From the NCBI GenBank assembly GCA_036397255.1, contig DASWJH010000053.1:12772-76771 (forward strand): a stretch of DNA of 64,000 nt, in the 5' to 3' direction. Of this stretch, positions 1 through 64,000 are shown piece by piece. This stretch comes from Nitrospiria bacterium (GTDB taxonomy: Bacteria > Nitrospirota > Nitrospiria > DASWJH01). The notes below the pieces were generated by a model that was given only the letters and a program-made list of their open reading frames with translations, was not told the DNA's origin and ran no database searches. The stretch's first letter is position 1, and each line of letters opens with the position of its first letter. Position numbers and translations under genes: made by a program.

Positions 1-1782
1 GTGGCCGTTGAGGCTTTGGGATCCTGTACGTTTATTGCGGCTGACAAAACAGGAACTTTAACCATTAATGAACTTACCGCAAAAAAGCTTGTCTTTCCAT
101 ATCAAGAACCTTTTGAAGTTACTGGTGAGGGTATGGATCCAGAGGGATCCATCCTCCTTCCCATAGGGTGCCCACCTCAAGTAGAGACAATGGTAACACA
201 TCTTTGCCTCGCCGTAGCCCTCTGTAATGAGGGGTTTCTTGGCCGACAGGACTCGGGATGGGTTCACCATGGCGATCCTGTGGATATTGCCTTACTGGTC
301 CTCGCCCATAAAGCCAAAATTACCCAAGTGGATGTCACAGAAAAATTTCCTCAACGTGCTTCCATTCCCTTTGAATCAGAGCGTTTATTTGCCGCAAGTC
401 TCAACCAAACGGGAGGAAAAACCCAAGCATCGGTCAAAGGGGCTTTTGAACGGGTACTGCCTATGTGCACCCAGATGATAACTCCTGAAGGGCCGAAAAC
501 CATAGACACCCACCAAATAGAAGACCAAGCAATGGCATTAGCGCGAGAAGGTTACCGTGTTATTGCCGTAGCAACAGGGGACCTTTCATTAAAATCCGAT
601 GAGGTATTCTCAGAGGAACATCTCAACCATTTGATGTTAATCGGGCTGGTGGGGATGATTGATCCCCCTCGCGCTGAGGCGAAGGGCGCTTTGGCGACTT
701 GCCGCAGGGCTGGAATTGAGGTCTCAATGATCACGGGAGACCATCCTATCACTGCAATGGCGGTTGCTCGGCAGGTTGGCCTCTCCGATCAAGACAACCA
801 AGTTCGAAGCGGTCCAGAAATCAAACAGGCCAACGAGAAAGGAAAAGAGGCTTTAGACCGCTTAATTGATAAAGGCCGTGTTTTTGCCCGGGTGGAACCC
901 CAGCAAAAATTAGAAATTGTTCAGGGTCTCACCCGTCTGGGTCATTTTGTTGCGATGACCGGGGATGGTGCCAATGACGCTCCTGCCCTCCGGGCAGCCC
1001 ATGTGGGGGTTTCCATGGGAAAAAAAGGAACCGACGTCGCCCGTGAGGTCTCGGATATGATTATCACCGATGATAACTTCACTTCCATCGTCGCGGGAGT
1101 GGAGGAAGGAAGGGTGGCGTACAGCAATGTCCGAAAAGTCATTTTCCTTTTGATTTCAACAGGGGCCGCTGAAATTGTTCTATTCTTTCTTGCCTTGGCA
1201 ACGGGTTTGCCCCTCCCTCTCTTGGCGGTTCAGCTTCTTTGGTTGAATCTCGTGACTAACGGCATTCAGGACGTTGCATTGGCTTTTGAACCCGCTGAAG
1301 GGGGCGAAATGAATCGGCCCCCACGGTCACCGAAAGAACCCGTATTTAATCGTTTAATGATTGAACGGACCCTCCTTTCCGCACTGGTCATGGGGGGACT
1401 CGCCTTTGGTGTATTTCAATCATTTTTAAAAGCGGGTTGGGATATTGTAGAAGCGAGAAATGTGACTTTATTACTGATGGTTTTATTTGAGAATGTCCAT
1501 GTATTTAACAGTCGATCTGAAACACGGTCGGCATTTCGCCACAACCCTTTCCGGAACCCCCTTCTTCTCTTTGGTACAGTTGTTGCCCAATTGGTGCACA
1601 TCGGGGCCATGTATACACCAGGGCTCAAATATGTGTTAGATCTTCAACCTATTCCCTTTGGACTTTGGCTGGGACTTTTGGGAATTGCCCTCCTTCTCCT
1701 TTTGGTTATGGAGGGTCATAAAATCTTTTGGGGTTGGAGATTATCCAAAAAGTTAGATGGAACGAAACCTATGCGGCCTTAA
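1..1782 (+). CDS. P-type cation-transporting ATPase (Ca2+/Mg2+-type, P2 family), C-terminal ~593 aa; 5' end lies outside the window
   Basis: DKTGTLT phosphorylation motif at the window start. The hinge motif MTGDGANDAPAL and C-terminal TM helices are present. It is paralogous to the complete ATPase at 50386..53130. Confidence 0.9.
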   Translation: MAVEALGSCTFIAADKTGTLTINELTAKKLVFPYQEPFEVTGEGMDPEGSILLPIGCPPQVETMVTHLCLAVALCNEGFLGRQDSGWVHHGDPVDIALLVLAHKAKITQVDVTEKFPQRASIPFESERLFAASLNQTGGKTQASVKGAFERVLPMCTQMITPEGPKTIDTHQIEDQAMALAREGYRVIAVATGDLSLKSDEVFSEEHLNHLMLIGLVGMIDPPRAEAKGALATCRRAGIEVSMITGDHPITAMAVARQVGLSDQDNQVRSGPEIKQANEKGKEALDRLIDKGRVFARVEPQQKLEIVQGLTRLGHFVAMTGDGANDAPALRAAHVGVSMGKKGTDVAREVSDMIITDDNFTSIVAGVEEGRVAYSNVRKVIFLLISTGAAEIVLFFLALATGLPLPLLAVQLLWLNLVTNGIQDVALAFEPAEGGEMNRPPRSPKEPVFNRLMIERTLLSALVMGGLAFGVFQSFLKAGWDIVEARNVTLLLMVLFENVHVFNSRSETRSAFRHNPFRNPLLLFGTVVAQLVHIGAMYTPGLKYVLDLQPIPFGLWLGLLGIALLLLLVMEGHKIFWGWRLSKKLDGTKPMRP

Positions 1783-2174
1783 CATAATCTTTTCTCCAAG
1801 GCTTTTTTTACCGTCTCTTTTAATTCCTGCATTTTAAAAGGTTTGGTCATATACCGAAAGGATCCCCTTTCCATCGCTTCTACGGAAGTTTGCCAATCCC
1901 CAAAAGCGGTAATAACAATCACTGGAACATCAGGTGAAGCCTCTTTTACCACCGGAAGGAGTTCCAGCCCTCCCATCTTAGGCATTTTCATATCGGTGAT
2001 GACCAAATCAAAAGTTCCATGGGCCACCATGAGGGCCGCTTCTGCCCCGTCCTTGGCCTGGATTATTTCATAACCCTCCTCTGAAAGCTCATCCGTCAAA
2101 AGAGAACGCATTTCAGAATCATCCTCTACAACTAATATCCGCATCGGGACTTTATGGTTGGTTCCTGAACCCAT
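1779..2174 (-). CDS. Single-domain response regulator (CheY-like receiver)
   Basis: 131 aa with receiver-domain motifs (LVVEDD, conserved D in the DLVITDMKMP context, VIVITA, K in TKPF). Convergent with the ATPase, with a 4-nt overlap. Confidence 0.8.
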   Translation of the reverse strand: MGSGTNHKVPMRILVVEDDSEMRSLLTDELSEEGYEIIQAKDGAEAALMVAHGTFDLVITDMKMPKMGGLELLPVVKEASPDVPVIVITAFGDWQTSVEAMERGSFRYMTKPFKMQELKETVKKALEKRLC

Positions 2175-2488
2175 GAAAAATACACTCCCCTTCAGAGGGA
2201 TTTAAGAAAATCCATAAAATGAACAAAGGCTTAAATGACCCAAAACCCTTCGGTTATCTAGATCAGCAAAATTCAAGCCCAAAAATCCAAGCCCAATAAC
2301 AAAAATAATAAACAATAAAATTCAATAAGTTATATAAAATATTGGGACCCTATTGGTATTCATGTTTAACGCCAGAATGAGGCATTTTGCTACGCTTTAT
2401 TTCCCGTTTTTGGGTCAAAAAGCCTATTGGCTTATGAAAACCCAATAAAAAACGTTTATCTTAGGGGGAATTAATTTTCATTTTCAAA

Positions 2489-3514
2489 CTATTCTTCAGA
2501 AGAAAGCGGTTTAAAAATCTGAGGTTTCTCTGAACCACTCACTTCCAGAATTCCTAAGGCCCCTTTATCAAAGGCCCGAAAAATACTATGATCAACCAAA
2601 ATATAGCTTCCCGGAACGTCCAATTGAATTTCAACAATTGCAGCTCCTCCCGCGGGGACCAATGTGGTCTGAACATTCTCAGCAGGGGGACGTCCCACCG
2701 CACCTTCTTGATAGACCCGATCAAAAATCTCTCCGATCACATGAAAGGAAGAAACAAGGTTGGGTCCTCCATTTCCGACATATAATCGGATTTTTTCACC
2801 CACCTTTGCCTTTAGAGATTTTTCTCCTGTTAAAGAGCCCTTCCGACCGTTAAATAACACATACTCAGGTTGTTCTCTTTGTCCTTTTTCCAGTGAAAAT
2901 GCCTGGAGTCCTTTTTCACCGTGTTTTCCCTCTGTGTAAAAATCACCTTGTACGATATAAAACTCCCGATCTACCTTCGCAAGTCCCCCCGGGGGCTCAA
3001 CAAGAATTAGACCGTACATACCATTTGCAATGTGCATTGGGACATGGGGGGTTGCACAATGGTAAATGTATAACCCCGGGTTTAAGGTTTTCCATTCAAA
3101 CCGTGTTTGCGAACCTGGCGCGGTTTGGGTCACCTTGGCTCCTCCGCCTGGGCCGTTAACTGCATGAAGGTCAATGGAATGGGGAAAGGTGCTGGTTTTA
3201 TGGTTCTTCAAAGTTAATTCGATGGTATCTCCTTGCCGCACACGTATAAATGGCCCGGGGACCGTATCTCCGAATGTCCAGAACTCATACTCAACACCAT
3301 CGGCGATTAAAGATTTAAATTCCTTTGTTTCCAGTTCGACTTGAACACGAGCGGGCTTGTCCCGTTGGGTCATAGGCGGGACATTGGGAGGGTTACTTAT
3401 GCCGGCTCTTACTACCTCCCCTGCATTGGTTAAGGAATAAAAGAAAACGAAAACAATCCCAAAAATTAAAATGAACCACTTGTTGAATTCAAACATGAAA
3501 TGCCTCCTTATCAC
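2489..3514 (-). CDS. nirK: Copper-containing nitrite reductase NirK (two-domain cupredoxin), with signal peptide
   Basis: Type-1/type-2 copper ligand motifs [13 protein letters not shown] and [28 protein letters not shown]-terminal hydrophobic signal sequence. Confidence 0.85.
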
Positions 3515-3700
3515 AGGTCAGAAAAAAAATAGGTAGGATGGGTTTATTTCCTATTGGCTTCCCTTTATTAACCCCATCTTATTTAAAGGGACCAAAATCC
3601 GAAATCCAAGGGAAAAGCTCATTAAGACACCGCCTCCGAACACCGCATACGCAAAAACAGGGAAACGCTTTGTAAACCACAAGGACCCGATATGGAAAAG

Positions 3701-4522
3701 CTAGCCTTCAAAGATAGCACTTCGAGCCAATTTATAAGCTTTGTCTGCTAAGTTTTGAATCGCATCTAACTCTTTTTTAAATTCATCCAAATGAAAACGA
3801 TGCCAAAGTTCTCCTGACTTTTTCAACCGTCCTCGGGAGTCTTCCAGAAGGGCTTTGGCCTCCTTTAATTCTCTTCCCTCTTCCTTTCCTAAATCAATCA
3901 TAAACTGTGCCAGTTCAATTTTTTTTCGGGCCTTTTCACTCTCAGCAAGGGCTTGTTTTGCGATGTCGGGAACCTCCGGTTTAATCTTCTGATCAATGTT
4001 ATGGCAAATGGTACATCGTCCTACAATTCGAAGGGGAATGACGGCTTGAATGTCCATTTGAAACCCATGGCAGGTGGTACAGGTGGGTGCAAGTCTATCT
4101 TTTTTTAGATTTTGGTAATGAAGGCCTTTTTTAAATTCCTGAAAAACGCCCGAATGACAGGAACCACAGGTTTCTGGAATATTTTTAAAATAAATTGGGC
4201 TTTTTAATTTTTTAGAAGACAACACCCCTAGATGGGCTTTGCTTTTTTTAGATTGTTGGGGATCGCCTCCATGGCATTGATCACAGGTTATGCCCTTCTC
4301 TCCATGAACCGACCCGTACCAATGAATAAACAGGTCCTGATACCAGGCGGGAAGATCCTGGATGGTCTCCACCTGTCGATGGCACTCCACACAAGAATTT
4401 GAAGCCCATGTCCAACTCGCTCCCCCAATTGGCCCCACCACAACCAACAAAAGAAAAATGGGTCTTCGTGTAATCGAGTGGGTAAAAATTGTTAAAAAGT
4501 GTTTAAGGTCCATACAGGGCAA
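3701..4522 (-). CDS. Pentaheme c-type cytochrome (5x CxxCH), membrane-anchored or secreted
   Basis: Five heme-binding motifs: CVECH, CDQCH, CGSCH, CTTCH and CTICH. N-terminal hydrophobic anchor. It lies 186 nt upstream of nirK on the same strand. Confidence 0.8.
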   Translation of the reverse strand: MPCMDLKHFLTIFTHSITRRPIFLLLVVVGPIGGASWTWASNSCVECHRQVETIQDLPAWYQDLFIHWYGSVHGEKGITCDQCHGGDPQQSKKSKAHLGVLSSKKLKSPIYFKNIPETCGSCHSGVFQEFKKGLHYQNLKKDRLAPTCTTCHGFQMDIQAVIPLRIVGRCTICHNIDQKIKPEVPDIAKQALAESEKARKKIELAQFMIDLGKEEGRELKEAKALLEDSRGRLKKSGELWHRFHLDEFKKELDAIQNLADKAYKLARSAIFEG

Positions 4523-4570
4523 GGGTCAAGTCAAAGTCATTCTGTGGTTGAAGCCTTTGAAGTATTAGAG

Positions 4571-4781
4571 GTTCCCGCAAAATCCAGTTCGTCATTCCCG
4601 AATGGTTTTATCGGGCCCGCCTGCCGGCAGGCAGGAATCCAGGATTCAAAAAATCAACATCTTCTGGATTCCCGCTCCCCGATAGAGGCATTCGAGGACA
4701 GGCTTCGCGGGAATGACGGGAAGGGCCTGGATTTCCAATTTCCCCTGCCTGCAAGTGCCCGCCGGACAGGCGGGTAATGAC
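4571..4781. repeat. MITE/REP-like palindromic element, copy A. Core 4591..4717 is bounded by the inverted repeats GTCATTCCCG / CGGGAATGAC, with degenerate flanking copies.
   Basis: Terminal inverted repeats gtcattcccg (4591-4600) and cgcgggaatgac (4706-4717). Internal 12-nt perfect palindrome cctgccggcagg. Nested inverted repeat ggaatccagg...ctggattccc. The same architecture recurs at 53168..53253. Confidence 0.55.
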
Positions 4782-4882
4782 AAAATTTACCCACTCACTT
4801 CCACGATGAGCCCAAAATAAATAGAGGCATGGAACCCCCTGGTTTGACAAAGGAATGGGGGTAGAATAAAATAAGGTTCCGT

Positions 4883-5275
4883 TTGGAGGCTCCGATGATC
4901 CCATTAGCCGTTTTGATGAGTCGACATATCCAAAAAATTCCGGAAGACGGAAGCCTTTTCGATGCGTCAAAGATCATGAGGGATATGAAAATCGGTTCCC
5001 TTTTGGTGGAACGGGATCAGGAATATGTGGGGGTTCTTAGTGAAACCGATTTGGTTCGCCGGGCATTGGCAGAAGGTGTGGATCTCAAAAAAACACGGGT
5101 CGATTCCATTATGAGTACGCCCATCATTACCATTGATATCAACAAATCCGGAATGGAGGCAAGTGAACTCATGAGTGACCATCGTATCCGGCATCTTGCG
5201 GTGACCGAACATGGTAAAATCGTGGGCGTTATTTCTGTCCGGGATCTTCTGATCTATTTTAAAAACCGCTTTTAG
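4883..5275 (+). CDS. CBS-pair domain protein
   Basis: 130 aa carrying two CBS motifs (GSLLVERDQEYVGVLSETDL; HLAVTEHGKIVGVISVRDL). Confidence 0.75.
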   Translation: MEAPMIPLAVLMSRHIQKIPEDGSLFDASKIMRDMKIGSLLVERDQEYVGVLSETDLVRRALAEGVDLKKTRVDSIMSTPIITIDINKSGMEASELMSDHRIRHLAVTEHGKIVGVISVRDLLIYFKNRF

Positions 5276-5942
5276 TTTTATCCTCCGGTCTTCTGTGGTG
5301 TTCTGCATCCTCTTCTAAGGTAATAATCTTTTTCTCAGGTTTCAAATGAATTTGTTTTAAATGAAGGGCTGTATCTGGAAAGAAAGATTCAATGAAACCG
5401 ATCAGTCCTTTCAGATACCGGTTGGACAGGATCGGGTTTTCAGAAAAAGTTTTCAAAAATGATGCTTTGGCTTCTATCACATCGGCCAAGGTTTCTTTGG
5501 CAGAGGGAGCGTCTTTCAGAAAAACATCCACCTCCTTTTTCATAAATTCTCCAAAATCTGAAAGGTTGGCGCCAGGAACATGAAGTGGGCTTAAGGACCG
5601 CCTCACAAATTCTAAACCCAAAAGGAGTTCACTATCTTGGGCGGAAGGGCGATGGTGAAAATAAGCGTAAGCGGTCATGTCCAAAAGGTTAAGAAATGTC
5701 ACTCCCTGTTTCCCAAACTTGCCTTCGAGGGTTTCCGATAGCTTTAGGCGTTCTTGAGAAAAATACTGTCCAATTTTTCCCCGCTGGTATGTCTCGTGGT
5801 TGGACAGGTAGATGCAGTCTTCAGGGCAACGAATAACGGTGATCCGAAATTCACCGCAACAGGGACTGCAGATGTTTCCCCCAAGGGCCGGACAAAAGCG
5901 TTTTCCTTTTTTTTGATGACAGTTCACACATTTCTGTGTCAT
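5259..5942 (-). CDS. Cysteine-rich hypothetical protein (putative metal-binding N-terminus)
   Basis: 227 aa. The N-terminus carries about 10 Cys within 45 aa (CVNCH...CPALGGNICSPCCGEF...CPEDC). No recognisable family. The 3' end overlaps the convergent CBS gene. Confidence 0.5.
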   Translation of the reverse strand: MTQKCVNCHQKKGKRFCPALGGNICSPCCGEFRITVIRCPEDCIYLSNHETYQRGKIGQYFSQERLKLSETLEGKFGKQGVTFLNLLDMTAYAYFHHRPSAQDSELLLGLEFVRRSLSPLHVPGANLSDFGEFMKKEVDVFLKDAPSAKETLADVIEAKASFLKTFSENPILSNRYLKGLIGFIESFFPDTALHLKQIHLKPEKKIITLEEDAEHHRRPEDKTKSGF

Positions 5943-5962
5943 AAAATTCCCGGGTGTGCAAT

Positions 5963-6484
5963 TTAAAAAATTTTTTGAGCGATCAAACTGACGCGAATGG
6001 GTTGCTCATCGGGGAGGCCTTCACGGTAGAAGAGGATTCTGAAGTCTACAAAAAGACCTAAGAGTTCGTTATGTTCAAAGCAATACTCTCTATTTTTCGG
6101 GATCCCGTGACGGAGATGCTGATCGATTAAAAAAGTTTCATAAACCAAAACCCCCCCCTTTTTTAAGGCTGATTTCATTTGGGGAATCAGATTCCTTTGA
6201 AGATAAAAAAAACAGATGACCACATTATAGTCGTTTGAGGGGAGAGTGGTTTTTTCAAGATTGACCTGTTGGGTGTTAACGGATAGGTTTTTCTCCAATG
6301 CCAAATGCCGGCACACCTCTATGGCATGGGGGTTTCGCTCCAAACCATCCACCTCAAAACCTTGTGAAGCAAGGAAAAGGGAATTTCTTCCTTCTCCCAT
6401 AGCAATGTCCAGTGCTTTTCCTTTAGGTAAAAGGGAAAGGAATTCCTTTAAAAGGGATGAGGGAACCGTTTCATGATTATGCAC
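5963..6484 (-). CDS. SAM-dependent methyltransferase (TehB/TPMT-like)
   Basis: Motif-I-like LDIAMGEGRNSLFLASQGFEVDGLERNP and a post-I acidic residue. 173 aa. Confidence 0.7.
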   Translation of the reverse strand: MHNHETVPSSLLKEFLSLLPKGKALDIAMGEGRNSLFLASQGFEVDGLERNPHAIEVCRHLALEKNLSVNTQQVNLEKTTLPSNDYNVVICFFYLQRNLIPQMKSALKKGGVLVYETFLIDQHLRHGIPKNREYCFEHNELLGLFVDFRILFYREGLPDEQPIRVSLIAQKIF

Positions 6485-6586
6485 GTATCATCCTGGGATG
6501 ATGAATTTGGGGCGGAAATGAAATGGTGTTTGGGAGGGATTAGAGATGACAGGGGTTTTTTGCATTGGGCCCTGTCATCTCAAACC

Positions 6587-6934
6587 TTAATTGCGAACGC
6601 CACTCCAAACTTTTGCAGGATCAATTTCCTTGTCTGGGTTCAGCCTTCTTGCTCTTTCCAGAAGTACATCCGTGGTTTCTGGAAAAGCCGGGTCTGAAAT
6701 ACAACAATCGGGGACCGGACAAACGGCGGCACATTGAGGCTCATCAAAGTGTCCCACACATTCTGTACATCGCTCGTGGGTGATGACATAAATATTGTCT
6801 CCCACCCCGTCTCCCTCGGTGACGGGATAACCAGCAGCTTCCGCAGCACTACGAGTCTCAAAAATCGCCTCATTTGGACATTCTGGAAGACACGCAGCGC
6901 ACGCAATACATTCATCTGTAATTTTTACCGACAT
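6587..6934 (-). CDS. 4Fe-4S ferredoxin (YfhL-like, two Cys clusters)
   Basis: CIACAACLPECP and CTECVGHFDEPQCAAVCP clusters. The start is re-assigned to ATG at 6934 (MSVKITDE...), which is preceded by an AAGGAGG RBS. The ORF-track start at 7018 would add an atypical 28-aa extension. Confidence 0.75.
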   Translation of the reverse strand: MSVKITDECIACAACLPECPNEAIFETRSAAEAAGYPVTEGDGVGDNIYVITHERCTECVGHFDEPQCAAVCPVPDCCISDPAFPETTDVLLERARRLNPDKEIDPAKVWSGVRN

Positions 6935-7090
6935 CGCTTCCTCCTTTTTTACGAAAAAGGCCTTTGGATAAAAAAAAGAAACTTCTTTTAATATACAATG
7001 GGATATGTCCCAAGTCAACTTGATTTTTTTTCAAAAAAAAGGAAGAAAAAGAACGGTGGGATTCAAGAGAAAGGCCAATAAAACAATATG

Positions 7091-7561
7091 TTAGGTATTT
7101 TGGTTCAATTTCTCCAGGACCTCTTTTGGGTGGGTTTCAACTTTAATTTTTTCGTAAATTTCTTCAATTATTCCTTTTTTATTAATGACAAAAGTGGACC
7201 GGTTTATTCCAAAGAATTTTTTTCCATACATACTTTTTTGGCCATAAACCCCATAGGTTTTGGAGACTTGTGCGTCTTTATCGCTGAGTAAAGGGAAAGA
7301 TAATTGGTATTTATTTGTGAAATTCTGGTGAGATTCAATGGAGTCCAGACTTATTCCAAAAACCACTGCATCTGTTTTTTTGAATTGATCGTTAAGATCC
7401 CGAAAACCGCAGGCCTCTTTCGTGCAACCGGGGGTATTGTCTTTGGGATAGAAGAAAAGAATTACCGATTTTTTATTTTTAAAATCCTTCAGGTGAACGG
7501 TTCCACCCTGATTTGAGGGAAGAGAAAAATCTGGAGCGTTTTGTCCTACTTTAATTTTCAT
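7091..7561 (-). CDS. bcp: Peroxiredoxin Bcp (thiol peroxidase, bacterioferritin comigratory protein)
   Basis: Peroxidatic Cys in TPGCTKEAC; 156 aa. Confidence 0.85.
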   Translation of the reverse strand: MKIKVGQNAPDFSLPSNQGGTVHLKDFKNKKSVILFFYPKDNTPGCTKEACGFRDLNDQFKKTDAVVFGISLDSIESHQNFTNKYQLSFPLLSDKDAQVSKTYGVYGQKSMYGKKFFGINRSTFVINKKGIIEEIYEKIKVETHPKEVLEKLNQNT

Positions 7562-8238
7562 AGAATTCCTGGATCCTCCTCGGATTCGAATAGTTGTCTT
7601 TTGACTTCCTTTTCGTTTTTTTCGTTATCATCCTTCATTTTAATCAGTTCCAATAAACGGCGACTTTGCTGATTAATATCCTCTGATTCTAATAGAAACT
7701 GTTTTTCAAGAGGCGTCAAGGTCAGGCATGCGCAGAGTGCATGGATCAGGGTTTCATCATCCGCCTTTTCAAGCATCGTAACCAATTGAGGGAAAGACCC
7801 CCTTGCTTTTAGATGTGTTTGGATTAACCGATCGATTTGATGACGGTTTTTTGGATTCAGAGTGGGGGTCTTTTCTGTAAAGGCCAGGGGTTTTACCCAT
7901 GCCTGTCGGTAGGGTTTATCGTGAAACTCCTCCTTAATTCTATATCGTGTTAGACCCGAAAGAATAACGTTATATCTTCCATCTTCCAAGGCTTGGTATC
8001 CGATAAGTTTGCCGATGCAACCCAACGGATGGATCCCCGGATTTTGATAATACCCTTGTTCCCACCCTTCTTTCAGAAGGGCGATCCCGAGAAGGCGGTC
8101 TCCTTTTAGAATATCCTGAACCATTTCCCGATACCTTGGTTCAAAAATATGGAGAGGAAGATGGATTTTTGGGAAAAGAACCACATTGGGAAGGGGAAAA
8201 ATAGGAATGATTTGGGGAATATAAACACGCATGAACAA
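7558..8238 (-). CDS. LON substrate-binding (Lon N-terminal) domain protein, no ATPase domain
   Basis: IFPLPNVVLFPKIHLPLHIFEPRYREM matches the LON N-domain signature. The start overlaps the bcp stop in an ATGA arrangement. Confidence 0.75.
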   Translation of the reverse strand: MFMRVYIPQIIPIFPLPNVVLFPKIHLPLHIFEPRYREMVQDILKGDRLLGIALLKEGWEQGYYQNPGIHPLGCIGKLIGYQALEDGRYNVILSGLTRYRIKEEFHDKPYRQAWVKPLAFTEKTPTLNPKNRHQIDRLIQTHLKARGSFPQLVTMLEKADDETLIHALCACLTLTPLEKQFLLESEDINQQSRRLLELIKMKDDNEKNEKEVKRQLFESEEDPGIL

Positions 8239-8277
8239 CTCCTTTTATTTTTATATAGTAGCGATTTCAGAAGGGCG

Positions 8278-8337
8278 CTGTCAACCCAATGCTTTGAATC
8301 CATTAAGGTTGACAGGGGTTGGAAGGGTTGTTATAGT
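8278..8337 (+). promoter_or_regulatory. Near-consensus sigma70 promoter for ilvE (TTGACA-17-TATAGT at 8309..8337), overlapped by a 9-bp inverted repeat (ctgtcaacc 8278-8286 / ggttgacag 8308-8316)
   Basis: Read directly from the sequence. The -35 is ttgaca, the spacer is 17 nt and the -10 is tatagt. The element lies about 45 nt upstream of the ilvE GTG start, in the divergent intergenic region shared with the Lon-N gene. Confidence 0.45.
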
Positions 8338-8381
8338 CAGACCATTGTAGGGGTTTTGGGGTTTCAAGAAAAGGAATTTTT

Positions 8382-9296
8382 GTGCTTCAGGAAACCGAAA
8401 AGATATGGATGAATGGGCAATTTGTGGATTGGAAAGAGGCAAAGGTCCATGTTTTGACCCATACGCTCCATTATGGATTGGGGGTTTTCGAAGGTATTCG
8501 GTGTTATCAGGGTGAACGAGGTCCTGCCATTTTCCGCCTAAAGGAACATGTGGAGCGGTTATTTGCCTCGGCTCATATCGCCCAAATCTCAATTCCTTTT
8601 TCTCCAAAAGAAATAGAAGATGCGATTCGGGAAACGGTCCGAGTGAATCACCTTCAAGAGTGTTATATTCGGCCATTGGTTTATATTGATTACGGGGAGA
8701 TGGGGCTTTACGTTTCGGAAAACCTTATCCGAGTTGCTATCGCTGCCTGGCCTTGGGGAACTTACCTGGGGGATGAAGGTCTGAAAAAGGGAATCCGGGC
8801 TAAGGTTTCCTCTTATACACGGCATCATGTCAATATCAGTATGACACGGGCAAAAATTACCGGTTATTATGCCAACTCGCAACTCGCTAAGAGGGAGATT
8901 AAAGCCGCAGGATTTGACGAAGCCATTCTGCTGGATCCCGATGGGTATGTTGCGGAAGGTCCAGGGGAAAATATATTTATTGTTCGTAGGGGTATTTTAA
9001 AGGCCACCGCAGTTACCTCAATTTTGGAGGGGATTACACGAGATTCTGTGTTAGAGCTTGCCAAGGAAAAGAAAATCCCTGTCCTTGAGGAACGGATTTC
9101 AAGAGATGAGCTTTATGTGGCGGACGAGGCTTTTTTTACCGGGACTGCGGCTGAAATTACCCCAATACGAGAAGTGGATAATAGGACCATCGGTTCCGGC
9201 AGACCGGGTCCCATTACACTTGAACTTCAAAAAAGTTTTTTTCAGATTGTTCAAGGAAAAGATCCCTCCCACAACCACTGGCTTTCAGTGATTTGA
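8382..9296 (+). CDS. ilvE: Branched-chain amino acid aminotransferase
   Basis: Class IV aminotransferase motifs ([24 protein letters not shown]; [10 protein letters not shown]; [10 protein letters not shown]). GTG start at 8382 preceded by AAGGAA. Confidence 0.85.
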
Positions 9297-9417
9297 ATTA
9301 TATTCATCCTGCTTATTTCCCGCCTTTTTTTCAATTTTTTCATATCATGTTGTTTTTCTTTAATTACCCTGAATAAAAGGGTGCCTGGAGTCGTCTAACC
9401 TGGTAAAATCATTCGGT

Positions 9418-9966
9418 ATGGAAACACCCGATGAAGAACTGGTCATTCAGGTTCAAAAAGGGGAATCTTCTCTTTTTAATACACTCGTGGAGCGGTATCA
9501 ACGCAGAATTTATGGGGTGGTATTGGGGATGGTCCATCATCGGGAAGAAGCTCTGGATTTAGCCCAGGAGGTGTTTCTAAAGGCTTATAAATCCTTACCC
9601 CAATTTAAGGGTCACTCTCGTTTTTATACCTGGTTGTATCGGATTGCAGTTAATACGGTGATTGATTTTCGCCGGAAATCCAAAGGGATGCAAACCTTTT
9701 CTATCGATGATGAAAGCATCAAAGAGATTCCCGGAAATACAGCCTCCCCGGATCGGCAGGCTATTAATCAGGAACTCAAGGGAGAACTTCACGCAGCATT
9801 AGATTCTTTACCCGAAGACCAGCGGGCCATTATTATTCTCAGAGAATTGGAAGAGCTTTCCTATCAGGAAATTGCGGATACCTTTGAATGTTCTATCGGT
9901 ACGGTGATGTCTCGGTTGCATTATGCAAGAAAACGGCTTCGAGAAAGGTTAAAATCGTATCTTTAA
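9418..9966 (+). CDS. ECF (sigma-24/sigma-E family) RNA polymerase sigma factor
   Basis: Sigma-70 region 2 (YRIAVNTVIDFRRK) and region 4 (LSYQEIADTFECSIGTVMSRLHYARKRL); 182 aa. Confidence 0.85.
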   Translation: METPDEELVIQVQKGESSLFNTLVERYQRRIYGVVLGMVHHREEALDLAQEVFLKAYKSLPQFKGHSRFYTWLYRIAVNTVIDFRRKSKGMQTFSIDDESIKEIPGNTASPDRQAINQELKGELHAALDSLPEDQRAIIILRELEELSYQEIADTFECSIGTVMSRLHYARKRLRERLKSYL

Positions 9967-10009
9967 TATAGGGAGACAGGGCAGGTTTCCTTGAACTTAG
10001 GTTTTTTTA

Positions 10010-10726
10010 GTGAACATGGAAAATAAAAGAGATTGCGAATCATTTGAGATCTTGTTAACAGGTTACCATGATGGGGTTTTGTCCCCCGCTGAACACCGCA
10101 AGGTTGAACAACATCTTAAAGACTGCGCGGACTGCTCCCTTGCCCTAAGAGAAATGGTAAGAATCGGGGAGATTATGAGGGAAACCTTGCAAGAGGAGGT
10201 TTCCTCTCAGGACTTCAAAGATTTTCCAAAACCCATCCAATCCCAAGTTAAATTAAAGGATTTTCCATTTGATAGCCCCAGAGGTTTTTCCTGGAAACCG
10301 TTTTTATTTCCTTCCGCAGTGGCCGCTGGGGCCCTTGGATTGCTGTTGGGCTTTGTTTTATGGTTTGAAACCCAGGATCAAAGAATGGGGCCCTTTACTG
10401 TGTCAATTCCTGGGGTGCAGACTGCAGGACCGGAAAGGGAGAAAATCCAGGGTGATTTGGGTTTAGGTATTCGAAATTATGCTTTGCTTCAATTTATATT
10501 GGGGGAGAGGGAAAGGGCTTATCAGGAAATGCTCTCTTCCATCCAATCTTCCCCTTCTTTTGGTGAAAACCCTGGAGCCTATCAGGAGGATTTGGGGAGA
10601 ACCATTCGTGACTTTGCTTTTATCCGCCATATTGGGACTTATCTGGGTGGAACTCAGCAGGAGGTTATTGGAAAGGGTATCCGTGATATGGCAAAAATCC
10701 AATATTTATCGGAATCAAAAACATAA
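10010..10726 (+). CDS. Anti-sigma factor (zf-HC2/ChrR-like N-terminus, single TM)
   Basis: Immediately downstream of the ECF sigma gene. N-terminal HxxxCxxC zinc-finger-like motif (HLKDCADCS). Central TM helix (FLFPSAVAAGALGLLLGFVLWF). Confidence 0.6.
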   Translation: MNMENKRDCESFEILLTGYHDGVLSPAEHRKVEQHLKDCADCSLALREMVRIGEIMRETLQEEVSSQDFKDFPKPIQSQVKLKDFPFDSPRGFSWKPFLFPSAVAAGALGLLLGFVLWFETQDQRMGPFTVSIPGVQTAGPEREKIQGDLGLGIRNYALLQFILGERERAYQEMLSSIQSSPSFGENPGAYQEDLGRTIRDFAFIRHIGTYLGGTQQEVIGKGIRDMAKIQYLSESKT

Positions 10727-10763
10727 AAAGACTCCTTTCTGAATTTCAGATTGAACCCATCCT

Positions 10764-11972
10764 TTAAGTCCGATAGGACGCATTGATCCTCACATAGTCA
10801 TAAGAAAAATCACAGGTCCAGATTACCCATTTTCCCTTCCCCGTATGGAGGTCCAGTGTGATGACAATATTTTTCCCTTTTAAATACTGATTGATTTTTT
10901 TTTCTGAAATTCTTGGATTAGTGGTTCCGTTTTTTACCAAGGGCATCCCCCCAAAGGAAATATCCACCTGCTTTTCCGATATTTTTAACCCACAATTTCC
11001 CACCGCTGACAGGATGCGGCCCCAATTGGCATCCTCTCCAAAAAACGCTGTTTTGACCAGAGGGGACAATGCAACTGCTGTCCCAACCTTTTTCGCCCAT
11101 TGAGAAGAAGGGGCTCCCTGTACTCTGAGTTCTACAAATTTGGTTGCCCCTTCCCCGTCCCTGACAATTTTTTGCGCCAAGTCTGTACAAACCTTCTGCA
11201 AAAGAGCGGAAAATTTTCTGAAAAGAGGTCCTGACCCTTGAAGGGGGCCCACGGATTTTTTCCCGTTTGCCATGCATAGCACCATATCATTTGGACTCAT
11301 ACAACCATCTACGGAAATAGAGTTAAAACTGGTTTCCACCGCCTGATGCAAGGCCTTTTGCAGTATATTATAGGGAATCCGAATATCGGTAGAAAGAAAA
11401 CACAACATGGTGGCCATATTAGGATGGATCATTCCGCTCCCTTTTGCAATTCCTCCAACAGTAATGACCTTATTGTTGATTTTGGTTTGGTAAGCGGTTT
11501 CTTTAATTTGGGTGTCTGTGGTCATGATGGCCTGAGCGGCTGCCCGGCTCCCTTTTGGAGAGAGGTGACGAACGGCATCTGAGATGTTTAGGAGGATTTT
11601 TTCCAAGGGAAGGGGGGCACTGATTACACCCGTCGAGGAAACTCCCACACGGTCGTTTTTTAGATGGAGAGACCGAGCCGTTTCTGCTGCCATGGCGTTG
11701 GCATCCCTGAGCCCTTTGGTGCCGGTAAAGGCATTGGCATTTCCGCTGTTGATTACCACAGCCTGGAGTTGATGCTTTTTAGACAGATGTCTTTGGGTGA
11801 CTTTCAAGGGGGCGGATTGAAATTGGTTGGCCGTAAAAACCCCCGCCGCGGTAGATGGAACATCCGAGTAAATTAATGCCAAATCGGGTTGTTTTTTTAA
11901 TTTAATCCCACAATGGAGGCCGGAGGCGAAGAATCCTGTGACCGCTGTAATTCCACCTTTTACTTTTTTCAT
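10764..11972 (-). CDS. argJ: Bifunctional ornithine acetyltransferase / N-acetylglutamate synthase
   Basis: ATMLCFLSTD autoproteolytic site motif; 402 aa. Confidence 0.85.
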   Translation of the reverse strand: MKKVKGGITAVTGFFASGLHCGIKLKKQPDLALIYSDVPSTAAGVFTANQFQSAPLKVTQRHLSKKHQLQAVVINSGNANAFTGTKGLRDANAMAAETARSLHLKNDRVGVSSTGVISAPLPLEKILLNISDAVRHLSPKGSRAAAQAIMTTDTQIKETAYQTKINNKVITVGGIAKGSGMIHPNMATMLCFLSTDIRIPYNILQKALHQAVETSFNSISVDGCMSPNDMVLCMANGKKSVGPLQGSGPLFRKFSALLQKVCTDLAQKIVRDGEGATKFVELRVQGAPSSQWAKKVGTAVALSPLVKTAFFGEDANWGRILSAVGNCGLKISEKQVDISFGGMPLVKNGTTNPRISEKKINQYLKGKNIVITLDLHTGKGKWVIWTCDFSYDYVRINASYRT

Positions 11973-12007
11973 TTGGATGACCCTTTTTGCGGAAGGAATG
12001 GACTATT

Positions 12008-13087
12008 TTATGGAAAAAAACCTGGATCCCTCAAACCTAAGGTTTCCGGATAGTTCATCATGAGGTTCATATTTTGAATGGCCTGTCCCGCGGCCCCTTT
12101 TCCCAGATTATCAATGGCCGTAAAAATGGTAAAGCAGTTGGCGGATGATGTAGGGGCTAAACCGATCTCGCATCCATTGGTGCCAAGGACATGCCGGGTA
12201 TTGGGATACTCACCTTCGGGAAGGAGCCAAATAAAAGGCTCGTTTGAATAGGCTTCCCGATACTCAGCAAAGAGATCCTGGGTTGAAATCGACCGGTTCA
12301 TTTTTACAAATAGTGTGGTAAGTATCCCCCGGCTCATGGGAACTAGATGGGGCACGAAGGTCATGGGGATTTTCTTTTGGGCCAAAGAAGTGATTTCTTG
12401 TTCAATTTCCGGGGCATGCCGATGCTTCCCAACTTGATAGGGGCCCAACCCCTCATTCACTTCTACAAAATGTGAGGCCAGGCTGGGAGACCTCCCTGCA
12501 CCGGAGACCCCCGATTTGGCATCGATGAAAATCTCCTCTGGTTTCAGGTGCTTAAGGTTGAGCAATGGGTATAGACCCAAGAGGGCGCCTGTGGGATAAC
12601 ACCCAGGGTTTCCAATTAAATGGGCTTTGCGAATCTTTTCTCGGTGAAATTCGGGAAGTCCATAAACCGCGTCACCAAGAAGATGGGGATGGCGGTGGGG
12701 AAGTTGGTACACCTGCTCATAAACCGCTGGATTGTTAAACCGGTAATCGGCACTTAAATCCACCATTCGCTTTCCTGCCTTGAGAAGATTGGCCACGGGA
12801 TCCATGGCCGTTTTGTGGGGCAGAGCCAAAAAGATAAAGGAACAAGTGCTTGCAATCTTTTCCGGTTGAAAGGCCTCAAACTTCAAAGAGGAATAGCAGC
12901 CCCCCAGGGAAGGGAAAAATTTTTTGATGGGCTGGCCAGCCTTCTGCTCGGAGGTGATGGCGGCAATTTCAACATTGGGGTGGCGATAAAGAAGTCTTAA
13001 AAGTTCAACGCCGGTATATCCACTTGCTCCAACTATGGCAACCTTTAAGGGTGAATTGGTTTTTTGAATTGAATTTTTGGTTTCCAT
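12008..13087 (-). CDS. argC: N-acetyl-gamma-glutamyl-phosphate reductase
   Basis: NAD-binding VAIVGASGYTG and catalytic-Cys region GNPGCYPT; 359 aa. Confidence 0.85.
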   Translation of the reverse strand: METKNSIQKTNSPLKVAIVGASGYTGVELLRLLYRHPNVEIAAITSEQKAGQPIKKFFPSLGGCYSSLKFEAFQPEKIASTCSFIFLALPHKTAMDPVANLLKAGKRMVDLSADYRFNNPAVYEQVYQLPHRHPHLLGDAVYGLPEFHREKIRKAHLIGNPGCYPTGALLGLYPLLNLKHLKPEEIFIDAKSGVSGAGRSPSLASHFVEVNEGLGPYQVGKHRHAPEIEQEITSLAQKKIPMTFVPHLVPMSRGILTTLFVKMNRSISTQDLFAEYREAYSNEPFIWLLPEGEYPNTRHVLGTNGCEIGLAPTSSANCFTIFTAIDNLGKGAAGQAIQNMNLMMNYPETLGLRDPGFFP

Positions 13088-13166
13088 TTTATTTTCAAGA
13101 AAGGGTTTTCAATAAAAAAGGGAAGGCCAAAAGGGCCTTCCCTCAAAATGGGTTTGGATCCCCCAA

Positions 13167-13565
13167 TTATCTTTTGGAGAATTGAAACCGTTTTCGAGCC
13201 CCCTTCTGCCCGTATTTTTTTCTCTCTTTTACTCTGGAGTCTCTTGTGAGTAAACCTTCTTTTTTCAAAGGGTCCCGTAATGCAGGGTCAATTGCCAAAA
13301 GGGCTTTTGAGATGGCATGTTGAACCGCACCGGCTTGCCCTGAAGAACCGCCTCCTTTAACCTGAGCCCGTATATCAAATTGTCCGGAAAGGTTTGAGAT
13401 GTTAATAGGATGTTGAATGATCATCAGTAAGGTTTCACGTCCGAAAAATTGATCGGCAGCTCGATGGTTAACGGTTACATTGCCCGTGCCCCTTTCCAGC
13501 CAGATTCTTGCAATGGCGTTTTTCCGCTTTCCGGTAGCATAGTAGGTATTTCCTTTATCTTCCAA
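13167..13565 (-). CDS. rpsI: 30S ribosomal protein S9
   Basis: C-terminal ...KKYGQKGARKRFQFSKR typical of S9. Confidence 0.9.
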   Translation of the reverse strand: MEDKGNTYYATGKRKNAIARIWLERGTGNVTVNHRAADQFFGRETLLMIIQHPINISNLSGQFDIRAQVKGGGSSGQAGAVQHAISKALLAIDPALRDPLKKEGLLTRDSRVKERKKYGQKGARKRFQFSKR

Positions 13566-13579
13566 AACGGTGTCTCCTT

Positions 13580-14008
13580 TTATGAATCCACGGCCTGGGG
13601 TTGTTGGGGTTCGTGGGGATGCTGAGTGCCTTTATATACCTTTAATTTTTTGATCATGGCCCGCCCTAATTTATTTTTTGGGAGCATGCCTTTGATCGCA
13701 AGGGTGATCATCCTTTCAGGTTTTTCTTGGAAGAGTCTTTGGGCCGGAATTTCTTTTAATCCACCGGTGTATCCTGAATGATGGTAGTAAACTTTTGATT
13801 GGAGTTTCTCACCCGTTAGTTTAATTTGATCCGCATTAATAACAATCACGTGATCCCCCGTATCCACATGAGGGGTAAAGATCGGTTTATGTTTCCCCCG
13901 AAGAAGGCTCGCCACCTTCGAAGCTAAACGACCTAAAACTTTATCTTTTGCATCTACCAACAACCATTTTCGCTCAATGGTTTCTATCTTTGCACTAAAG
14001 GTTTTCAA
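13580..14008 (-). CDS. rplM: 50S ribosomal protein L13
   Basis: N-terminal KTF..K...ERKWLLVDA... is a typical L13 signature. Confidence 0.9.
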
Positions 14009-14222
14009 TTTCTTCTCCTTTTTTAAACCTACGAAATCTATCAGATTGAAACAGTTTTTGTCAAGGAAAAAGTTTGATTTTGGAGAATAGGTGAAGTCTT
14101 TGAAGTTGCCTTCACGGGCCTTTTTGCCAGGGTTTTAATGGGTTTACCTGAACTTTTTTGTTGACTTGTTCCCACCGTTTGCTTTGAATAGAATTTTAAT
14201 TCATTTTAAGAACCCTTAATCG

Positions 14223-14687
14223 ATGGAAGGAGCGATTTTGAACTTACCAGCAGGTTTGAATATCCATGACCAAAAAAACCTTTTTAAAGTGTGCAGGCAA
14301 ATTGACTTTTGCTATGGTCACAGGTTGCTTCATTATGATGGAAAATGTAAATTTCCCCATGGACATAATGGTCGTGTTGAAATTGAAATTGTTTCCGAAA
14401 CCTTGGACCAGCGCGGAATGGTAGTGGATTTTAATGATATCAAACGGGTCATTCAAGCCTGGATAGACCAGGAACTAGATCATCGAATGCTTTTAAACCG
14501 ACTGGACCCTTTGGTTAAGCCCTTACAGGACCTTGGGGAGCCAATTTTTTTAATGGATGAAAATCCAACGGCCGAAAACATTGCAAAATTAATATATCGT
14601 TATGCTGTCTCACAGGGATTTGCGGTAACTCAAGTTAAACTTTGGGAGACTTTAAACTCCTTCGCTGTTTATGAAAGAGCCCGGTAA
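14223..14687 (+). CDS. queD: 6-carboxy-5,6,7,8-tetrahydropterin synthase / 6-pyruvoyl-tetrahydropterin synthase family
   Basis: CxxxHGH zinc motif (CYGHRLLHYDGKCKFPHGHNGRVEIEI); 154 aa. Confidence 0.8.
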   Translation: MEGAILNLPAGLNIHDQKNLFKVCRQIDFCYGHRLLHYDGKCKFPHGHNGRVEIEIVSETLDQRGMVVDFNDIKRVIQAWIDQELDHRMLLNRLDPLVKPLQDLGEPIFLMDENPTAENIAKLIYRYAVSQGFAVTQVKLWETLNSFAVYERAR

Positions 14688-14715
14688 AGCATGGGGATAA
14701 TCTAATCAAGGGGTT

Positions 14716-15759
14716 TTATGTTCCGGTTTTGGGAGAACCCGGTTTTTCTTTCAGTTTAAGGAAGGAGAATTGCGCTGCGTTTTTATGAATGGCGGAGATT
14801 TCGTCCACGGATAAACGGTCTAAAAGAAGGTTGGCTTCCCGAATCTGGTCCGTGGCTGAGACGGTTGTATTGTCTGTGCAAATAGCGACTGGGACTCCAT
14901 GTTCTAGAAAGGTAAAAATAGGGTGGGGCTCATGGGGTTTCACCGCCCCGGTTTGATAATTAGATGTCATGCAACATTCCACTAAAATTTTATCGCGGGC
15001 AAGGCGTTTGAGAAGTTCACGATCATGTACGGCGGAACACCCATGCCCAATCCGGGTTGCTCCCAAATCATCGATGGCTTGCCAAATACATTCCGGCCCT
15101 TCGTCTTCCCCCGCATGAACCGTTAACCCTAATCCACCTGAATGGGCAATTCGGTAGGCTTCCTGAAACAGAGCAGGAGGGTTTCCCCGTTCGGCCCCTG
15201 CAATATCAAACCCGATCACGCCAGTCCGGTCGTGTAATTGCTGGGCTTCTGAAATAGCTTGTCGCGCCAATATTTTAGCGATGTGGGGCCCTTGTTGACG
15301 CATGGCAATCACAATGAGACCCGCTTCAAGGGGTGCCTGATCCTTTGCATGGTTGATCCCTGACAATACAGAACTAATGGTTTGCCGAAGGGTTAAGCCC
15401 GCAAAGGTGTGCATGACCGGGGAATAACGCAGTTCGATGGTGCGGACGCCCTTCCGATACGCTTCCAGAAGAATTTCCTCAACCACCCGGGATATATTTT
15501 CATAAAATTGTGTGATCCATTGGGGGTAGTGGAATTTGTCTAAATAACGCAGAAGGGTTCCTCGCTCCTCCTCCTGCAGGATCAGGAGGTTTTCCATTTC
15601 TTCAATACTTTCGACGGGATTCAGCCCATGGTCTTTCATGAGTTCCCAGGTCAGAGCGGGCGGAATGGAGCCATCCATATGTTGGTGAAGTTCAATCTTT
15701 TCAATTTGTTGAATCTGATCTAATGGGGTGTTGGCCATTTTTTTTCTAAACCCGTTCAT
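14716..15759 (-). CDS. add: Adenosine deaminase
   Basis: Metal-binding motifs HQHMDGSI ... HAGE ... TDNT; 347 aa. Confidence 0.8.
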   Translation of the reverse strand: MNGFRKKMANTPLDQIQQIEKIELHQHMDGSIPPALTWELMKDHGLNPVESIEEMENLLILQEEERGTLLRYLDKFHYPQWITQFYENISRVVEEILLEAYRKGVRTIELRYSPVMHTFAGLTLRQTISSVLSGINHAKDQAPLEAGLIVIAMRQQGPHIAKILARQAISEAQQLHDRTGVIGFDIAGAERGNPPALFQEAYRIAHSGGLGLTVHAGEDEGPECIWQAIDDLGATRIGHGCSAVHDRELLKRLARDKILVECCMTSNYQTGAVKPHEPHPIFTFLEHGVPVAICTDNTTVSATDQIREANLLLDRLSVDEISAIHKNAAQFSFLKLKEKPGSPKTGT

Positions 15760-15792
15760 CCATTTCTTTGTTACACATTTGAATCTTCCTTT

Positions 15793-16110
15793 TTATCCAG
15801 GGGCCTTTAACAAAACGGTTTTTCCCTCAATTTTAGTTTCAAAAACCGATACCCCAAACCCTTCCTCAGAAGTTGAATACCCTGTTCTCAGATCAAACGG
15901 TATTCCATGCCATGGGCAAATCACCCGGCATCCCTCCACTGTTCCTTCATTCAAGGGACCGCCCTCATGAGGGCAAATATTATGAATGGCGAAAATTTTC
16001 CCATCAATGTTAAATAAAGCAATGGATTTTTTCCCCAAACGGATCAACTTAGAGGATCCTTCAGCAATCTCATTCACCTCAGCGACTTTTATATATTCCG
16101 CCAAATGCAT
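15793..16110 (-). CDS. Rieske [2Fe-2S] domain protein (NirD-like small ferredoxin)
   Basis: CPHEGGPL ... CPWHG Rieske ligands; 105 aa. Confidence 0.7.
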   Translation of the reverse strand: MHLAEYIKVAEVNEIAEGSSKLIRLGKKSIALFNIDGKIFAIHNICPHEGGPLNEGTVEGCRVICPWHGIPFDLRTGYSTSEEGFGVSVFETKIEGKTVLLKAPG

Positions 16111-16268
16111 TTCCTATTCATGAGGTTGGTAAACCCGTTTCTAGTAGAATAATTATAACAGAAACCCTCAGATCCACAAATTTCCAAGAGCCTTAAGATC
16201 TGGTAAAAAACCAAAAGAAAAAATAAGGGGGAACCCTATGGAAATGAAGGTTTTCCCAAGAAGTTTCC

Positions 16269-17630
16269 CTAACTGGCACTGGGCTTGAATTGGATGGCTT
16301 TTTTTAAAACGGTGTAGCCTATCACTCCCGATAAAATAGAGGCGATGAGAATTCCCATTTTGGCTTGTTTTAACATTTCTGGATCTAGAAAGGCCAATCC
16401 TGCAATAAAAAGGGACATGGTGAAGCCAATTCCTCCCAGAATGCTGACACCGTACAAGTGTGTCCATCCCACACCATTGGGCAGTTTGGCCCAGCCAAGC
16501 TTTACCGTTACCCAGGCGAAAAGAAATATGCCAGCCTGTTTCCCCACGAAAAGCCCAAGGATTAAGCCCATTATGATCGGTTCAGAAATTAAAACTCCCA
16601 ATTCCTGAAATGGGATTTCCGTTCCCGCATTTGCAAAAGCAAAAATGGGTAATATGACAAACGTAACCCAGGGGTGAAGGCCGTGTTCAATTCGCTGAAG
16701 GGGGGCTTCCACCCGGTGACAAGAAAATTCGATTTCCTGTATAACGGCTTGTTGCTCTTCCTCCCGTTCAAGAGGATCGTCCACGCGTTCTCGACTCAAA
16801 AAACGTTCCAACAAGTTTTGGATTCTTTTGGCAAACTCGTTTCCGGTTAAAACCGCCCGAGTCGGAATGGTCATGGCAAGCAAAATACCGGCAATGGTTG
16901 CATGAACACCGGATTTGAGAAACGCTAACCACAAGGCAATTCCAAGAATGACATAGACCATTGGTTTTCGAATACCGCCTTTGTTGCAGAGGAAAGAACC
17001 CAGGAGAATGAAAAACCCAGTCACCAAAGGAAGAAGAATAATTTTTTCGCTATAAAAGAGGGCAATCACCAAAACACCCCCCAAATCGTCTACAATGGCA
17101 AGAGCTGTTAAAAAGATGATTAGCCCCGGGGGAATCCCAGATCCTAATAAAGCCAGCGCTCCCAACGCAAAGGCGATATCCGTGGCCATGGGAATCGCCC
17201 ATCCCACCTCGGTGGCATTTCCGAAATTTAGGGTTAAATAGAAAAGAGCGGGAACCACCATTCCCCCCAAAGCACCGGCCATGGGAAGTATCACCCGTTG
17301 AAGGGAGGCTAACTCCCCCGCCAGAACCTCTCGCTTGATTTCTAACCCAACCAAAAAGAAAAAGATGGCCATGAGCCCATCATTGATCCAATGATGAAGG
17401 GTTTTATCGATAGAGAATTCCCCTATCCCGATTTTAAAGGAGATCTCCCATAAATGGTGATAGCCCGAAGAAAAAGGTGAGTTGGCGCATATCATAGCTA
17501 TTCCCGTGGCAACCATTAAAAGGATCCCTCCAATGGCCTCGATTTGGAAAAATTCTTGAAGGGGATGAATGATTAAGGTTTTATTCAGGTTTTTAGGGGG
17601 GTTGGTAGGTTTTGTCTTTCGGGTTTTCAT
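16269..17630 (-). CDS. nhaA: Na+/H+ antiporter NhaA
   Basis: NhaA-type TM architecture with the conserved ALAIVDDLG and GGIGFTMSLFI segments; 453 aa. Confidence 0.85.
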   Translation of the reverse strand: MKTRKTKPTNPPKNLNKTLIIHPLQEFFQIEAIGGILLMVATGIAMICANSPFSSGYHHLWEISFKIGIGEFSIDKTLHHWINDGLMAIFFFLVGLEIKREVLAGELASLQRVILPMAGALGGMVVPALFYLTLNFGNATEVGWAIPMATDIAFALGALALLGSGIPPGLIIFLTALAIVDDLGGVLVIALFYSEKIILLPLVTGFFILLGSFLCNKGGIRKPMVYVILGIALWLAFLKSGVHATIAGILLAMTIPTRAVLTGNEFAKRIQNLLERFLSRERVDDPLEREEEQQAVIQEIEFSCHRVEAPLQRIEHGLHPWVTFVILPIFAFANAGTEIPFQELGVLISEPIIMGLILGLFVGKQAGIFLFAWVTVKLGWAKLPNGVGWTHLYGVSILGGIGFTMSLFIAGLAFLDPEMLKQAKMGILIASILSGVIGYTVLKKAIQFKPSAS

Positions 17631-17640
17631 GCGCCGGTTC

Positions 17641-19419
17641 TTAAAACGGCCAAATTTTTGGGATCAATATGGTGGCCAGAATCCAAAACAGGATATTTAA
17701 AGGGGTTCCCACCCGGAGAAAATCTGAAAATTTGTACTGGCCCGGGCCATAGATGATGGTGTTGGTCTGATATCCCACAGGGGTCATAAAGCTTAAAGAT
17801 GCGGCAAAGGTGACAGCCATTAAAAATGGGCGTGGATTTAAAGACATGGATTCCGCGATTCCGATAGCAATGGGTGCGAGAAGGGCGGCGGTGGCATTAT
17901 TAGACATGACGTTGGTAAGGATCATCGTTAGAAAGAAAAGGGCAGACACCAGTGCTGTAGGCCCCAGTTCTCCAATACTGGAAACAAAAGCGTTTGAGAT
18001 AAACAAGGCGGCCTCTGTTTTTTCCAGGGCAATCCCCAGTGTTAATACCCCAGCCAGGAGAAAAATCACCTGCCATTGAATGGACTGATAGGCCTCCTCT
18101 AATGTGATGCAGCGGGTGAGGACCATCAAAATACATCCTAGAATGGCGCTGACCACAATGGGAAAAATATTTAATGAGGCAGTCAATACCACCGCTGTTA
18201 TAATCATCAGGGCCGGAAGGGTCTTGTGTTTTCGAAACTCGGGTAATCCGGGTGAGGAAACAATAACAAATGCGGGATCTTGTTTTAATTGATTCAGGTC
18301 TTCCCGTTTGAGTCTTAACAAGAGGACATCTCCTGCCTTCAGAGGCGCCACCTCAAGGTTTTCATGCATGACCTCCCCGCGATGCCGAATCGCAAGCACG
18401 GTTGCCCCAAAGTCGTGCCGAAACTGAGACTCAATTAGAGATTTTCCTTCCAATTTGGAATTGGGAGCGATGACCGCTTCCACAAGAGTGACTTCTTCTG
18501 ATTTTAGATCTTTATCCCATAATTTGGTGTCCGACTTTAGAAGAATCCCCTCCCTTTCTTGAAGTTTTTGCACCTTTTGAATATCACACCGGACCCGTAA
18601 AACATCGTTGGCTTGGAGAACCGTCCATAAGGATAGAGGCTGAAGGGAATTTCCATTCCGGTAAACATTGATAATGTCAATGTCCAGATCCTGGATCAAG
18701 GGGGAATCTTTTATCATTTTTCCTGCGGACTGACCTTCAGGGAGCAAAATGATTTCAGTGAGGTAATCGCCCATTTCAAAATTTTTGGTTAAATCTTGAG
18801 GTTTTCTCCGCTCCGGAATGAGGGGAACCCCTATGGCCACCATATAAACCAGACCCGCTCCAAACATGACTAATCCTAAGGTGGTAAACTCAAACATACC
18901 AAAAGGGGGTTGCCCATGTCGTTCCGCGATGGAATCCACCAGGATGTTGGTGGAGGTTCCGATTAAAGTGCAGACCCCCCCAAACATCGATGCAAATGAA
19001 AGAGGAATGAGCCATTTGGAAGGGCTGAGATTGTTGTCCCGAGCCATCCCTAAGACAATGGGTAAAAATATCGCAACAGCGGCGGTATTGTTAATGAAGG
19101 CTGAAATGGTTCCCACCCCGATCATCATGGCAATTAAGGCCATAAGGGTGTTTTTCTTTCCCACAGTTCCTAAGGCGGTTCCGATAAAATTAACAGAGCC
19201 GGTTTTGAATAACCCCGCACTCAGGATAAACATGGCAGCCACCGTTACGGTGGCTACATTACTAAACCCCGAAATTCCCTCTTCAGGTGAAATGATTCCG
19301 GTGATGAGCAAGGCTCCCATCATCATAAGGGCGACCAAGTCAACGGAAATCCACTCCGTGACGAATAAAACAATGGCCAATACAACCAGTCCAATCACCA
19401 AAACCATTTCAAAGGTCAT
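17641..19419 (-). CDS. SLC13/DASS-family anion permease with two central TrkA-C (RCK_C) domains
   Basis: 592 aa. N- and C-terminal permease halves flank soluble TrkA-C-like segments. The stop lies 10 nt upstream of the nhaA start. Confidence 0.8.
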
Positions 19420-19620
19420 GGGCTTCTCCTAATTCAAGGGGATTTTCGTTCCAAGCGTAATGCCCTCATGAACCCCCCACCCCGGAAGCCTGGCCGATAT
19501 GGATGACTTTCAGGCAAAGGGGATCGTAAAAGGCTTTCAATTTACTATGGTTTTTCCCCCGGTTCAATACCTTTATTTTAAATCCGTTTGAAAATGGAAA
19601 TTGAGCAGAAGTTTCACACC

Positions 19621-19649
19621 TTGCAAAAATAAATGACACCGCTTATACT
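19621..19649 (+). promoter_or_regulatory. Near-consensus sigma70 promoter (TTGCAA-17-TATACT), about 300 nt upstream of the GT81-like gene
   Basis: ttgcaa at 19621-26, a 17-nt spacer and tatact at 19644-49, read directly from the sequence. Confidence 0.4.
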
Positions 19650-19953
19650 TTGAGCGGTTTGTAAGAAATTAGGGTTTTTGTATTTGAAAACTGGAATCCC
19701 AGGTTTAACGGTCATTCCATTCCGAACCAAATGTTTTAGGTTTTCAATCCACTTGCTTTCATTCCATCAAACGGAATCCATCATTTAATTTCTTAAACAC
19801 TCGGGTCCTTTTGGCCAAAAAATAAAACACAGCTAACGCGCCGTTTGAAGGGATTTTATTCTTTCGGGTTTTATTCAAGTTTTCGGTCATTAGGGAAGGC
19901 CATTGGGTTATTAAGAACCCAGGATGTTTTTTATTAATTCCGGGAGGAAAACC

Positions 19954-21162
19954 ATGTCAGATTTTCACCAAACCGGTCCCATCGCAACGCTCCATCGACT
20001 CGGAAAACCTAATTTGGAGCGTTTGGAAATGGAATTAACCACTTTTTCAAAACAATGCCCTATCGGTCTGGTCCTTCCCTGTTTATTTTCGGAACTGCAG
20101 GGGGAAGCCCTTCCCGGAATTATCCGTGAGTTGAAAAATGTTCCCTACCTCCGGGAAATTGTGGTTTCTCTGGATGGGGCCGATGAAAAAGAGTTTGACC
20201 ATGGAAAGAACTTTTTTGGCGAACTGCCTCAAAAAGTAACCGTGATTTGGAACAACGGCCCCAGAATGCAAGCGCTATTAGAGCTTCTTAAAAACAACGA
20301 GGTTGAGATCGGACAGCCGGGGAAAGGAAGATCATGTTGGTTGTCCTATGGGTATATCCTTGCCCGAGGGGATTGCCAGGTCATTGCGCAACATGACTGT
20401 GATATTATCACTTACCAAAGAGAAATCTTGGCCCGTTTATGCTATCCGGCTGTGGCCCCTTCATTTCGATATGAATATTGTAAGGGTTATTATGCCCGGG
20501 TGACGGAACGCCTTCATGGCAGAGTGACCCGCCTCTTTATAACCCCCCTCATTCGTACGCTTCAAAAGTTCCTGGGTCAGATTCCTCTCCTAACTTTTTT
20601 AGACAGTTTTCGTTATCCTCTGTCAGGGGAATTCTCCATGGTGGTGGACTTGGCGCAAATTAATCGAGTCCCAGGGGACTGGGGTTTAGAAATTGGTACA
20701 CTGGCAGAAACCTATCGGAATTGTGCCCATCGGCGAATATGCCAAACCGAGTTGTGTGATGCTTATGAACATAAACACCAAATTCTTTCCCCGGAAGATC
20801 CCCAAAAGGGCCTCATGAAAATGTCAACGGATATTGCAAAATCCCTTTTCAGGAATTTGGCTATTGAGGGGGTGATCCTGGATGAAGGGCTATTTAAAAA
20901 CCTTGGCATTGCATACCTCCGATCGGCACAGGACACCATTAAAAAATACGAAGATGATGCGGCCATCAACAGTTTTTATTTTGACCGGCATGAAGAACGT
21001 TTGGCGGTGGAGGCTTTTACCCGAGCCATTAAATCGGCGGGGGAAGAGTATCTTGCGGACCCTGTTGGTGTTCCTTTAATTTCAAACTGGGTTCGACCCA
21101 CCTCGGCAATTCCAAACTTTTTCGAGAGACTCCTAAAGGCTGTCAAAAAAGATAATGGTTAA
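19954..21162 (+). CDS. Glucosyl-/mannosyl-3-phosphoglycerate synthase-like retaining glycosyltransferase (GT81/GpgS-MpgS family)
   Basis: Motifs align by eye to mycobacterial GpgS: IGLVLPCLFSE resembles VVLPALNEE, VVSLDGADEKE resembles VLDSGSTDDTE, and PGKGRSCW....DCDI resembles PGKGEALW....DSDL. The start is placed at ATG 19954 behind a GGGAGG RBS. The ORF track starts it 30 nt earlier. Confidence 0.7.
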   Translation: MSDFHQTGPIATLHRLGKPNLERLEMELTTFSKQCPIGLVLPCLFSELQGEALPGIIRELKNVPYLREIVVSLDGADEKEFDHGKNFFGELPQKVTVIWNNGPRMQALLELLKNNEVEIGQPGKGRSCWLSYGYILARGDCQVIAQHDCDIITYQREILARLCYPAVAPSFRYEYCKGYYARVTERLHGRVTRLFITPLIRTLQKFLGQIPLLTFLDSFRYPLSGEFSMVVDLAQINRVPGDWGLEIGTLAETYRNCAHRRICQTELCDAYEHKHQILSPEDPQKGLMKMSTDIAKSLFRNLAIEGVILDEGLFKNLGIAYLRSAQDTIKKYEDDAAINSFYFDRHEERLAVEAFTRAIKSAGEEYLADPVGVPLISNWVRPTSAIPNFFERLLKAVKKDNG

Positions 21163-21177
21163 GGGGCGTCGATAACC

Positions 21178-22461
21178 ATGGCAGATGGAGTTGTCCTCCG
21201 GGAGGATCTACAGGCAAAGATAAAAGAAATCGGTTCTGCTGACATTCTCATTGGTGTTCCCAGCTACAATAATTCGAAAACCATTGGACATGTTATTCAT
21301 GCTGTGAGTGCAGGAGTTGCAAAATATTTTCCGGAAGCCAAAGCGGTATTAATTAATTCTGATGGCGGATCCGTGGATGGAACCCCAAAAATTGCAGCCG
21401 ATTCCAGTTTTGATCTTCAAAGCATATTTGTTTCGCATCGACTCAATACCCTTCAGAGAATTTCAACCCCTTACCACGGTATACCCGGAAAGGGGAGCGC
21501 CTTCCGCTTGATCTTTGAAGTGGCTAAGGCCCTTGGAGTGAAAGCCTGCGCGGTGGTTGATTCTGATTTAAGGAGTATCACACCGGAATGGATTGAGTTA
21601 TTAATTAGTCCAATTCTACGGAAAGGATATGAATATGTGGCCCCTTATTATCTCAGACATAAATATGACGGAACCATCACCAATAGTATCATTTATCCAT
21701 TGAGCCGAGCACTGTATGGTAAACGGATTCGACAACCGATCGGAGGAGAATTTGGATTTACGGGGGATTTGGCTGAATATTTTCTCACGAAAGATGTTTG
21801 GGGTACAGATGTTGCGAGATTTGGAATCGATATTTGGATGACCACGACTGCCATTACCCGGGGAAGCAAAATCTGTCAGGTTTATTTAGGTGCAAAAATC
21901 CATGATCCAAAGGATCCCGGTGCTGACCTCTCCTCCATGTTGGTTCAGGTGATCGGCTCGGCCTTGAGTCTGATGGAGGAGCATGCGTCTCTTTGGAAAG
22001 GTGTCCATAGGTCCGAATCCGTACCCCTATTTGGTTTTCAGTATGATGTGGGTTTGGAACCTGTGAATGTGAGTGTGGAGCGAATGTTAAAAGCGTTTCA
22101 TCTGGGGTTAAATGAATTTTCACCCATGTGGGAGGGGGTTTTGTCTGAGGCGGTTTTGGGTGATTTGAAAAAATTGAAACCGAATGAATCCACTTTTCAT
22201 ATTCCCGATCCCGTTTGGGTCCGTGTGATTTACGATGTTGCTTTGGCTGCCCACCGACAAACCATGCCCAGGGAACATTTACTTAAATCCTTGACCCCCC
22301 TTTATTTGGGAAGGGTTGCCTCCTTTATCTTAGAAATTCAAAGGAGTCACCACCGAGAGGTTGAAGAAAAAATTGAAAGTTTGTGCCAGGCGTTTGAAAA
22401 AGATAAAGCCTATTTGGTGAACCAATGGGAACCTACCAATGATTTTGGAGAGAAAACATGA
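21178..22461 (+). CDS. GT-A fold glycosyltransferase, GpgS-like paralog (copy A of the duplicated module)
   Basis: ILIGVPSYNN...LINSDGGSVDGT and YHGIPGKGSAF...VVDSDL motifs. Strongly similar along its whole length to the 56123..57391 product. Confidence 0.7.
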   Translation: MADGVVLREDLQAKIKEIGSADILIGVPSYNNSKTIGHVIHAVSAGVAKYFPEAKAVLINSDGGSVDGTPKIAADSSFDLQSIFVSHRLNTLQRISTPYHGIPGKGSAFRLIFEVAKALGVKACAVVDSDLRSITPEWIELLISPILRKGYEYVAPYYLRHKYDGTITNSIIYPLSRALYGKRIRQPIGGEFGFTGDLAEYFLTKDVWGTDVARFGIDIWMTTTAITRGSKICQVYLGAKIHDPKDPGADLSSMLVQVIGSALSLMEEHASLWKGVHRSESVPLFGFQYDVGLEPVNVSVERMLKAFHLGLNEFSPMWEGVLSEAVLGDLKKLKPNESTFHIPDPVWVRVIYDVALAAHRQTMPREHLLKSLTPLYLGRVASFILEIQRSHHREVEEKIESLCQAFEKDKAYLVNQWEPTNDFGEKT

Positions 22462-23162
22462 AAGACCTTTGGCAAACGGCCTTCCTAGGGCCCATGGAAG
22501 AATTTTTTAAACAGGTTGGGGCTTTTATTCCTCATCTATTGGTCATGTTAATCATCATCGCAATCGGTTTCGGGGTTGCTTGGGGAATCCAAACAGTTAT
22601 TTCCCGGTTATTAGAAGTCATTCGTTTTGACCGGTTTAGTTTCCGATTGGGTTTTTCCCAAGCCCTGAGTAAGGGGGGAATTAAGGAACACCCCTCTCAT
22701 CTCATCAGCCGCTTAGTGTATTGGGTCATTTTCCTGGCTTTCGTGATGTTGGGTTTGGATGCTTTGAACCTCAATGCCATAAATCAGTTGGTGTCAAAAA
22801 CCTTGTCCTACCTTCCCCATCTTTTGGTGGCCTTGATTATTTTATCGGTTGGGATCATTTTAGGTAACTTTTTTGGCCAGGCCATTTTAATTGCTGCGGT
22901 AAATGCCCAGATTTCTCAGGCGAGGTTTTTGGCCCTTGGGGTCCGGTTAGGGATTATTTTATTTTCCCTGGCAATGGCCTTGGTTCAATTAGGAATTGCA
23001 ACGACTATCATAGTTGCGGCTTTTTCTATTTCTTTTGGCGGGGTGGTTTTGGCTTTGGCCATTGCCTTTGGACTCGGGGCCAAAGAGACGGCTAAGGCGA
23101 TCATTGAAAAGCGGATTAAAAAAGAGGAAGAACCCAAAGAAGAAGAACTTTCACATCTTTAA
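22458..23162 (+). CDS. Polytopic membrane protein of the MscS N-terminal 'conserved TM helix' type that lacks the MscS beta-domain; lysine/glutamate-rich C-terminal tail (copy A)
   Basis: 234 aa with about 5 TM helices. The start overlaps the stop of the upstream glycosyltransferase gene in an ATGA arrangement. Paralogous to 57388..58092, and its N-terminal region is paralogous to the MscS-like gene at 60215. The tail ...AFGLGAKETAKAIIEKRIKKEEEPKEEELSHL is conserved in the paralog. Confidence 0.65.
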   Translation: MKDLWQTAFLGPMEEFFKQVGAFIPHLLVMLIIIAIGFGVAWGIQTVISRLLEVIRFDRFSFRLGFSQALSKGGIKEHPSHLISRLVYWVIFLAFVMLGLDALNLNAINQLVSKTLSYLPHLLVALIILSVGIILGNFFGQAILIAAVNAQISQARFLALGVRLGIILFSLAMALVQLGIATTIIVAAFSISFGGVVLALAIAFGLGAKETAKAIIEKRIKKEEEPKEEELSHL

Positions 23163-23165
23163 CGT

Positions 23166-24698
23166 TTATCCTCTCCCATAGCATTTGGTCATTTCAGATA
23201 GTTTTTGAATTAATGGGCGGTTTAAACTGCCCGGTTTTAGTCTCCATTCCCAATTTCCTTTTGAAGTAGCGGGGCGGTTCATTCGCCCTTCATCCCCTAG
23301 GCCTAATATATCCTGCATGGGGAATATGGTTGTATTGGCAACGGACATCATCAATAACCGGATCAATTCCCAGTGGATTTCCTTCCTCGGTGTTCCTCCC
23401 CGAAACCCTATATACTGAAGCGTCTTCTGACGTTCCTCTCGAATTTCCTCCGGTTTGCGGGTCGAATAATCTACTTTTCCAAAAAGCCAGCTCATTAAGG
23501 TATCATTATCATGGGTTCCTGTATAAGCAACACAATTTTTTACAAAATGGGAAGGTTTGTAAAAATCGGCAAGGGGGTCATTCCCAAACGCAAATTGCAG
23601 AATTCTCATTCCCGGAAGTTCAAACCGATCCCTGAGTTCATGAACCTCAGCGGTTATGACTCCCAGATCCTCCGCAATAAAGGGAAGGTATGGGAAATGT
23701 TTTAAAAGGGCATTGAAAAAACGCTCTCCCGGTCCTTTCATCCATTGTCCGTTTACCGCCGTTTTTTCCCCCGCAGGCACCTCCCAATAATCAATGAATC
23801 CTTTGAAATGGTCTAAACGGACCACTTCAAATAATGAAAAGTTGTGTCTGACCCGCTGAACCCACCAATCATATCCTCTTTTCTCCAAAATATCCCACCG
23901 ATAAATGGGATTATTCCATAATTGGCCCGTGTCGCTAAAGAAATCAGGAGGGATTCCTGCTACGGCTAGAGGTTTCTTTTGTGAGTCGAGTTTGAACACC
24001 TCTGGATGGGACCAAACATCCGCGCTATGGTATTGTACATAAATGGGGAGGTCTCCGATTATCTGAATATTTCTTTTATTGGCGTATTGCCGAAGGGCAC
24101 TCCATTGCATGAAAAAAAGATATTGGATCCATTTTTCCTTTTCGATTTCATTATGTAGTTTTTCCCGCCAACTTTTTAAAGCGGATACCCGACGGTCCCT
24201 CATTTCAGGAGGCCATTGATGCAACACCTTCCTGCCCGTTTGGGAAGCAAAGGCAGCGAAAAACGCAAAAGGTTCCAGCCAAATGCTTTGTTCCTCACAA
24301 AATCTTAAAAACTCATAATCGGTTTTCAACCGGCTATAAAATTTCCAGAAGGTTTTTTCCAGTATTTTATTTTTATATTCGGTAACGGAAAAGTAATCCA
24401 CGGCATGATTTGGAAAATGGGGAATGGGTTGGATATCCGTTTGGGAAATAAACCCATCTTTAACCAATTGTTGTGGGCTGATCATCAGAGGGTTTCCCGC
24501 AAACGCCGAGTGGCTGCTGTACGGGGAACTTCCAAAAGCGGTTGATGTTGGGTTTAATGGAAGGATTTGCCAGTAACTCTGCTTGGATTGTGCTAAAAAG
24601 TCGATGAATTGGAATGCGCTGGGTCCCAGATCTCCGATTCCAAAAGGGGTGGGGAGGGAGGTAATATGGAGCAGAATACCGCTTGTCCTCCGCATCAT
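23166..24698 (-). CDS. malQ: 4-alpha-glucanotransferase (amylomaltase, GH77)
   Basis: N-terminus MMRRTSGILLHITSLPTPFGIGDLG is typical of MalQ. The start is set at the ATG at 24698, which overlaps the treY stop in an ATGA arrangement. The ORF-track start at 24851 adds 51 non-conserved residues. Confidence 0.85.
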   Translation of the reverse strand: MMRRTSGILLHITSLPTPFGIGDLGPSAFQFIDFLAQSKQSYWQILPLNPTSTAFGSSPYSSHSAFAGNPLMISPQQLVKDGFISQTDIQPIPHFPNHAVDYFSVTEYKNKILEKTFWKFYSRLKTDYEFLRFCEEQSIWLEPFAFFAAFASQTGRKVLHQWPPEMRDRRVSALKSWREKLHNEIEKEKWIQYLFFMQWSALRQYANKRNIQIIGDLPIYVQYHSADVWSHPEVFKLDSQKKPLAVAGIPPDFFSDTGQLWNNPIYRWDILEKRGYDWWVQRVRHNFSLFEVVRLDHFKGFIDYWEVPAGEKTAVNGQWMKGPGERFFNALLKHFPYLPFIAEDLGVITAEVHELRDRFELPGMRILQFAFGNDPLADFYKPSHFVKNCVAYTGTHDNDTLMSWLFGKVDYSTRKPEEIREERQKTLQYIGFRGGTPRKEIHWELIRLLMMSVANTTIFPMQDILGLGDEGRMNRPATSKGNWEWRLKPGSLNRPLIQKLSEMTKCYGRG

Positions 24699-27457
24699 TT
24701 CTTTTCCTCCCCAACCAAAAGGGAGACTGGAAAATATTTTAGAATATCGCAGACCTTGAGGTGTTTCCCTGTTCGGTGTTGTTGACCTGTCATTGCATCC
24801 GCCCATTGAGAAGGAGCTCCGGCAGGAAGCACCAGGGTGGTATTTCCCCAAAGGCTATCTCCATGGGGTAGCTCTCCTTCCTGGATTAATCCCGCCAAAA
24901 AACGCGGGACGATGGTTAGGGTCCAAACCGACCCCTGATTTCGGGCAAAAGCGATCACCTGCTCCTTTAAATGGCCCTTTGGCTCAATGGGATGATAGGT
25001 CCCAAATGTAAAACACTCCCTGAGAGTTTTTCTCATTTGAAGCGCTTGATAGATGGTATACAATTTTATTCCCCCATCAGACCGTGTGGACCAAAGTTCC
25101 TTGAGGCATTTCAGTCGATCTTCTTGGGTAGGGTGAAGCATTTCTGAAAGGCGGTGAGTTCGAGTTTCATAATCAACGGAACGCCGGTTATCTGGATCCA
25201 CTAGGCTCAAATCCCAAAGTTCTGTTCCCTGGTAAAAATCCGGAATTCCAGGGGAGGTGATTTTAATCAGGGTTTGGGATAAAGAATTGAGCATTCCAAA
25301 AAAAGCGACTTTCTTTTGAAACGGTTTAAAATCTTCGAAGAAGGATTTGGACCCCACGATTCTTTCCACAAATTCGGTGAGGGCTTTCTCATAGGTTGTT
25401 TGGGGATCGATCCAATTGGTGTAAACCTTCCCCTCCCGCCCTGCCTTGATCATATAGTTTTTAACCCGCTCGGTCCATTGGAGGTCCAAACCTTCCTGGA
25501 AAGGGTAGGTACCCATCATCGTTTGATACAGAAAATATTCTTCATTTTTTCCAGGGACCATTTTCCCTTTTACTTTTAATTTTTTGTTCCGATTGAGTTG
25601 GTGCCAATAGAAAATCTTTTTATTCCATTCATCTGGGATTTCAGAAAGAACATTAATTCTTGCTCGGACATCTTCTCCTCTTTTGGTATCATGGGTGGCA
25701 GAAGCGCTCATGGTATGGGGCCATTGGGTTTCCCGGGACCGGTTAAACTGATGCCATTCCTTCATGGAGGTTCCGAAGTGGGCTGGAACTCCCCCCACTT
25801 CATTGAGAGAAAGAAGGCGGTTGTATACATAAAGGGTGGTGTCCTCATGCCCTTTCGCCATTAAAGGGCCCGTATACTGCTGCAAACGCATTCCAAAATT
25901 TACCCTTTGTTCTTTGTTTTCCTTTTCAAAGCCTTTTCGTTTTTTTCCATCCAGCACCTGGTGTAAAAGGGTCAGATCCTTTTTAAGTTTCGGGTTTCTC
26001 TGTTTGGCTGCCTCAATGGCCTGTTTAATATAAACCCGATCGGTTGGATGAACCCCTTTCTGATCACCATAGGTTCGATAGACCGGAAAGCAGGCAATGA
26101 ACTCAGTGATGGTTTTTTTCAAGTTTTTGAGGGGAACTGTTTTTTGAAAAGGATGGCCTTTTAAAATATTCTGGAACACCCGTGAGAGGTTTTCCATATC
26201 TCCGTTCATGTCAGACCGCATAATGAGGTGCTTGTTTTGATAAAGCAGGTCAACCGGAGTCTTTTTCTGACGGGTGAATTTTTGGTATAAACCTTGAAAA
26301 GGTTCTGCATTTTTGCCCATGCAAAAAAGACCATTTAAAACGTTTAAAAATTCATAGCCGGTGGTCCCTTGAATGGGCCAGGTTTTGGGAAGTTTTTCTT
26401 TCCGTTCCAAGATTTTTTCAACCACCAAATACCTTTCCCCTATCTTTTTCCTTAATTGCATCAAATAGGCGGCGGGGTCAAAGAGGCCATCAATGTGATC
26501 GACCCTGATTCCGGAAAATTTCCCTTCCCGGCAAAGTCTAAAAATTAACCCGTGGCTATAGTTAAAAACCTCTTCATATTCCACCCTCAATGAAATCAAC
26601 TCATTCACGGCAAAAAACCGTCGGAAATTGATTTTCTGGGTGGCGCGTTTCCAAAAATCCAGTTTGAAGATTTGTTTAGACATCAGCTGATCCAAAAAAT
26701 GCTTTTGGTTTTTTGCATTGATCCAGTCTACCGTTTTATCTAAGAACTCATGAATCTCTGAATGGGTTTGGTAGAGTTTCCAAAGTTGGGATTTCAAATC
26801 TTGGATTTTATCCTTTTGGAGAGGAATATGTTTCATTGCCTCCAGGATTTTCAAAAGATAATGGGGTTCTGGATTTCCTTCCCCCAATTTCTTTTTCATC
26901 ATGGAGAGTGCTTTTTGTAACACCTGATTATATGAATCAAAATATAAAGGAAAACACAATGAATAGTAATTAATGTTAAATCCATTTTCGCTATAACCGA
27001 TGCGAATTTCGCCCGCTCTCAGGGCTTCCGGGTAGGGTTTTCCCAAAAAAGGGCAAAGAAGGCGACCGGAGAGATCTTGGTTAGGGTGATCCCAATCAAT
27101 ATCCAGGAATAAAAGATAAGGGGAGTCTTTTCCCGTTTCAAAAAGATCCATGAGGATGGGATTATTTCCATCAAAAGCCATATGATTGGGAACAATGTCT
27201 TGGATCCAACCCATTTGATTTTCATGTATGGTTTGAATCAGGCGTTCAAAGTCCTTTTCCGTTCCTAATTCGGGATTGATTTTCCTCGGATCCACCACAT
27301 CATACCCGTGTTGACTTCCCTTCCGGGCCTCAAAAATGGGGGAGGCATACAGATGGGAAATACCTAAATCTCCTAGATAAGGGACCAATTTTTTTGCGGA
27401 TTCAAATCCGAATTCAGGGGTGAATTGAATGCGATAGGTGGATATAGGGATTTCCAT
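24695..27457 (-). CDS. treY: Malto-oligosyltrehalose synthase (GH13)
   Basis: 920 aa. N-terminal TYRIQF...GISHLYASPIFEA and VPNHMA match the TreY/GH13 fold. Confidence 0.85.
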   Translation of the reverse strand: MEIPISTYRIQFTPEFGFESAKKLVPYLGDLGISHLYASPIFEARKGSQHGYDVVDPRKINPELGTEKDFERLIQTIHENQMGWIQDIVPNHMAFDGNNPILMDLFETGKDSPYLLFLDIDWDHPNQDLSGRLLCPFLGKPYPEALRAGEIRIGYSENGFNINYYSLCFPLYFDSYNQVLQKALSMMKKKLGEGNPEPHYLLKILEAMKHIPLQKDKIQDLKSQLWKLYQTHSEIHEFLDKTVDWINAKNQKHFLDQLMSKQIFKLDFWKRATQKINFRRFFAVNELISLRVEYEEVFNYSHGLIFRLCREGKFSGIRVDHIDGLFDPAAYLMQLRKKIGERYLVVEKILERKEKLPKTWPIQGTTGYEFLNVLNGLFCMGKNAEPFQGLYQKFTRQKKTPVDLLYQNKHLIMRSDMNGDMENLSRVFQNILKGHPFQKTVPLKNLKKTITEFIACFPVYRTYGDQKGVHPTDRVYIKQAIEAAKQRNPKLKKDLTLLHQVLDGKKRKGFEKENKEQRVNFGMRLQQYTGPLMAKGHEDTTLYVYNRLLSLNEVGGVPAHFGTSMKEWHQFNRSRETQWPHTMSASATHDTKRGEDVRARINVLSEIPDEWNKKIFYWHQLNRNKKLKVKGKMVPGKNEEYFLYQTMMGTYPFQEGLDLQWTERVKNYMIKAGREGKVYTNWIDPQTTYEKALTEFVERIVGSKSFFEDFKPFQKKVAFFGMLNSLSQTLIKITSPGIPDFYQGTELWDLSLVDPDNRRSVDYETRTHRLSEMLHPTQEDRLKCLKELWSTRSDGGIKLYTIYQALQMRKTLRECFTFGTYHPIEPKGHLKEQVIAFARNQGSVWTLTIVPRFLAGLIQEGELPHGDSLWGNTTLVLPAGAPSQWADAMTGQQHRTGKHLKVCDILKYFPVSLLVGEEKK

Positions 27458-27506
27458 TGCTCTGTATAAGGGTCCTTTCCCCTAAGTGGGTTGGGTGGTG
27501 GGAGGC

Positions 27507-29312
27507 TTAAATTTTTAAGAGAAAGACGGCAACACTTTCGCCCCGGATGGTTTTGGGAAGGAGGCCCCCAGGCCCGTCCCACCGTTTATCTGCTGAATCT
27601 AAATTCTTTTCCCATTCTCCTTCTGGGGCGGGTGGAAGTTCCAAATTACGGTCCAATGGGTCTAAATTAAAGACCAATAAAACGTGGGATCGGTCTGACC
27701 ACCGGTGGACATATAGTGTTTGTTGAGAGTCGTCTCCCCAAACCTCCATTTGGTCCTTATTCAAATTTCCTAGGGCGGGAACCTGTTTTCTTGAATTCAA
27801 AAGAGCTTGGTAGAACTCTAACATAATTTTATGGTGTCCTTTTTCCCGTTTATCCCAATGAATTTTGGATTTTAGAAAAGTTTCCATTCCCTGGGGGTCG
27901 GGAGAGTCTTCCTTCCAACCGAAGGCTTGGAATTCCTCTTTTCTTCCTTTTCGAACGGCGGCGATGAGGTCAGTATCCGAATGGCTAACAAAATACAAAA
28001 ATGGAGAATTTTCTGCGTATTCCTCTCCCATAAAAAGCATGGGTATATAAGGGGACAATAAAACGACTCCCGCGGCCAGTTTGAGGCTTTCAAAGGAAAC
28101 CAATTCAGATAAACGCTTTCCATCCAGACGGTTTCCAATTTGATCGTGGTTTTGGGAATAAACCACGAACTGATCGGCTGGTCTGTCCTTGGAGGAATTT
28201 CCATGTCTGCGTTTTCGATAGGGTGAAAATTGGCCGCTGTATATAAAGCCATTCCGGTAGGCTGTCCTCAACTGCTCACTGGTTCCGAAATCCATATAAT
28301 AACCTTGGTTTTCGTGGGTGAGGAGGGTATGAAGGGCGTGATGGAAATCATCACACCATTGGGAGTGGATTCCAAATCCACCCAGGTCACGGGGTTTAAT
28401 AATTTTCACATCGTTGAGATCACTTTCGGCAATTAGAAAATGTCTCCTCCCGGTGTGTTGAACGTAATCATCGGACTTCTCTGACAGCTCCTTCAAAAAA
28501 GGGGTGGCCCCCTCATCTACAATGGCGTGAATGGCATCCAGGCGGAGGGCATCTATATGAAAGTCCCGAAACCAATAAAGTGCATTTTCAATGAAGAAAT
28601 TGTGGACCCCGTCGCTGTAGGCGTCATCAAAATTCAGGGCTGCTCCCCAGGGGGTTTTGTATTTCCCAGTAAAGTAGGGTCCAAATTGACCCAGATAGTT
28701 TCCCTCGGGCCCAAGGTGGTTGTAGACCACATCTAAAATTACCGAAATGCCTCGATGGTGGCAAGCATTGACGAGTTTTTTCAGTCCGTCTGGGCCCCCA
28801 TAAGAATTTTGGACACCAAAGAGATAAACACCGTCGTATCCCCAATTTCGATCACCTGGAAACTGCGCAACGGGCATAATTTCAATGGTGTTGATTCCTA
28901 TTTTTTGAAGGTCACCCAATCGAGGAATCATAGCCTCAAAGGTTCCTTCCGGGGTAAAGGTTCCCACATGCAGTTCATACATGATCATTTCCGAAAGGGG
29001 AATTCCCCTCCACGCATCATCGGACCAGGAAAACGAATGATGGTCTATAACCTGGGAAGGACCATGGACCCCTTGAGGCTGGAAATGGGATGCGGGATCG
29101 GGGAGACTTTTTTCCTCCCCCAGTTTAAACAGATAATGGTCTCCAGGGGATATCCCTTCATATTCTAGGTGCCAATATCCCTCCTTTAAGGGGGTAAAGG
29201 GAATTACCTTTCCCGGATTGGAAAGGATTTCCAACTGGACCTCTTTCCGCAAAGGTGCCCACACGGTAAATTTGCAACGCCGATTTCCTTTATAATTGGC
29301 GCCAATCTCCAC
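27507..29312 (-). CDS. treZ: Malto-oligosyltrehalose trehalohydrolase (GH13)
   Basis: 601 aa. CBM48-like N-terminus, then DVVYNHLGPEGNY and GFRLDAIHAI GH13 catalytic regions. Confidence 0.85.
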   Translation of the reverse strand: MEIGANYKGNRRCKFTVWAPLRKEVQLEILSNPGKVIPFTPLKEGYWHLEYEGISPGDHYLFKLGEEKSLPDPASHFQPQGVHGPSQVIDHHSFSWSDDAWRGIPLSEMIMYELHVGTFTPEGTFEAMIPRLGDLQKIGINTIEIMPVAQFPGDRNWGYDGVYLFGVQNSYGGPDGLKKLVNACHHRGISVILDVVYNHLGPEGNYLGQFGPYFTGKYKTPWGAALNFDDAYSDGVHNFFIENALYWFRDFHIDALRLDAIHAIVDEGATPFLKELSEKSDDYVQHTGRRHFLIAESDLNDVKIIKPRDLGGFGIHSQWCDDFHHALHTLLTHENQGYYMDFGTSEQLRTAYRNGFIYSGQFSPYRKRRHGNSSKDRPADQFVVYSQNHDQIGNRLDGKRLSELVSFESLKLAAGVVLLSPYIPMLFMGEEYAENSPFLYFVSHSDTDLIAAVRKGRKEEFQAFGWKEDSPDPQGMETFLKSKIHWDKREKGHHKIMLEFYQALLNSRKQVPALGNLNKDQMEVWGDDSQQTLYVHRWSDRSHVLLVFNLDPLDRNLELPPAPEGEWEKNLDSADKRWDGPGGLLPKTIRGESVAVFLLKI

Positions 29313-29314
29313 CC

Positions 29315-31459
29315 TTAAACCCCCTTTTCTCTTCTTCCGGTTGTAAGATGGAAAACAGCCAAGGATCTGCCTTGAAGGGAATAGGTTCGCCCACCTCGAG
29401 CCATTCCACCCATATCGTGAAGATCTTCAAAGGTGGTATCCAACCTCAAGCTCCACCGGGTTCCTTTTTTGTGTGCGGGCAATACAAAAGGGATGCTTTC
29501 ATGGTGGGCGTTTAAAAGAATAAGGAGGGTTTCCCCAAATATAGGGTTTCCCTTTTTATCCACCTCTCCCATGGCATCCCCCGCCAGCCGCATACCCAAA
29601 CACCGGACAAAGCCAGCATTCCATTCCTCATCATTCATTTCCCGCCCCGTTGGGCCAAACCAGGATATGTCTTTAATTTCGGAACCACGAATATGCCGTC
29701 CCTGGAAAAATTTTCTGCGCCTTAAAACCGGGTTGGCTTTTAAAAATTGAATGACTTTTTTGGTAAACTGAAAGAAATCTTTCTGTTCTTTGGTTAACTC
29801 CCACTGATACCAGCTAATTTCATTATCCTGGCAATAGGCATTATTATTTCCCTGTTGGGTTCGCCCAATTTCATCTCCTCCACTGATCATGGGGGCCCCC
29901 TGGCTAAACAGCAAGGTGGCCATCAGGTTTCTTTTTTGTTTTTCCCTGAGGGCTTTAATTTCGGGATCATCCGTGGGTCCCTCCGTACCACAATTCCAGC
30001 TAACATTATCATCCGTTCCATCCCGATTTTCTTCGCCGTTGGCCTCATTATGTTTGTGGTTATAACTGACCAAATCATGAAGGGTAAACCCATCATGTGC
30101 AGTAATAAAATTAATGCTGGCATGTGGCTTTCGGCCGCTTCCCCCGTATAGATCGGAGCTGCCCGACAACCGCGTAGCCATTTCCGCTACCTGGCGACCA
30201 TCTCCTTTCCAAAAGCTGCGAACTGCATCACGGTATTTCCCATTCCACTCAGTCCACAGAACGGGAAAGTTTCCTACCTGATAGCCCCCTTCTCCCAGGT
30301 CCCAAGGTTCCGCAATGAGTTTAACCTGGGAAATAATCGGATCCTGCTGAATAATATCAAAAAAGGCTCCCAGACGATCGACCTCATGTAATTCCCGGGC
30401 CAATGTGCTGGCCAAATCGAATCGAAATCCGTCAACATGCATTTCCAGAACCCAGTACCGCAAACTGTCCATAATGAGTTGAAGCACTTGAGGTGTAGTC
30501 ATGTTGAGGGTGTTACCACACCCGGTGTAGTCCATATAGAATCTTGAATTGTCATTGACAAGCCGGTAATAGGAGGCATTATCAATTCCCCGAAGAGAAA
30601 GAGTGGGCCCCAGGTGATTTCCTTCTGCGGTATGGTTATAGACCACATCCAAAATCACCTCAATTCCCGCGGTATGTAAGGTCCGAACCATCATTTTAAA
30701 CTCGTCAGCGACTTCCATGGTTCCGGAACCATAACGGTTAACCGGTGCAAGGAAAGCCAGAGAGTTATAACCCCAGTAGTTGCTTAAACCCTGTTTAACC
30801 AGGTAGTGATCATTCACGTAGTGATGAACAGGAAGAAGCTCAACCGCAGTGATTCCTAATTGGGTGAGGTGCTGAATAATGGGCTCTGAGGCCAGTCCCG
30901 CATAGGTTCCCCGCAATTCTGGGGGAACATCGGGATGTTTCATGGTTAACCCTCTCACATGGGTTTCGTAAATGATGGTCTCATGCCATGGGGTTTTAGG
31001 GGGTCGATCGTTCCCCCAGGTAAACGCCGGGTCTACTACGGAACAAAGAGGGGCAAATGGGGCGTTGTCCCGGTCATCTCTTGTGAGATCTTCCTTGGGA
31101 TCCCCTGTTTTGTAACCAAACATGGATTCATCCCAATGGATTCTTCTTGCGATTGCTTTTGCATAGGGGTCTACCAAAACCTTTGAAGGGTTAAACCGGT
31201 GCCCTTGAGAGGGGTCATAGGGGCCGTCTACCCGATACCCATAAATCCATCCAGGGCGTGCTTCAGGAAGGTAGACATGCCACACACGGTTGGTTTGCTC
31301 CATCATTTTAATTCGATGGGCTTCCTTTTTGTCTTCAATAGAATTAAAAATACATAGCTCTACCTGGGTCGCATTTTCGGAGAATAGGGCAAAATTCACC
31401 CCTCGGCCGTCCCATGTTGCGCCTAAGGGATAAGGGTTTCCCGGTATGGTTCTCATCAA
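29315..31459 (-). CDS. glgX: Glycogen debranching enzyme (isoamylase-type, GH13)
   Basis: 714 aa. [18 protein letters not shown]-terminus, [11 protein letters not shown] and GFRFDLA motifs. Confidence 0.85.
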
Positions 31460-31522
31460 AAGGTTCCTTTCGGTTTTTTGCGTTGCAAAAAGGCTGGTGG
31501 GCTCACCCTTTTTGTTCCCCCC

Positions 31523-33499
31523 TTATTTGGAGGAAACATCGGCTTCATATTTAAAAAAGCCAATGCTCAAGGGAGGTAAAACCAAGGGCAAGGAATAAAA
31601 GTGGCCATGAGAGGGAATGGGTGTGGCCTCCAACCCCCCAAAGTTTCCTTGGCCGCTTCCCCAATATTGCTTGGCATCGCTGTTGAGCATTTCTTTCCAA
31701 AATCCAGCCATGGGGACACCAATGCGATAGTTGTTCCGGGGTACGGGGGTAAAATTGCACACCACTAGAATCCGATCTTTAGGGTTTTTCCCTTTTCGCA
31801 GAAAACTGATGATCGAATTCTCCCAATCCTGGCAGTCTACCCACTCAAACCCTTCGCCCTGAAAATCCATTTCATGGAGGGCTGCCTCGTCTTTGTAGAG
31901 GTGGTTTAAATCGCGGACCCACTTTAGAATTCCCTGGTGACTGGAATATTCCAATAGATGCCAGTCCAGGCTGGATTCATGATACCATTCATCCCATTGA
32001 CCGAATTCTCCCCCCATCATTAAAAGTTTCTTGCCAGGGTGGGCAAACATATAACCAAATAACAATCTTAAATTCGCAAACCGCTGCCAATCGTCCCCGG
32101 GCATTTTCCCAAGAATGGACCCTTTGCCATAGACGATTTCGTCATGGGACAAAGGCAGGACAAAATTTTCGGAGAAGGCATAACAGAGACTAAAGGTGAG
32201 CTGATTGTGGTGAAATTTACGGAACACTGAATCCTTGGAGAAATAATCCAATGTATCATGCATCCATCCCATGTTCCATTTGATCCCAAATCCCAGCCCC
32301 CCCACATAAGTGGGCCGGGAGACCATGGGCCACGCGGTGGACTCTTCGGCAAAGGTTTGAACATCCGGAAATTTCTCATAAATGGCTTCATTCATTTTTC
32401 TGAGAAACCCAATGGCTTCAATATTTTCACGTCCACCATATTCATTGGGAATCCAATCCCCGCCTTGGCGGGCGTAATCCAGGTACAGCATGGAAGCCAC
32501 TGCATCTACTCGAATACCATCAATATGGTATTTTTCCAGCCAAAATAGAGCGCTACTAATTAAAAAGGCCCTCACTTCATTGCGGCCATAGTTAAAAATA
32601 TAACTTTTCCAATCCGGATGGAACCCTTTACGGGGGTCGGCATGTTCAAAGAGATGGGTCCCATCAAAATAAACCAATCCATGTTCATCCGAGGGAAAAT
32701 GGGAAGGGACCCAATCCAGGATGAGGCCAATGCCGTTTTGATGCAGGTAATCCACCAAATACATAAAGTCCTGGGGGGTTCCATACCGGCGGGTAGGGGC
32801 GAAATAACCAACCGTTTGATAACCCCAGGATCCATAAAAGGGATGTTCGGTGAGGGGTAAAAATTCAACGTGTGTGAAACCCATGTGTTTAACATATTCC
32901 GCCAAAGAGGGGGCTATTTCCCGATAGGTCAAATAACGGTTTCCTTCTTCGGGCATTCTTTTCCAGGACCCCAGGTGAACTTCATAGATGGACATGGGCG
33001 CACTGAGCTTGTTCACCTCCTGGCGGGAAGACATCCATTGGTGATCTTTCCATTGATACTCAATATCACATACCACGGAACCGGTTTTAGGGGGTTCTTC
33101 CCACCCAAATCCATAGGGGTCTCCCTTATCGACCTGATATCCGTTTTGTTTGGAAACAATGTGGTATTTATATATCTCCCCCGGGCCAATGCTTCCAATA
33201 AACCCTTCCCAAATTCCGGACCCGTCTTTTCGAACGTTCAAGGGATGGGATTGGGGATTCCAGCCGTTAAAATTCCCAATGATGTAAACTTTTTCCGCAT
33301 TGGGCGCCCAAACAGAGAAATAAACACCCTCTATTTCGTCCACCACCATGGGGTGTGACCCAAATTGGTCATATAAGTGGTTGTGGGTTCCCTCTTTAAA
33401 AAGGTAAATATCATATTCCGTAAACCGGCTGACGGGTTGAATCAGCTCAGGCTTAGGGTTGGATTTTTTTCTTGGTGATGTTGGTTGATCTTTACCCAT
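31523..33499 (-). CDS. glgB: 1,4-alpha-glucan branching enzyme (GH13)
   Basis: 658 aa. GWMHDTL and [14 protein letters not shown] motifs are typical of GlgB. Confidence 0.85.
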
Positions 33500-33525
33500 G
33501 TTTCATCCTCTTAATTTAGGAAGGT

Positions 33526-36500
33526 TTAAGGATTGGGAAGCCCGGTGGGATAAGCCCGCTGAATCTCAACAAATAACGAAGCGTTCCCTTGAATATCCAA
33601 GATGGATTTAATACCTTTTAAAGGGGTTAAAACCCAATCCGGGCGGCTGTTCAGTTCATAACTGAGTTCGTAAATGGCTTTATTTAAAAGAAAGGCATTT
33701 AAAAGGACATCCATTTCTTGCAGTTCTTTGGGGAGAAACGGCGCTTCCCCTGCAGTTTCCAAATAGGATTGAAGAAAAACACCTCCCACATACCGATGCC
33801 AAAGCTCGGTCCAAGGCTCCAGTGTAGATTGATCGTCGGGGCGAAGGGAAGTATGGTTTCTTAAAACCGTAAAGGAGGCATAATGAAATGACCTGAGCAT
33901 TCCCGCCACATCCCGTAAGGGGGACTGTTTTAACCGTCGATCGTTCAATGGGCGAGCGGGTTCACCCTCAAAATCAATAATGATAAAATCACCTCCGGTA
34001 TAAAGCACCTGACCCAAATGGTAATCGCCATGGTTACGGATTCTCACACCAGAGCGGTTCTGCTTCAGAACCGCTTTCATCCGCTCCAGAATCTCCGTCT
34101 CACGATTTAAAATTTCTTCCGCATCTTCTTTGGCTTCGTTGGCCAGGTTTTTGAGGTTTTTTCTCAATAGCTGAAGACCTCTTCGTGCTTGGCTTTGCAT
34201 CGATTGATACACCGAGCGCTGATGCAGCATTGTAAACGGCTCCGGATCAAATGCCGGATCTCCCGTTTCGGTAGAAAGGGCCTTATGCATTTCAGCAGTT
34301 CTCTTTCCCAACAAAGAAGCCATTTCCAGATAAACCCCTCCGATGAGTTCCTGAAACACCAAAGGAATTTCCTGATAGGCAATCCCCAAAGGGGACAGTT
34401 TCGGGTCCAGCGAGGCAGGGGGAGGTTCTCCCTTGGCTAAAACCCGTTCAATATATCGTGTGATTTCATCCAAAGTATATTTCCAGGCATCCCCTTGGTT
34501 GGCGACGCATCCTTGGAGTAACCCAAGGGCAATCGGTTCCGCTCCTTTTCGGTGGTATTCCAGGGATCCGGCAAAGGGGGGTGTATTGGAGAAAGAGGTT
34601 TTTTCCGTTAAAAACTGAACCGCTTCCATATCCGGATTGAGTCCCTCTTCTAATCTCCGGAAAAGCTTAAAGTATAACGCGGTACCGAATATGATAGAGG
34701 TGTTACTTTGTTCAGCGCTAAGGAGGTGGGACCCTTCCGCTGGAAGATGAGTGGTATCCACCAAACGGCGAAAGGCTTTTCCCGGATAACCGGTCATTTC
34801 TCCATGTTGTCCTTTATTGCGCAGGCGCTTGGCGATGGTCAAAAACAGGTTTTTTCGGAACCCATCGTCATAGATCCCGTCACGCAAAAATATTTTTCGA
34901 TCCCCCATTTTGAAGGTAGCGATGGCCCCAGGGGGGTTTCCCTTGACTGTTTCCTGTATTTCTTCTTCGGGAATGAAGGAAAGCGCAAGCAAGTAGGTTT
35001 CTGGAAGCCCTTCGGTGTAATGACATTCAATAAAAAGGACCTGTACCAGAGAGGCATCCCGTCCAACCGGAATTTGCTCAACGATTTTCATTTGCTGAAT
35101 GTTTCGGGCTTTTCCCCCAAACCAACGGCAGGCCCGAATATATTGGGGTAAAATCTCCCTTTCTAATTTCCCTTTAGATTTTCCCGAAAGAATTCCTTCC
35201 CACCGTGGAACCAATCCAAGATCCGGAAGGGGTTTTTCTTTCACAATTTTGGAATCTTCGGCTTCCTTATGGAGGTAAAACAGGTAATATCCATACCCTC
35301 CCAGGCTCAAAGAATAAGGGGCGTCTTTGATGATCGGGAACCGGCTTCTTCCAAAAACTTCTTCAGGGATGCACCCCGCACAGGGTGAAATATCCAAGTC
35401 TACCATTTGGGGATGGCGGGAGAGGTTAACCACCACCAGTATTTTCTCGTCTTCATATTTTCGCACAAAGGCTAAGATTTTTGGATTATCGGGAAGAAGG
35501 AAATGTATTTCCCCTCGACCAAACGCCTTGGACTGTTTTCGAATGGCAATCAGTTTTTTCATCCACCATAAAAGAGAAGCCTGATTCCTCTCCTGGTTCT
35601 CCACATTGAGGGACTCAAAGTGATATTCGGGATCAATGATCGTGGGAAGGTAAAGCTTTTGAGGGTTGGCCCTAGAAAAACCCGCATTACGGTCTGAACT
35701 CCATTGCATAGGGGTTCGGACGCCATTTCGATCCCCCAAGTAATGATTGTCCCCCATTCCAATTTCATCCCCATAATAAATGATCGGGGTACCCGGCATG
35801 GTAAAAAGGAGGACATTCAAAAGCTCAATTTTTTTACGATCATTTTCAAGTAAGGGGGCTAGTCTTCGACGAATTCCCATATTAATTCGGGCACTGGGAT
35901 CTCGAGCGTAGACCCGGTACATAAAATCTCTTTCCTCATCGGTGACCATTTCTAAAGTTAATTCATCGTGGTTTCTGAGAAACATTGCCCACTGGCAGGA
36001 TTCGTGAATGGATGGGGTTTGATCCAGAATATCAATGATCGGAAACCGGTCTTCCATTTGAAGGGACATAAACATTCTTGGCATCAAGGGGAAATGAAAT
36101 GACAGGTGACACTCATCCCCTTTTCCAAAATACTCCGCGGCATCTTCAGGCCATTGGTTGGCCTCCGCCAGCAACATCTTGCCTTGAAAGTGGGTATCCA
36201 CATGTTTTCTTAAGGCTTTTAAAAATTCATGGGTCTCGGGTAAGTTTTCGCAATTGGTTCCTTCTCTTTCAAAAAGATAAGGAATGGCATCTAATCGCAT
36301 TCCGTCTACCCCCATATTGAACCAATATTCCATAACCTGAAAGACGGCTTTCTGGACCTCAGGGTTTTCAAAATTTAAATCGGGTTGATGGGAGTAAAAC
36401 CGGTGCCAAAAATTGGCCTTTGCAACATGGTCCCATGTCCAGTTGGAGGTTTCAAAATCCTTGAAAATAATTCTCGCGTCTCTATATTTTTGGGTGGTGT

Positions 36501-36921
36501 TACTCCACACGTAAAAATTTCTTGCGGATGATCCTGGTTTAGCCCGACGGGCCCGTTGAAACCAAGCATGCTGATCCGAGGTATGATTGATCACCAGTTC
36601 GGTGATTACACGAAGACTGCGTCGATGGGCTTCTTTTAAAAATTCCTTAAAATCCCTTAATTCCCCGTAGTTGGGATGAATATTGTAATAATCTGCAATG
36701 TCATATCCATCATCTCTCAGGGGAGAAGGGTAAAAGGGGAGGACCCATACCGCCGTGACTCCGAGGCTTTCCAGATAATCCAATTTCTGGGTCAACCCCT
36801 TAAAATCGCCCATACCATCCCCATTGGCATCATTGAATGCTTTAATATGGGTTTGATAGATAATGGCGTCTTTAAACCAAAGCGGGTCTTCTTCAAAAAA
36901 TGAATTTTTTTTAGGTTTCAT
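33526..36921 (-). CDS. treS: Trehalose synthase fused to maltokinase (TreS-Mak/Pep2 fusion)
   Basis: 1131 aa. The N-terminal ~550 aa form a GH13 trehalose-synthase domain (WFKDAIIYQTH..., GVDGMRLDAIPYL). The C-terminal ~450 aa form a maltokinase-like aminoglycoside-phosphotransferase fold (IRNHGDYHLGQVL). Confidence 0.8.
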   Translation of the reverse strand: MKPKKNSFFEEDPLWFKDAIIYQTHIKAFNDANGDGMGDFKGLTQKLDYLESLGVTAVWVLPFYPSPLRDDGYDIADYYNIHPNYGELRDFKEFLKEAHRRSLRVITELVINHTSDQHAWFQRARRAKPGSSARNFYVWSNTTQKYRDARIIFKDFETSNWTWDHVAKANFWHRFYSHQPDLNFENPEVQKAVFQVMEYWFNMGVDGMRLDAIPYLFEREGTNCENLPETHEFLKALRKHVDTHFQGKMLLAEANQWPEDAAEYFGKGDECHLSFHFPLMPRMFMSLQMEDRFPIIDILDQTPSIHESCQWAMFLRNHDELTLEMVTDEERDFMYRVYARDPSARINMGIRRRLAPLLENDRKKIELLNVLLFTMPGTPIIYYGDEIGMGDNHYLGDRNGVRTPMQWSSDRNAGFSRANPQKLYLPTIIDPEYHFESLNVENQERNQASLLWWMKKLIAIRKQSKAFGRGEIHFLLPDNPKILAFVRKYEDEKILVVVNLSRHPQMVDLDISPCAGCIPEEVFGRSRFPIIKDAPYSLSLGGYGYYLFYLHKEAEDSKIVKEKPLPDLGLVPRWEGILSGKSKGKLEREILPQYIRACRWFGGKARNIQQMKIVEQIPVGRDASLVQVLFIECHYTEGLPETYLLALSFIPEEEIQETVKGNPPGAIATFKMGDRKIFLRDGIYDDGFRKNLFLTIAKRLRNKGQHGEMTGYPGKAFRRLVDTTHLPAEGSHLLSAEQSNTSIIFGTALYFKLFRRLEEGLNPDMEAVQFLTEKTSFSNTPPFAGSLEYHRKGAEPIALGLLQGCVANQGDAWKYTLDEITRYIERVLAKGEPPPASLDPKLSPLGIAYQEIPLVFQELIGGVYLEMASLLGKRTAEMHKALSTETGDPAFDPEPFTMLHQRSVYQSMQSQARRGLQLLRKNLKNLANEAKEDAEEILNRETEILERMKAVLKQNRSGVRIRNHGDYHLGQVLYTGGDFIIIDFEGEPARPLNDRRLKQSPLRDVAGMLRSFHYASFTVLRNHTSLRPDDQSTLEPWTELWHRYVGGVFLQSYLETAGEAPFLPKELQEMDVLLNAFLLNKAIYELSYELNSRPDWVLTPLKGIKSILDIQGNASLFVEIQRAYPTGLPNP

Positions 36922-36930
36922 ATCCCTTTC

Positions 36931-38922
36931 TTACATAAAATAGTCAAAATCGGTTTCTCTTTTTAATTTTGGTTTGAGGCGGAAAATATGGGCGGGGACC
37001 ACATGGGGATTAAGCTGAACAAAATTAAGTTCCCCTTGCCAAATATATTTCTCATCACTTAAAAGATCGTGGACCATATAGGACTGGGAGGAATCAATGC
37101 CCAGTTTCCAGATGGGAACCTTGACCCATCCGGATTGGGTGTGGAAGGGGTCCAGGTTGACAATGACCAATATGATATTGGAAAGGTCCTCGGTGACTTT
37201 TTGATAGGATAGGATCTGATCATTGTCCGTTTCACAAAAGGATAGATTCCACGTGGTCTGCAGAGATTTATTCTCCCTCCGGATTTTGTTGACCCGTGCA
37301 ATAAAATCTTTCAGGTTTCCGGGTTGATCCCAATTCCATGTTTTTATTTCATATTTTTCATTATCCAGATACTCCTCTACTCCAGGCCTGGGTTGGTTTA
37401 GACAAAGCTCAAAGGTTGGCCCGTAAATCCCGTAGTTGGAGGAGAGGGTGGCAGCCAGAACAAGCCTCATTAAAAATGCAGGCCTACCGCCATACTGTAA
37501 ATGCTCTGGGAGGATATCGGGAGTGTTGGGCCAAAAGTTGGGTTTAAAGATTTCCCGGGCTTCCGTTTGGGTGAGTTCCGTTAAATAGGAGGTAAATTCT
37601 TTTTTTGAATTCCTCCATGTAAAATAGGTGTAGGATTGGGTAAAACCAACCTTTGCCAAACGATACATGACCTTTGGGCGGGTAAACGCCTCTGATAAAA
37701 AAATGACTTCCGGGAAATCTTTTTTGATTTCGGAAATCAACCATTGCCAAAAAGGAAACGGCTTGGTATGGGGGTTGTCCACCCGAAATATCCGGACGCC
37801 ATGATCAATCCAAAACAAAACCACATTTTTTAACTCTTCCCAAAGTCCTTTCCAATTTTCCGATTCAAAATTCAGGGGAAGGATATCTTGATATTTCTTG
37901 GGAGGATTTTCCGCATATTGTACCGTTCCATCGGGACGCCACCGGAACCACTCGGGGTTCGATTTGACATAGGGGTGATCAGGTGCACATTGAAAGGCCA
38001 GATCCATTGCAATCTCAATTTGATGGTTTTTGGCCGTTTTAACTAATTGATCAAAGTCTTTCAGTGTCCCTAATTGGGGATGAATCGCCGTATGGCCGCC
38101 TTCATCGGAACCGATGGCCCATGGACTTCCTGGATCATCGGGTGTGGATTCCGTGGAATTATTTTTACCCTTTCGGTTTTTCTTCCCAATGGGGTGAATG
38201 GGAGGAAGGTAAAAAATATCGAACCCCATTTTAGCGATTTCAGGAAGCAATTTTTCACAGTCTTTGAGGGTTCCATGTTTTCCCGGGTCCGGAGTGCAGG
38301 ATCTGGGAAATCGTTCGTACCAGGCGCTAAAGAGGGCTTTTGGAGGCTCCACCATTAAAGCCAGTTCCTTTGGATAACGGGTGGCAAGGTGTCGGTCAGG
38401 ATATTTGTCCGCTAACTCCGATAGTTCCTCCCCGATGGACACGGCAAGGGCTTGGTCGGGATTTCTAATATTTTGAATTTGTCGGGCCAGATGAATCAGT
38501 TTTTTTTGGTCATCCCCGGATGCCCGTTTGGAAGCCTTCTCCACCAGGTCACCCCCGATCTGGAGATCAATCTGGACATCCTGCTTAGCATCCACCCTTT
38601 TTTTAAGATCTCGCTGCCAGGTTTTAAAATGATCCACCCATCCTTCCAAGGTAAACAGGTAAATGCCTACCTCTTCTGCAACGAACTCCCCCTCCCATCG
38701 GTCATTCTCCAGGAACATCATCGGGATTTCGGTCCATGTTCGTTTTCCTTGAGGCCTATAAAGCAGTCGTGCCGTTAGGACATCGTGTCCATCAGCAAAA
38801 ATGTCTGCCGAAACGCATAGGCTTTCCCCAACCGCTCTTTTACAGGGAAATTCCCCTCCATCGATTTCAGGATGGACATGTTCAATAACCACGCGACCCT
38901 TCCCATTTTCTGGTAGTCCCAT
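36931..38922 (-). CDS. glgE: alpha-1,4-glucan:maltose-1-phosphate maltosyltransferase
   Basis: 663 aa. N-terminal DUF3416-like region (IEHVHPEIDGGEFPCKR) followed by a GH13_3 catalytic domain (GVRIFRVDNPHTKP). 10-nt gap to treS-mak. Confidence 0.8.
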   Translation of the reverse strand: MGLPENGKGRVVIEHVHPEIDGGEFPCKRAVGESLCVSADIFADGHDVLTARLLYRPQGKRTWTEIPMMFLENDRWEGEFVAEEVGIYLFTLEGWVDHFKTWQRDLKKRVDAKQDVQIDLQIGGDLVEKASKRASGDDQKKLIHLARQIQNIRNPDQALAVSIGEELSELADKYPDRHLATRYPKELALMVEPPKALFSAWYERFPRSCTPDPGKHGTLKDCEKLLPEIAKMGFDIFYLPPIHPIGKKNRKGKNNSTESTPDDPGSPWAIGSDEGGHTAIHPQLGTLKDFDQLVKTAKNHQIEIAMDLAFQCAPDHPYVKSNPEWFRWRPDGTVQYAENPPKKYQDILPLNFESENWKGLWEELKNVVLFWIDHGVRIFRVDNPHTKPFPFWQWLISEIKKDFPEVIFLSEAFTRPKVMYRLAKVGFTQSYTYFTWRNSKKEFTSYLTELTQTEAREIFKPNFWPNTPDILPEHLQYGGRPAFLMRLVLAATLSSNYGIYGPTFELCLNQPRPGVEEYLDNEKYEIKTWNWDQPGNLKDFIARVNKIRRENKSLQTTWNLSFCETDNDQILSYQKVTEDLSNIILVIVNLDPFHTQSGWVKVPIWKLGIDSSQSYMVHDLLSDEKYIWQGELNFVQLNPHVVPAHIFRLKPKLKRETDFDYFM

Positions 38923-39300
38923 GATGAATCCTCCATACTTAAAAAAGGAGATTTAGAAAAAAATTTGGGTAGGATTAGAATGAACATTTTAACCCCAAGG
39001 CATAAGACAATTCAACTGTTTAAAACGTTTTAAGTTTCAATTTGTTATGAAAAATCATCCTGATCAAAGTTAGACCATGGATGGGTCCTTGGAATCCTTA
39101 TATCCTAAGGGGCCTGCCCAAGAATTCAATTGGAAAAGAATAAAGGGGCAATATTAAAAGAAAATGAGGGCTACATTAGAAGATTTTTATTTCTCAGGTA
39201 TTCAAAGGTAGGGGGTCCCATCCATTTTTATTTTTTTTAATGGTGTGGGGGAGGGCCGGTTTGATGGGGTTTAAGTTTTAAGGCGAAATAGGTTGAATCA

Positions 39301-39519
39301 TCAGGCGCTTATTTTTAACTTTCTTGTTGATCGTAAACCCTCTTTGGTGGTTTTGCCTTTCAAAAAATATTTTTCCGGTCCATTTCGGTTGATATATCTG
39401 TAAATGGCGTAAAGGCCAATGTCAAAGGCAAGTTTTCCTTGGTGTGAATCCAAAAAATTCTGCTCGAATTCGACCACCGTTTCGCCATCTTCTTTTACCA
39501 GTTTCATTTCTATTTTCAT
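39301..39519 (-). CDS. Hypothetical small protein (72 aa)
   Basis: ORF only. Charged, non-repetitive sequence with no recognisable domain. Confidence 0.3.
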   Translation of the reverse strand: MKIEMKLVKEDGETVVEFEQNFLDSHQGKLAFDIGLYAIYRYINRNGPEKYFLKGKTTKEGLRSTRKLKISA

Positions 39520-39557
39520 TGTGATTCCCCCCGGGTCCTAACCCTTCCTTTAACGTT

Positions 39558-40104
39558 TTAAGGTCTAATTTTCTTCCTGGGCAAAGGAGGAGTAGCGGGT
39601 CTCCTTAAGGTTGAGAAAAATCCCCAGCTCCAGTTGACCAAAAGGTAAGAAATAAAAGAAAGGGTGGCTGAGGAGATTAAACTGCCTATCCACAGGGGTT
39701 TTGCAACACGTAAAAAATTTTTGAGGGCTCCGGTTTGACCGAACACCTCCTCCGAAGGTGGCATCCAGTTCAACCACCGGCCCAATTCATATTGCAAAAG
39801 ATAAATTCCCGGGGCGGTCAATGGGTTGGTAACCCAGCAGGCCGCAAGAGCAATGGGAATATTGACCCGTAATAGGAAAGCTCCCAGGCCTGCTAAAATC
39901 ATCTGGACTCCCAACGAGGGTGTAAATGCGATGAATAGACCCAATGCCAGCCCCCCCGGAAACGCTCCTTTGGGTAAACCTCCAAAGTTCGGCTTCAAAT
40001 AGCCTCTCGCCAATGGCCCGGTGAATTAGGGTGCCTTTCAAATGACGCTTCCGTGGAAATTGAAGCAGGAGGTATAAACCCAGTTTTTTAAAACGGTTTT
40101 TCAA
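39558..40104 (-). pseudogene. DUF2062-family membrane protein gene interrupted by a frameshift within a G7 homopolymer (C7 on the plus strand) at about 39952-39958
   Basis: The N-terminal DUF2062 signature (...RAIGERLFEAELWRF.QRSVSGGAGIG) lies in the frame of ORF 39787..40278. The remainder (GLFIAFTPSLGVQMILAGLGAFL...) lies in the frame of ORF 39558..40013. The frame switch coincides with gcccccccgg. Confidence 0.5.
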
Positions 40105-40265
40105 AAAATCCTTAGAAAGAAAACAAAGGCCATTTTCACTTGTGGGTTTATGCCCTTTCGGGTTAATGTAATAATATTTTTTTAAAAACACCCTTATCAT
40201 AAAGGTAATTGTTTCAGTATCCAAGTATAAAGGAAAATGTCCAAGGGAGTTTTTTAAAATGAATG

Positions 40266-41061
40266 TTACCCTTCCCAAAAAGAATTTTGAGGGTTATCGG
40301 CATTAGCGGGTTTCCAATTGGATCCCTTTTTGCGAATGATCTTTGTCGGGCGTTCCTCGGATCCCAGATCGTTCCAAAAAACACCCGTAATTGGGAGGAC
40401 CGAAAGGCAAATGGAGGTTTGGCATGGAATCTCCTCCAGTAAACTTTTTGAAAAATCCACTGATTCTAAACCGCCATAAACTTCATGGATTACCTTTTTC
40501 CCTTTTATTGTTCCAATGGCCCATCGAATTTGAAGAAAAGCATTGAACAGATCCGGCTTAACAGAAGCTACCCCATTCAAAAAGGTACTGGTTTTAAAAA
40601 CCATAATAAATGTATTCCAAAATGCCCCCAATTTAATTAATCCCCGTGCCCTACTGACTCCCGGTTTTTCAATAAAACGCCAAACTTTTTTAATAGTGGG
40701 GGCATTTTTTGGGATTTCATCTTGGTTGGGCAATATATAACCAAACTCCGGTTCAGGTTTTGAAGGTAGGGATACTAAAAGGATCCATTGAAAAGGGTTT
40801 TGTTCAACTTTTTTGCCAGCCGACTTTATGTGATTCATGAAGACCTCTTCCCCTAAAATGTAATGGTCTGTCGGAAAAATGACTACCGTGGCTTCAGGGT
40901 AGGACCCATGGAGGAAAATCAGAGGAAGAAATATTCCAGGCCCGGTTCCTTTATTTTCCGGTTGGGCTATAATGGTATCCTTAATCCGCTGTGAAAGTTG
41001 GTCCCTCACCTCCGGCGAGCACGATTCCGCGATAAGGAAGCGTTTTAGAGTCTCGATTCAT
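40266..41061 (-). pseudogene. Disrupted mannose-1-phosphate guanylyltransferase-like nucleotidyltransferase (ManC/GMPP family) with an N-terminal frameshift or deletion
   Basis: An ATG at 41061 encodes MNRDSKTLPYRGIVLAGGEG, the start of the GXGXR NTP-binding motif. It then runs into a stop. The long ORF, in a different frame, begins at ...RFLIAESCSPEV and continues IIAQPENKGTGPGI...VVIFPTDHYI. About 45 residues, including TRLWPLS, are missing between the two segments. Confidence 0.55.
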
Positions 41062-41355
41062 AGTTTCTTCCGGTAAAATAAAAGAATTTGAGTTGCTGAT
41101 TTAATAAAAAGGATAGTCTAAAGGTATCGAGTTTAAATTAAATAAAAATTAAAAAGTTATTAAAAAATTTTAAGGGTTTTGGTTGAGAAAACAGGTATTT
41201 TCAGTTAAAAAAATACGTTTTTTAAAAATGTTTTTTTGGAAAAAATAAGAAAATTTTAATTTGGGTTTAACCTTTTCCTTAAATCACCTATTTATGATAG
41301 AAGGAATAACAAGCCAATCGTGGTTTGTTGTTGGGTGAGGAGGAGGTGAGCATTC

Positions 41356-41448
41356 TTGAAGACCGACAACATTAAGAAACCCGGGACCGTAAAATCCGGG
41401 CAAACTCAAAAACCAGGTAAACCTCAACCAGGAAACTTTCCTAAATAA
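41356..41448 (+). CDS. Candidate small ORF encoding a 30-aa K/P/G-rich peptide (MKTDNIKKPGTVKSGQTQKPGKPQPGNFPK)
   Basis: TTG start lies 7 nt after a GGAGGAGGTG RBS. A strong stem-loop terminator follows at 41495..41540. The ORF sits in an otherwise AT-rich ~600 bp intergenic region. Confidence 0.3.
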   Translation: MKTDNIKKPGTVKSGQTQKPGKPQPGNFPK

Positions 41449-41494
41449 GAACCCTTTATTTTTTGGGTAGAGAACGTTTGAGGACCTTAATGTA

Positions 41495-41540
41495 ACCCAA
41501 CCGCCATTCCAGAAAATATCGAGGATGGCGGTTGGGTTTT
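41495..41540 (+). terminator. Rho-independent terminator-like hairpin (13-bp stem acccaaccgccat / atggcggttgggt, 17-nt loop, then TTTT)
   Basis: Perfect 13-bp inverted repeat read directly from the sequence, followed by a T-run. Confidence 0.5.
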
Positions 41541-41625
41541 CCAGCCCCGATACCGAAATAATTAAAAACGTTTAATCTTCCTTTAATACCTTTTTTAATT
41601 GGGTTACTTATATTTGGAGTAAGAA

Positions 41626-41934
41626 GTGAAAAAGGGAAGAGACATGGGATGGAAAAAAATAAGTAATCTCCTCGCCTGTTTGGGTCTTATAATTTTTTTC
41701 CTGGTTTGCGGAAATTCTATGTCTGAGGATGAAATGGTTATCCGTGAGCTTCGGCTTTCCAAGGGGGAAATTGCAGCTTTGACCGAAGAGCTTGACCAGG
41801 TCAAAAAGGAAAAAAATAGTCTTACCCTTCAGGTCAAGCAACTTAAAGAACAGGTGGTTGAACTCCAAAAGAGCCAAAACCCCCTAACCGGTCAACCCAA
41901 CTCTGGAAAAACCATTAAAAAGTATGGTTCTTAA
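41626..41934 (+). CDS. Small secreted or lipoprotein-like coiled-coil protein
   Basis: 102 aa. N-terminal signal with a possible lipobox (LLAC/LVCG). Heptad-like EELDQVKKEKNSLTLQVKQLKEQVVELQK. Confidence 0.5.
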   Translation: MKKGRDMGWKKISNLLACLGLIIFFLVCGNSMSEDEMVIRELRLSKGEIAALTEELDQVKKEKNSLTLQVKQLKEQVVELQKSQNPLTGQPNSGKTIKKYGS

Positions 41935-42053
41935 CCATTAAATTTACCCTTTCTGGAATCGAACTGAAATGATGGCAAATAAGGGGAAACAAGGAAAAGA
42001 TCGGGGTTTTTAAGGGGGTTAACTTCTCCGAGAGGGGCAGGAGAGGGAAGAGG

Positions 42054-42677
42054 CTAGCCTGAACCCGAAAGCTGCTTAATCCACATTTCAATCCCTTTTA
42101 ATATCATCTCAATGGCAAAAGAACCAATAAAAAGGGCGGTTGCTCGTCCGGCGATAATGGTATAGCGCTCGACCCATTTTTCATTTCGTTCCCGGACCAA
42201 ATCATGGAGCCATTTAAATAAGAGGATGGCCCCAACGGAAACGACCATTGCAAGGCATATGGAGAGTGCGGCCATTGGAAAATCAAGTCGTGTCCCTGCT
42301 AAAACACTGGCACTAATGGTCCCTGGGCCAACCATAAAAGGCATTGCAATGGCAGCCGATACATTTTCCGAATTGGGTTGGAGGGGTTCAATGGGGCTGC
42401 CCATGGAAAGAAGAAGACGGGTTCCGACAATTAAAAATGTGATGCCGCCAAAGATCAAAAAGGATAAGAACCGTATCTGAAAAACATCTGTAAAAATTTT
42501 GTCCCCAGCAAATGCGAATATTAAAAATATAATTAAACTAATGATTCCGGCCCGAATGAGTTGGCGGGAAAATAACCGAAATCCTAAAGCCTTCACCAAA
42601 TCAATCAGGTAGATGGATAAAATAAACGGATTGAGGAGAACAAAAATAAGGAGAAAAGATTTGGTAAAGGAATCCAT
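42054..42677 (-). CDS. MarC-family (UPF0056) integral membrane protein
   Basis: 207 aa with six TM segments. MarC-like GPGTISASVLAG and NPFILSIYLI motifs. Confidence 0.7.
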   Translation of the reverse strand: MDSFTKSFLLIFVLLNPFILSIYLIDLVKALGFRLFSRQLIRAGIISLIIFLIFAFAGDKIFTDVFQIRFLSFLIFGGITFLIVGTRLLLSMGSPIEPLQPNSENVSAAIAMPFMVGPGTISASVLAGTRLDFPMAALSICLAMVVSVGAILLFKWLHDLVRERNEKWVERYTIIAGRATALFIGSFAIEMILKGIEMWIKQLSGSG

Positions 42678-43111
42678 GTGAAAAATTTTTTCCTCGCTGG
42701 GGTTTCAGAGAGAAATCTAATGGTAAGACCAATTCTTCTTTGATTCAGGGAAATAACAGGCTGAAGCTTTAAAATACTGTAGAAATCATTTTTTTTGTGA
42801 GGATGATTAGGTATTTCAAGGAAAGCCTATCACGAAGGGATAGAGAGGGAGGGAGGGTTCAGTCTACATCGGTCAAAAAACTTTTAGGAAACCGCCAAGA
42901 AATTAAAGGGCTATTTGGAATTTCTGCCATTGCTAATTAATAAAGCCTTTTTTTTGACCAGCCATCTTTTGATGATTTTTGGTTTTTCAGTCTGGGGAGA
43001 GAGATCTTTTATTTCGCAGCCTGAATTTTTTAAAAATATTTTTTTTGGTTTTAGCACCCTTTTGACTATTCATCAACTGCGATTCCTCATTTCTAAATCC
43101 CATGGTTCAGT

Positions 43112-43411
43112 TTACATATCCTCATCCGTTTCCTCTAATTCTTCTTCGTCGGGGCTGATCACATCGATTGAAACGGCATGTTCACCCTCCACTTCCATAT
43201 CGACCGAGGCGCCCTCCTTTAATTTTCCATTTACTTTTGTTTGGTTATCGTAATGAACTCGAATCATATCTCCGATTTCAAAGTCTTCAACTGTAACGAA
43301 TTCTTTTTCAAGTTTGACCACGGTTCCACTGACAAGCTCTCCCGCAAAACCGCTCGCTCCGAACCCGAGCCCTAAGGCCACAACCAAAGGGATTATCCAG
43401 TTCTTATTCAT
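43112..43411 (-). CDS. Small secreted acidic protein of unknown function
   Basis: 99 aa. Signal peptide (MNKNWIIPLVVALGLGFGASGFA), a beta-rich segment and an acidic tail (EEELEETDEDM). Directly downstream of the histidine kinase/response regulator pair. Confidence 0.5.
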   Translation of the reverse strand: MNKNWIIPLVVALGLGFGASGFAGELVSGTVVKLEKEFVTVEDFEIGDMIRVHYDNQTKVNGKLKEGASVDMEVEGEHAVSIDVISPDEEELEETDEDM

Positions 43412-43642
43412 GAAAAATCCTCCTTTCTCAGTGAGAGAATTTTAAAAGAATATCCAAGAATAATTAAATATCCATTAAAGATTTATTAAAAAATTTTAAC
43501 CAAGGGTCTGTTGGCAAAGACCCCAATTTTCCCCATGGATGGGGTTTGAAATGAAATCCCATGGAAATAAAAAAAAGCTGACTTTTTTTTCTCCTAAAAG
43601 ATTGGGGTTTATTTCAAATACCGGGGGAAGCAAGGTTCCGGT

Positions 43643-45055
43643 TTAAGATTCGGAGAAAGGGGGTTTTGGAAAAGCGAGAATAAAACGACTCCCTTTTCCA
43701 GAGGTGCTTTCAACCATAATGACAGCCCTGTGGGCTTCCACAATCCATTTGCATATACATAGGCCTAGACCGCTACCCTGGCCCGAATGGGATTTGTCCA
43801 CCTTGTAAAACCGATTAAAAATATGGGGAATATCTTTTTCAGGAATTCCACAGCCGGTATCCTCAATCAAAATTCTAATGGTTTCTTTCTCTTTATGTAA
43901 GGATAGACTGATTTCTCCCCCGGAAGGAGTCGCATTGATGGCATTTTGGATTAAATTCATCAGGACTTCCCGTAAAAGCAGCTCATCCCCATGGCCGGGG
44001 ACAGAGCCCTCAGATTTGAAATGTAACGTTAGATTTTTTTCTTCGGCAGGCCTTTGGAACTGGTGATAAACCCTCTCTACCAATGGATGGAAGTCAACAG
44101 GGCCACCTTCCAAAGCAATTTCACCCCGATCTGCTTTGGAGAGGAAAAGAAGTTTTCCCACAATTTTTTCCATTCGTAGGGTTTCCTCTAAATTACTTTG
44201 GAGGATTTTTTGATAATCATCTGCGGATCTGGCCCGCCGGAGGCTGAGTTCAATTTCACCCCTCAGGATAGTTAGGGGGATTCGAAGTTCGTGGGATACA
44301 TTCTCACTAAATTCTTGAATTTGCTGAAAAGAGGTTTCCAACCGCTGGATCATTTGGTTAAATGCCTCCGCCAGGTCCTTCACTTCTTTTCCAGTTCCAG
44401 AAATTTGAATCCGTTGGTTTCGATTGCCTGAGCTAATTTGATGTGCGGTTTTAATCACCAGGTCTACCGGTTTCAGTGCTTTTTTGGTTAATAACCACAC
44501 CCCCCCTCCCAACAGTAAGGTGGCTAAAGGAATAAAAATGAGGTTTAGAAGGAAAAAGTTTTCCAGTGCCCGGTCAATATCTTCCATGGAACTGCCCAAT
44601 AGAATAAAATAGGCTACCCGGTCCTCTTCAAAAACTGGTTTTAATAAAGCTCTGAGGGCACTCCGGTTGCCTCGATAGGATAGGCTAGATAGAAGGGTTT
44701 CTCCAAGTTGGGCTTTTCTCCAGCTTTTTGGAGAAATCGGAAGTAAACCCCCTTCAGCAATGGTTGAAGAGAAAATAATGTGTTGTTTGGTGTCGTAAAC
44801 CTCGATGATGATCCCCTTTAATTCAATTTCAGGATGATTGGAGATCATCTTTACCACTGTCTTTTGAATCCCCTTTTCGGTGGGAACTCCCCGGGGGAGG
44901 GAGGCGTCAAGAATGCCTGCGGTAATTTTCAGAGAATAATCTTTCTGGTCCGCTAGTAATTCTTTTTGCCCTGCATAACGAACGGTTGCCAGAAGGACCA
45001 GAATAATTGCAACGAGCAGACTCAGCCAAATTGCCAGTTTGGCCCGAATGGTCAT
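43643..45055 (-). CDS. Sensor histidine kinase (periplasmic sensor, HAMP, HisKA, HATPase_c)
   Basis: H-box SHELRIPLT and the N, G1 and G2 boxes (NLIQNAI, EDTGCGIP, GSGLGL). Two TM segments. 470 aa. Confidence 0.85.
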   Translation of the reverse strand: MTIRAKLAIWLSLLVAIILVLLATVRYAGQKELLADQKDYSLKITAGILDASLPRGVPTEKGIQKTVVKMISNHPEIELKGIIIEVYDTKQHIIFSSTIAEGGLLPISPKSWRKAQLGETLLSSLSYRGNRSALRALLKPVFEEDRVAYFILLGSSMEDIDRALENFFLLNLIFIPLATLLLGGGVWLLTKKALKPVDLVIKTAHQISSGNRNQRIQISGTGKEVKDLAEAFNQMIQRLETSFQQIQEFSENVSHELRIPLTILRGEIELSLRRARSADDYQKILQSNLEETLRMEKIVGKLLFLSKADRGEIALEGGPVDFHPLVERVYHQFQRPAEEKNLTLHFKSEGSVPGHGDELLLREVLMNLIQNAINATPSGGEISLSLHKEKETIRILIEDTGCGIPEKDIPHIFNRFYKVDKSHSGQGSGLGLCICKWIVEAHRAVIMVESTSGKGSRFILAFPKPPFSES

Positions 45056-45059
45056 GGGG

Positions 45060-45728
45060 CTATTCCTTTATTGTATAGCCTACCCCCCGAATGGTTTTGA
45101 TCAGAGGATGGGCTTCCCCTTTATCGATTTTTCCCCGGAGATAGGCCACATAGACATCAATGACATTGGTTCCCGTGTCAAAATCAATATTCCACACATG
45201 TTCCACTATCATGCTCCGTGTCAGTACCCTTCCTGGGTTTCGGATCAAATATTCCATTAAGGCATATTCTTTGTTGGTTAAATCGATTTTTCGGCTTCCC
45301 CGAAATACCTCCCGAGTGGTAGGGTCCACTTTAAGGTCGGCCACTTGGAGCAGGGGCCCATGCCCCGGTTTCGCCCGCCTTAGCAAAACCCGAACCCTGG
45401 CCAAAAACTCTTCAATGGAAAAAGGTTTAGTCAGGTAGTCATCTCCTCCCGAATCCAAGGTGGCCACTTTATCCGGAACGGCATCCTTGGCGGTTAAAAC
45501 CAGAATGGGAGTGGTATTTCCTTTTCTTCGGAGTTCCTTTAGGATCGTGACCCCTAATTTTTTCGGAAGCATCAAGTCCAAAACAATCAGGTCATAGTCA
45601 TAGGCTTCTGCCATGTCCTGACCTTCCTCTCCATCCAAGGCATTGTCTACGGCGTACCGTTCCTCTTCAAGGGCCTGGCGGATAAAATTCCCAACTTTTT
45701 TTTCATCTTCAATGACTAAAATACGCAT
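45060..45728 (-). CDS. OmpR-family response regulator
   Basis: Receiver domain (ILVIEDE...DLIVLDLMLP) plus a winged-helix trans_reg_C domain (LTNKEYALMEYL...GVGYTI). 222 aa. Confidence 0.85.
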   Translation of the reverse strand: MRILVIEDEKKVGNFIRQALEEERYAVDNALDGEEGQDMAEAYDYDLIVLDLMLPKKLGVTILKELRRKGNTTPILVLTAKDAVPDKVATLDSGGDDYLTKPFSIEEFLARVRVLLRRAKPGHGPLLQVADLKVDPTTREVFRGSRKIDLTNKEYALMEYLIRNPGRVLTRSMIVEHVWNIDFDTGTNVIDVYVAYLRGKIDKGEAHPLIKTIRGVGYTIKE

Positions 45729-45985
45729 TAAAACCCTTTGAGAATTTTTGAGAAGAATAACGGTGAAATCCCTTTTTGCATTGAGGATTGATGGTATCTT
45801 TCCCCCGGTTAGAAGTCAACCGATCGGTTTTATTCCCTTTTTAGGGGTTTTTCTCTTTCAATTCTTCGAAAAAGTGGCCACTGATTTGTATTGTGGCGAC
45901 ACTGGGTAAGAAGAGGGTACTATTTATTAGGAAAAATTTTCAGTATTCATTTCTTTCTTTTTCGGTTACCTACGATGAAACCCGT

Positions 45986-46014
45986 TTGACTTGCTTTTTC
46001 GGAATGTTTAAAAT
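45986..46014 (+). promoter_or_regulatory. Near-consensus sigma70 promoter (TTGACT-17-TAAAAT), about 270 nt upstream of ackA
   Basis: ttgact at 45986-91, a 17-nt spacer and taaaat at 46009-14, read directly from the sequence. Confidence 0.4.
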
Positions 46015-46285
46015 ATCAGGAATTGCTTGTTTCCCCCCTTAAATCTTTTTAGGTTTTCCTCGGATAGGATTTTCTTTTCTCAGGCCCTTAAGGGGGCCAA
46101 GAAAAATTTAAAAAAGTAAAAAAATAAAACCAGAGGGATTTTCTGTAAAAAAACCGGGTGGAATATGTTTTACGGAAATTTTCCTATGGTTGGTTTAAAG
46201 AGGTTCCCCAATAAAAAAGAAGAATAATGTTCCGGGAGAGGAAGGATCCCACCCCGGTTTCAATCGAATTGAAAGGTAAAGGTTA

Positions 46286-47479
46286 TTGAGAATCCTCACA
46301 ATCAATACTGGAAGTTCTTCTCTTAAATTTCGTGTTTCCGATGTCAATTCCGACAGCAATGAAATACCAAACCTTCGTCACTTGACGGATGGACAGATCC
46401 GCTCCATTGGAAACCGATCACAATGTCATTTGGTGATCAATGGAAAAACAACGGTGAATGAAACCCGCCCTATAGGGAATCATTCCGAGGCTGTTCGTAA
46501 CGTTTTGTCTTGGTTGAAAGAAGGGAAGTGTGGTTTTGAAGCGGTCGGTCACCGAATTGTTCATGGGGGAGAACGATACACTCAAGCGACTTTTTTGAAT
46601 TTGGAAGTGATTCAAAACATCAAGGCTTTAGAAGGGCTGGCTCCTCTTCACAATCCCATTGGGCTGGAGGCCATTCAGGTTTGCCGTGATTGGGTCAAAC
46701 CGGAAGTTCCTATGGTGGCAGTTTTTGATACGGCTTTTCATCATACCCTCCCCCCTCGGGCCTTCACCTATGCCATACCCTATGATCTGGCACAACTGTA
46801 TAAAATCCGTCGCTACGGTTTTCACGGAATCGCCCACCGCTATTTAGCAAGGCGGTATATGGAGATTACCGGGAAACCTGTACCGGGAACCCGATTGATT
46901 ACATTACAGCTTGGGCATGGATGTTCAGCCGCTGCCATTCGTGATGGGATATCCATCGATACCACCATGGGTTTTACGCCCCTGGAGGGACTGGTCATGG
47001 CGACCCGATCGGGGGATGTGGACCCCGCCGTTGTAGCTTTTTTGGCTGAAAAACAGAGGAAACCTGTTTCACAGGTTATTCAAAGCCTCAATGATCAATC
47101 GGGGGTGCTCGGTATTTCTGGAAAAACCGCAGATATGAAGGAGCTTTTGGTTTTGGAAGGGAAAGATGAACGGGCAAAATTAGCCCTGGATGTTTATTGC
47201 TATCGACTCCTTAAATGCATCGGGGCTTATCTAACGGTCCTCTCAGGGGCTGATGGCATTATCTTTAGCGGGGGGGTGGGGGAGCATGCTTCAAGCCTCC
47301 GGGAGCGTATTTGTAATGGGTTAGCCTGGTGTGGGATTCAGATCGACCCAGAGCGAAACCGGCTGGCCATTGGGAAAGAGGCCTGTATTAGTAAGGATTC
47401 CTCGTCCAGTAAGGTCTACGTGATTCCCGTGGATGAGGAATCCATCATCGCTCAAGAAACGTTTCGATGTTTGATTTAG
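46286..47479 (+). CDS. ackA: Acetate kinase
   Basis: ILTINTGSSSLKF N-terminus, and the HGGE and GFHG regions of the ASKHA fold. 397 aa. Confidence 0.85.
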   Translation: MRILTINTGSSSLKFRVSDVNSDSNEIPNLRHLTDGQIRSIGNRSQCHLVINGKTTVNETRPIGNHSEAVRNVLSWLKEGKCGFEAVGHRIVHGGERYTQATFLNLEVIQNIKALEGLAPLHNPIGLEAIQVCRDWVKPEVPMVAVFDTAFHHTLPPRAFTYAIPYDLAQLYKIRRYGFHGIAHRYLARRYMEITGKPVPGTRLITLQLGHGCSAAAIRDGISIDTTMGFTPLEGLVMATRSGDVDPAVVAFLAEKQRKPVSQVIQSLNDQSGVLGISGKTADMKELLVLEGKDERAKLALDVYCYRLLKCIGAYLTVLSGADGIIFSGGVGEHASSLRERICNGLAWCGIQIDPERNRLAIGKEACISKDSSSSKVYVIPVDEESIIAQETFRCLI

Positions 47480-47494
47480 GACAGGAGGAAAGGT

Positions 47495-49870
47495 ATGAGT
47501 CAGACCCTATTGGATCAAGAATTAAAGAGCATTGATGGATACTGGAGGGCTGCAAACTATTTATCCGTAGGCCAAATCTATCTTCTGGATAACCCGTTAC
47601 TGAAACAACCCCTCAAATTGGAGCATATTAAACCTCGATTGTTGGGTCATTGGGGAACCACCCCAGGGTTAAATTTCATTTACGTTCATCTGAATCGGGT
47701 TATCAAAAAATATGATCTGGATATGATCTATATCTGTGGGCCTGGACATGGTGGTCCAGGAATGGTGGCCAATACCTACTTGGAAGGAACCTACAGTGAG
47801 GTCTATCCGAACATTTCTCAGGATACCGAAGGGATGAGGAAACTCTTTAAGCAGTTCTCTTTTCCGGGAGGTATTCCCAGCCACGTTGCACCCGAAACCC
47901 CGGGGTCCATTCATGAAGGCGGCGAACTCGGTTATGCGGTTTCTCATGCCTATGGGGCCGTTTTTGATAATCCTAATTTGATGGTTGCCTGTGTGGTGGG
48001 AGATGGGGAAGCGGAAACAGGTCCCCTGGCAGCGGCCTGGCATTCCAATAAGTTTCTCAACCCTATTTCCGATGGGGCTGTTCTACCCATTCTGCATCTA
48101 AACGGGTTTAAAATTGCCAACCCCACAATTTTGGCTCGAATCAGCACCCGGGAGTTGGAAAGCCTGTTCATCGGTTATGGCTACAAACCTTATTTTGTGG
48201 AGGGAGCCGATCCGGAGAAAATGCACCGTATGATGGCGGAAACACTTGAACAGGTGATTCAAGAGATCAAAATGATTCAAAAAGAAGCCCGTTCCAAAGG
48301 ATCCACTAAACGTCCCCTGTGGCCCATGATTGTAATGAGAACCCCGAAGGGTTGGACAGGACCCAAAGAAGTAGACGGAAAAAAGACAGAAGATTACTGG
48401 CGTTCCCACCAGGTGCCTCTGTCCGAATTGGCCCAGAAAAAAGACCACATCAAGTTGCTCGAGAAATGGATGAAGAGTTATAAGCCAGAAGAACTATTTA
48501 ATGAACATGGAACACTGATTCCTGAATTAACGGCCCTTGCCCCTCAAGGGACTCGGCGGATGGGAGCCAACCCCCATGCCAATGGAGGAGTACTTTTAAA
48601 AAATCTCAAATTACCTGATTTCCGTGAGTATGCAGTGGATGTCCCTAAACCCGGAACCGTCGTGACGGAGTCTACCCGGGTGATGGGGCAATACCTTCGG
48701 GATGTTATGAAGCTTAATCTGGAGGCAAAAAATTTTCGAGTATTTGGCCCCGACGAGACCGCTTCGAACAGGTTGGGAAGCCTGTTTGAGGTGACCAACC
48801 GGACGTGGATGGCTGATCTAACCTCCGATGATGATCATCTTTCCCCGGACGGGCGCGTTATGGAAATCCTGAGTGAGCATACCTGTCAGGGATGGTTAGA
48901 AGGGTATCTTTTAACGGGAAGACACGGTTTTTTTTCGACCTACGAGGCTTTTGTGCATGTGGTTGATTCCATGTTTAACCAGCATGCCAAATGGCTCAAG
49001 GTTACCCGGCAAGAGATTCCATGGCGGCGGCCCATCGCCTCGTTGAACTATTTGTTAACCTCCCATGTGTGGCGGCAAGACCATAACGGGTTTTCCCATC
49101 AAGATCCCGGTTTCATTGATCATGTGGTCAATAAAAAAGCCGAGGTGGTTAGGGTCTATCTTCCCCCAGATGCCAATACGCTCCTTTCGGTAACCAATCA
49201 TTGCCTTCGAAGCCGGAATTATGTCAATGTCATTGTGGCAGGGAAGCAACCGGCCCTTCAGTTTTTGAATATGGAGGCGGCGATAAAACACTGTGCGGCT
49301 GGAATCGGGATTTGGGAATGGGCCAGCACAGACCGGGGGTCCGAACCCGATGTGGTGATGGCCTGTTGCGGGGATATTCCTACCTTGGAGACACTTGCCG
49401 CTGTGAATTTGCTTCAACAGTATTTCCCAGATCTTAAAATTCGGGTGATCAACGTTGTTAATTTAATGAAACTGCAACCACAGAGTGAACACCCCCACGG
49501 CTTATCGGATAAAGAATTTGATACCCTCTTTACGGCGGATAAACCCATCATTTTTGCCTTCCATGGGTATCCGTGGTTGATTCACCGGTTAACCTATCGA
49601 AGAACAAACCACAAGAATCTTCATGTTCGGGGGTATAAAGAGGAGGGGACGACCAGTACACCATTCGATATGGTGGTCCGGAATGACCTAGACCGCTTTC
49701 ACCTGGTGGGGGATGTGATTGACCGGGTTACAAAGCTGGGATCCATGGCTGCCTATGCAAAACAGGAAATTCGCGACAAGCTTATCGATCACAAGGAATA
49801 TATTGCGAAACACGGAGATGATATGCCCGAAATTCGGGACTGGAAGTGGTCCCGGAGTTCGTCCAAATAA
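47495..49870 (+). CDS. xfp: Xylulose-5-phosphate/fructose-6-phosphate phosphoketolase
   Basis: 791 aa. The TPP-binding GHWGT...GPGHG and EGGELGY signature motifs are typical of Xfp. Confidence 0.85.
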
Positions 49871-50148
49871 GGAGAGGGAAATGAAATGATTTAAAACAAT
49901 CTTTTGTTTTTGATGAGAACATGGTTTGCCACGCTCCGTGTGGGCGGTCAAGAAAACCCAAAAAGGGAGATTTAAGCAAATATTAGCGGCCGCCGACACA
50001 GTTAATAGTGAAGACCCCGATGGCGCCATCCGAAATTAATTAAACTTGCTATTCTCCGTAGCTCGCTACGGGGTGACCGCTTAGGTTCCCCCTTTGGAAA
50101 AGGGGGATAAAGGGGGATTTGAGGATTTAGTTTTTCCACTGAATACCA

Positions 50149-50177
50149 CCCCGCAGTCTTGCTGCGGGGATTTTTAT
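50149..50177 (+). terminator. Rho-independent terminator (ccccgcag-tcttg-ctgcgggg followed by ATTTTTATT)
   Basis: 8-bp GC-rich perfect stem with a T-run, read directly from the sequence. Confidence 0.6.
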
Positions 50178-50385
50178 TAACAAAATAATGGATTTGGCTA
50201 CATCCCTGACCTTTCAAAAAAAAGTCAACTTTATGTTATGCATCTATGGTCCTTCGGTAAGATTCTTTAACCCGTTAATTGTTCGGTATGGGTGGGAAAG
50301 CGGGATCGGTTTATCTCTCCGTCCATACTGGAGGATGAGTCATTCGATAGGTTCTTCATAAAAATACCGATCGAAAATATTTAAA

Positions 50386-53130
50386 ATGAATGAAAAAAAT
50401 TCAATTGAAAAAGAAATCTCTTGGCACGCCCTTGGAGTCGAACTGGTCTACCGGGACATTTCAACCCGACCTGAGGGACTGACACATTCAGATGCCGAAT
50501 CCCGTTTGGCCAAATATGGTCTGAATTGTCTGAGCCCGCCAAAGAGGCGGGGGCTTTTGGTCCGTTTTCTGGTTCAATTTCATAATGTCCTGATTTATGT
50601 GCTTTTGGGGGCAGGGGTGGTGACCTCTTTTCTTCAGCACTGGGTGGATTCTGGGGTCATTTTTGGGGTGGTGTTGATCAATGCTCTCATCGGGTTTATT
50701 CAAGAAGGGAAGGCTGAAAGGGCGATGGAAGCCATTCGGACCATGCTTTCTTTAAACGCTTTTGTTCACCGGGAAGGGAAACGTTTCATGGTTCCTGCCG
50801 AAACCTTGGTTCCCGGGGATGTGGTGTTTTTGCAATCCGGGGATAAGGTTCCCGCCGATATTCGACTGATCCGTATTCATGAACTGAGAATTGACGAAGC
50901 CGCCCTCACAGGAGAATCGGTTCCCGTTGGAAAATCGATCGCTCCGGTAGCAGAAAATTCGGTACTGGGGGATAGAACCTGTATGGCCTATTCTGGAACA
51001 CTGGTGACCTATGGTCAGGGAACGGGTGTGGTGATTGCCACGGGAGATGCCACAGAGCTGGGCCGGATCAACCAGATGCTTAAAAAAGTTCAACCGTTGA
51101 CGACCAAACTTTTGGTTCAAATGGCTGAATTTGGCCATCGGTTAACCATTGCCATTATGGCCGTGGCCCTGGCGACATTTGGGTTTGGGGTGCTCATTCG
51201 AAATTATCCGGTCAGTGAGATGTTTCTTGCTGGGGTAGCCCTGGCGGTGGCCGCGATTCCCGAGGGTCTCCCTGCCATTATTACTATTACATTGGCCATC
51301 GGGGTTCAATGTATGGCCCGCCAAAACGCGATTATCCGCAGGCTTCCGGCGGTGGAAACATTGGGGTCCGTCACGGTGATTTGCTCGGATAAAACCGGGA
51401 CCCTTACCCGTAATGAAATGATGGTGCAAGGGGTGGTGACTACGGATGGCCTGTTTGATGTTTCCGGGACGGGATATGATCCCCACGGAGAGTTGTTGTT
51501 GAATGGAAACCTGATCACTGGGGAAGAATATCCGAGTTTGATTGAGGTTTCCCGTGGGGCTCTCCTCTGTAATGATGCGGAACTTCATGAGGAGAATGGA
51601 AAGTGGAAAATCCATGGGGATCCAACGGAGGGTGCTTTAATTCCTCTGGCCATGAAAATGGGATTGAATCCCTCCCTGGAAAAAGAGAATTATCCCCGAA
51701 TGGATATTATCCCGTTTGAATCGGAACACCGGTTTATGGCCACATTGCACCATGACCATGCAGGCCATGGTTTTATTTATGTGAAGGGGGCCCCGGAACG
51801 TTTAATGGAAATGTGCAACCGCCAGTTCCAAAACGGGGATGAGAGGCCATTGGATATTGGGTATTGGCACGGCCGCATGGAGGAAATTGCAGGCGGGGGG
51901 CAGCGTTTGCTGGCTTTGGCCCTGCGGGAAACGGGTACAGACCATTACGCATTGAAATTTTCTGATTTGGACGGGGATCTTACTCTCATAGGAATCTTCG
52001 GGATTACGGACCCTCCTAGAAATGAAGCCGTGGAGGCGGTGAAATTATGTAAAACCGCAGGAATACGCGTAAAAATGATTACAGGGGACCACGCGGTGAC
52101 CGCCCGCGCTATCGGGGCCCAAATGGGAATCGGGGACGGAAAAACCGCAATGACCGGAAAAGACCTGGAAACCCTGGGGAAAGAAGATCTGCGCCGAGCG
52201 GTTCAACAGGTCGATGTATTTGCCCGGGTTAGCCCGGAGCATAAATTGAAGTTGGTTCAGGCCATTCAGGCCAACGGGGAAATTGTTGCAATGACGGGTG
52301 ATGGTGTTAACGACGCCCCCGCCTTAAAGCAGGCGGACGTGGGGGTGGCCATGGGCATTAAAGGAACTGAAGTAGCCAAAGAAGCCTCTGAAATGGTTTT
52401 GGCCGATGACAATTTTGCATCCATCGCCCGTGCAGTTGAAGGAGGACGAACGGTTTATGATAATATCCAAAAAGCCATTGCCTATATTTTACCCACCAGT
52501 GTGGGTGAAGCGGGAATCATTATTGCTGCTATTTTTGCCGGGGGATTGCTGCCCATTACACCGGTTCAAATTCTTTGGGTGAATATGATTACGACGGTGA
52601 CCCTTGCACTTGCATTGGCTTTTGAACCCGCGGAGGCGGGGGTGATGAAACGCCCTCCCCGGAAACCCCGCGAACCGATCCTGTCATTTTTTTTAGTGTG
52701 GCGAATCTTGTTTGTTTCCCTTATTTTTATTGTCGGAACCTTTGGGTTTTTTCTATGGGATCACTTGCATGGAATTCCGATTCAAACCTCCCGTACCCTG
52801 GCTGTGAATACGTTGGTGGTTTTTGAAGTGTTTTACCTTTTGAACACACGGCTTTTAAAAGACTCTGTTCTGAACCGTTCGGGAATGTTGGGGAATCCCT
52901 ATATCTACGTGGCGATCGGCGTGGTAATGTTTGCTCAGATTTTATTCTCCTATGCCCCCTTCATGCAAATCCTTTTCGATACGACTTCCATTACGTTCAT
53001 GGATTGGGCCAGAATTACTTTGGTGGCGGCAACGGTGTTTGTATTGGTGGAAATTGAAAAATGTTTTATTCGAAAACGTGAATTGAGGAAGAAACCCCTT
53101 CCCCATTCGCTTTTGACACAAACCCCTTAG
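50386..53130 (+). CDS. P-type cation-transporting ATPase (Ca2+/Mg2+-type, P2 family), complete
   Basis: 914 aa. Motifs TGES, DKTGTLT, KGAPE and MTGDGVNDAPAL, with 10 predicted TM helices. Confidence 0.9.
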   Translation: MNEKNSIEKEISWHALGVELVYRDISTRPEGLTHSDAESRLAKYGLNCLSPPKRRGLLVRFLVQFHNVLIYVLLGAGVVTSFLQHWVDSGVIFGVVLINALIGFIQEGKAERAMEAIRTMLSLNAFVHREGKRFMVPAETLVPGDVVFLQSGDKVPADIRLIRIHELRIDEAALTGESVPVGKSIAPVAENSVLGDRTCMAYSGTLVTYGQGTGVVIATGDATELGRINQMLKKVQPLTTKLLVQMAEFGHRLTIAIMAVALATFGFGVLIRNYPVSEMFLAGVALAVAAIPEGLPAIITITLAIGVQCMARQNAIIRRLPAVETLGSVTVICSDKTGTLTRNEMMVQGVVTTDGLFDVSGTGYDPHGELLLNGNLITGEEYPSLIEVSRGALLCNDAELHEENGKWKIHGDPTEGALIPLAMKMGLNPSLEKENYPRMDIIPFESEHRFMATLHHDHAGHGFIYVKGAPERLMEMCNRQFQNGDERPLDIGYWHGRMEEIAGGGQRLLALALRETGTDHYALKFSDLDGDLTLIGIFGITDPPRNEAVEAVKLCKTAGIRVKMITGDHAVTARAIGAQMGIGDGKTAMTGKDLETLGKEDLRRAVQQVDVFARVSPEHKLKLVQAIQANGEIVAMTGDGVNDAPALKQADVGVAMGIKGTEVAKEASEMVLADDNFASIARAVEGGRTVYDNIQKAIAYILPTSVGEAGIIIAAIFAGGLLPITPVQILWVNMITTVTLALALAFEPAEAGVMKRPPRKPREPILSFFLVWRILFVSLIFIVGTFGFFLWDHLHGIPIQTSRTLAVNTLVVFEVFYLLNTRLLKDSVLNRSGMLGNPYIYVAIGVVMFAQILFSYAPFMQILFDTTSITFMDWARITLVAATVFVLVEIEKCFIRKRELRKKPLPHSLLTQTP

Positions 53131-53167
53131 TGTTGTGTCTTAGAAATACGTTGAAAAAATCAAGGCC

Positions 53168-53253
53168 GTCATTCCCGCGAAAGCGGGAAACCAGAAGTCA
53201 AAAAACACTGGATTCCGGCTCGTTCCCACTGGCGCGGTAATGGCCGGAATGAC
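53168..53253. repeat. MITE/REP-like palindromic element, copy B (86 bp; inverted repeats gtcattcccgcg / gccggaatgac)
   Basis: It shares with copy A (4591..4717) the terminal repeats and the central ggaa.ccag...caaaaaa...ctggattcc core. Confidence 0.55.
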
Positions 53254-53486
53254 ACAGGAAATAATCAATTTATTTGTGGGCTGAGACACTAAGATGGACC
53301 CTATATAAAATTTTTTAGGGATATTGTGGTTAGCGGCAGGTTGGGTTAAATTGACTTGGGAAACACAATGGTTTTCAACAAAAAAAAAGGGCTTTTTGAA
53401 ATCCTTTGGTTTTCTCGGACAATGGTTTAACCTATCCCGATTGTACTTACAAATTGTAAATTACGACTCTTTTCTAAGGATGAAAT

Positions 53487-56012
53487 ATGACAAATTCGCT
53501 TTATCACCATTTTATTGCTGAAGGTCCAGAGGAACTCCAGGGGCTTTCGGAACTTTCGTTAGACCTACAGTGGACTTGGAGCCATTTCAGCGATCAGCTT
53601 TGGGAAATGATCGATCCCGAGGCGTGGGATCGGACACGCAACCCCTATTATATAATGCAAAGTGCCTCCCGAGCCCGTCTTTTAGAAATAGTCCGGGATG
53701 ATGTGTTAAGGGAAAAAATTCGTGGATGGCTCAATAAACGAAAGGAATATTTGGAAGATAAAGGTTGGTTTGGGAAAACCTATCCCGTGACGGATCTCAA
53801 AAAAATCGCCTATTTCAGTATGGAGTTTGGATTGGGTGAAGCCCTTCCCATCTATTCGGGGGGCCTTGGAATACTTGCAGGAGATTTTCTTAAAACAGCC
53901 AGCGATTTGGGTGTTCCTGTTGTGGGCATTGGCCTACTTTACCAGCAAGGGTATTTTAGGCAGGTGCTCTCAAGTGACGGGTGGCAACTGGAGGCCTTCC
54001 CCTACAATGATCCCACTACTCTTCCAATTGTTCCCGTTCAAAATAAAGAAGGAGGACTTTTACGGGTAAAGGTGGAGCTTCCTGGGAGAACATTGCTGTT
54101 AAGAATTTGGGAGGTATTGGTTGGAAAAGTTAAATTATACCTTTTGGACAGTAATGATCCCTTCAATAGTCCTTGGGACCGTGGTTTAACCTCGAATCTG
54201 TATCCATCTGGAAAGGAACAACGTTTAATCCAGGAAATTGCTTTAGGTCTAGGGGGTTGGTCTGCTCTGGAACAATTGGGTGAAGAGGTTGACGTTCTTC
54301 ACCTCAATGAAGGACACGCCGCTTTTGCCGGTATTGCCCGCGCTCACCAGTATATGAGGGAAACCGGCCAATCTTTTTCTGTTGCCCTCAGAGCGGTGAG
54401 GGCCGGTAATGTATTTACAACCCATACCCCCGTGAAAGCTGCATTTGACCAATTTGATCCAACTTTGGTTGCGCCGTACCTTAAAAGAATTTCTGAAATG
54501 ATGGACATTTCAGACAAACAAATTTTGGCATTGGGACGGAAAAAACCAGAAGATACAAGTGAGCCCTTCAACATGGCCTATTTGGCCATGAATGAAAGCC
54601 GGTATATCAACGGTGTGAGCCAACTTCACGGAAAAGTCAGCCGCCAATTATTTCAGCCTTTATTCCCCCGATGGCCTGAAGAAGAAGTTCCTGTTCAACA
54701 TGTGACCAATGGGGTACACATGCCCAGCTGGGACTCTCAAGCCGCTGATGAACTTTGGACCGCAAAATGCGGAAAAGACCGTTGGCTGGTGGCAACAGGT
54801 GATTTATGTAAGGTGATGGACGAGACTTCTTTTATTGAGATTTGGAATATGCGGACGGCGGGAAGAAAATCTTTGGTTCATTATATTCGAAACCGGTTGG
54901 TTCGCCAATTCAAGGGGGGGGGTAAACCCCCTGAACTGATTGAGCGGGCAAAAAAAGTGCTGGATCCGAATGCGCTTACTTTGGGGTTTGCCAGACGGTT
55001 TACCTCCTACAAACGTCCCACTCTTTTACTTCATGATTCCGAGCGAATGGCAAAAATTCTCCTTAATTCTAAGTATCCGGTCCAATTGATTGTTGCGGGT
55101 AAATCCCATCCCAATGATCAGGAAGGAAAAAAAATGGTTCAATCCATGGCACGGTTTGCCCATCGATTGGATTTATTTAACCATGTTGTTTTCTTGGAAG
55201 ATTATGATATTACTCTGGCCCAACAGTTGGCTGCAGGGATTGATATTTGGATGAATACCCCAAGGAGGCCCAATGAGGCCAGTGGAACCAGTGGGATGAA
55301 GGTTTTGGTCAACGGGGGTTTGAACCTTTCTGAGTTGGATGGGTGGTGGGCCGAAGCCTATACCCCCGAGGTGGGGTGGGGTCTTGGAGATGGAAGGGAA
55401 CACAACGAACCGGTATGGGATGCCATTGAAGCAGAGCAAATGTACACCCTTTTAGAGGAACAGATCATTCGGGAATTTTATACCCGTGACCCACAGGGAA
55501 TCCCCTCCAGGTGGGTAGAGCGCATTCGTAAAAGTATGTCCTCATTAACACCCCATTTTAGTGCTAACCGTATGGTTCGTGAATACACGGAGAAATATTA
55601 TCTTCCGGCTTCGAAAGCAGTTCAAAAGCGAACCGCTCAACAGGGCAAGGTTGCCCTTGAAATTGAAAATTGGTGTAAAACCCTTTCCGAAAACTGGGAA
55701 GAATTACGGTTCGGAGAGGTAAAGGTTGATCAGGAACATGATGAGTGGCATTTCCACGCGCAGGTCTATTGTGGGGAAATAGATCCCTCTTTTATTCAAG
55801 TGGAGGGGTATGCGGAGCCCAAAAATCCTGACCACCCACACCGGTTTGTCATGACCCGAAAGGGGACCATTTCAGGTGCGGTCAATGGTCACCTTTATTT
55901 TGGAAAAATTCCGATTACACGGCCGGCGGATGACTATACCCTTCGGGTGGTTCCCTTTCACCCTGAAGCTGGCGTTCCAATGGAGGCCAATACCATCCTT
56001 TGGCAACGGTAA
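53487..56012 (+). CDS. glgP: alpha-glucan phosphorylase (GT35; long form with a DUF3417 N-terminal domain)
   Basis: 841 aa. DUF3417-like N-terminus (LDLQWTWSHFSDQLWEMIDPEAW). A PLP-site region and GT35 core (EFGLGEALPIYSGGLGILAGD; TNGV). Confidence 0.85.
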   Translation: MTNSLYHHFIAEGPEELQGLSELSLDLQWTWSHFSDQLWEMIDPEAWDRTRNPYYIMQSASRARLLEIVRDDVLREKIRGWLNKRKEYLEDKGWFGKTYPVTDLKKIAYFSMEFGLGEALPIYSGGLGILAGDFLKTASDLGVPVVGIGLLYQQGYFRQVLSSDGWQLEAFPYNDPTTLPIVPVQNKEGGLLRVKVELPGRTLLLRIWEVLVGKVKLYLLDSNDPFNSPWDRGLTSNLYPSGKEQRLIQEIALGLGGWSALEQLGEEVDVLHLNEGHAAFAGIARAHQYMRETGQSFSVALRAVRAGNVFTTHTPVKAAFDQFDPTLVAPYLKRISEMMDISDKQILALGRKKPEDTSEPFNMAYLAMNESRYINGVSQLHGKVSRQLFQPLFPRWPEEEVPVQHVTNGVHMPSWDSQAADELWTAKCGKDRWLVATGDLCKVMDETSFIEIWNMRTAGRKSLVHYIRNRLVRQFKGGGKPPELIERAKKVLDPNALTLGFARRFTSYKRPTLLLHDSERMAKILLNSKYPVQLIVAGKSHPNDQEGKKMVQSMARFAHRLDLFNHVVFLEDYDITLAQQLAAGIDIWMNTPRRPNEASGTSGMKVLVNGGLNLSELDGWWAEAYTPEVGWGLGDGREHNEPVWDAIEAEQMYTLLEEQIIREFYTRDPQGIPSRWVERIRKSMSSLTPHFSANRMVREYTEKYYLPASKAVQKRTAQQGKVALEIENWCKTLSENWEELRFGEVKVDQEHDEWHFHAQVYCGEIDPSFIQVEGYAEPKNPDHPHRFVMTRKGTISGAVNGHLYFGKIPITRPADDYTLRVVPFHPEAGVPMEANTILWQR

Positions 56013-56122
56013 ATATTGAAAAGAGGATTCAGTTGAAACCACACAGCCCCCTCTAATTGGTAGGTTTTCAATCAGGGATGGCTTCCGATTAAAAAGTTTT
56101 TGAAAATAACCGGGATTAACTA

Positions 56123-57391
56123 ATGGATTCAAAAAACAAAACACCTCAAAGCCAGAAGATAGAAAAGGCCGATATTTTAATTGGGATTCCAACCTATAAC
56201 AATGCCGATACCATTGGTCCTTTGGTTGAAACCATCCGTTCAGGTCTAGCCCAAAACTTTCCAAGTCAAAAGTCGGTTTTGGTAATTTCGGATGGGGGTT
56301 CTGAAGATGGGACCACCAAAATAATATCCCAATCCAACGGGAATTTACCCAGTATTTTCCTGACCCATTCATTGGATTCCTCACAAACTTTTTCCTTTCC
56401 TTACCACGGAATCCCTGGACGGGGAACCGCTTTTCAAAAAATTTTGGAAATGGCCAAAGATCTGGAAGTGAAAGCGTGCGCTGTTTTGGATCCTCATCTT
56501 TTTAACCTGACTACCGAGTGGGCTGAAAAGTTATTAGATCCTGTTCTGGAAGAGAATTTTGACCTGGTGGTTCCCTTATTCCACCGCCAACCTTATGATG
56601 GAACCATTACAAAAAGCATCATTTACCCTCTGATACGGGCCCTTTATGGGAAAAGGATCCGCCAGCCCATAGGAGGGGAGTTTTGTTTGAGTGGAGAGTT
56701 TTCAGGAATGATTGTTGCACAAGATTACTGGGAATCGGAAAACGCTGATTTGGGTGTGGATACCTGGTTGGTGACAACAGCCCTTGCACGGCAAAAAAAA
56801 GTGTGTGAGACCTATTGGGGGGTGCGGAACCAGAAAATGAAAAAGACAGGGGTGAACCTTCCCACTTTGGTTAATCAGATTGTAGGGTCGGTTTTTAAGC
56901 AAATGGAAGAGAATGTGAATATCTGGGAATCCATTCGGGGTTCAGAAAGGGTTCCCATTTTCGGCGCTCCACCCAAAACACACCTGGATCCCATCAAGGT
57001 CAATGTTCAACATATGGTCAATGCATTCCAGCTTGGATTGAGGGAATTCTCTCCTCTTTGGGAGGAAATCTTAAGTCCCGATGTTTTAAAAGGGTTACAA
57101 AAATTAAAAATCTCTTCCCAAAATTTGAAAATGCCCGATGACCTGTGGGTTCAAATTATTTATGATTTTGCGCTGGCTTTCTATCGAAGGGCCATTCCCC
57201 ATGACCACTTATTAAAATCTTTGACACCTCTCTACTTAGGCCAAATTGCGTCTTTCATTTTAGAGACTCAGCATGGGGGCGATTCCGAAAGAGAAAAGAA
57301 AATTGAAACCTTATGTTTGGTTTTTGAAAAACAAAAGGAATACCTTGCGATGCAATGGGGTCAATCTAATATTTCTGGAGAACCGTCATGA
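56123..57391 (+). CDS. GT-A fold glycosyltransferase, GpgS-like paralog (copy B of the duplicated module)
   Basis: 422 aa. ILIGIPTYNN...VISDGGSEDGT and YHGIPGRGTAF...VLDPHL motifs, collinear with 21178..22461. Confidence 0.7.
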   Translation: MDSKNKTPQSQKIEKADILIGIPTYNNADTIGPLVETIRSGLAQNFPSQKSVLVISDGGSEDGTTKIISQSNGNLPSIFLTHSLDSSQTFSFPYHGIPGRGTAFQKILEMAKDLEVKACAVLDPHLFNLTTEWAEKLLDPVLEENFDLVVPLFHRQPYDGTITKSIIYPLIRALYGKRIRQPIGGEFCLSGEFSGMIVAQDYWESENADLGVDTWLVTTALARQKKVCETYWGVRNQKMKKTGVNLPTLVNQIVGSVFKQMEENVNIWESIRGSERVPIFGAPPKTHLDPIKVNVQHMVNAFQLGLREFSPLWEEILSPDVLKGLQKLKISSQNLKMPDDLWVQIIYDFALAFYRRAIPHDHLLKSLTPLYLGQIASFILETQHGGDSEREKKIETLCLVFEKQKEYLAMQWGQSNISGEPS

Positions 57392-58092
57392 AAAATTTAT
57401 GGGACACTGCATTCATCGAACCCATGAGAGAGTTTTTGAGGCAAGTGGGATCTTTTCTTCCTCATCTATTTGTGATGCTGGTGATTATTGCCATAGGGTT
57501 TGGGATGGCCTGGGCGATGCTTCACCTGGTTCAACGGCTCCTTGGATTCATGTCGTTTGACCAATTGAGTTCCCGTTTAGGGTTATCCAGGGCCTTAGTG
57601 AAAGGGGGAGTTAAAAACCCTCCCTCTGCCATCATCAGTCAATTTCTCTATTGGGTGATTCTGTTGGCTTTCATCCTTCTAGGGCTAGGTGCCTTGAACC
57701 TGACAGCCGTTGATCAATTCGTTGCCCAAGCGCTTTGGTATATTCCCAAAGTCTTTATTTCTTTTGTGATCCTGGTGGTGGGTTTTATTTTAGGAAATTT
57801 TTTTGGGCAGGCGATTCTCATTGCCGCGGTGAACGCTCAGATTAGGGAAGCCGGACTATTGGGGAAAGGTGTGCGGTTAGGGATCATTCTTTTTTCCGTT
57901 GCCATGGCTTTTGAGCAGCTTGGAATTGCAACACAAATCATTGTTGCGGCGTTTTCAATCGCCTTTGGAGGCATCGTGTTGGCCCTTTCGCTCGCTTGTG
58001 GATTGGGGGGAAAGGACTTGGCCAAGGAAATCATCGAAAAAAAGGTTAAAAAAGAAGGGGAACCCAAAGAGGAAGAGGTCTCTCATTTTTAA
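57388..58092 (+). CDS. MscS-N-terminal-like 'TM-helix' membrane protein with K/E-rich tail (copy B)
   Basis: 234 aa. ATGA overlap with the upstream glycosyltransferase gene. Collinear with 22458..23162. Tail ...CGLGGKDLAKEIIEKKVKKEGEPKEEEVSHF. Confidence 0.65.
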   Translation: MKNLWDTAFIEPMREFLRQVGSFLPHLFVMLVIIAIGFGMAWAMLHLVQRLLGFMSFDQLSSRLGLSRALVKGGVKNPPSAIISQFLYWVILLAFILLGLGALNLTAVDQFVAQALWYIPKVFISFVILVVGFILGNFFGQAILIAAVNAQIREAGLLGKGVRLGIILFSVAMAFEQLGIATQIIVAAFSIAFGGIVLALSLACGLGGKDLAKEIIEKKVKKEGEPKEEEVSHF

Positions 58093-58187
58093 AGGGTTTT
58101 CCATTTTATTTTTTTTTAATTAATTTTAGCGTTTTTAGTTTCAAATGAAATAAAGTTCGCTTAAAAATTCTAATCCGGTGTTATTTT

Positions 58188-58952
58188 ATGATTTGGTTTG
58201 CAGGTCCTCAAGCATGGATTGCCCTTGCCACACTGACCCTTTTGGAAATAGTCCTTGGAATTGATAATATAATTTTTATTTCCATTCTGGCGGGAAAACT
58301 TCCTAAACATCGGCAACAAAAGGCCCGGCGAATCGGCCTGGTTATTGCCATGCTGACCCGGATTGGGCTTTTATTTACACTCTCTTGGTTTATGCACCTC
58401 ACCAAGCCCCTGTTTACCCTCTTTACCACGGATATTTCCTTGCGAGATGTGGTCCTGATTGTTGGAGGGCTGTTTCTTCTCGGTAAAAGCACCTTAGAAA
58501 TTCATGAGAAATTAGAGGGGGTGGAGGGGCAAGCTACGTTTTCGACTGGAGCCACTTTTACCGGTGTGATTATTCAAATTGCATTACTGGACATTGTTTT
58601 TTCTCTGGATTCTGTGATCACCGCCATTGGGTTGGTGGATCAATTAAGCATTATGGTGATAGCCATTGTGATTGCGGTTTTGTTTATGCTTGCTTTTTCA
58701 AAAATGGTTGGGGAATTTGTGGATCGCCATCCCACCATTAAAATGCTGGCTTTGAGCTTTTTGCTTTTGATTGGGCTTGCTCTGATTGCGGAAGGGTTTG
58801 ATGTTCATATCCCAAAGGGGTACATTTATTTTGCTATGGCTTTTTCGGTTTTTGTGGAAATGTTGAATCTAAAATTAAGGGGTCAGAGGGTGGAACCGAT
58901 ACACCTTCGGAAATCCTATGTTCAGGAAAACCAGGAGGGAGCGGATTATTAA
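58188..58952 (+). CDS. TerC-family integral membrane protein
   Basis: 254 aa. TerC signature LLEIVLGIDNIIFISIL plus repeated TM segments. Confidence 0.75.
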   Translation: MIWFAGPQAWIALATLTLLEIVLGIDNIIFISILAGKLPKHRQQKARRIGLVIAMLTRIGLLFTLSWFMHLTKPLFTLFTTDISLRDVVLIVGGLFLLGKSTLEIHEKLEGVEGQATFSTGATFTGVIIQIALLDIVFSLDSVITAIGLVDQLSIMVIAIVIAVLFMLAFSKMVGEFVDRHPTIKMLALSFLLLIGLALIAEGFDVHIPKGYIYFAMAFSVFVEMLNLKLRGQRVEPIHLRKSYVQENQEGADY

Positions 58953-58970
58953 AATGATATAAACACGGAT

Positions 58971-59900
58971 TTACTGATTGGTATTTTCCTTCCTCTGTTT
59001 TGGGGAATTCGTTTTTGAATCCAAAGGGATTTTCCATTTTAAATTAAAATCCCATTTCACTTTTGTAATAAAGGTAAAATTTTCATCCTCCCGGGTTAGG
59101 GGAATTCTGACTCCTGCTCCCAGACCCCATTTTCCGAAATAGGATTTTGGGATGGTCCAAAAGAGGCCGTTATTCAAAATGACATTATTTTCACTACCCC
59201 CACCAATTTCAGTGGTGATATAGGTTAAATCCAATGAGCTTCGTAAATTTTTCGACCAGTAATACACACCGCCGATACTGACTCCCACCGAGTGATCCCG
59301 GCGATCCTGTGCCGGGCGTGCGCGAAAGGGGGGATGGGCGGTTAAATCAAAATCAACATAATAAAAGACCTCTAAATTGGGGAGGGACCTTAAAAAGCGG
59401 GAAAAAACAAGAAAAGGTCTAATGTGAAGGTATTGGTCGGAAATCTCTTCGGGGGGATTCCCAATGGGGAAAACGGTTTCCAACCCGGTGGATATTCGGA
59501 AACCAGGAAGGCGGGACCAGTCGGGGAATCGGTATTTTCCCCATGCAATCAATTCCGACACACCTGATTCTCCTTTGCTCCGAAAGGGATTAACGGAAAA
59601 ACTTTCCAAGGACAGACTCATTTCTAAACGGTCCGTAAACCCATATTTGGCACGGGTTCGATATCGGATGAATTCTTGATCAATCGCATCTGTAAACCGT
59701 GGGTTGAAAGAGATCTCAATTTCTCTCTTTCTTTGAGTTTGAGGTAATTTTCGGTCAAAAGCAGTCTCTTCCGCAGGTTGAAATTCAATGGAAGAATCAG
59801 AATAGTTTTTTCCTTCAGAATTTTCTTGTTGTGCGGGTGCGATGGAAATCCAGGAGGCCAGGGCAATCAATGAAATTATGAAGATTTTAAAAAAGGTCAT
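58971..59900 (-). CDS. Putative outer-membrane beta-barrel protein (MetA/MtrB-PioB-like transporter family?)
   Basis: 309 aa. Signal peptide (LIALASWISIAPAQQ). Alternating amphipathic beta-strand pattern with an aromatic-rich C-terminal segment. Confidence 0.45.
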   Translation of the reverse strand: MTFFKIFIISLIALASWISIAPAQQENSEGKNYSDSSIEFQPAEETAFDRKLPQTQRKREIEISFNPRFTDAIDQEFIRYRTRAKYGFTDRLEMSLSLESFSVNPFRSKGESGVSELIAWGKYRFPDWSRLPGFRISTGLETVFPIGNPPEEISDQYLHIRPFLVFSRFLRSLPNLEVFYYVDFDLTAHPPFRARPAQDRRDHSVGVSIGGVYYWSKNLRSSLDLTYITTEIGGGSENNVILNNGLFWTIPKSYFGKWGLGAGVRIPLTREDENFTFITKVKWDFNLKWKIPLDSKTNSPKQRKENTNQ

Positions 59901-60214
59901 AATTTTTTAAGATTTCTGTGTTTTCATATGGGTAATTGATTATTCCCAATTTTTTTATAGCGTACCAGTGCTATAAGACCATATTTCTATCAAAAAGTAA
60001 CGGGTTCCTGTTTCTCTTGCAGTTCATGCCACTGGTGTTTTAAAGTGTTTTTAGGTTAAGATTTCCACTCCTTTTCCTTTAAAATTCACTTGCAATTGGG
60101 AATTTTCCTTTTCTATTTTTAATTTTGGCCTTTGGGTTGTGAAGGATTTCCTGACCCATATTGAATGCCATTTGAGTGGCGCTGGATTTTTAAAATAAAT
60201 TTGGAGGGTTCGAC

Positions 60215-61042
60215 ATGAATATGAACGAAACGATTTCAGAGATTGGATCATCCATTACCCCGTTGATTCAAGGGATCCTGGAAAAACTTCCTGCTATTTT
60301 CAGTTTTTTTGCATTAATCCTCATTGGGTGGATTTTGGCGAGAATTTTACAGGCTTCCACCTCCCGTGTGATTGGTTTAATGGACCAGTTTGTTCGAACC
60401 CGGTCCATTAAAAGAGAGGGTGTCCCTACCGAAATCGAACGTTCCGTACCCAGTATGATGGGCAAAATTGTTTTTTGGATCATTTTGGTTTTCTTTTTTG
60501 TGGCGGCCACCGAAACCCTTGGGTTATCCATTGTCTCCAACCTCTTGAGCGGGGTAGCGAATTATCTTCCCAATGTTTTGGCGGCAGCACTCATCGGGTT
60601 TGCGGGGTATATCGGAGGAAATCTTGCCAGAGATGCTATTATCCGGGCCATGGTTTCGGCGGGGATTGAGTATGGAGAACTCTTAGCCCGGTTGACTCAG
60701 ATTGCCATTTTTCTAGTGGCCTTTTTGATTGGGATCGATCAAATCGGAATTCAAATCGAATCTCTAGTGGTTTTGATTGCCATGGTTTTTGGAACCGTTC
60801 TTGGGGGAATGGCCCTTGGCTTTGGTTTGGGGGCAAAAACGGTCGTGGGTAATTTAATTGCTTCTCATTATCTGACCCAAACTTACCAAATCGGGCAAAC
60901 CGTTAGGATAGGTGAAATCCAAGGAAGAGTAGAGGAGTTGACCCCTTCCGCTGTGATATTGGAAACACCTGAAGGCCGGGTTTTGATTCCGGCTGGAGAG
61001 TTTAGTAAAAAACATTCCACACTGATTGCCGAGAGGGGTTAG
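60215..61042 (+). CDS. Small-conductance mechanosensitive channel (MscS family)
   Basis: 275 aa. N-terminal TM-helix repeats similar to the 234-aa paralogs. It also carries a C-terminal MscS beta-domain (IGQTVRIGEIQGRVEELTPSAVILETPEGRVLIPAGEF). GGAGGG RBS. Confidence 0.75.
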   Translation: MNMNETISEIGSSITPLIQGILEKLPAIFSFFALILIGWILARILQASTSRVIGLMDQFVRTRSIKREGVPTEIERSVPSMMGKIVFWIILVFFFVAATETLGLSIVSNLLSGVANYLPNVLAAALIGFAGYIGGNLARDAIIRAMVSAGIEYGELLARLTQIAIFLVAFLIGIDQIGIQIESLVVLIAMVFGTVLGGMALGFGLGAKTVVGNLIASHYLTQTYQIGQTVRIGEIQGRVEELTPSAVILETPEGRVLIPAGEFSKKHSTLIAERG

Positions 61043-61883
61043 GATGAAGACAGAGGATTATCTTTCCCAACAATTTCTTGCATCTCACCCTGGGGATGGC
61101 GCGCTTCTCCTCCAACATTTTTCTATTGAGGAATTAAGAGGTTTCTTTCTTGAAATAAAGCCTTCCATTGCTTCCATTGTCTTGGAATACATGCCACCGA
61201 TGATGGCATCAGAAATAATAATCGGTCTAGATCTGGAATGTGCCGGTTCGATTTTGGAAAAACTGTCTATACCAGTGGCGGCGGGTCTTTTTCGAAGAAT
61301 CAGCACGAAACATCGTATTTCTCTTCTAGGGGTTCTTCCAAAAAAAATTTCTTTTAAAATTCAAGCCGTTCTTCATTATCCTTCAGGTACCGCAGGGGCT
61401 CTGATGGACCCTAACGTTTTTGCGGTGCCGAGCCATTTTAACATCCGTGAGGCCCGATTTCAGATGAAGCGTTTTTCTCAGGATTTACTTTCCTATCTCT
61501 ATATCGTTGATTCAACCCAGAAACTATTGGGGGTAATGAGTATCCGTGAATTAATGGTGGCCCGGCCCCGGGACAGGGTTTCCTCTGTGATGAATTTTCC
61601 TGTATCAACCATTTCAGGCCATGCCAGCGAAGGGGCGATTCTCAACCACCCAGGATGGAGGACCTTTCATAAAATACCGGTCACTGAAAAAGGCGGTCTT
61701 TTGGTGGGGATCATTCGCTATAAAACCCTTCGAAAACTGGAAGGGATTTACATCGGGCCTCCCCTGGAAAAAACAGCTCTCGAATTTACCTTTCGGTTGG
61801 GTGAGGTTTATTGGGTGGGAATAGCGGCCATGATCCAAAGTCTTAACGGTGCGATGAGAAGGACTGGCAAATCCAAAAATTAA
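61026..61883 (+). CDS. MgtE N-terminal domain plus CBS-pair protein lacking the MgtE transmembrane domain
   Basis: 285 aa. The motif HYPSGTAGALMDP parallels TYPSDSAGNLMDP of the downstream MgtE. No TM helices. Confidence 0.65.
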   Translation: MPRGVRMKTEDYLSQQFLASHPGDGALLLQHFSIEELRGFFLEIKPSIASIVLEYMPPMMASEIIIGLDLECAGSILEKLSIPVAAGLFRRISTKHRISLLGVLPKKISFKIQAVLHYPSGTAGALMDPNVFAVPSHFNIREARFQMKRFSQDLLSYLYIVDSTQKLLGVMSIRELMVARPRDRVSSVMNFPVSTISGHASEGAILNHPGWRTFHKIPVTEKGGLLVGIIRYKTLRKLEGIYIGPPLEKTALEFTFRLGEVYWVGIAAMIQSLNGAMRRTGKSKN

Positions 61884-61895
61884 GGGAGAGATGTA

Positions 61896-63206
61896 ATGAC
61901 CGTCCGTTTAAATGCAGTGGCAGAGGATTTGGCGCAAAATTTTTTCCGACTCTACCCCGAGGAGGCAGCTCAGGCGCTCAGTAATCGTTCCCCTACTAGA
62001 GAAGTGCCCCAAATTTTGGATGCCCAAACGGTTTATCAGGCCGCCACCATTATGGAAAGGTTTCCTCTGGATTTTTCCGCAGAGGTTATTTTAAATGCAG
62101 GCGGAGATTTTCCTCAAAAAATGCTTTCGGCCCTTGACCCGTTGAAGGCAGCCTTGATTCTTGCTCGCCTGGATCCGGAGTTCCAGGAAAAACAATTCTC
62201 TCTTTTAGATCCTAAAAGGGTCCGATTGCTCAAATCTATTATGACCTATCCGAGCGATTCTGCCGGAAACCTTATGGACCCTCAGTTTTTGTCTTTTCCC
62301 CCTGAAACATCCGTAAAAAATGCACTGACGAAATTAAGGGCTCTCAAAGGAAAAAGGATTTATGACCTTTTGGTGGTGGATGGTGATGGAAAGCTGTTGG
62401 GGGTTATTCCCCTACAAAAATTAGCGGTTAGCCCTGCCAACCAACCTTTGGGGGCTCTCTATCAGGCCCAGCCGGTTTCAGTTCATGATATGGCAAACCG
62501 ACAAGAAGTTTTAGATTTAATGGAGCAATTCAAAGTAAACACCCTTCCGGTGGTCAACCTTAATCAACGTGTTTTAGGAATTATTCAACAGGATTCTCTG
62601 GTGGTGACGGCACAAGAAGAGGTTAGTGCTGATATTCAAACCATGGTGGGAGCCAGTAAGGAAGAGCGTGCTTTGTCCAAGTCGACCTTTGCGGTTCGAA
62701 AAAGGCTTCCCTGGCTTCAAATAAATTTATTAACCGCTTTCTTGGCGGCAGCGGTGGTGGGTCTTTTTGAAAGTACCATTGCACAATTTACCGCGCTTGC
62801 AGTTTTACTTCCTGTTGTTGCGGGACAATCAGGGAATACGGGGGCCCAGGCTTTGGCAGTGACGATGCGAGGATTGACCCTCAGGGAGATCAGGGTGTAT
62901 CAATGGTTTCAAGTATTAATCAAAGAAACCCAGGTGGGGTTTATTAATGGGTGTGCCGTTGCGGCAACCACATCATTTGCGGTGTTTATTTGGAGCCAAT
63001 CTACCGGTCTTGCCATGATTATCGGTTTTTCAATGGTGTTATCCATGATTGCGGCGGGAATCGCAGGTGTTGCCGTTCCCATGATTTTAACCGCAATGGG
63101 TCAGGATCCAGCACAATCTTCTTCTATTATTCTGACCACGGTTACCGATGTGGTTGGGTTCTTTAGTTTTCTTGGGATCGCAACCTTGCTGGCCGGGTCC
63201 ATATAA
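61896..63206 (+). CDS. mgtE: Magnesium transporter MgtE
   Basis: 436 aa. MgtE_N domain, CBS pair and a C-terminal 5-TM MgtE domain (LTAFLAAAVVGLFE...VTDVVGFFSFLG). Confidence 0.8.
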   Translation: MTVRLNAVAEDLAQNFFRLYPEEAAQALSNRSPTREVPQILDAQTVYQAATIMERFPLDFSAEVILNAGGDFPQKMLSALDPLKAALILARLDPEFQEKQFSLLDPKRVRLLKSIMTYPSDSAGNLMDPQFLSFPPETSVKNALTKLRALKGKRIYDLLVVDGDGKLLGVIPLQKLAVSPANQPLGALYQAQPVSVHDMANRQEVLDLMEQFKVNTLPVVNLNQRVLGIIQQDSLVVTAQEEVSADIQTMVGASKEERALSKSTFAVRKRLPWLQINLLTAFLAAAVVGLFESTIAQFTALAVLLPVVAGQSGNTGAQALAVTMRGLTLREIRVYQWFQVLIKETQVGFINGCAVAATTSFAVFIWSQSTGLAMIIGFSMVLSMIAAGIAGVAVPMILTAMGQDPAQSSSIILTTVTDVVGFFSFLGIATLLAGSI

Positions 63207-63422
63207 TTAAAAACTTTTTGACTCCCCCTTCCACGGTTTTTTCTAAAAACATTTTAAGGCGGATTTCAAAAAGATTGATCATCCAGAAACAGGACCATAT
63301 GATGAGCCGGAAACAGACTGGTCCCGCTAATGGGGGGCAGGAGTCTGATAAAGCGGAGGTTTTTTTCTGTTTCGTACTCTCTATAAACCATTTAAAAATT
63401 ATTTAAGAACGGGAGCAGTTTA

Positions 63423-64000
63423 GTGGAAAAAATATCGGGTAAAAAAAATGTGTGGTGGGGTCAATTTAAAATTCCCATAGGTCAAATTGGGTTTTGGCGG
63501 ATCGGAACAATGGCCTTATGGATCCAAAGGTTTGAAAAAGAATGGCGAATAGGCTATCAATCAAAAGGGGACCCAAACGAAGATACGTTAGAGGTTCATG
63601 TTTCGGGCCAAGAGAAAGAAATTCCTCAAGAAGCGGAGATCAGCCGATTTAGTTTTCGTCAGACAGATGGGACCCTAAGCATTCTTCCGGTTTTGGCCGA
63701 CCGGCCGGTCATTACCCGCCCCGAAACCCATTTTTCAATTCCCAGTGGTGAAGAAATCATTTTATTTGTGGGTTCTCCCTTGTGGGTGAAAATTTCGGTG
63801 GGATCTACACCCCATGTGTTAAAGGAATTTCCGATCTATAGGCCCTCTGATACCTGGTTTGGTCCTTCCACTCGGGAGGGGGAGTTGTGTTATGCCACCC
63901 GGACTCAAGCCCGCCTGAAATGTGAGGAGGTGTCCTTTCGTCCGAATCGGGCGGTAACTCCGGTTCTGATTCGAAACCAGGCCAAAGGGTCCCTTTCGCT
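63423..64000 (+). CDS. Hypothetical protein; 3' end lies outside the window (not in the supplied ORF track)
   Basis: Hand translation from the GTG at 63423 runs stop-free to the window end, giving at least 192 codons (MEKISGKKNVWWGQFKIPIGQIGFWRIGTMALWIQRF...). The GTG lies 8 nt after a GGGAG RBS. Confidence 0.4.
   Translation, partial: MEKISGKKNVWWGQFKIPIGQIGFWRIGTMALWIQRFEKEWRIGYQSKGDPNEDTLEVHVSGQEKEIPQEAEISRFSFRQTDGTLSILPVLADRPVITRPETHFSIPSGEEIILFVGSPLWVKISVGSTPHVLKEFPIYRPSDTWFGPSTREGELCYATRTQARLKCEEVSFRPNRAVTPVLIRNQAKGSLS

Follow-up and report, generated by a model that had tools for sequence, protein, structure and literature searches.

A trehalose/alpha-glucan operon adjoining predicted genes for the osmolyte glucosylglycerate in a Nitrospiria metagenome contig

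Persephonella marina reportedly has an operon-like ggs-gpgS-gpgP cluster, in which GpgP is a HAD-type phosphatase and Ggs a single-step enzyme. To our knowledge, published accounts of this cluster mention no MscS-type membrane protein. The locus described here appears similar in that a GpgS (glucosyl-3-phosphoglycerate synthase) of the M. burtonii/P. marina type adjoins a second, Ggs-like GT-A enzyme, whose homologs are named Ggs by JGI. It differs in that the window (the whole 64,000-nt stretch of DNA that was analysed) lacks GpgP, the glycosyltransferase-membrane protein pair (GT-TM) is duplicated, and the locus is embedded in alpha-glucan/trehalose genes. In addition, an MscS-type membrane protein follows the glycosyltransferase, both here and, among 80 related loci, in about 77. 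A Nitrosopumilus maritimus ectoine cluster is also said to include an mscS gene; the likeness is the co-location of a channel-type gene with osmolyte synthesis genes.

In Pseudomonas aeruginosa, the gene groups glgE-treS/pep2-glgB and glgA-treZ-malQ-treY-glgX provide trehalose for osmotic tolerance and alpha-glucan for desiccation tolerance (PMC8084333). The enzyme set is the same here, with TreS and maltokinase fused, but seven genes form one array, the window has no glgA, and the phosphorylase gene glgP lies 15 kb from the array. An earlier reading of this DNA from the sequence only had called the toolkit "mycobacterial-style", a label that does not fit a gene set characterised in P. aeruginosa (PMC8084333).

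The seven-gene array and its surroundings

The features of the locus are listed below by position in the window.

16269..19419, minus strand: NhaA Na+/H+ antiporter (PF06965, 499 bits) and CitMHS transporter with two TrkA_C domains (PF03600, 285 bits; PF02080)
19954..21162, plus strand: GpgS-like glucosyl-3-phosphoglycerate synthase, M. burtonii/P. marina (Methanococcoides/Persephonella) type (NF040724, GpgS_Meth)
21178..22461, plus strand: GT_A, putative Ggs/MGS-like retaining GT-A glycosyl-glycerate synthase, 427 aa (PF21969, MGS_GT)
22458..23162, plus strand: TM_A, 234 aa, five predicted membrane helices (PF05552, E = 1.7e-11, two stretches; NF033912, 79 bits)
23166..24698, minus strand: MalQ 4-alpha-glucanotransferase, GH77 (PF02446, 581 bits; NF011080, 684 bits, cut-off 477)
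24695..27457, minus strand: TreY malto-oligosyltrehalose synthase (TIGR02401, 933 bits, cut-off 499)
27507..29312, minus strand: TreZ malto-oligosyltrehalose trehalohydrolase (TIGR02402, 744 bits, cut-off 539)
29315..31459, minus strand: GlgX glycogen debranching enzyme (TIGR02100, 1057 bits, cut-off 641)
31523..33499, minus strand: GlgB branching enzyme (NF003811, 980 bits, cut-off 741)
33526..36921, minus strand: TreS-maltokinase (Pep2) fusion (TIGR02456, 887 bits, cut-off 678; TIGR02457, 516 bits, cut-off 375)
36931..38922, minus strand: GlgE maltosyltransferase (PF11896 GlgE_dom_N_S, 198 bits; PF21702 GLGE_C, 106 bits)
53487..56012, plus strand: alpha-glucan phosphorylase, GlgP-like, TIGR02094 type (794 bits, cut-off 192)
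56123..57391, plus strand: GT_B, divergent lineage-specific paralog of GT_A, 422 aa (by identity to GT_A)
57388..58092, plus strand: TM_B, paralog of TM_A, 234 aa (PF05552, E = 8e-9)
58188..63206: TerC, putative outer-membrane protein, short MscS-like channel (60215-61042), MgtE_N/CBS protein and MgtE

The genes named in the sequence-only reading are all in place by Pfam/NCBIfam scores. The array runs on the minus strand from 38922 to 23166 in the order GlgE, TreS-maltokinase, GlgB, GlgX, TreZ, TreY, MalQ, with intergenic gaps of -4 to 63 nt. The TreS-maltokinase fusion displays the Pfam domains Alpha-amylase, Mak_N_cap and APH, and MalQ has a chain length of 510 aa in public contigs. Family scores show all four activities of the GlgE pathway to be encoded (TreS, maltokinase, GlgE, GlgB), and both enzymes of the TreY/TreZ trehalose pathway exceed their equivalog cut-offs. 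By family assignment, GlgX, MalQ, TreY and TreZ lead from glucan to trehalose, and TreS-maltokinase, GlgE and GlgB from trehalose to branched glucan.

Convergent with the array is a plus-strand operon of the GpgS-type gene, GT_A and TM_A. The phosphorylase gene is followed by the second, diverged pair, GT_B-TM_B. Two P-type ATPases are among the surrounding genes, and just past the window come a Na+/H+ exchanger and additional MscS genes.

The three glycosyltransferases

The open reading frame at 19954-21162 encodes 402 aa (412 aa from an alternative ATG at 19924). It aligns over its full length with the GpgS model NF040724 (residues 13-410 with model positions 2-398 of 402), with a score of 350 bits (E = 1.7e-104), which is half of the 700-bit equivalog cut-off. 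Judged by sequence, the protein is clearly a homolog of this GpgS that falls under the equivalog threshold. It is also a remote match to GT81 GpgS structures and has the motifs HDCD (the DXD motif), GRVT and PLSGE; among 47 GpgS orthologs, HDxD is found in all and GRVT in 43. The Val and Thr of GRVT bind the glycerate carboxylate (residue roles from PMC2581804). JGI names exactly this protein glucosyl-3-phosphoglycerate synthase.

The best NCBIfam match of all three glycosyltransferases is a GpgS model, each below its cut-off. Scores with PRK13915, the model of actinobacterial GpgS (CAZy GT81), are 53 bits for the 19954-21162 protein, 56 bits for GT_A and 35 bits for GT_B, against a cut-off of 262 bits. 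Mycobacterial GpgS (GT81, Rv1208) is remotely homologous to all three enzymes, and the first step, synthesis of glucosyl-3-phosphoglycerate, is probably common to both systems. The GpgS here is of the M. burtonii/P. marina type, however, so that the description "mycobacterial-style" does not suit the enzyme either. The organism also differs, being a Nitrospiria bacterium whose GC content is about 45%.

GT_A and GT_B have 50% identity to each other and 26% identity, over 180 aa, to the GpgS-type protein (24% in profile-profile alignment; hhalign probability 93%). On these comparisons they are a distinct family (GT below) that is remotely related to the GpgS. In place of the three GpgS paralogs proposed earlier, the window has one GpgS-type protein and two Ggs/MGS-like enzymes. 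With PF21969 (MGS_GT, GT78; gathering cut-off 27 bits), GT_A scores 30.1 bits and GT_B, under the cut-off, 21.3 bits.

The AF2 model of GT_A (pLDDT 85.5) has as its best Foldseek match the mannosylglycerate synthase (MgS) of R. marinus (GT78; PDB 2BO4, 2Y4K), with E = 3e-14 and a TM score of 0.68/0.75. The match is full length, covering the GT-A domain and the C-terminal helical domain, although amino acid identity is only 16%-18%. GT81 GpgS and MpgS are the next fold neighbours. GT_A and MgS have in common the DXD motif, the Ile-Thr glycerate site and the metal-binding His: DSD (128-130), DGTIT (164-168) and H242 of GT_A align with catalytic, glycerate-binding and metal-binding residues of GpgS/MgS (PMC2581804). 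Ile167-Thr168 corresponds to Ile138-Thr139 of MgS, with Thr where GpgS has Arg185. DGTIT is present in 80 of 80 members of the GT family, whereas GpgS-type proteins have GRVT with its Arg; this difference would fit a non-phosphorylated acceptor. The PIGGE loop of GT_A is similar to MgS and also to M. hassiacum GpgS, and does not single out a sugar donor. By predicted fold and alignment, GT_A is built like a single-step glycerate glycosyltransferase and has the acceptor site of one, and homologs of 61%-73% identity carry the JGI name glucosylglycerate synthase. Fold, motifs, synteny and these third-party names suggest that GT_A is Ggs-like (EC 2.4.1.268).

The glycerate-carboxylate-binding threonine is kept in all three enzymes. 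Together with the fold neighbours of GT_A, this supports their placement in a glycerate-glycosylating GT-A group, as had been suggested, rather than among generic GT2 enzymes. A generic GT2 reading would make GT and its membrane partner a membrane-associated synthase of a cell-envelope glycoconjugate. JGI does name many GT homologs "glycosyltransferase involved in cell wall biosynthesis", there is a weak PF00535 match, and the enzyme is tightly coupled to a membrane protein. Against this, the top structural neighbours are all soluble glycerate or phosphoglycerate glycosyltransferases and membrane GT2 synthases reach a TM score of only ~0.4; GT itself has no membrane segment; the family is syntenic with or fused to GpgS, GpgP and glycerate kinase genes; and the partner, as an MscS-type helix bundle, is neither a flippase nor a polymerase. 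An envelope function is accordingly most improbable.

GT_B is the divergent copy. Among 5.8 billion clusters it has no closer relatives except its own fragments, and it deviates at 52 of 153 family columns that are conserved at 95% or more. DGTIT and PIGGE are retained, but the changes include D130H in the DXD motif and H242Q at a metal ligand. With two metal ligands lost GT_B may be inactive; the altered metal site would at any rate be expected to change or reduce its activity.

The MscS-derived membrane partners

The start of TM_A overlaps the stop codon of GT_A by 4 nt, and TM_B overlaps GT_B in the same manner. The two membrane proteins show 64% identity. These 234-aa genes, one after each of GT_A and GT_B, had been overlooked in the earlier reading.

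In a profile alignment (E = 0.007), residues 114-202 of TM_A correspond to positions 23-111 of E. coli MscS, which is the TM1-TM2-TM3a region including the pore helix. Foldseek gives a probability of 0.99 for the likeness to MscS (31%-33% identity over ~90 columns), but with E-values of 0.7 or greater. Unlike E. coli MscS, the proteins stop about 25 residues past the TM3a-like helix and have neither TM3b nor the cytoplasmic beta and alpha-beta vestibule. The only channel family match of TM_A and TM_B is the PF05552 TM helix; the beta domain (PF00924) and the C-terminal vestibule are absent from both. They also differ from MscS in an extra N-terminal helix pair, in translational coupling to an enzyme, and in a conserved C-terminal tail of the form hydrophobic-x-His-hydrophobic (TM_B ends in VSHF). 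From sequence comparison, TM_A and TM_B are MscS-type membrane helices only, without the cytoplasmic domains.

The partner would be seated in the membrane with its conserved tail in the cytoplasm. It could be a dedicated valve for release of solute on osmotic downshift, or possibly a tension sensor that anchors or regulates the enzyme. This uncharacterised protein, apparently derived from a mechanosensitive channel, is the departure from an otherwise ordinary stress-protection toolkit.

Related loci and the proposed pathway

Neighbours within 7-10 kb were compared in 80 species genomes from several phyla, the more frequent neighbour families being identified. The GT-TM pair adjoins GpgS in 47 of the 80 loci, an MPGP-type GpgP phosphatase in 33 (TIGR01486, 246 bits, cut-off 165), TreY/TreZ in 15 and a glycerate kinase (glycerate 2-kinase) in 14. 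These conserved partners, with the MscS-like protein and the ion transporter and MscS genes of the surroundings, point to compatible-solute metabolism. The locus is taken, with moderate confidence, to be an osmoadaptation island of an uncultured Nitrospiria bacterium in which an alpha-glucan reserve is coupled to two compatible solutes, glucosylglycerate and trehalose. Such an island would be a known kind of system, and the conserved membrane partner a variant of it.

In the osmoadaptation island, GpgS would form glucosyl-3-phosphoglycerate from NDP-glucose and 3-phosphoglycerate, and a GpgP encoded outside the window would dephosphorylate it to glucosylglycerate. GT_A would transfer glucose from NDP-glucose directly to D-glycerate, giving glucosylglycerate in a single step, as is reported for the P. 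marina Ggs, and GlgP would supply glucose units from the glucan. As far as the sequence shows, the two-step route lacks its second step: when an MPGP-family GpgP taken from related loci served as tblastn query, no GpgP appeared in the window, in the flanks of the GpgS and GT_A genes (almost wholly inside the window) or over another 10 kb downstream. Pfam and NCBIfam searches of the open reading frames of the window (most of those of at least 100 aa) gave no HAD-IIB or histidine-phosphatase family, except for the HAD-type domains of P-type ATPases. The sequence-only reading had likewise seen no GpgP-type phosphatase in the window.

That reading also put forward a scheme modelled on mycobacterial methylglucose lipopolysaccharide: the three GpgS-like enzymes would supply glucosylglycerate as primer for a specialised alpha-glucan, and the neighbouring GlgE pathway would extend it. 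The association with glucan genes on which it was built recurs in other lineages. In 24 of the 80 loci the glycosyltransferase has alpha-glucan or trehalose genes no more than 10 kb away, a deep relative (33% identity) is found in a one-strand GT-TM-Mak-GlgX-GlgE array, and at one locus (L060) a second GT-TM pair adjoins GlgE. From the 24 loci and the array of the deep relative, the clustering is not a matter of chance. The glucan genes linked to the module most often, however, are TreY and TreZ, which degrade glucan to trehalose; the GpgS is not of the actinobacterial GT81 type, and the context is one of ion homeostasis and MscS channels. The scans of the window open reading frames revealed no GH57 DggS, polysaccharide methyltransferase, acyltransferase, OctT or histidine-phosphatase GpgP, and none of these families is recurrent among the identified neighbours in the 80 loci. 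One methyltransferase turned up and no other, a TehB-like protein of 173 aa encoded 14 kb away. No feature peculiar to mycobacterial methylglucose lipopolysaccharide emerged, and the partners are of the osmolyte type, so that glucan priming is very unlikely. The earlier interpretation is in this way partly supported: the glycerate-glycosylating group and the glucan/trehalose association are supported; the paralogs, the mycobacterial style and the priming are not.

A further explanation assigns GT the second glycosyl transfer in a pathway of three steps, converting glucosyl-3-phosphoglycerate or glucosylglycerate to a diglycosyl-glycerate, with dephosphorylation by GpgP. The product could be glucosylglucosylglycerate, which is known from P. 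marina, or mannosylglucosylglycerate, which Petrotoga and Rhodopirellula make with GpgS-MggA-MggB. Three-step sugar-glycerate pathways have a precedent (PMC3736172). The commonest gene order, GpgS-GT-TM-GpgP (13 loci), is consistent with such a scheme, as are natural fusions of GT to bona fide GpgS domains (397-437 bits, cut-off 262), typical of consecutive pathway steps; the GT-GpgS fusion would suit enzymes acting in sequence no less well than enzymes of parallel routes. On the other side, the Ile-Thr carboxylate-binding pair is invariant and occupies the position that it has in MgS and GpgS, the full-length fold is that of the single-step MgS, and homologs carry the JGI name Ggs. About one third of the loci have no GpgS within 7-10 kb. 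Glycerate 2-kinase stands beside GT in the 14 loci counted above and in a 32%-identical relative with no GpgS nearby. A three-step pathway is therefore unlikely, and the one-step formation of glucosylglycerate by GT_A in an osmoadaptation island is preferred. Besides GT-GpgS, the natural fusions include GT-Usp-GpgS and GT-TrkA_N.

Alpha-glucan and trehalose genes

Seven genes lie head to tail on the minus strand, from 38922 down to 23166, with intergenic gaps of -4 to 63 nt. The window has a GC content of about 45%, and its proteins include the NCBI records HEX9757552.1 and HEX9757575.1 ("Nitrospiria bacterium" MAG). All seven genes display family matches, and the gene calls of the sequence-only reading hold for the whole array.

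Alpha-glucan and trehalose genes of the window (family match and score in bits, with the family cut-off where there is one)
36931-38922, minus strand, GlgE (GlgE N/S domain 198 bits, C domain 106 bits)
33526-36921, minus strand, TreS-maltokinase (TIGR02456, 887, cut-off 678; TIGR02457, 516, cut-off 375)
31523-33499, minus strand, GlgB (NF003811, 980, cut-off 741)
29315-31459, minus strand, GlgX (TIGR02100, 1057, cut-off 641)
27507-29312, minus strand, TreZ (TIGR02402, 744, cut-off 539)
24695-27457, minus strand, TreY (TIGR02401, 933, cut-off 499)
23166-24698, minus strand, MalQ (GH77, 581 bits)
53487-56012, alpha-glucan phosphorylase (TIGR02094, 794 bits)

The locus had been described as a mycobacterial-style toolkit. 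The same enzyme set is present in Pseudomonas aeruginosa, where it forms two operons, glgE-treS/pep2-glgB and glgA-treZ-malQ-treY-glgX, instead of the single array of the window (PMC8084333). The set is therefore not specifically mycobacterial. In P. aeruginosa trehalose gives protection against osmotic stress, and the GlgE-derived glucan protects against desiccation (PMC8084333).

Two kinds of glycosyltransferase

Three glycosyltransferases are encoded near these genes, and two of them are directly followed by a small membrane protein.

Glycosyltransferases and membrane partners
19954-21162, GpgS-like protein
21178-22461, GT_A, a glycosyltransferase similar to glucosylglycerate synthase (Ggs) and mannosylglycerate synthase (MgS)
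22458-23162, TM_A, membrane partner of GT_A, 234 aa
56123-57391, GT_B, a paralog of GT_A
57388-58092, TM_B, membrane partner of GT_B, 234 aa

All three enzymes had been taken as GpgS-like paralogs, which is correct for the protein at 19954-21162. This has a full-length match to NF040724, the Methanococcoides-type GpgS (E-value = 1.7e-104; 350 bits, half the equivalog cut-off), no match among Pfam families, and no more than a distant similarity to GT81 GpgS structures. The JGI name of the exact protein is glucosyl-3-phosphoglycerate synthase. GT_A and GT_B share 50% identity with each other and 24-26% with the GpgS-like protein (profile-profile probability 93%, E-value = 3e-7), and both give weak Pfam matches to MGS_GT and GT2. 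By these sequence comparisons the three enzymes are of two different kinds, the GpgS-like protein being one and GT_A with GT_B the other.

A single-sequence search of the PDB with GT_A gave nothing useful; profile and fold searches did give matches. The top fold matches of the AlphaFold2 model of GT_A (pLDDT 85.5) are seven chains of Rhodothermus marinus mannosylglycerate synthase (~412 columns, E-value ~3e-14, TM-scores 0.68/0.75), in an alignment that takes in the C-terminal helical domain. Mycobacterial GpgS and Rubrobacter MpgS come next, with the GT-A half only. Thus all close structural neighbors of GT_A glycosylate glycerate or phosphoglycerate, and a clustering with GT2 enzymes that do not use glycerate, which had been raised as a possibility, is not what the fold displays.

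Active-site residues were located by profile alignment to GpgS structures and interpreted with the help of the published structure of M. tuberculosis GpgS, from which the residue roles in GpgS and MgS are taken (PMC2581804). D128-S-D130 of GT_A aligns with the DXD motif and H242 with the metal-binding histidine (His258 in GpgS, His217 in MgS). I167-T168 align with the two residues that bind the carboxylate of glycerate (Val186/Thr187 in GpgS, Ile138/Thr139 in MgS). The motif DGTIT is found in 80 out of 80 members of the GT family (the family of GT_A and GT_B), with GRVT at that place in 43 out of 47 members of the GpgS-like family; this Arg-to-Thr difference would fit a non-phosphorylated acceptor in the GT family. 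The PIGGE loop of GT_A is similar to the PLGGE of both MgS and M. hassiacum GpgS, and no single donor sugar is indicated. Several homologs of GT_A with 61-73% identity are named "glucosylglycerate synthase" by JGI. On the findings as a whole, many proteins of these phyla that carry a "GT2 cell-wall glycosyltransferase" annotation would be better read as sugar-glycerate synthases.

A 247-aa open reading frame at 40266-41009 (minus strand) has a match to mannose-1-phosphate guanylyltransferase (ManC/GMP) that is confined to positions 72-220, with ~70 N-terminal residues of the domain missing. The open reading frame lies in a stretch (40000-42000) of 38% GC with few open reading frames, and from its sequence may be a gene remnant. 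It could hint at a mannose donor for the GT enzymes, but the match is partial and no ManC-like gene recurs among the identified neighbors of the module in related loci.

GT_B has no relative nearer than the GT_A clade (~51% identity, among 5.8 billion clusters). A conserved GT_B-type subfamily was sought and none was found, the next relatives belonging to the GT_A clade, and no orthologs of GT_B were found elsewhere in the protein collection. Of the 153 columns with at least 95% conservation in the GT family, GT_B deviates at 52; the changes include D130H, H242Q, R132F, H161Q, K162P and R214D. The DXD motif thereby changes from DSD to DPH, with loss of the second Asp, and the metal-binding His becomes Gln; DGTIT and PIGGE are retained. 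TM_B is much less diverged. GT_B is, from its sequence, a fast-evolving, lineage-specific duplicate. Its metal site may be altered or its activity reduced, and it could have gained a new function or be a pseudo-enzyme.

The MscS-derived partner and its conservation

The 234-aa open reading frame that follows each of GT_A and GT_B, which the sequence-only reading had missed, starts 4 nt before the end of the enzyme's stop codon. TM_A and TM_B are 64% identical, and their sole Pfam match is to the "conserved TM helix" family of mechanosensitive channels (PF05552). The AlphaFold2 model is all-helical, and the hydrophobic segments number about five. The stretch 114-202 aligns with positions 23-111 of E. 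coli MscS, which comprise TM1, TM2 and TM3a, the pore helix (profile search of the PDB, E-value = 0.007); Foldseek gives a probability of 0.99 and 31%-33% identity over ~90 columns, but with E-values of at least 0.7. Unlike MscS, the partner has no TM3b and none of the cytoplasmic beta and alpha-beta vestibule. The length of the family (TM) is uniform. At its C-terminus, acidic residues precede a hydrophobic-x-His-[L/I/M/W/F] motif that is all but invariant (~69 of 73 partners); N149, G194 and G195 are invariant as well. The MscS topology and a Lys/Arg-rich segment after the last helix point to a cytoplasmic location of this tail, which looks like a docking peptide.

The GT family comprises 669 representatives of 50%-identity clusters at E-value = 1e-30 or less (2,542 at 1e-3 or less), and relatives are found on at least 599 stretches of the species-genome collection. 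Neighbors were counted over the 80 best of these loci, which come from Nitrospirota, Syntrophorhabdia, Acidobacteriota, Aminicenantes, Gallionellales/Burkholderiales, Ignavibacteria and Calditrichia. The TM gene is directly downstream of GT on the same strand in ~77 of the 80, the exceptions being mostly contig ends, and the gaps between the two group at -4 and 15-18 nt. Across pairs, the identities of GT rise with those of TM (Pearson r = 0.82); this is not counted as a sign of interaction because adjacent genes are co-inherited.

Genes adjoining the module in the same 80 loci are a GpgS-like gene (47), an MPGP-family HAD-IIB phosphatase (33; TIGR01486, 246 bits, cut-off 165), which is the archetypal GpgP type (PMC3240985), and a glycerate 2-kinase (14). 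TreY/TreZ are directly upstream in 15, and 24 carry one or more alpha-glucan or trehalose genes. Where TreZ-TreY sit directly upstream, an adjacent GpgS is mostly absent, and vice versa (L005-L084). The GT-TM core thus seems to have two alternative sets of partners, the two-step glucosylglycerate genes and the trehalose genes.

The most frequent gene order is GpgS-GT-TM-GpgP. There are also natural fusions of GT with GT81-type GpgS (397-437 bits, cut-off 262), a universal stress protein domain or a TrkA_N domain (P0243, P0245, P0289 and P0271; layouts include GpgS-GT, GT-GpgS, GT-Usp-GpgS and a TrkA_N fusion). Both the gene order and the GT-GpgS fusions would suit a GT that acts as a second-step enzyme and makes a diglycosyl-glycerate, a role we consider quite unlikely.

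Among GT relatives of 30%-33% identity, two have a TM partner, one is a glycerate kinase-GT pair without TM, and one is on a contig that is too short to show its neighbors. One of the two with TM, of 33% identity (L086 1-8012, Logan SRR12901004), encodes GT, TM, a stand-alone maltokinase (Mak), GlgX and GlgE on the same strand. The association of the module with GlgE-pathway genes is therefore ancient or has come about repeatedly. Such recurrent linkage is what speaks for the glucosylglycerate-primed glucan of the sequence-only reading, but every component specific to mycobacterial methylglucose lipopolysaccharide (MGLP) is lacking and that proposal is very improbable. The window was said to have no GpgP, and none of either kind was found there or in a further 10 kb downstream; glycerate kinase was not found in the stretch downstream of the window. 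Family scans of the window open reading frames gave no GH57, acyltransferase or polysaccharide methyltransferase; among the identified neighbors of the module in related loci, none of these families comes up repeatedly, nor does any methyltransferase family. The only methyltransferase of the window, a TehB-like protein of 173 aa (5963-6484), was rejected as an MGLP partner: it is small, 14 kb away and among unrelated neighbors.

A proposed osmoadaptation island

The observation of the sequence-only reading is thus confirmed and its interpretation supported in part. The most economical reading of the locus is an osmoadaptation island. The alpha-glucan reserve would be interconverted with trehalose and would feed glucosylglycerate synthesis via GlgP and NDP-glucose by two routes, one in two steps (GpgS and a phosphatase encoded elsewhere) and one in a single step (the Ggs-like enzyme). 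This would match Persephonella marina, which reportedly has ggs, gpgS and gpgP in an operon-like cluster. Glucosylglycerate and trehalose drawn from glycogen are a known stress strategy, and most of the finding is therefore ordinary annotation that corrects the mycobacterial analogy.

The locus belongs to a known kind of system, with one cluster for a sugar-glycerate osmolyte next to another for trehalose/alpha-glucan. The conserved addition to it is the uncharacterised MscS membrane-domain partner of the Ggs-like enzyme. The chief yield is this two-gene module, kept from Nitrospira to Syntrophorhabdus, Acidobacteriota and Gallionellales, and a candidate for coupling of membrane state to osmolyte production or release. 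No description of such a module was found in the titles and opening abstract lines of the listed literature on glucosylglycerate and mechanosensitivity.

TM may serve as a dedicated valve for release or, on these data equally well, anchor or regulate the enzyme as a sensor of tension. The ectoine cluster of Nitrosopumilus includes an mscS gene, a precedent for the valve. A membrane-tension-sensing complex of the two proteins is put forward tentatively and is rather unlikely. TM would keep the tension-sensitive helices of MscS without the cytoplasmic cage, its invariant acidic tail, with the hydrophobic-x-His-hydrophobic motif, would dock onto the glycosyltransferase, and membrane tension or ionic strength would directly switch compatible-solute synthesis; solute might also be vented through TM. 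If true, this would be a direct physical link from osmosensing to osmolyte synthesis. Among the hosts of the module are organisms of importance for nitrification under shifting salinity.

Further genes of the window encode NhaA, two P-type cation ATPases, TerC and a CitMHS transporter that carries TrkA_C domains. Another group lies at 60215-63206. It begins with a short MscS-like channel of 275 aa, which has the same TM-helix repeats as TM plus a short beta domain; its gene overlaps an MgtE_N/CBS-only open reading frame, followed by a full MgtE. Just outside the window (L090 11300-21311), DUF432 is joined by a Na+/H+ exchanger and three MscS genes, two complete and one a fragment. Together these two regions are an unusually dense osmoregulation neighborhood.

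The window has no Rfam matches. Promoter-like sites are no commoner than in shuffled sequence, and terminator-like sites are slightly above it (11 vs 7.0 ± 2.6). On the plus strand an acetate kinase gene is directly followed by phosphoketolase (Xfp) at 46286-49870, with a two-component system upstream on the opposite strand (43643-45728). At 2489-4522 (minus strand) a two-domain multicopper oxidase-like protein (341 aa) adjoins a multihaem cytochrome c (273 aa); the pair may form a NirK-type or related redox module.

Follow-up and report, generated by a model that had tools for sequence, protein, structure and literature searches.

What does a bacterium gain from a sugar-transferring enzyme whose gene is followed, twice in one stretch of chromosome, by that of a membrane protein resembling a mechanosensitive channel? 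The known links by which bacteria sense osmotic state and adjust their compatible solutes are mostly transcriptional or concern transporters. The gene pair described here is a concrete candidate for a direct coupling of membrane mechanics to metabolism.

Two copies of a gene pair

The window, that is, the whole stretch of 64,000 nucleotides that was analysed, has two collinear copies of the pair among its open reading frames, both on the + strand, copy A at 21178..23162 and copy B at 56123..58092. Their proteins are called GT-A and TMh-A (copy A) and GT-B and TMh-B (copy B), TMh standing for TM-helix membrane protein. The GT-A gene (21178..22461, + strand) encodes a two-domain glycosyltransferase of 427 aa, of the MGS/Ggs type and with all its catalytic motifs intact, and the TMh-A gene (22458..23162, +) a vestibule-less MscS-type membrane protein of 234 aa and five TM helices. 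GT-B (56123..57391, +; 422 aa) is a fast-evolving, lineage-specific paralogue of GT-A, and TMh-B (57388..58092, +; 234 aa) a paralogue of TMh-A with the tail ...EEEVSHF. The DNA, read directly, has an ATGA stop/start overlap in each copy (22458..22461 and 57388..57391, both +) and a ribosome-binding site of the GGAG type 6-8 nt 5' of each TMh start. The overlap suggests that GT-A and TMh-A are translationally coupled. The layout thus agrees with the preliminary description of this DNA, which had reported two collinear copies with ATGA overlaps.

Over 410 aa GT-A and GT-B share 50% identity (E 1e-156), and TMh-A and TMh-B are 64% identical (E 2e-95), the latter two being mutual nearest relatives among 39 GT/TMh pairs from species genomes and the window. 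These comparisons support the view that the copies are true paralogous two-gene modules. Scans for promoters and terminators around both copies gave counts not above those of shuffled controls. No Rfam family reached its gathering score anywhere in the window, and the 500 nt upstream of operon A accordingly give no sign of a riboswitch.

Operon A begins with a GpgS-like glycosyltransferase gene of the Methanococcoides/Persephonella type (19924..21162, +), 15 nt upstream of GT-A. Its product matches NCBIfam NF040724 (GpgS_Meth) over the full length, with E 1.7e-104 and 350 bits against a cutoff of 700. Over the GT-A core it shares 26% identity with GT-A, PGKG, DxD and GGEF being common to both. 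Convergent with operon A lies a cluster that Pfam assigns to MalQ, TreY, TreZ, GlgX, GlgB, a TreS-Mak fusion and GlgE (23166..38922, -). The gene 110 nt upstream of GT-B encodes a GlgP-like alpha-glucan phosphorylase (53487..56012, +; DUF3417 + Phosphorylase, PF00343 and PF11897). Outside the module, a true MscS-type channel gene (60215..61042, +) provides a comparator, its protein having PF05552 twice and PF00924 at residues 211-266 (E 5.6e-7). All of these neighbours had been named correctly from the letters alone. The window also codes for many genes of ion and osmotic homeostasis, and contains no GpgP phosphatase gene.

In related loci the operon partners of the pair are a GpgS-like enzyme, a phosphatase of the MpgP/GpgP family (TIGR02461, ~250 bits) and a fusion of a phosphatase with a glycerate kinase. 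Most of these loci have a GpgS-like gene beside the pair, and the GpgS-like enzyme and/or the phosphatase occurs in most of 80 metagenome loci. By sequence family, these partners make up the glucosylglycerate pathway. The association with GpgS and GpgP typical of Ggs operons is found in related loci, and the window has the GpgS-like gene only.

The glycosyltransferase

A search of the PDB with the single GT-A sequence gave no useful match, and profile and fold searches were required. GT-A matches Pfam PF21969 (MGS_GT) and PF00535; against the PF21969 gathering score of 27 bits it lies above at 30.1 bits and GT-B below at 21.3. The AF2 model of GT-A (pLDDT 86, pTM 0.87) finds as its top Foldseek match the mannosylglycerate synthase (MGS, family GT78) of R. 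marinus, 2BO7/2Y4J, over 416 columns (TM 0.66/0.74, E 6.5e-15). The matches to MGS structures (PDB 2BO4/2BO7/2Y4J) run through both domains, over 413-426 columns, with TM 0.61-0.67 (query) and 0.69-0.74 (target) and probability 1.00, at a sequence identity of 16-18% only. On this model GT-A is predicted to have the two-domain MGS fold, a GT-A domain followed by a C-terminal helical domain.

The preliminary description had called the enzyme GT81/GpgS-like. The part of this claim that stands is the homology of the GT-A domain: mycobacterial GpgS aligns with GT-A by profile (E 2e-5), and GpgS structures (M. tuberculosis, M. hassiacum) match the protein in Foldseek with E about 1e-10. They do so over the GT-A domain only (~270-290 columns), GpgS having no counterpart of the C-terminal domain, and over both domains the nearest fold is that of MGS; the window moreover has its separate GpgS-like gene at 19924. 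Membership of GT81/GpgS was rejected on scores below the NCBIfam equivalog cutoffs, GT-A reaching 56 bits against 262 for NF010496 and 17 against 700 for NF040724, and GT-B 35 bits in the GpgS model with the cutoff of 262. Many homologues 60-72% identical to the GT bear the JGI product name glucosylglycerate synthase, and it is on these names that the likeness to the Ggs of Persephonella marina (Fernandes et al. 2007, as cited in PMC3736172) rests. Sequence and model together indicate that the GT is better described as an MGS/Ggs-like one-step glycerate glycosyltransferase than as GpgS/GT81.

MGS transfers its sugar in a single step to an acceptor of the glycerate type that is not phosphorylated, and we know of no report of a membrane partner for it. 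The Persephonella operon reportedly has GpgS and GpgP, as do related loci with the order GpgS-like, GT, TMh, GpgP; a membrane partner of Persephonella Ggs finds no mention in the searched literature. Ggs makes glucosylglycerate (GG) in one step from ADP-glucose and D-glycerate (EC 2.4.1.268; PMC3736172).

The membrane protein

TMh-A and TMh-B score 44.2 and 35.7 bits against PF05552 (cutoff 22), with two stretches in each, and neither matches the PF00924 beta-domain at E<=0.1 in Pfam, which bears out the claim that they lack this domain. TMh-A is collinear with the membrane domain of the MscS-like protein at 60215 (E 2e-15); the alignment stops at FGLGAK, just ahead of the beta-domain match of that protein, and TMh ends 25 residues further on. 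TMh residues 114-206 align to residues 24-115 of E. coli MscS, which comprise TM1-TM2-TM3a (phmmer, E 2e-3). The top Foldseek matches of TMh are likewise to the TM domain of MscS, ~90 aa at 31-33% identity and an rmsd of 2.9-3.8 A, with E-values that are not significant; the AF2 model of TMh-A has a pLDDT of 78.8.

The last three of the five TMh helices are the counterparts of MscS TM1-TM3a, and the first two are additional and derive from the duplicated PF05552 unit. G194, G195, A203, G205 and, in the tail, His233 of TMh are invariant; there is a Gly/Ala-rich packing pattern, and hydrophobic positions align with the MscS gate residues L105 and L109. The TM3a-like Gly/Ala pattern, an LIAAVNAQ motif and a periplasmic GIA turn are strongly conserved. 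E. coli MscS and TMh have TM1-TM2-TM3a in common, the Gly/Ala-rich pore helix included, and differ in that TMh possesses two extra N-terminal helices and neither the beta-domain nor the alpha/beta vestibule domain; where MscS continues into TM3b and its cytoplasmic cage, TMh has a K/E-rich helix and a tail of the form hydrophobic-x-His-hydrophobic. By alignment, TMh is the whole five-helix MscS-type membrane domain, pore-lining helix included, with the cytoplasmic vestibule missing. The earlier reading of N-terminal repeats only has to be given up, and its term 'channel-less' is misleading, since the pore-lining helix is kept. That the protein falls into no unrelated, characterised family was borne out by Pfam, NCBIfam and the MscS alignment.

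A truncated MscS pseudogene was considered and rejected, as the family has a fixed length of ~233-238 aa and a conserved terminus across >100 loci. Downstream of TMh-A there is no room for, or remnant of, a beta-domain, since only 4 nt separate this gene from the MalQ stop. An MscS membrane domain can evidently last in evolution without its cytoplasmic cage. A literature search for MscS without the cytoplasmic domain matched papers on mesenchymal stem cells only.

The C-terminal tail

The two membrane proteins end in the K/E-rich tails KKEEEPKEEELSHL (TMh-A) and KKEGEPKEEEVSHF (TMh-B), as first quoted. The cytoplasmic tail of TMh-A (EPKEEELSHL; 23130..23159, +) terminates in hydrophobic-x-His-hydrophobic-COOH and is proposed as a docking peptide; residues 225-234 are disordered in the AF2 model. 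The penultimate His (His233 in TMh-A) is found in 99/101 non-identical GT-linked TMh proteins, and the His tail stands at the terminus of 63 of the 79 representatives of the ~234-aa class. None of 65 genuine long tandem TM-only relatives has it, nor does any of four distant GT-less TMh homologues (L053-L056), whose neighbourhoods lie in high-GC DNA and gave noisy ORF calls. Judged by these counts, the motif tracks the presence of a GT partner. In a covariation analysis by mutual information over 101 pairs, the values linking tail positions to GT columns were diffuse and dominated by phylogeny, and no docking site was therefore called.

Conservation of the pairing

Is the adjacency an accident of one lineage? 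In 46/49 informative loci of GTDB species genomes from at least seven phyla, the gene directly before TMh encodes a GT; two of the exceptions have a paralogous GpgS-like enzyme in the GT position, and at locus L025 a different gene is found there. TMh lies directly downstream of the GT in all 73 metagenome loci with downstream DNA. The pair occurs in Nitrospirota, Thermodesulfobacteriota, Methylomirabilota, Acidobacteriota and other phyla, and the pairing is, as far as gene neighbourhoods tell, near-obligate across many of them. This disposes of a lineage-specific accident.

The commonest operon order is GpgS-like, GT, TMh, GpgP. In the metagenome survey GpgS-like and GpgP occupy different places in different loci, and the order GT to TMh alone is invariant; strictly conserved gene order is a recognised indicator of physical interaction. 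Stop and start overlap by 4 or 8 nt in 19 extracted loci, and in most others the spacing is <=37 nt. GT and TMh distance matrices correlate with r = 0.68, a value reached by 0/2000 permutations, although such a correlation (Mantel) would arise from simple co-inheritance too. The searched literature yielded no description of the GT/TMh pairing, which, as the preliminary description held, appears undescribed.

A single fusion was found, P0380, a chimera in which the first 219 residues of a GT are joined to a TMh that lacks ~25 N-terminal residues, 441 aa in all. It was set aside as Rosetta-stone evidence, being a lone, truncated case that may be an artefact of assembly or deletion.

Loss of the catalytic motifs

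GT-A has PGKGS, D128-S-D130, RQPIGGEF and His242, all intact. Its metal-binding DXD motif, Asp128-Ser129-Asp130 (21559..21567, +), aligns with FIDSDL of mycobacterial GpgS, and in the same profile alignment PGKG, QP(I/L)GGE and the metal His correspond as well; the motif is D-[SA]-D in 22/22 orthologues with intact motifs. In GT-B, which aligns to GT-A without gaps across the motifs, DSD has become DPH (56489..56497, +), His242 Gln and PGKGS PGRGT. The PGKG...DSDL-type motifs at first ascribed to both copies therefore belong to copy A, and copy B has DPH at the DXD position. GT-B has, on alignment, lost both predicted metal ligands, and copy B is a lineage-specific duplicate: the nearest homologue of GT-B among 5.8 billion proteins is ~52% identical, one identical fragment aside.

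Such loss is widespread. DXD, PGKG or the metal His is altered in 17 of the 39 pairs from species genomes and the window, and most GTs of the Nitrospira GlgE-operon clade, in which the pair sits inside a TreS/GlgE operon equivalent to the cluster beside operon A, have lost all three. In this clade DXD is replaced by DAN, DPA, EGQ or DGN and the metal His by Q, V or M. Within it, identity is 45% in the GT-A domain, 54% in the C-domain and 56% in TMh, compared with 71%, 52% and 47%, respectively, in pairs with intact motifs. The pair outlives the loss of the catalytic motifs, with the GT C-terminal domain, TMh and the tail remaining conserved, although the needs of folding or oligomerisation could by themselves account for the conserved C-terminal domain. 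Nitrospira, a genus of globally important nitrifiers that includes the cultured N. moscoviensis, thus holds a likely pseudo-glycosyltransferase in its GlgE alpha-glucan operon.

Possible functions of the pair

The pair is probably a link between osmotic state and the metabolism of protective sugars. That it works as a membrane complex of GT and TMh, in which a tension-sensitive pore or sensor is coupled to the metabolism of glucosylglycerate and of alpha-glucan/trehalose, is a reading to which we give an even chance; the complex and its gating are what we infer. TMh would form a ring like that of MscS, set in the inner membrane with the N-terminus outside and the C-terminus inside, and its cytoplasmic tail would recruit the GT, probably via the conserved C-terminal helical domain, so that the docked enzyme stood where an ordinary MscS has its vestibule. 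In operon A (GpgS-like, GT-A, TMh-A) the synthesis of glucosylglycerate would be tied to a tension-sensitive pore or sensor, so that the solute could be let out on an osmotic downshift and/or the enzyme could be controlled by tension. A catalytically decayed GT, as in the TreS/GlgE operons of Nitrospira and in part in copy B beside GlgP, may be kept as a non-catalytic partner whose GT fold serves as ligand sensor or structural subunit, and these pairs would link the membrane device to the alpha-glucan/trehalose balance. Against a complex, Persephonella Ggs is reportedly active in soluble recombinant form, so that catalysis does not need the membrane partner. Truncation of the cytoplasmic domain destabilises the E. 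coli MscS channel, and a vestibule-less TMh ring may therefore not conduct. The osmotically gated synthesis or export unit first proposed for the module is plausible; glucan priming by the GT, also proposed, has no specific support.

The device may be a split one, although we put this forward only as a tentative suggestion: an MscS-type ring and a separately encoded GT-fold cytoplasmic domain, docked by the His tail, would be arranged such that tension controls the enzyme or the pore is under the control of the ligand state of the GT, the ligand being NDP-sugar, glycerate or glucosylglycerate. The GT of Nitrospira would then be a pseudo-enzyme subunit coupling osmotic state to the TreS/GlgE trehalose-glucan switch. 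If this is true, the pair would be the first example of a tension-gated metabolic enzyme or of an enzyme-gated MscS-type channel.

TMh might instead act alone, as a small MscS-type release channel co-expressed with the solute genes and neither binding nor regulating the GT, which strikes us as rather unlikely. The MscS pore helix is kept, TMh is located in glucosylglycerate operons, and the window is rich in ion and osmotic homeostasis genes. There is a precedent in ectoine (ect) gene clusters, which resemble the TMh operons in joining compatible-solute synthesis to an MscS-related membrane protein, there an MscS-type channel read as a release valve on downshock (Czech et al. 2022 in PMC13342039). 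TMh is unlike that channel in being vestibule-less, near-obligately associated with one enzyme, translationally coupled to it and kept where the enzyme is decayed. The MscS channels of ectoine clusters are complete and only facultatively associated. A channel acting alone would leave unexplained why a motif-less GT still stands directly upstream in operons of another sugar pathway, why the order GT to TMh is fixed when the other operon genes are mobile, and why the conserved tail is confined to the GT-linked subfamily; a complete MscS-type channel is, besides, already present at 60215.

The tail motif, the invariant pairing and its persistence with pseudo-GTs in GlgE operons would equally suit a TMh that had lost channel and sensing function and served only to hold the GT or pseudo-GT at the inner membrane, organising the enzymes of glucosylglycerate, trehalose and alpha-glucan metabolism, and TM-only PF05552 proteins without beta-domain do exist as a large family. 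A simple tether needs neither five helices nor strong conservation of the TM3a-like Gly/Ala pattern, LIAAVNAQ and the GIA turn, and the pathways here are soluble, with no known membrane-bound substrate, so that we regard a mere anchor or scaffold as distinctly improbable.

Passage of the GT product, a glycoside or oligosaccharide, through the TMh pore to become an osmoregulated periplasmic or extracellular sugar is very hard to credit. A pore-like membrane protein does directly follow the GT, in translational coupling and with alpha-glucan genes close by, yet the GT is a soluble, retaining, MGS-type GT-A enzyme without membrane or translocation elements, its operon partners make a cytoplasmic solute, and the pair is kept where the GT is decayed. 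MscS-type pores are, moreover, non-selective and not energised. A meaningless adjacency, by hitch-hiking or as an annotation artefact such as a truncated MscS gene, for which the odd chimera P0380 and locus L025 might be cited, can be dismissed as next to impossible in view of the 46/49 and 73/73 loci across phyla, the fixed length and conserved C-terminal motif of TMh, and the absence of beta-domain room or remnant downstream of TMh-A.

Relatives without a glycosyltransferase

The membrane module of TMh is shared by TM-only PF05552-repeat proteins without beta-domain (NCBIfam NF033912 'msc', ~500-680 aa). TMh-A and TMh-B score 78.6 and 72.6 bits against this model of 365 positions, below its cutoff of 100 and over model positions 167-365 only. 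Unlike TMh, the long TM-only forms have four to six repeats and no His tail, and the GT-less TMh homologues of ~228 aa in Chloroflexota and CPR also lack it. To our knowledge no TM-only PF05552 protein has been characterised, and PF05552 found no mention in the searched literature. At E<=1e-3 and 50% clustering there are 7,632 representatives of such proteins; since so large a family exists without the beta-domain, its members should have a function besides that of classical MscS, and the GT-TMh pair offers a first functional context for part of it.

The two copies of the module

The window carries two collinear copies of a two-gene module, as claimed in the preliminary description. Copy A consists of the glycosyltransferase GT-A (21178..22461, 427 aa) and the TM-helix membrane protein TMh-A (22458..23162, 234 aa), and copy B of GT-B (56123..57391, 422 aa) and TMh-B (57388..58092, 234 aa). 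The ATGA stop/start overlaps claimed for both copies are seen by direct reading, each with a GGAG-type ribosome-binding site 6–8 nt on its 5' side. GT-A and GT-B are 50% identical over 410 ungapped residues (E = 1e-156), and TMh-A and TMh-B share 64% identity (E = 2e-95). The neighbourhoods are also as first described. GT-A lies 15 nt downstream of a Methanococcoides-type GpgS-like gene, and copy A faces a convergent minus-strand GlgE-pathway cluster of MalQ, TreY, TreZ, GlgX, GlgB, TreS-Mak and GlgE; copy B has a GlgP-like phosphorylase gene upstream. TreS and maltokinase are fused in the window as one 1131-aa protein (33526..36921, minus strand), whereas in Nitrospira loci they are separate genes with the GT–TMh pair between them. 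An MpgP/GpgP-type phosphatase, a TreT-like GT4 or a glycerate kinase joins GT–TMh in most related loci; no homologue of any of the three is encoded in the window (1..64000), where operon A comprises the GpgS-like gene, GT and TMh only.

The membrane protein

Pfam finds two PF05552 (‘conserved TM helix’) units and no PF00924 in both TMh-A and TMh-B, confirming that the MscS beta-domain is absent, and finds both families in the protein encoded at 60215..61042 (plus strand), the MscS relative with the same N-terminal units. The two halves of TMh match each other (E = 1e-6), indicating an internal duplication. TMh is nevertheless more than the N-terminal repeats to which the preliminary description confined it. 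Residues 114–206 align with residues 24–115 of E. coli MscS, namely TM1, TM2 and the pore-lining TM3a, and residues 24–209 of TMh-A are collinear with residues 25–208 of the window's MscS-type protein, its entire membrane domain (E = 2e-15). The latter alignment stops at FGLGAK, just ahead of the beta-domain match. The AlphaFold model of TMh (pLDDT 78.8) has five long helices, with a cytoplasmic helix reaching residue 224 and a disordered tail, and its best Foldseek matches are MscS membrane domains (~90 residues, 31–33% identity, rmsd 2.9–3.8 Å), although their E-values are not significant. Because of the MscS alignment, the fold matches and the collinearity with the window's own MscS-type protein, TMh is an MscS membrane domain without the vestibule, not without the pore; of the original term ‘channel-less’, the missing vestibule stands and the missing pore does not. 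Homology to MscS and the placing of its positive charges suggest that its C-terminus is cytoplasmic.

The MscS-type protein is itself minimal, its 275 aa comprising a five-TM PF05552-type membrane domain and the beta-domain (PF00924, residues 211–266); the third, alpha/beta domain of MscS was not detected in it.

In GT-linked TMh the motif hydrophobic-x-His-hydrophobic-COOH closes the chain, after a run of acidic residues. In the TMh alignments the penultimate His never varies, and 99 of 101 non-identical GT/TMh pairs have it; the two exceptions (loci L045 and L048) accompany the most degenerate GTs. The tail was not found in four distant TMh homologues that lack a GT, nor in the window's real MscS. 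An exhaustive TMh profile search gave 7,632 representatives at E ≤ 1e-3, and the tail was scored in the best 150, of which 79 are ~234 aa and 66 are ~440–680 aa long. The His tail terminates 63 of the 79 short proteins and just one long protein, P0380. With the exception of P0380, a chimera, the long class among these 150 consists of tandem TM-only proteins lacking the beta-domain. Proteins of ~490–680 aa such as P0309, P0318, P0331 and others form a large class with four to six tandem PF05552-type membrane modules and neither beta-domain nor His tail; by sequence, this is a TM-only branch of the MscS superfamily without a characterised member.

The glycosyltransferase

The AlphaFold model of GT-A (pLDDT 86, pTM 0.87) has mannosylglycerate synthase (MGS) of Rhodothermus marinus as its top structural match (416 columns, TM 0.66/0.74, E = 6.5e-15). 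By this model-based comparison the likeness to MGS extends over both the GT-A-fold domain and the C-terminal helical domain, whereas that to mycobacterial GpgS is confined to the former. Four motifs of the family profile (PGKG, DSD, QP(I/L)GGE and the metal-binding His) are in register with GpgS, but GT-A scores far under the cutoff of the GpgS equivalog models. Many homologues 60–72% identical have been named ‘glucosylglycerate synthase’ by JGI. Such an enzyme (Ggs) from Persephonella marina is described in PMC3736172 as making glucosylglycerate (GG) in one step from ADP-glucose and D-glycerate, and GT-A may be its orthologue, the connection to this characterised enzyme being indirect.

The catalytic motifs have decayed in part of the family. 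GTs found in GG operons, and GT-A, retain PSYNN, NSDGGSxDG, PYHGIPGKGS, VVDSDLRSI, RQPIGGDFGF and the metal His. GTs of GlgE operons have DAN, DPA, EGQ or DGN at the DXD position, have lost PGKGS and the glutamate of GGE, and at the position of the metal His most have Q, V or M. Mean identity among the intact GTs is 71% in the GT-A-fold domain, 52% in the C-terminal domain and 47% in the TMh partner, against 45, 54 and 56%, respectively, for those with degenerate motifs. In the latter, as judged from these identities, constraint is lost in the catalytic domain and kept in the helical domain and membrane partner; the C-terminal domain holds many of the columns invariant in all GT clades. GT-B, with DSD changed to DPH, His242 to Gln and PGKGS to PGRGT, belongs to the altered class. 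Both GT-B and the Nitrospira clade protein are predicted to be inactive or to act independently of metal. No close orthologue of GT-B was found among 5.8 billion proteins and the nearest relative of TMh-A is still TMh-B, so copy B is, on sequence comparison, a lineage-specific duplicate of the whole module in which the enzyme alone then evolved rapidly.

Conservation and operon context

A scan with the TMh alignment, covering one genome for each GTDB species, gave 56 loci, 52 with a close TMh and 49 of these with upstream DNA. The 56 come from Nitrospirota (including the cultured Nitrospira moscoviensis), Thermodesulfobacteriota/Syntrophia, Methylomirabilota, Tectomicrobia, Acidobacteriota, Actinomycetota, Gallionella and others. 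A GT of the same family lies directly 5' of TMh on the same strand in 46 of the 49. The remainder have a paralogous GpgS-like enzyme in its place (L042 and L044) or, on a short contig (L025), a ROK-like kinase. Conversely, metagenome contigs scanned with a diverse GT alignment gave 80 loci, and TMh is directly 3' of GT in all 73 with downstream DNA. The adjacency proposed from the window is thus kept across phyla, and the pairing is conserved to an unusual degree. In most loci −8 to +37 nt separate the GT stop from the TMh start, and 19 loci have overlaps of −4 or −8. GT and TMh distance matrices are correlated (r = 0.68, reached in none of 2000 permutations), although co-inheritance alone could produce the same.

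The order GT–TMh is constant while the GpgS-like gene and the MpgP/GpgP-family phosphatase change position around it, the most frequent architecture being GpgS-like, GT, TMh, GpgP. Two contexts recur. In GG operons the pair accompanies a GpgS-like gene, a GpgP-type HAD phosphatase and sometimes an additional unannotated GT-like gene, and in Gallionella the partners include a phosphatase–glycerate kinase fusion. Nitrospira operons, that of N. moscoviensis among them, run TreS, TreT-like GT4, GT, TMh, GlgE, Mak, GlgB; the N. moscoviensis pair is at L040:4724-6004 and 6001-6702.

This fusion joins a GpgP-type HAD phosphatase to a glycerate kinase (DUF4147 + MOFRL). It is found immediately 5' of GT–TMh at L043:2476-4650 (Gallionella) and several metagenome loci, and connects the module with the supply or recycling of glycerate. 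A conserved 387-aa protein with GT-A-like DND and ED motifs is encoded between GpgP and GT in Thermodesulfobacteriota-type operons (L005:3556-4716; also L006, L008, L011, L016, L024, L051 and ~18 metagenome loci). It has no Pfam or NCBIfam match and, from its motifs, may be a further uncharacterised glycosyltransferase, e.g. the maker of a di-glycosyl glycerate.

Three other surveyed genomes also have two modules (L006/L007, L035/L042 and L037/L044). In two Nitrospiraceae MAGs one of these is a variant operon of GpgS-like, TMh and GpgP genes without the Ggs-type GT (L042:4684-7744 and L044:288-3263), its TMh ending in DDLRH without the final hydrophobic residue; the other is a degenerate GT–TMh pair in a GlgE operon (L035, L037). 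In P0380 (441 aa, a metagenome representative) the first 219 GT residues, motifs intact, are joined to a TMh lacking ~25 N-terminal residues, skipping the GT C-terminal domain; this is explained by an internal deletion, by faulty assembly or by a rare fusion event.

Possible function of the pair

The invariant gene order, the translational coupling, the partner-specific cytoplasmic tail, the retention of pseudo-enzymes and the shift of constraint to the GT C-terminal domain would be most simply accounted for by a physical complex of GT and TMh. An MscS-like ring of TMh could bear GT subunits at its cytoplasmic face. In operon A, GG synthesis would then be coupled to a tension-sensitive pore or sensor, giving a release valve and/or feedback on synthesis, while the GT-fold protein encoded with GlgE or GlgP might serve as a non-catalytic subunit. 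The more radical proposal that the module is a split, enzyme-coupled mechanosensor is tentative, and we consider it rather improbable.

In the main rival, TMh would be a release valve that works independently of GT and is expressed together with the genes of solute synthesis, as described in PMC13342039 for MscS-type genes of ectoine clusters. An independent valve would account for the operon context but leaves unexplained why pseudo-enzymes are retained, why GT always precedes TMh and why TMh ends in the His tail. TMh acting purely as an anchor, or as an exporter, is less likely, and chance adjacency is excluded.

Operons for compatible solutes that include an MscS-related gene are a known kind of system. 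The preliminary description held the pairing to be without a described counterpart, and the searched literature indeed has no mention of a Ggs–membrane protein pair, of PF05552 or of glucosylglycerate in Nitrospira; the Nitrospira marina genome paper treats glgE and trehalose, and the GT–TMh pair is absent from it. The specific device, in which a vestibule-less MscS domain with a docking-type tail is obligately paired with an MGS/Ggs-type GT able to decay to a pseudo-enzyme, appears to be new.

Other genes of the window

Genes of ion and osmotic homeostasis surround both copies of the module. Besides MscS and MgtE, they encode NhaA, a CitMHS/SLC13-type permease with two TrkA_C domains, a P-type cation ATPase and TerC (16269..19419, minus strand; 50386..53130 and 58188..58952, plus strand). 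Between TerC and the MscS-type gene is a 309-aa protein (58971..59900, minus strand) that starts like a signal peptide and matches no Pfam family. The last 17 nt of the MscS-type gene are shared with the gene that follows. The latter (61026..61883, plus strand) encodes 285 aa with the MgtE_N and CBS cytoplasmic domains only, lacking the membrane domain, and is directly followed by a complete MgtE (MgtE_N + CBS + MgtE; 61896..63206, plus strand). This split or duplicated pair (61026..63206) is another case in the window of separately encoded soluble domains of a transport protein. Elsewhere, acetate kinase adjoins phosphoketolase (XFP; 46286..49870, plus strand), and a divergent two-component system of a HAMP histidine kinase and an OmpR-type regulator (43643..45728, minus strand) lies ahead of them.
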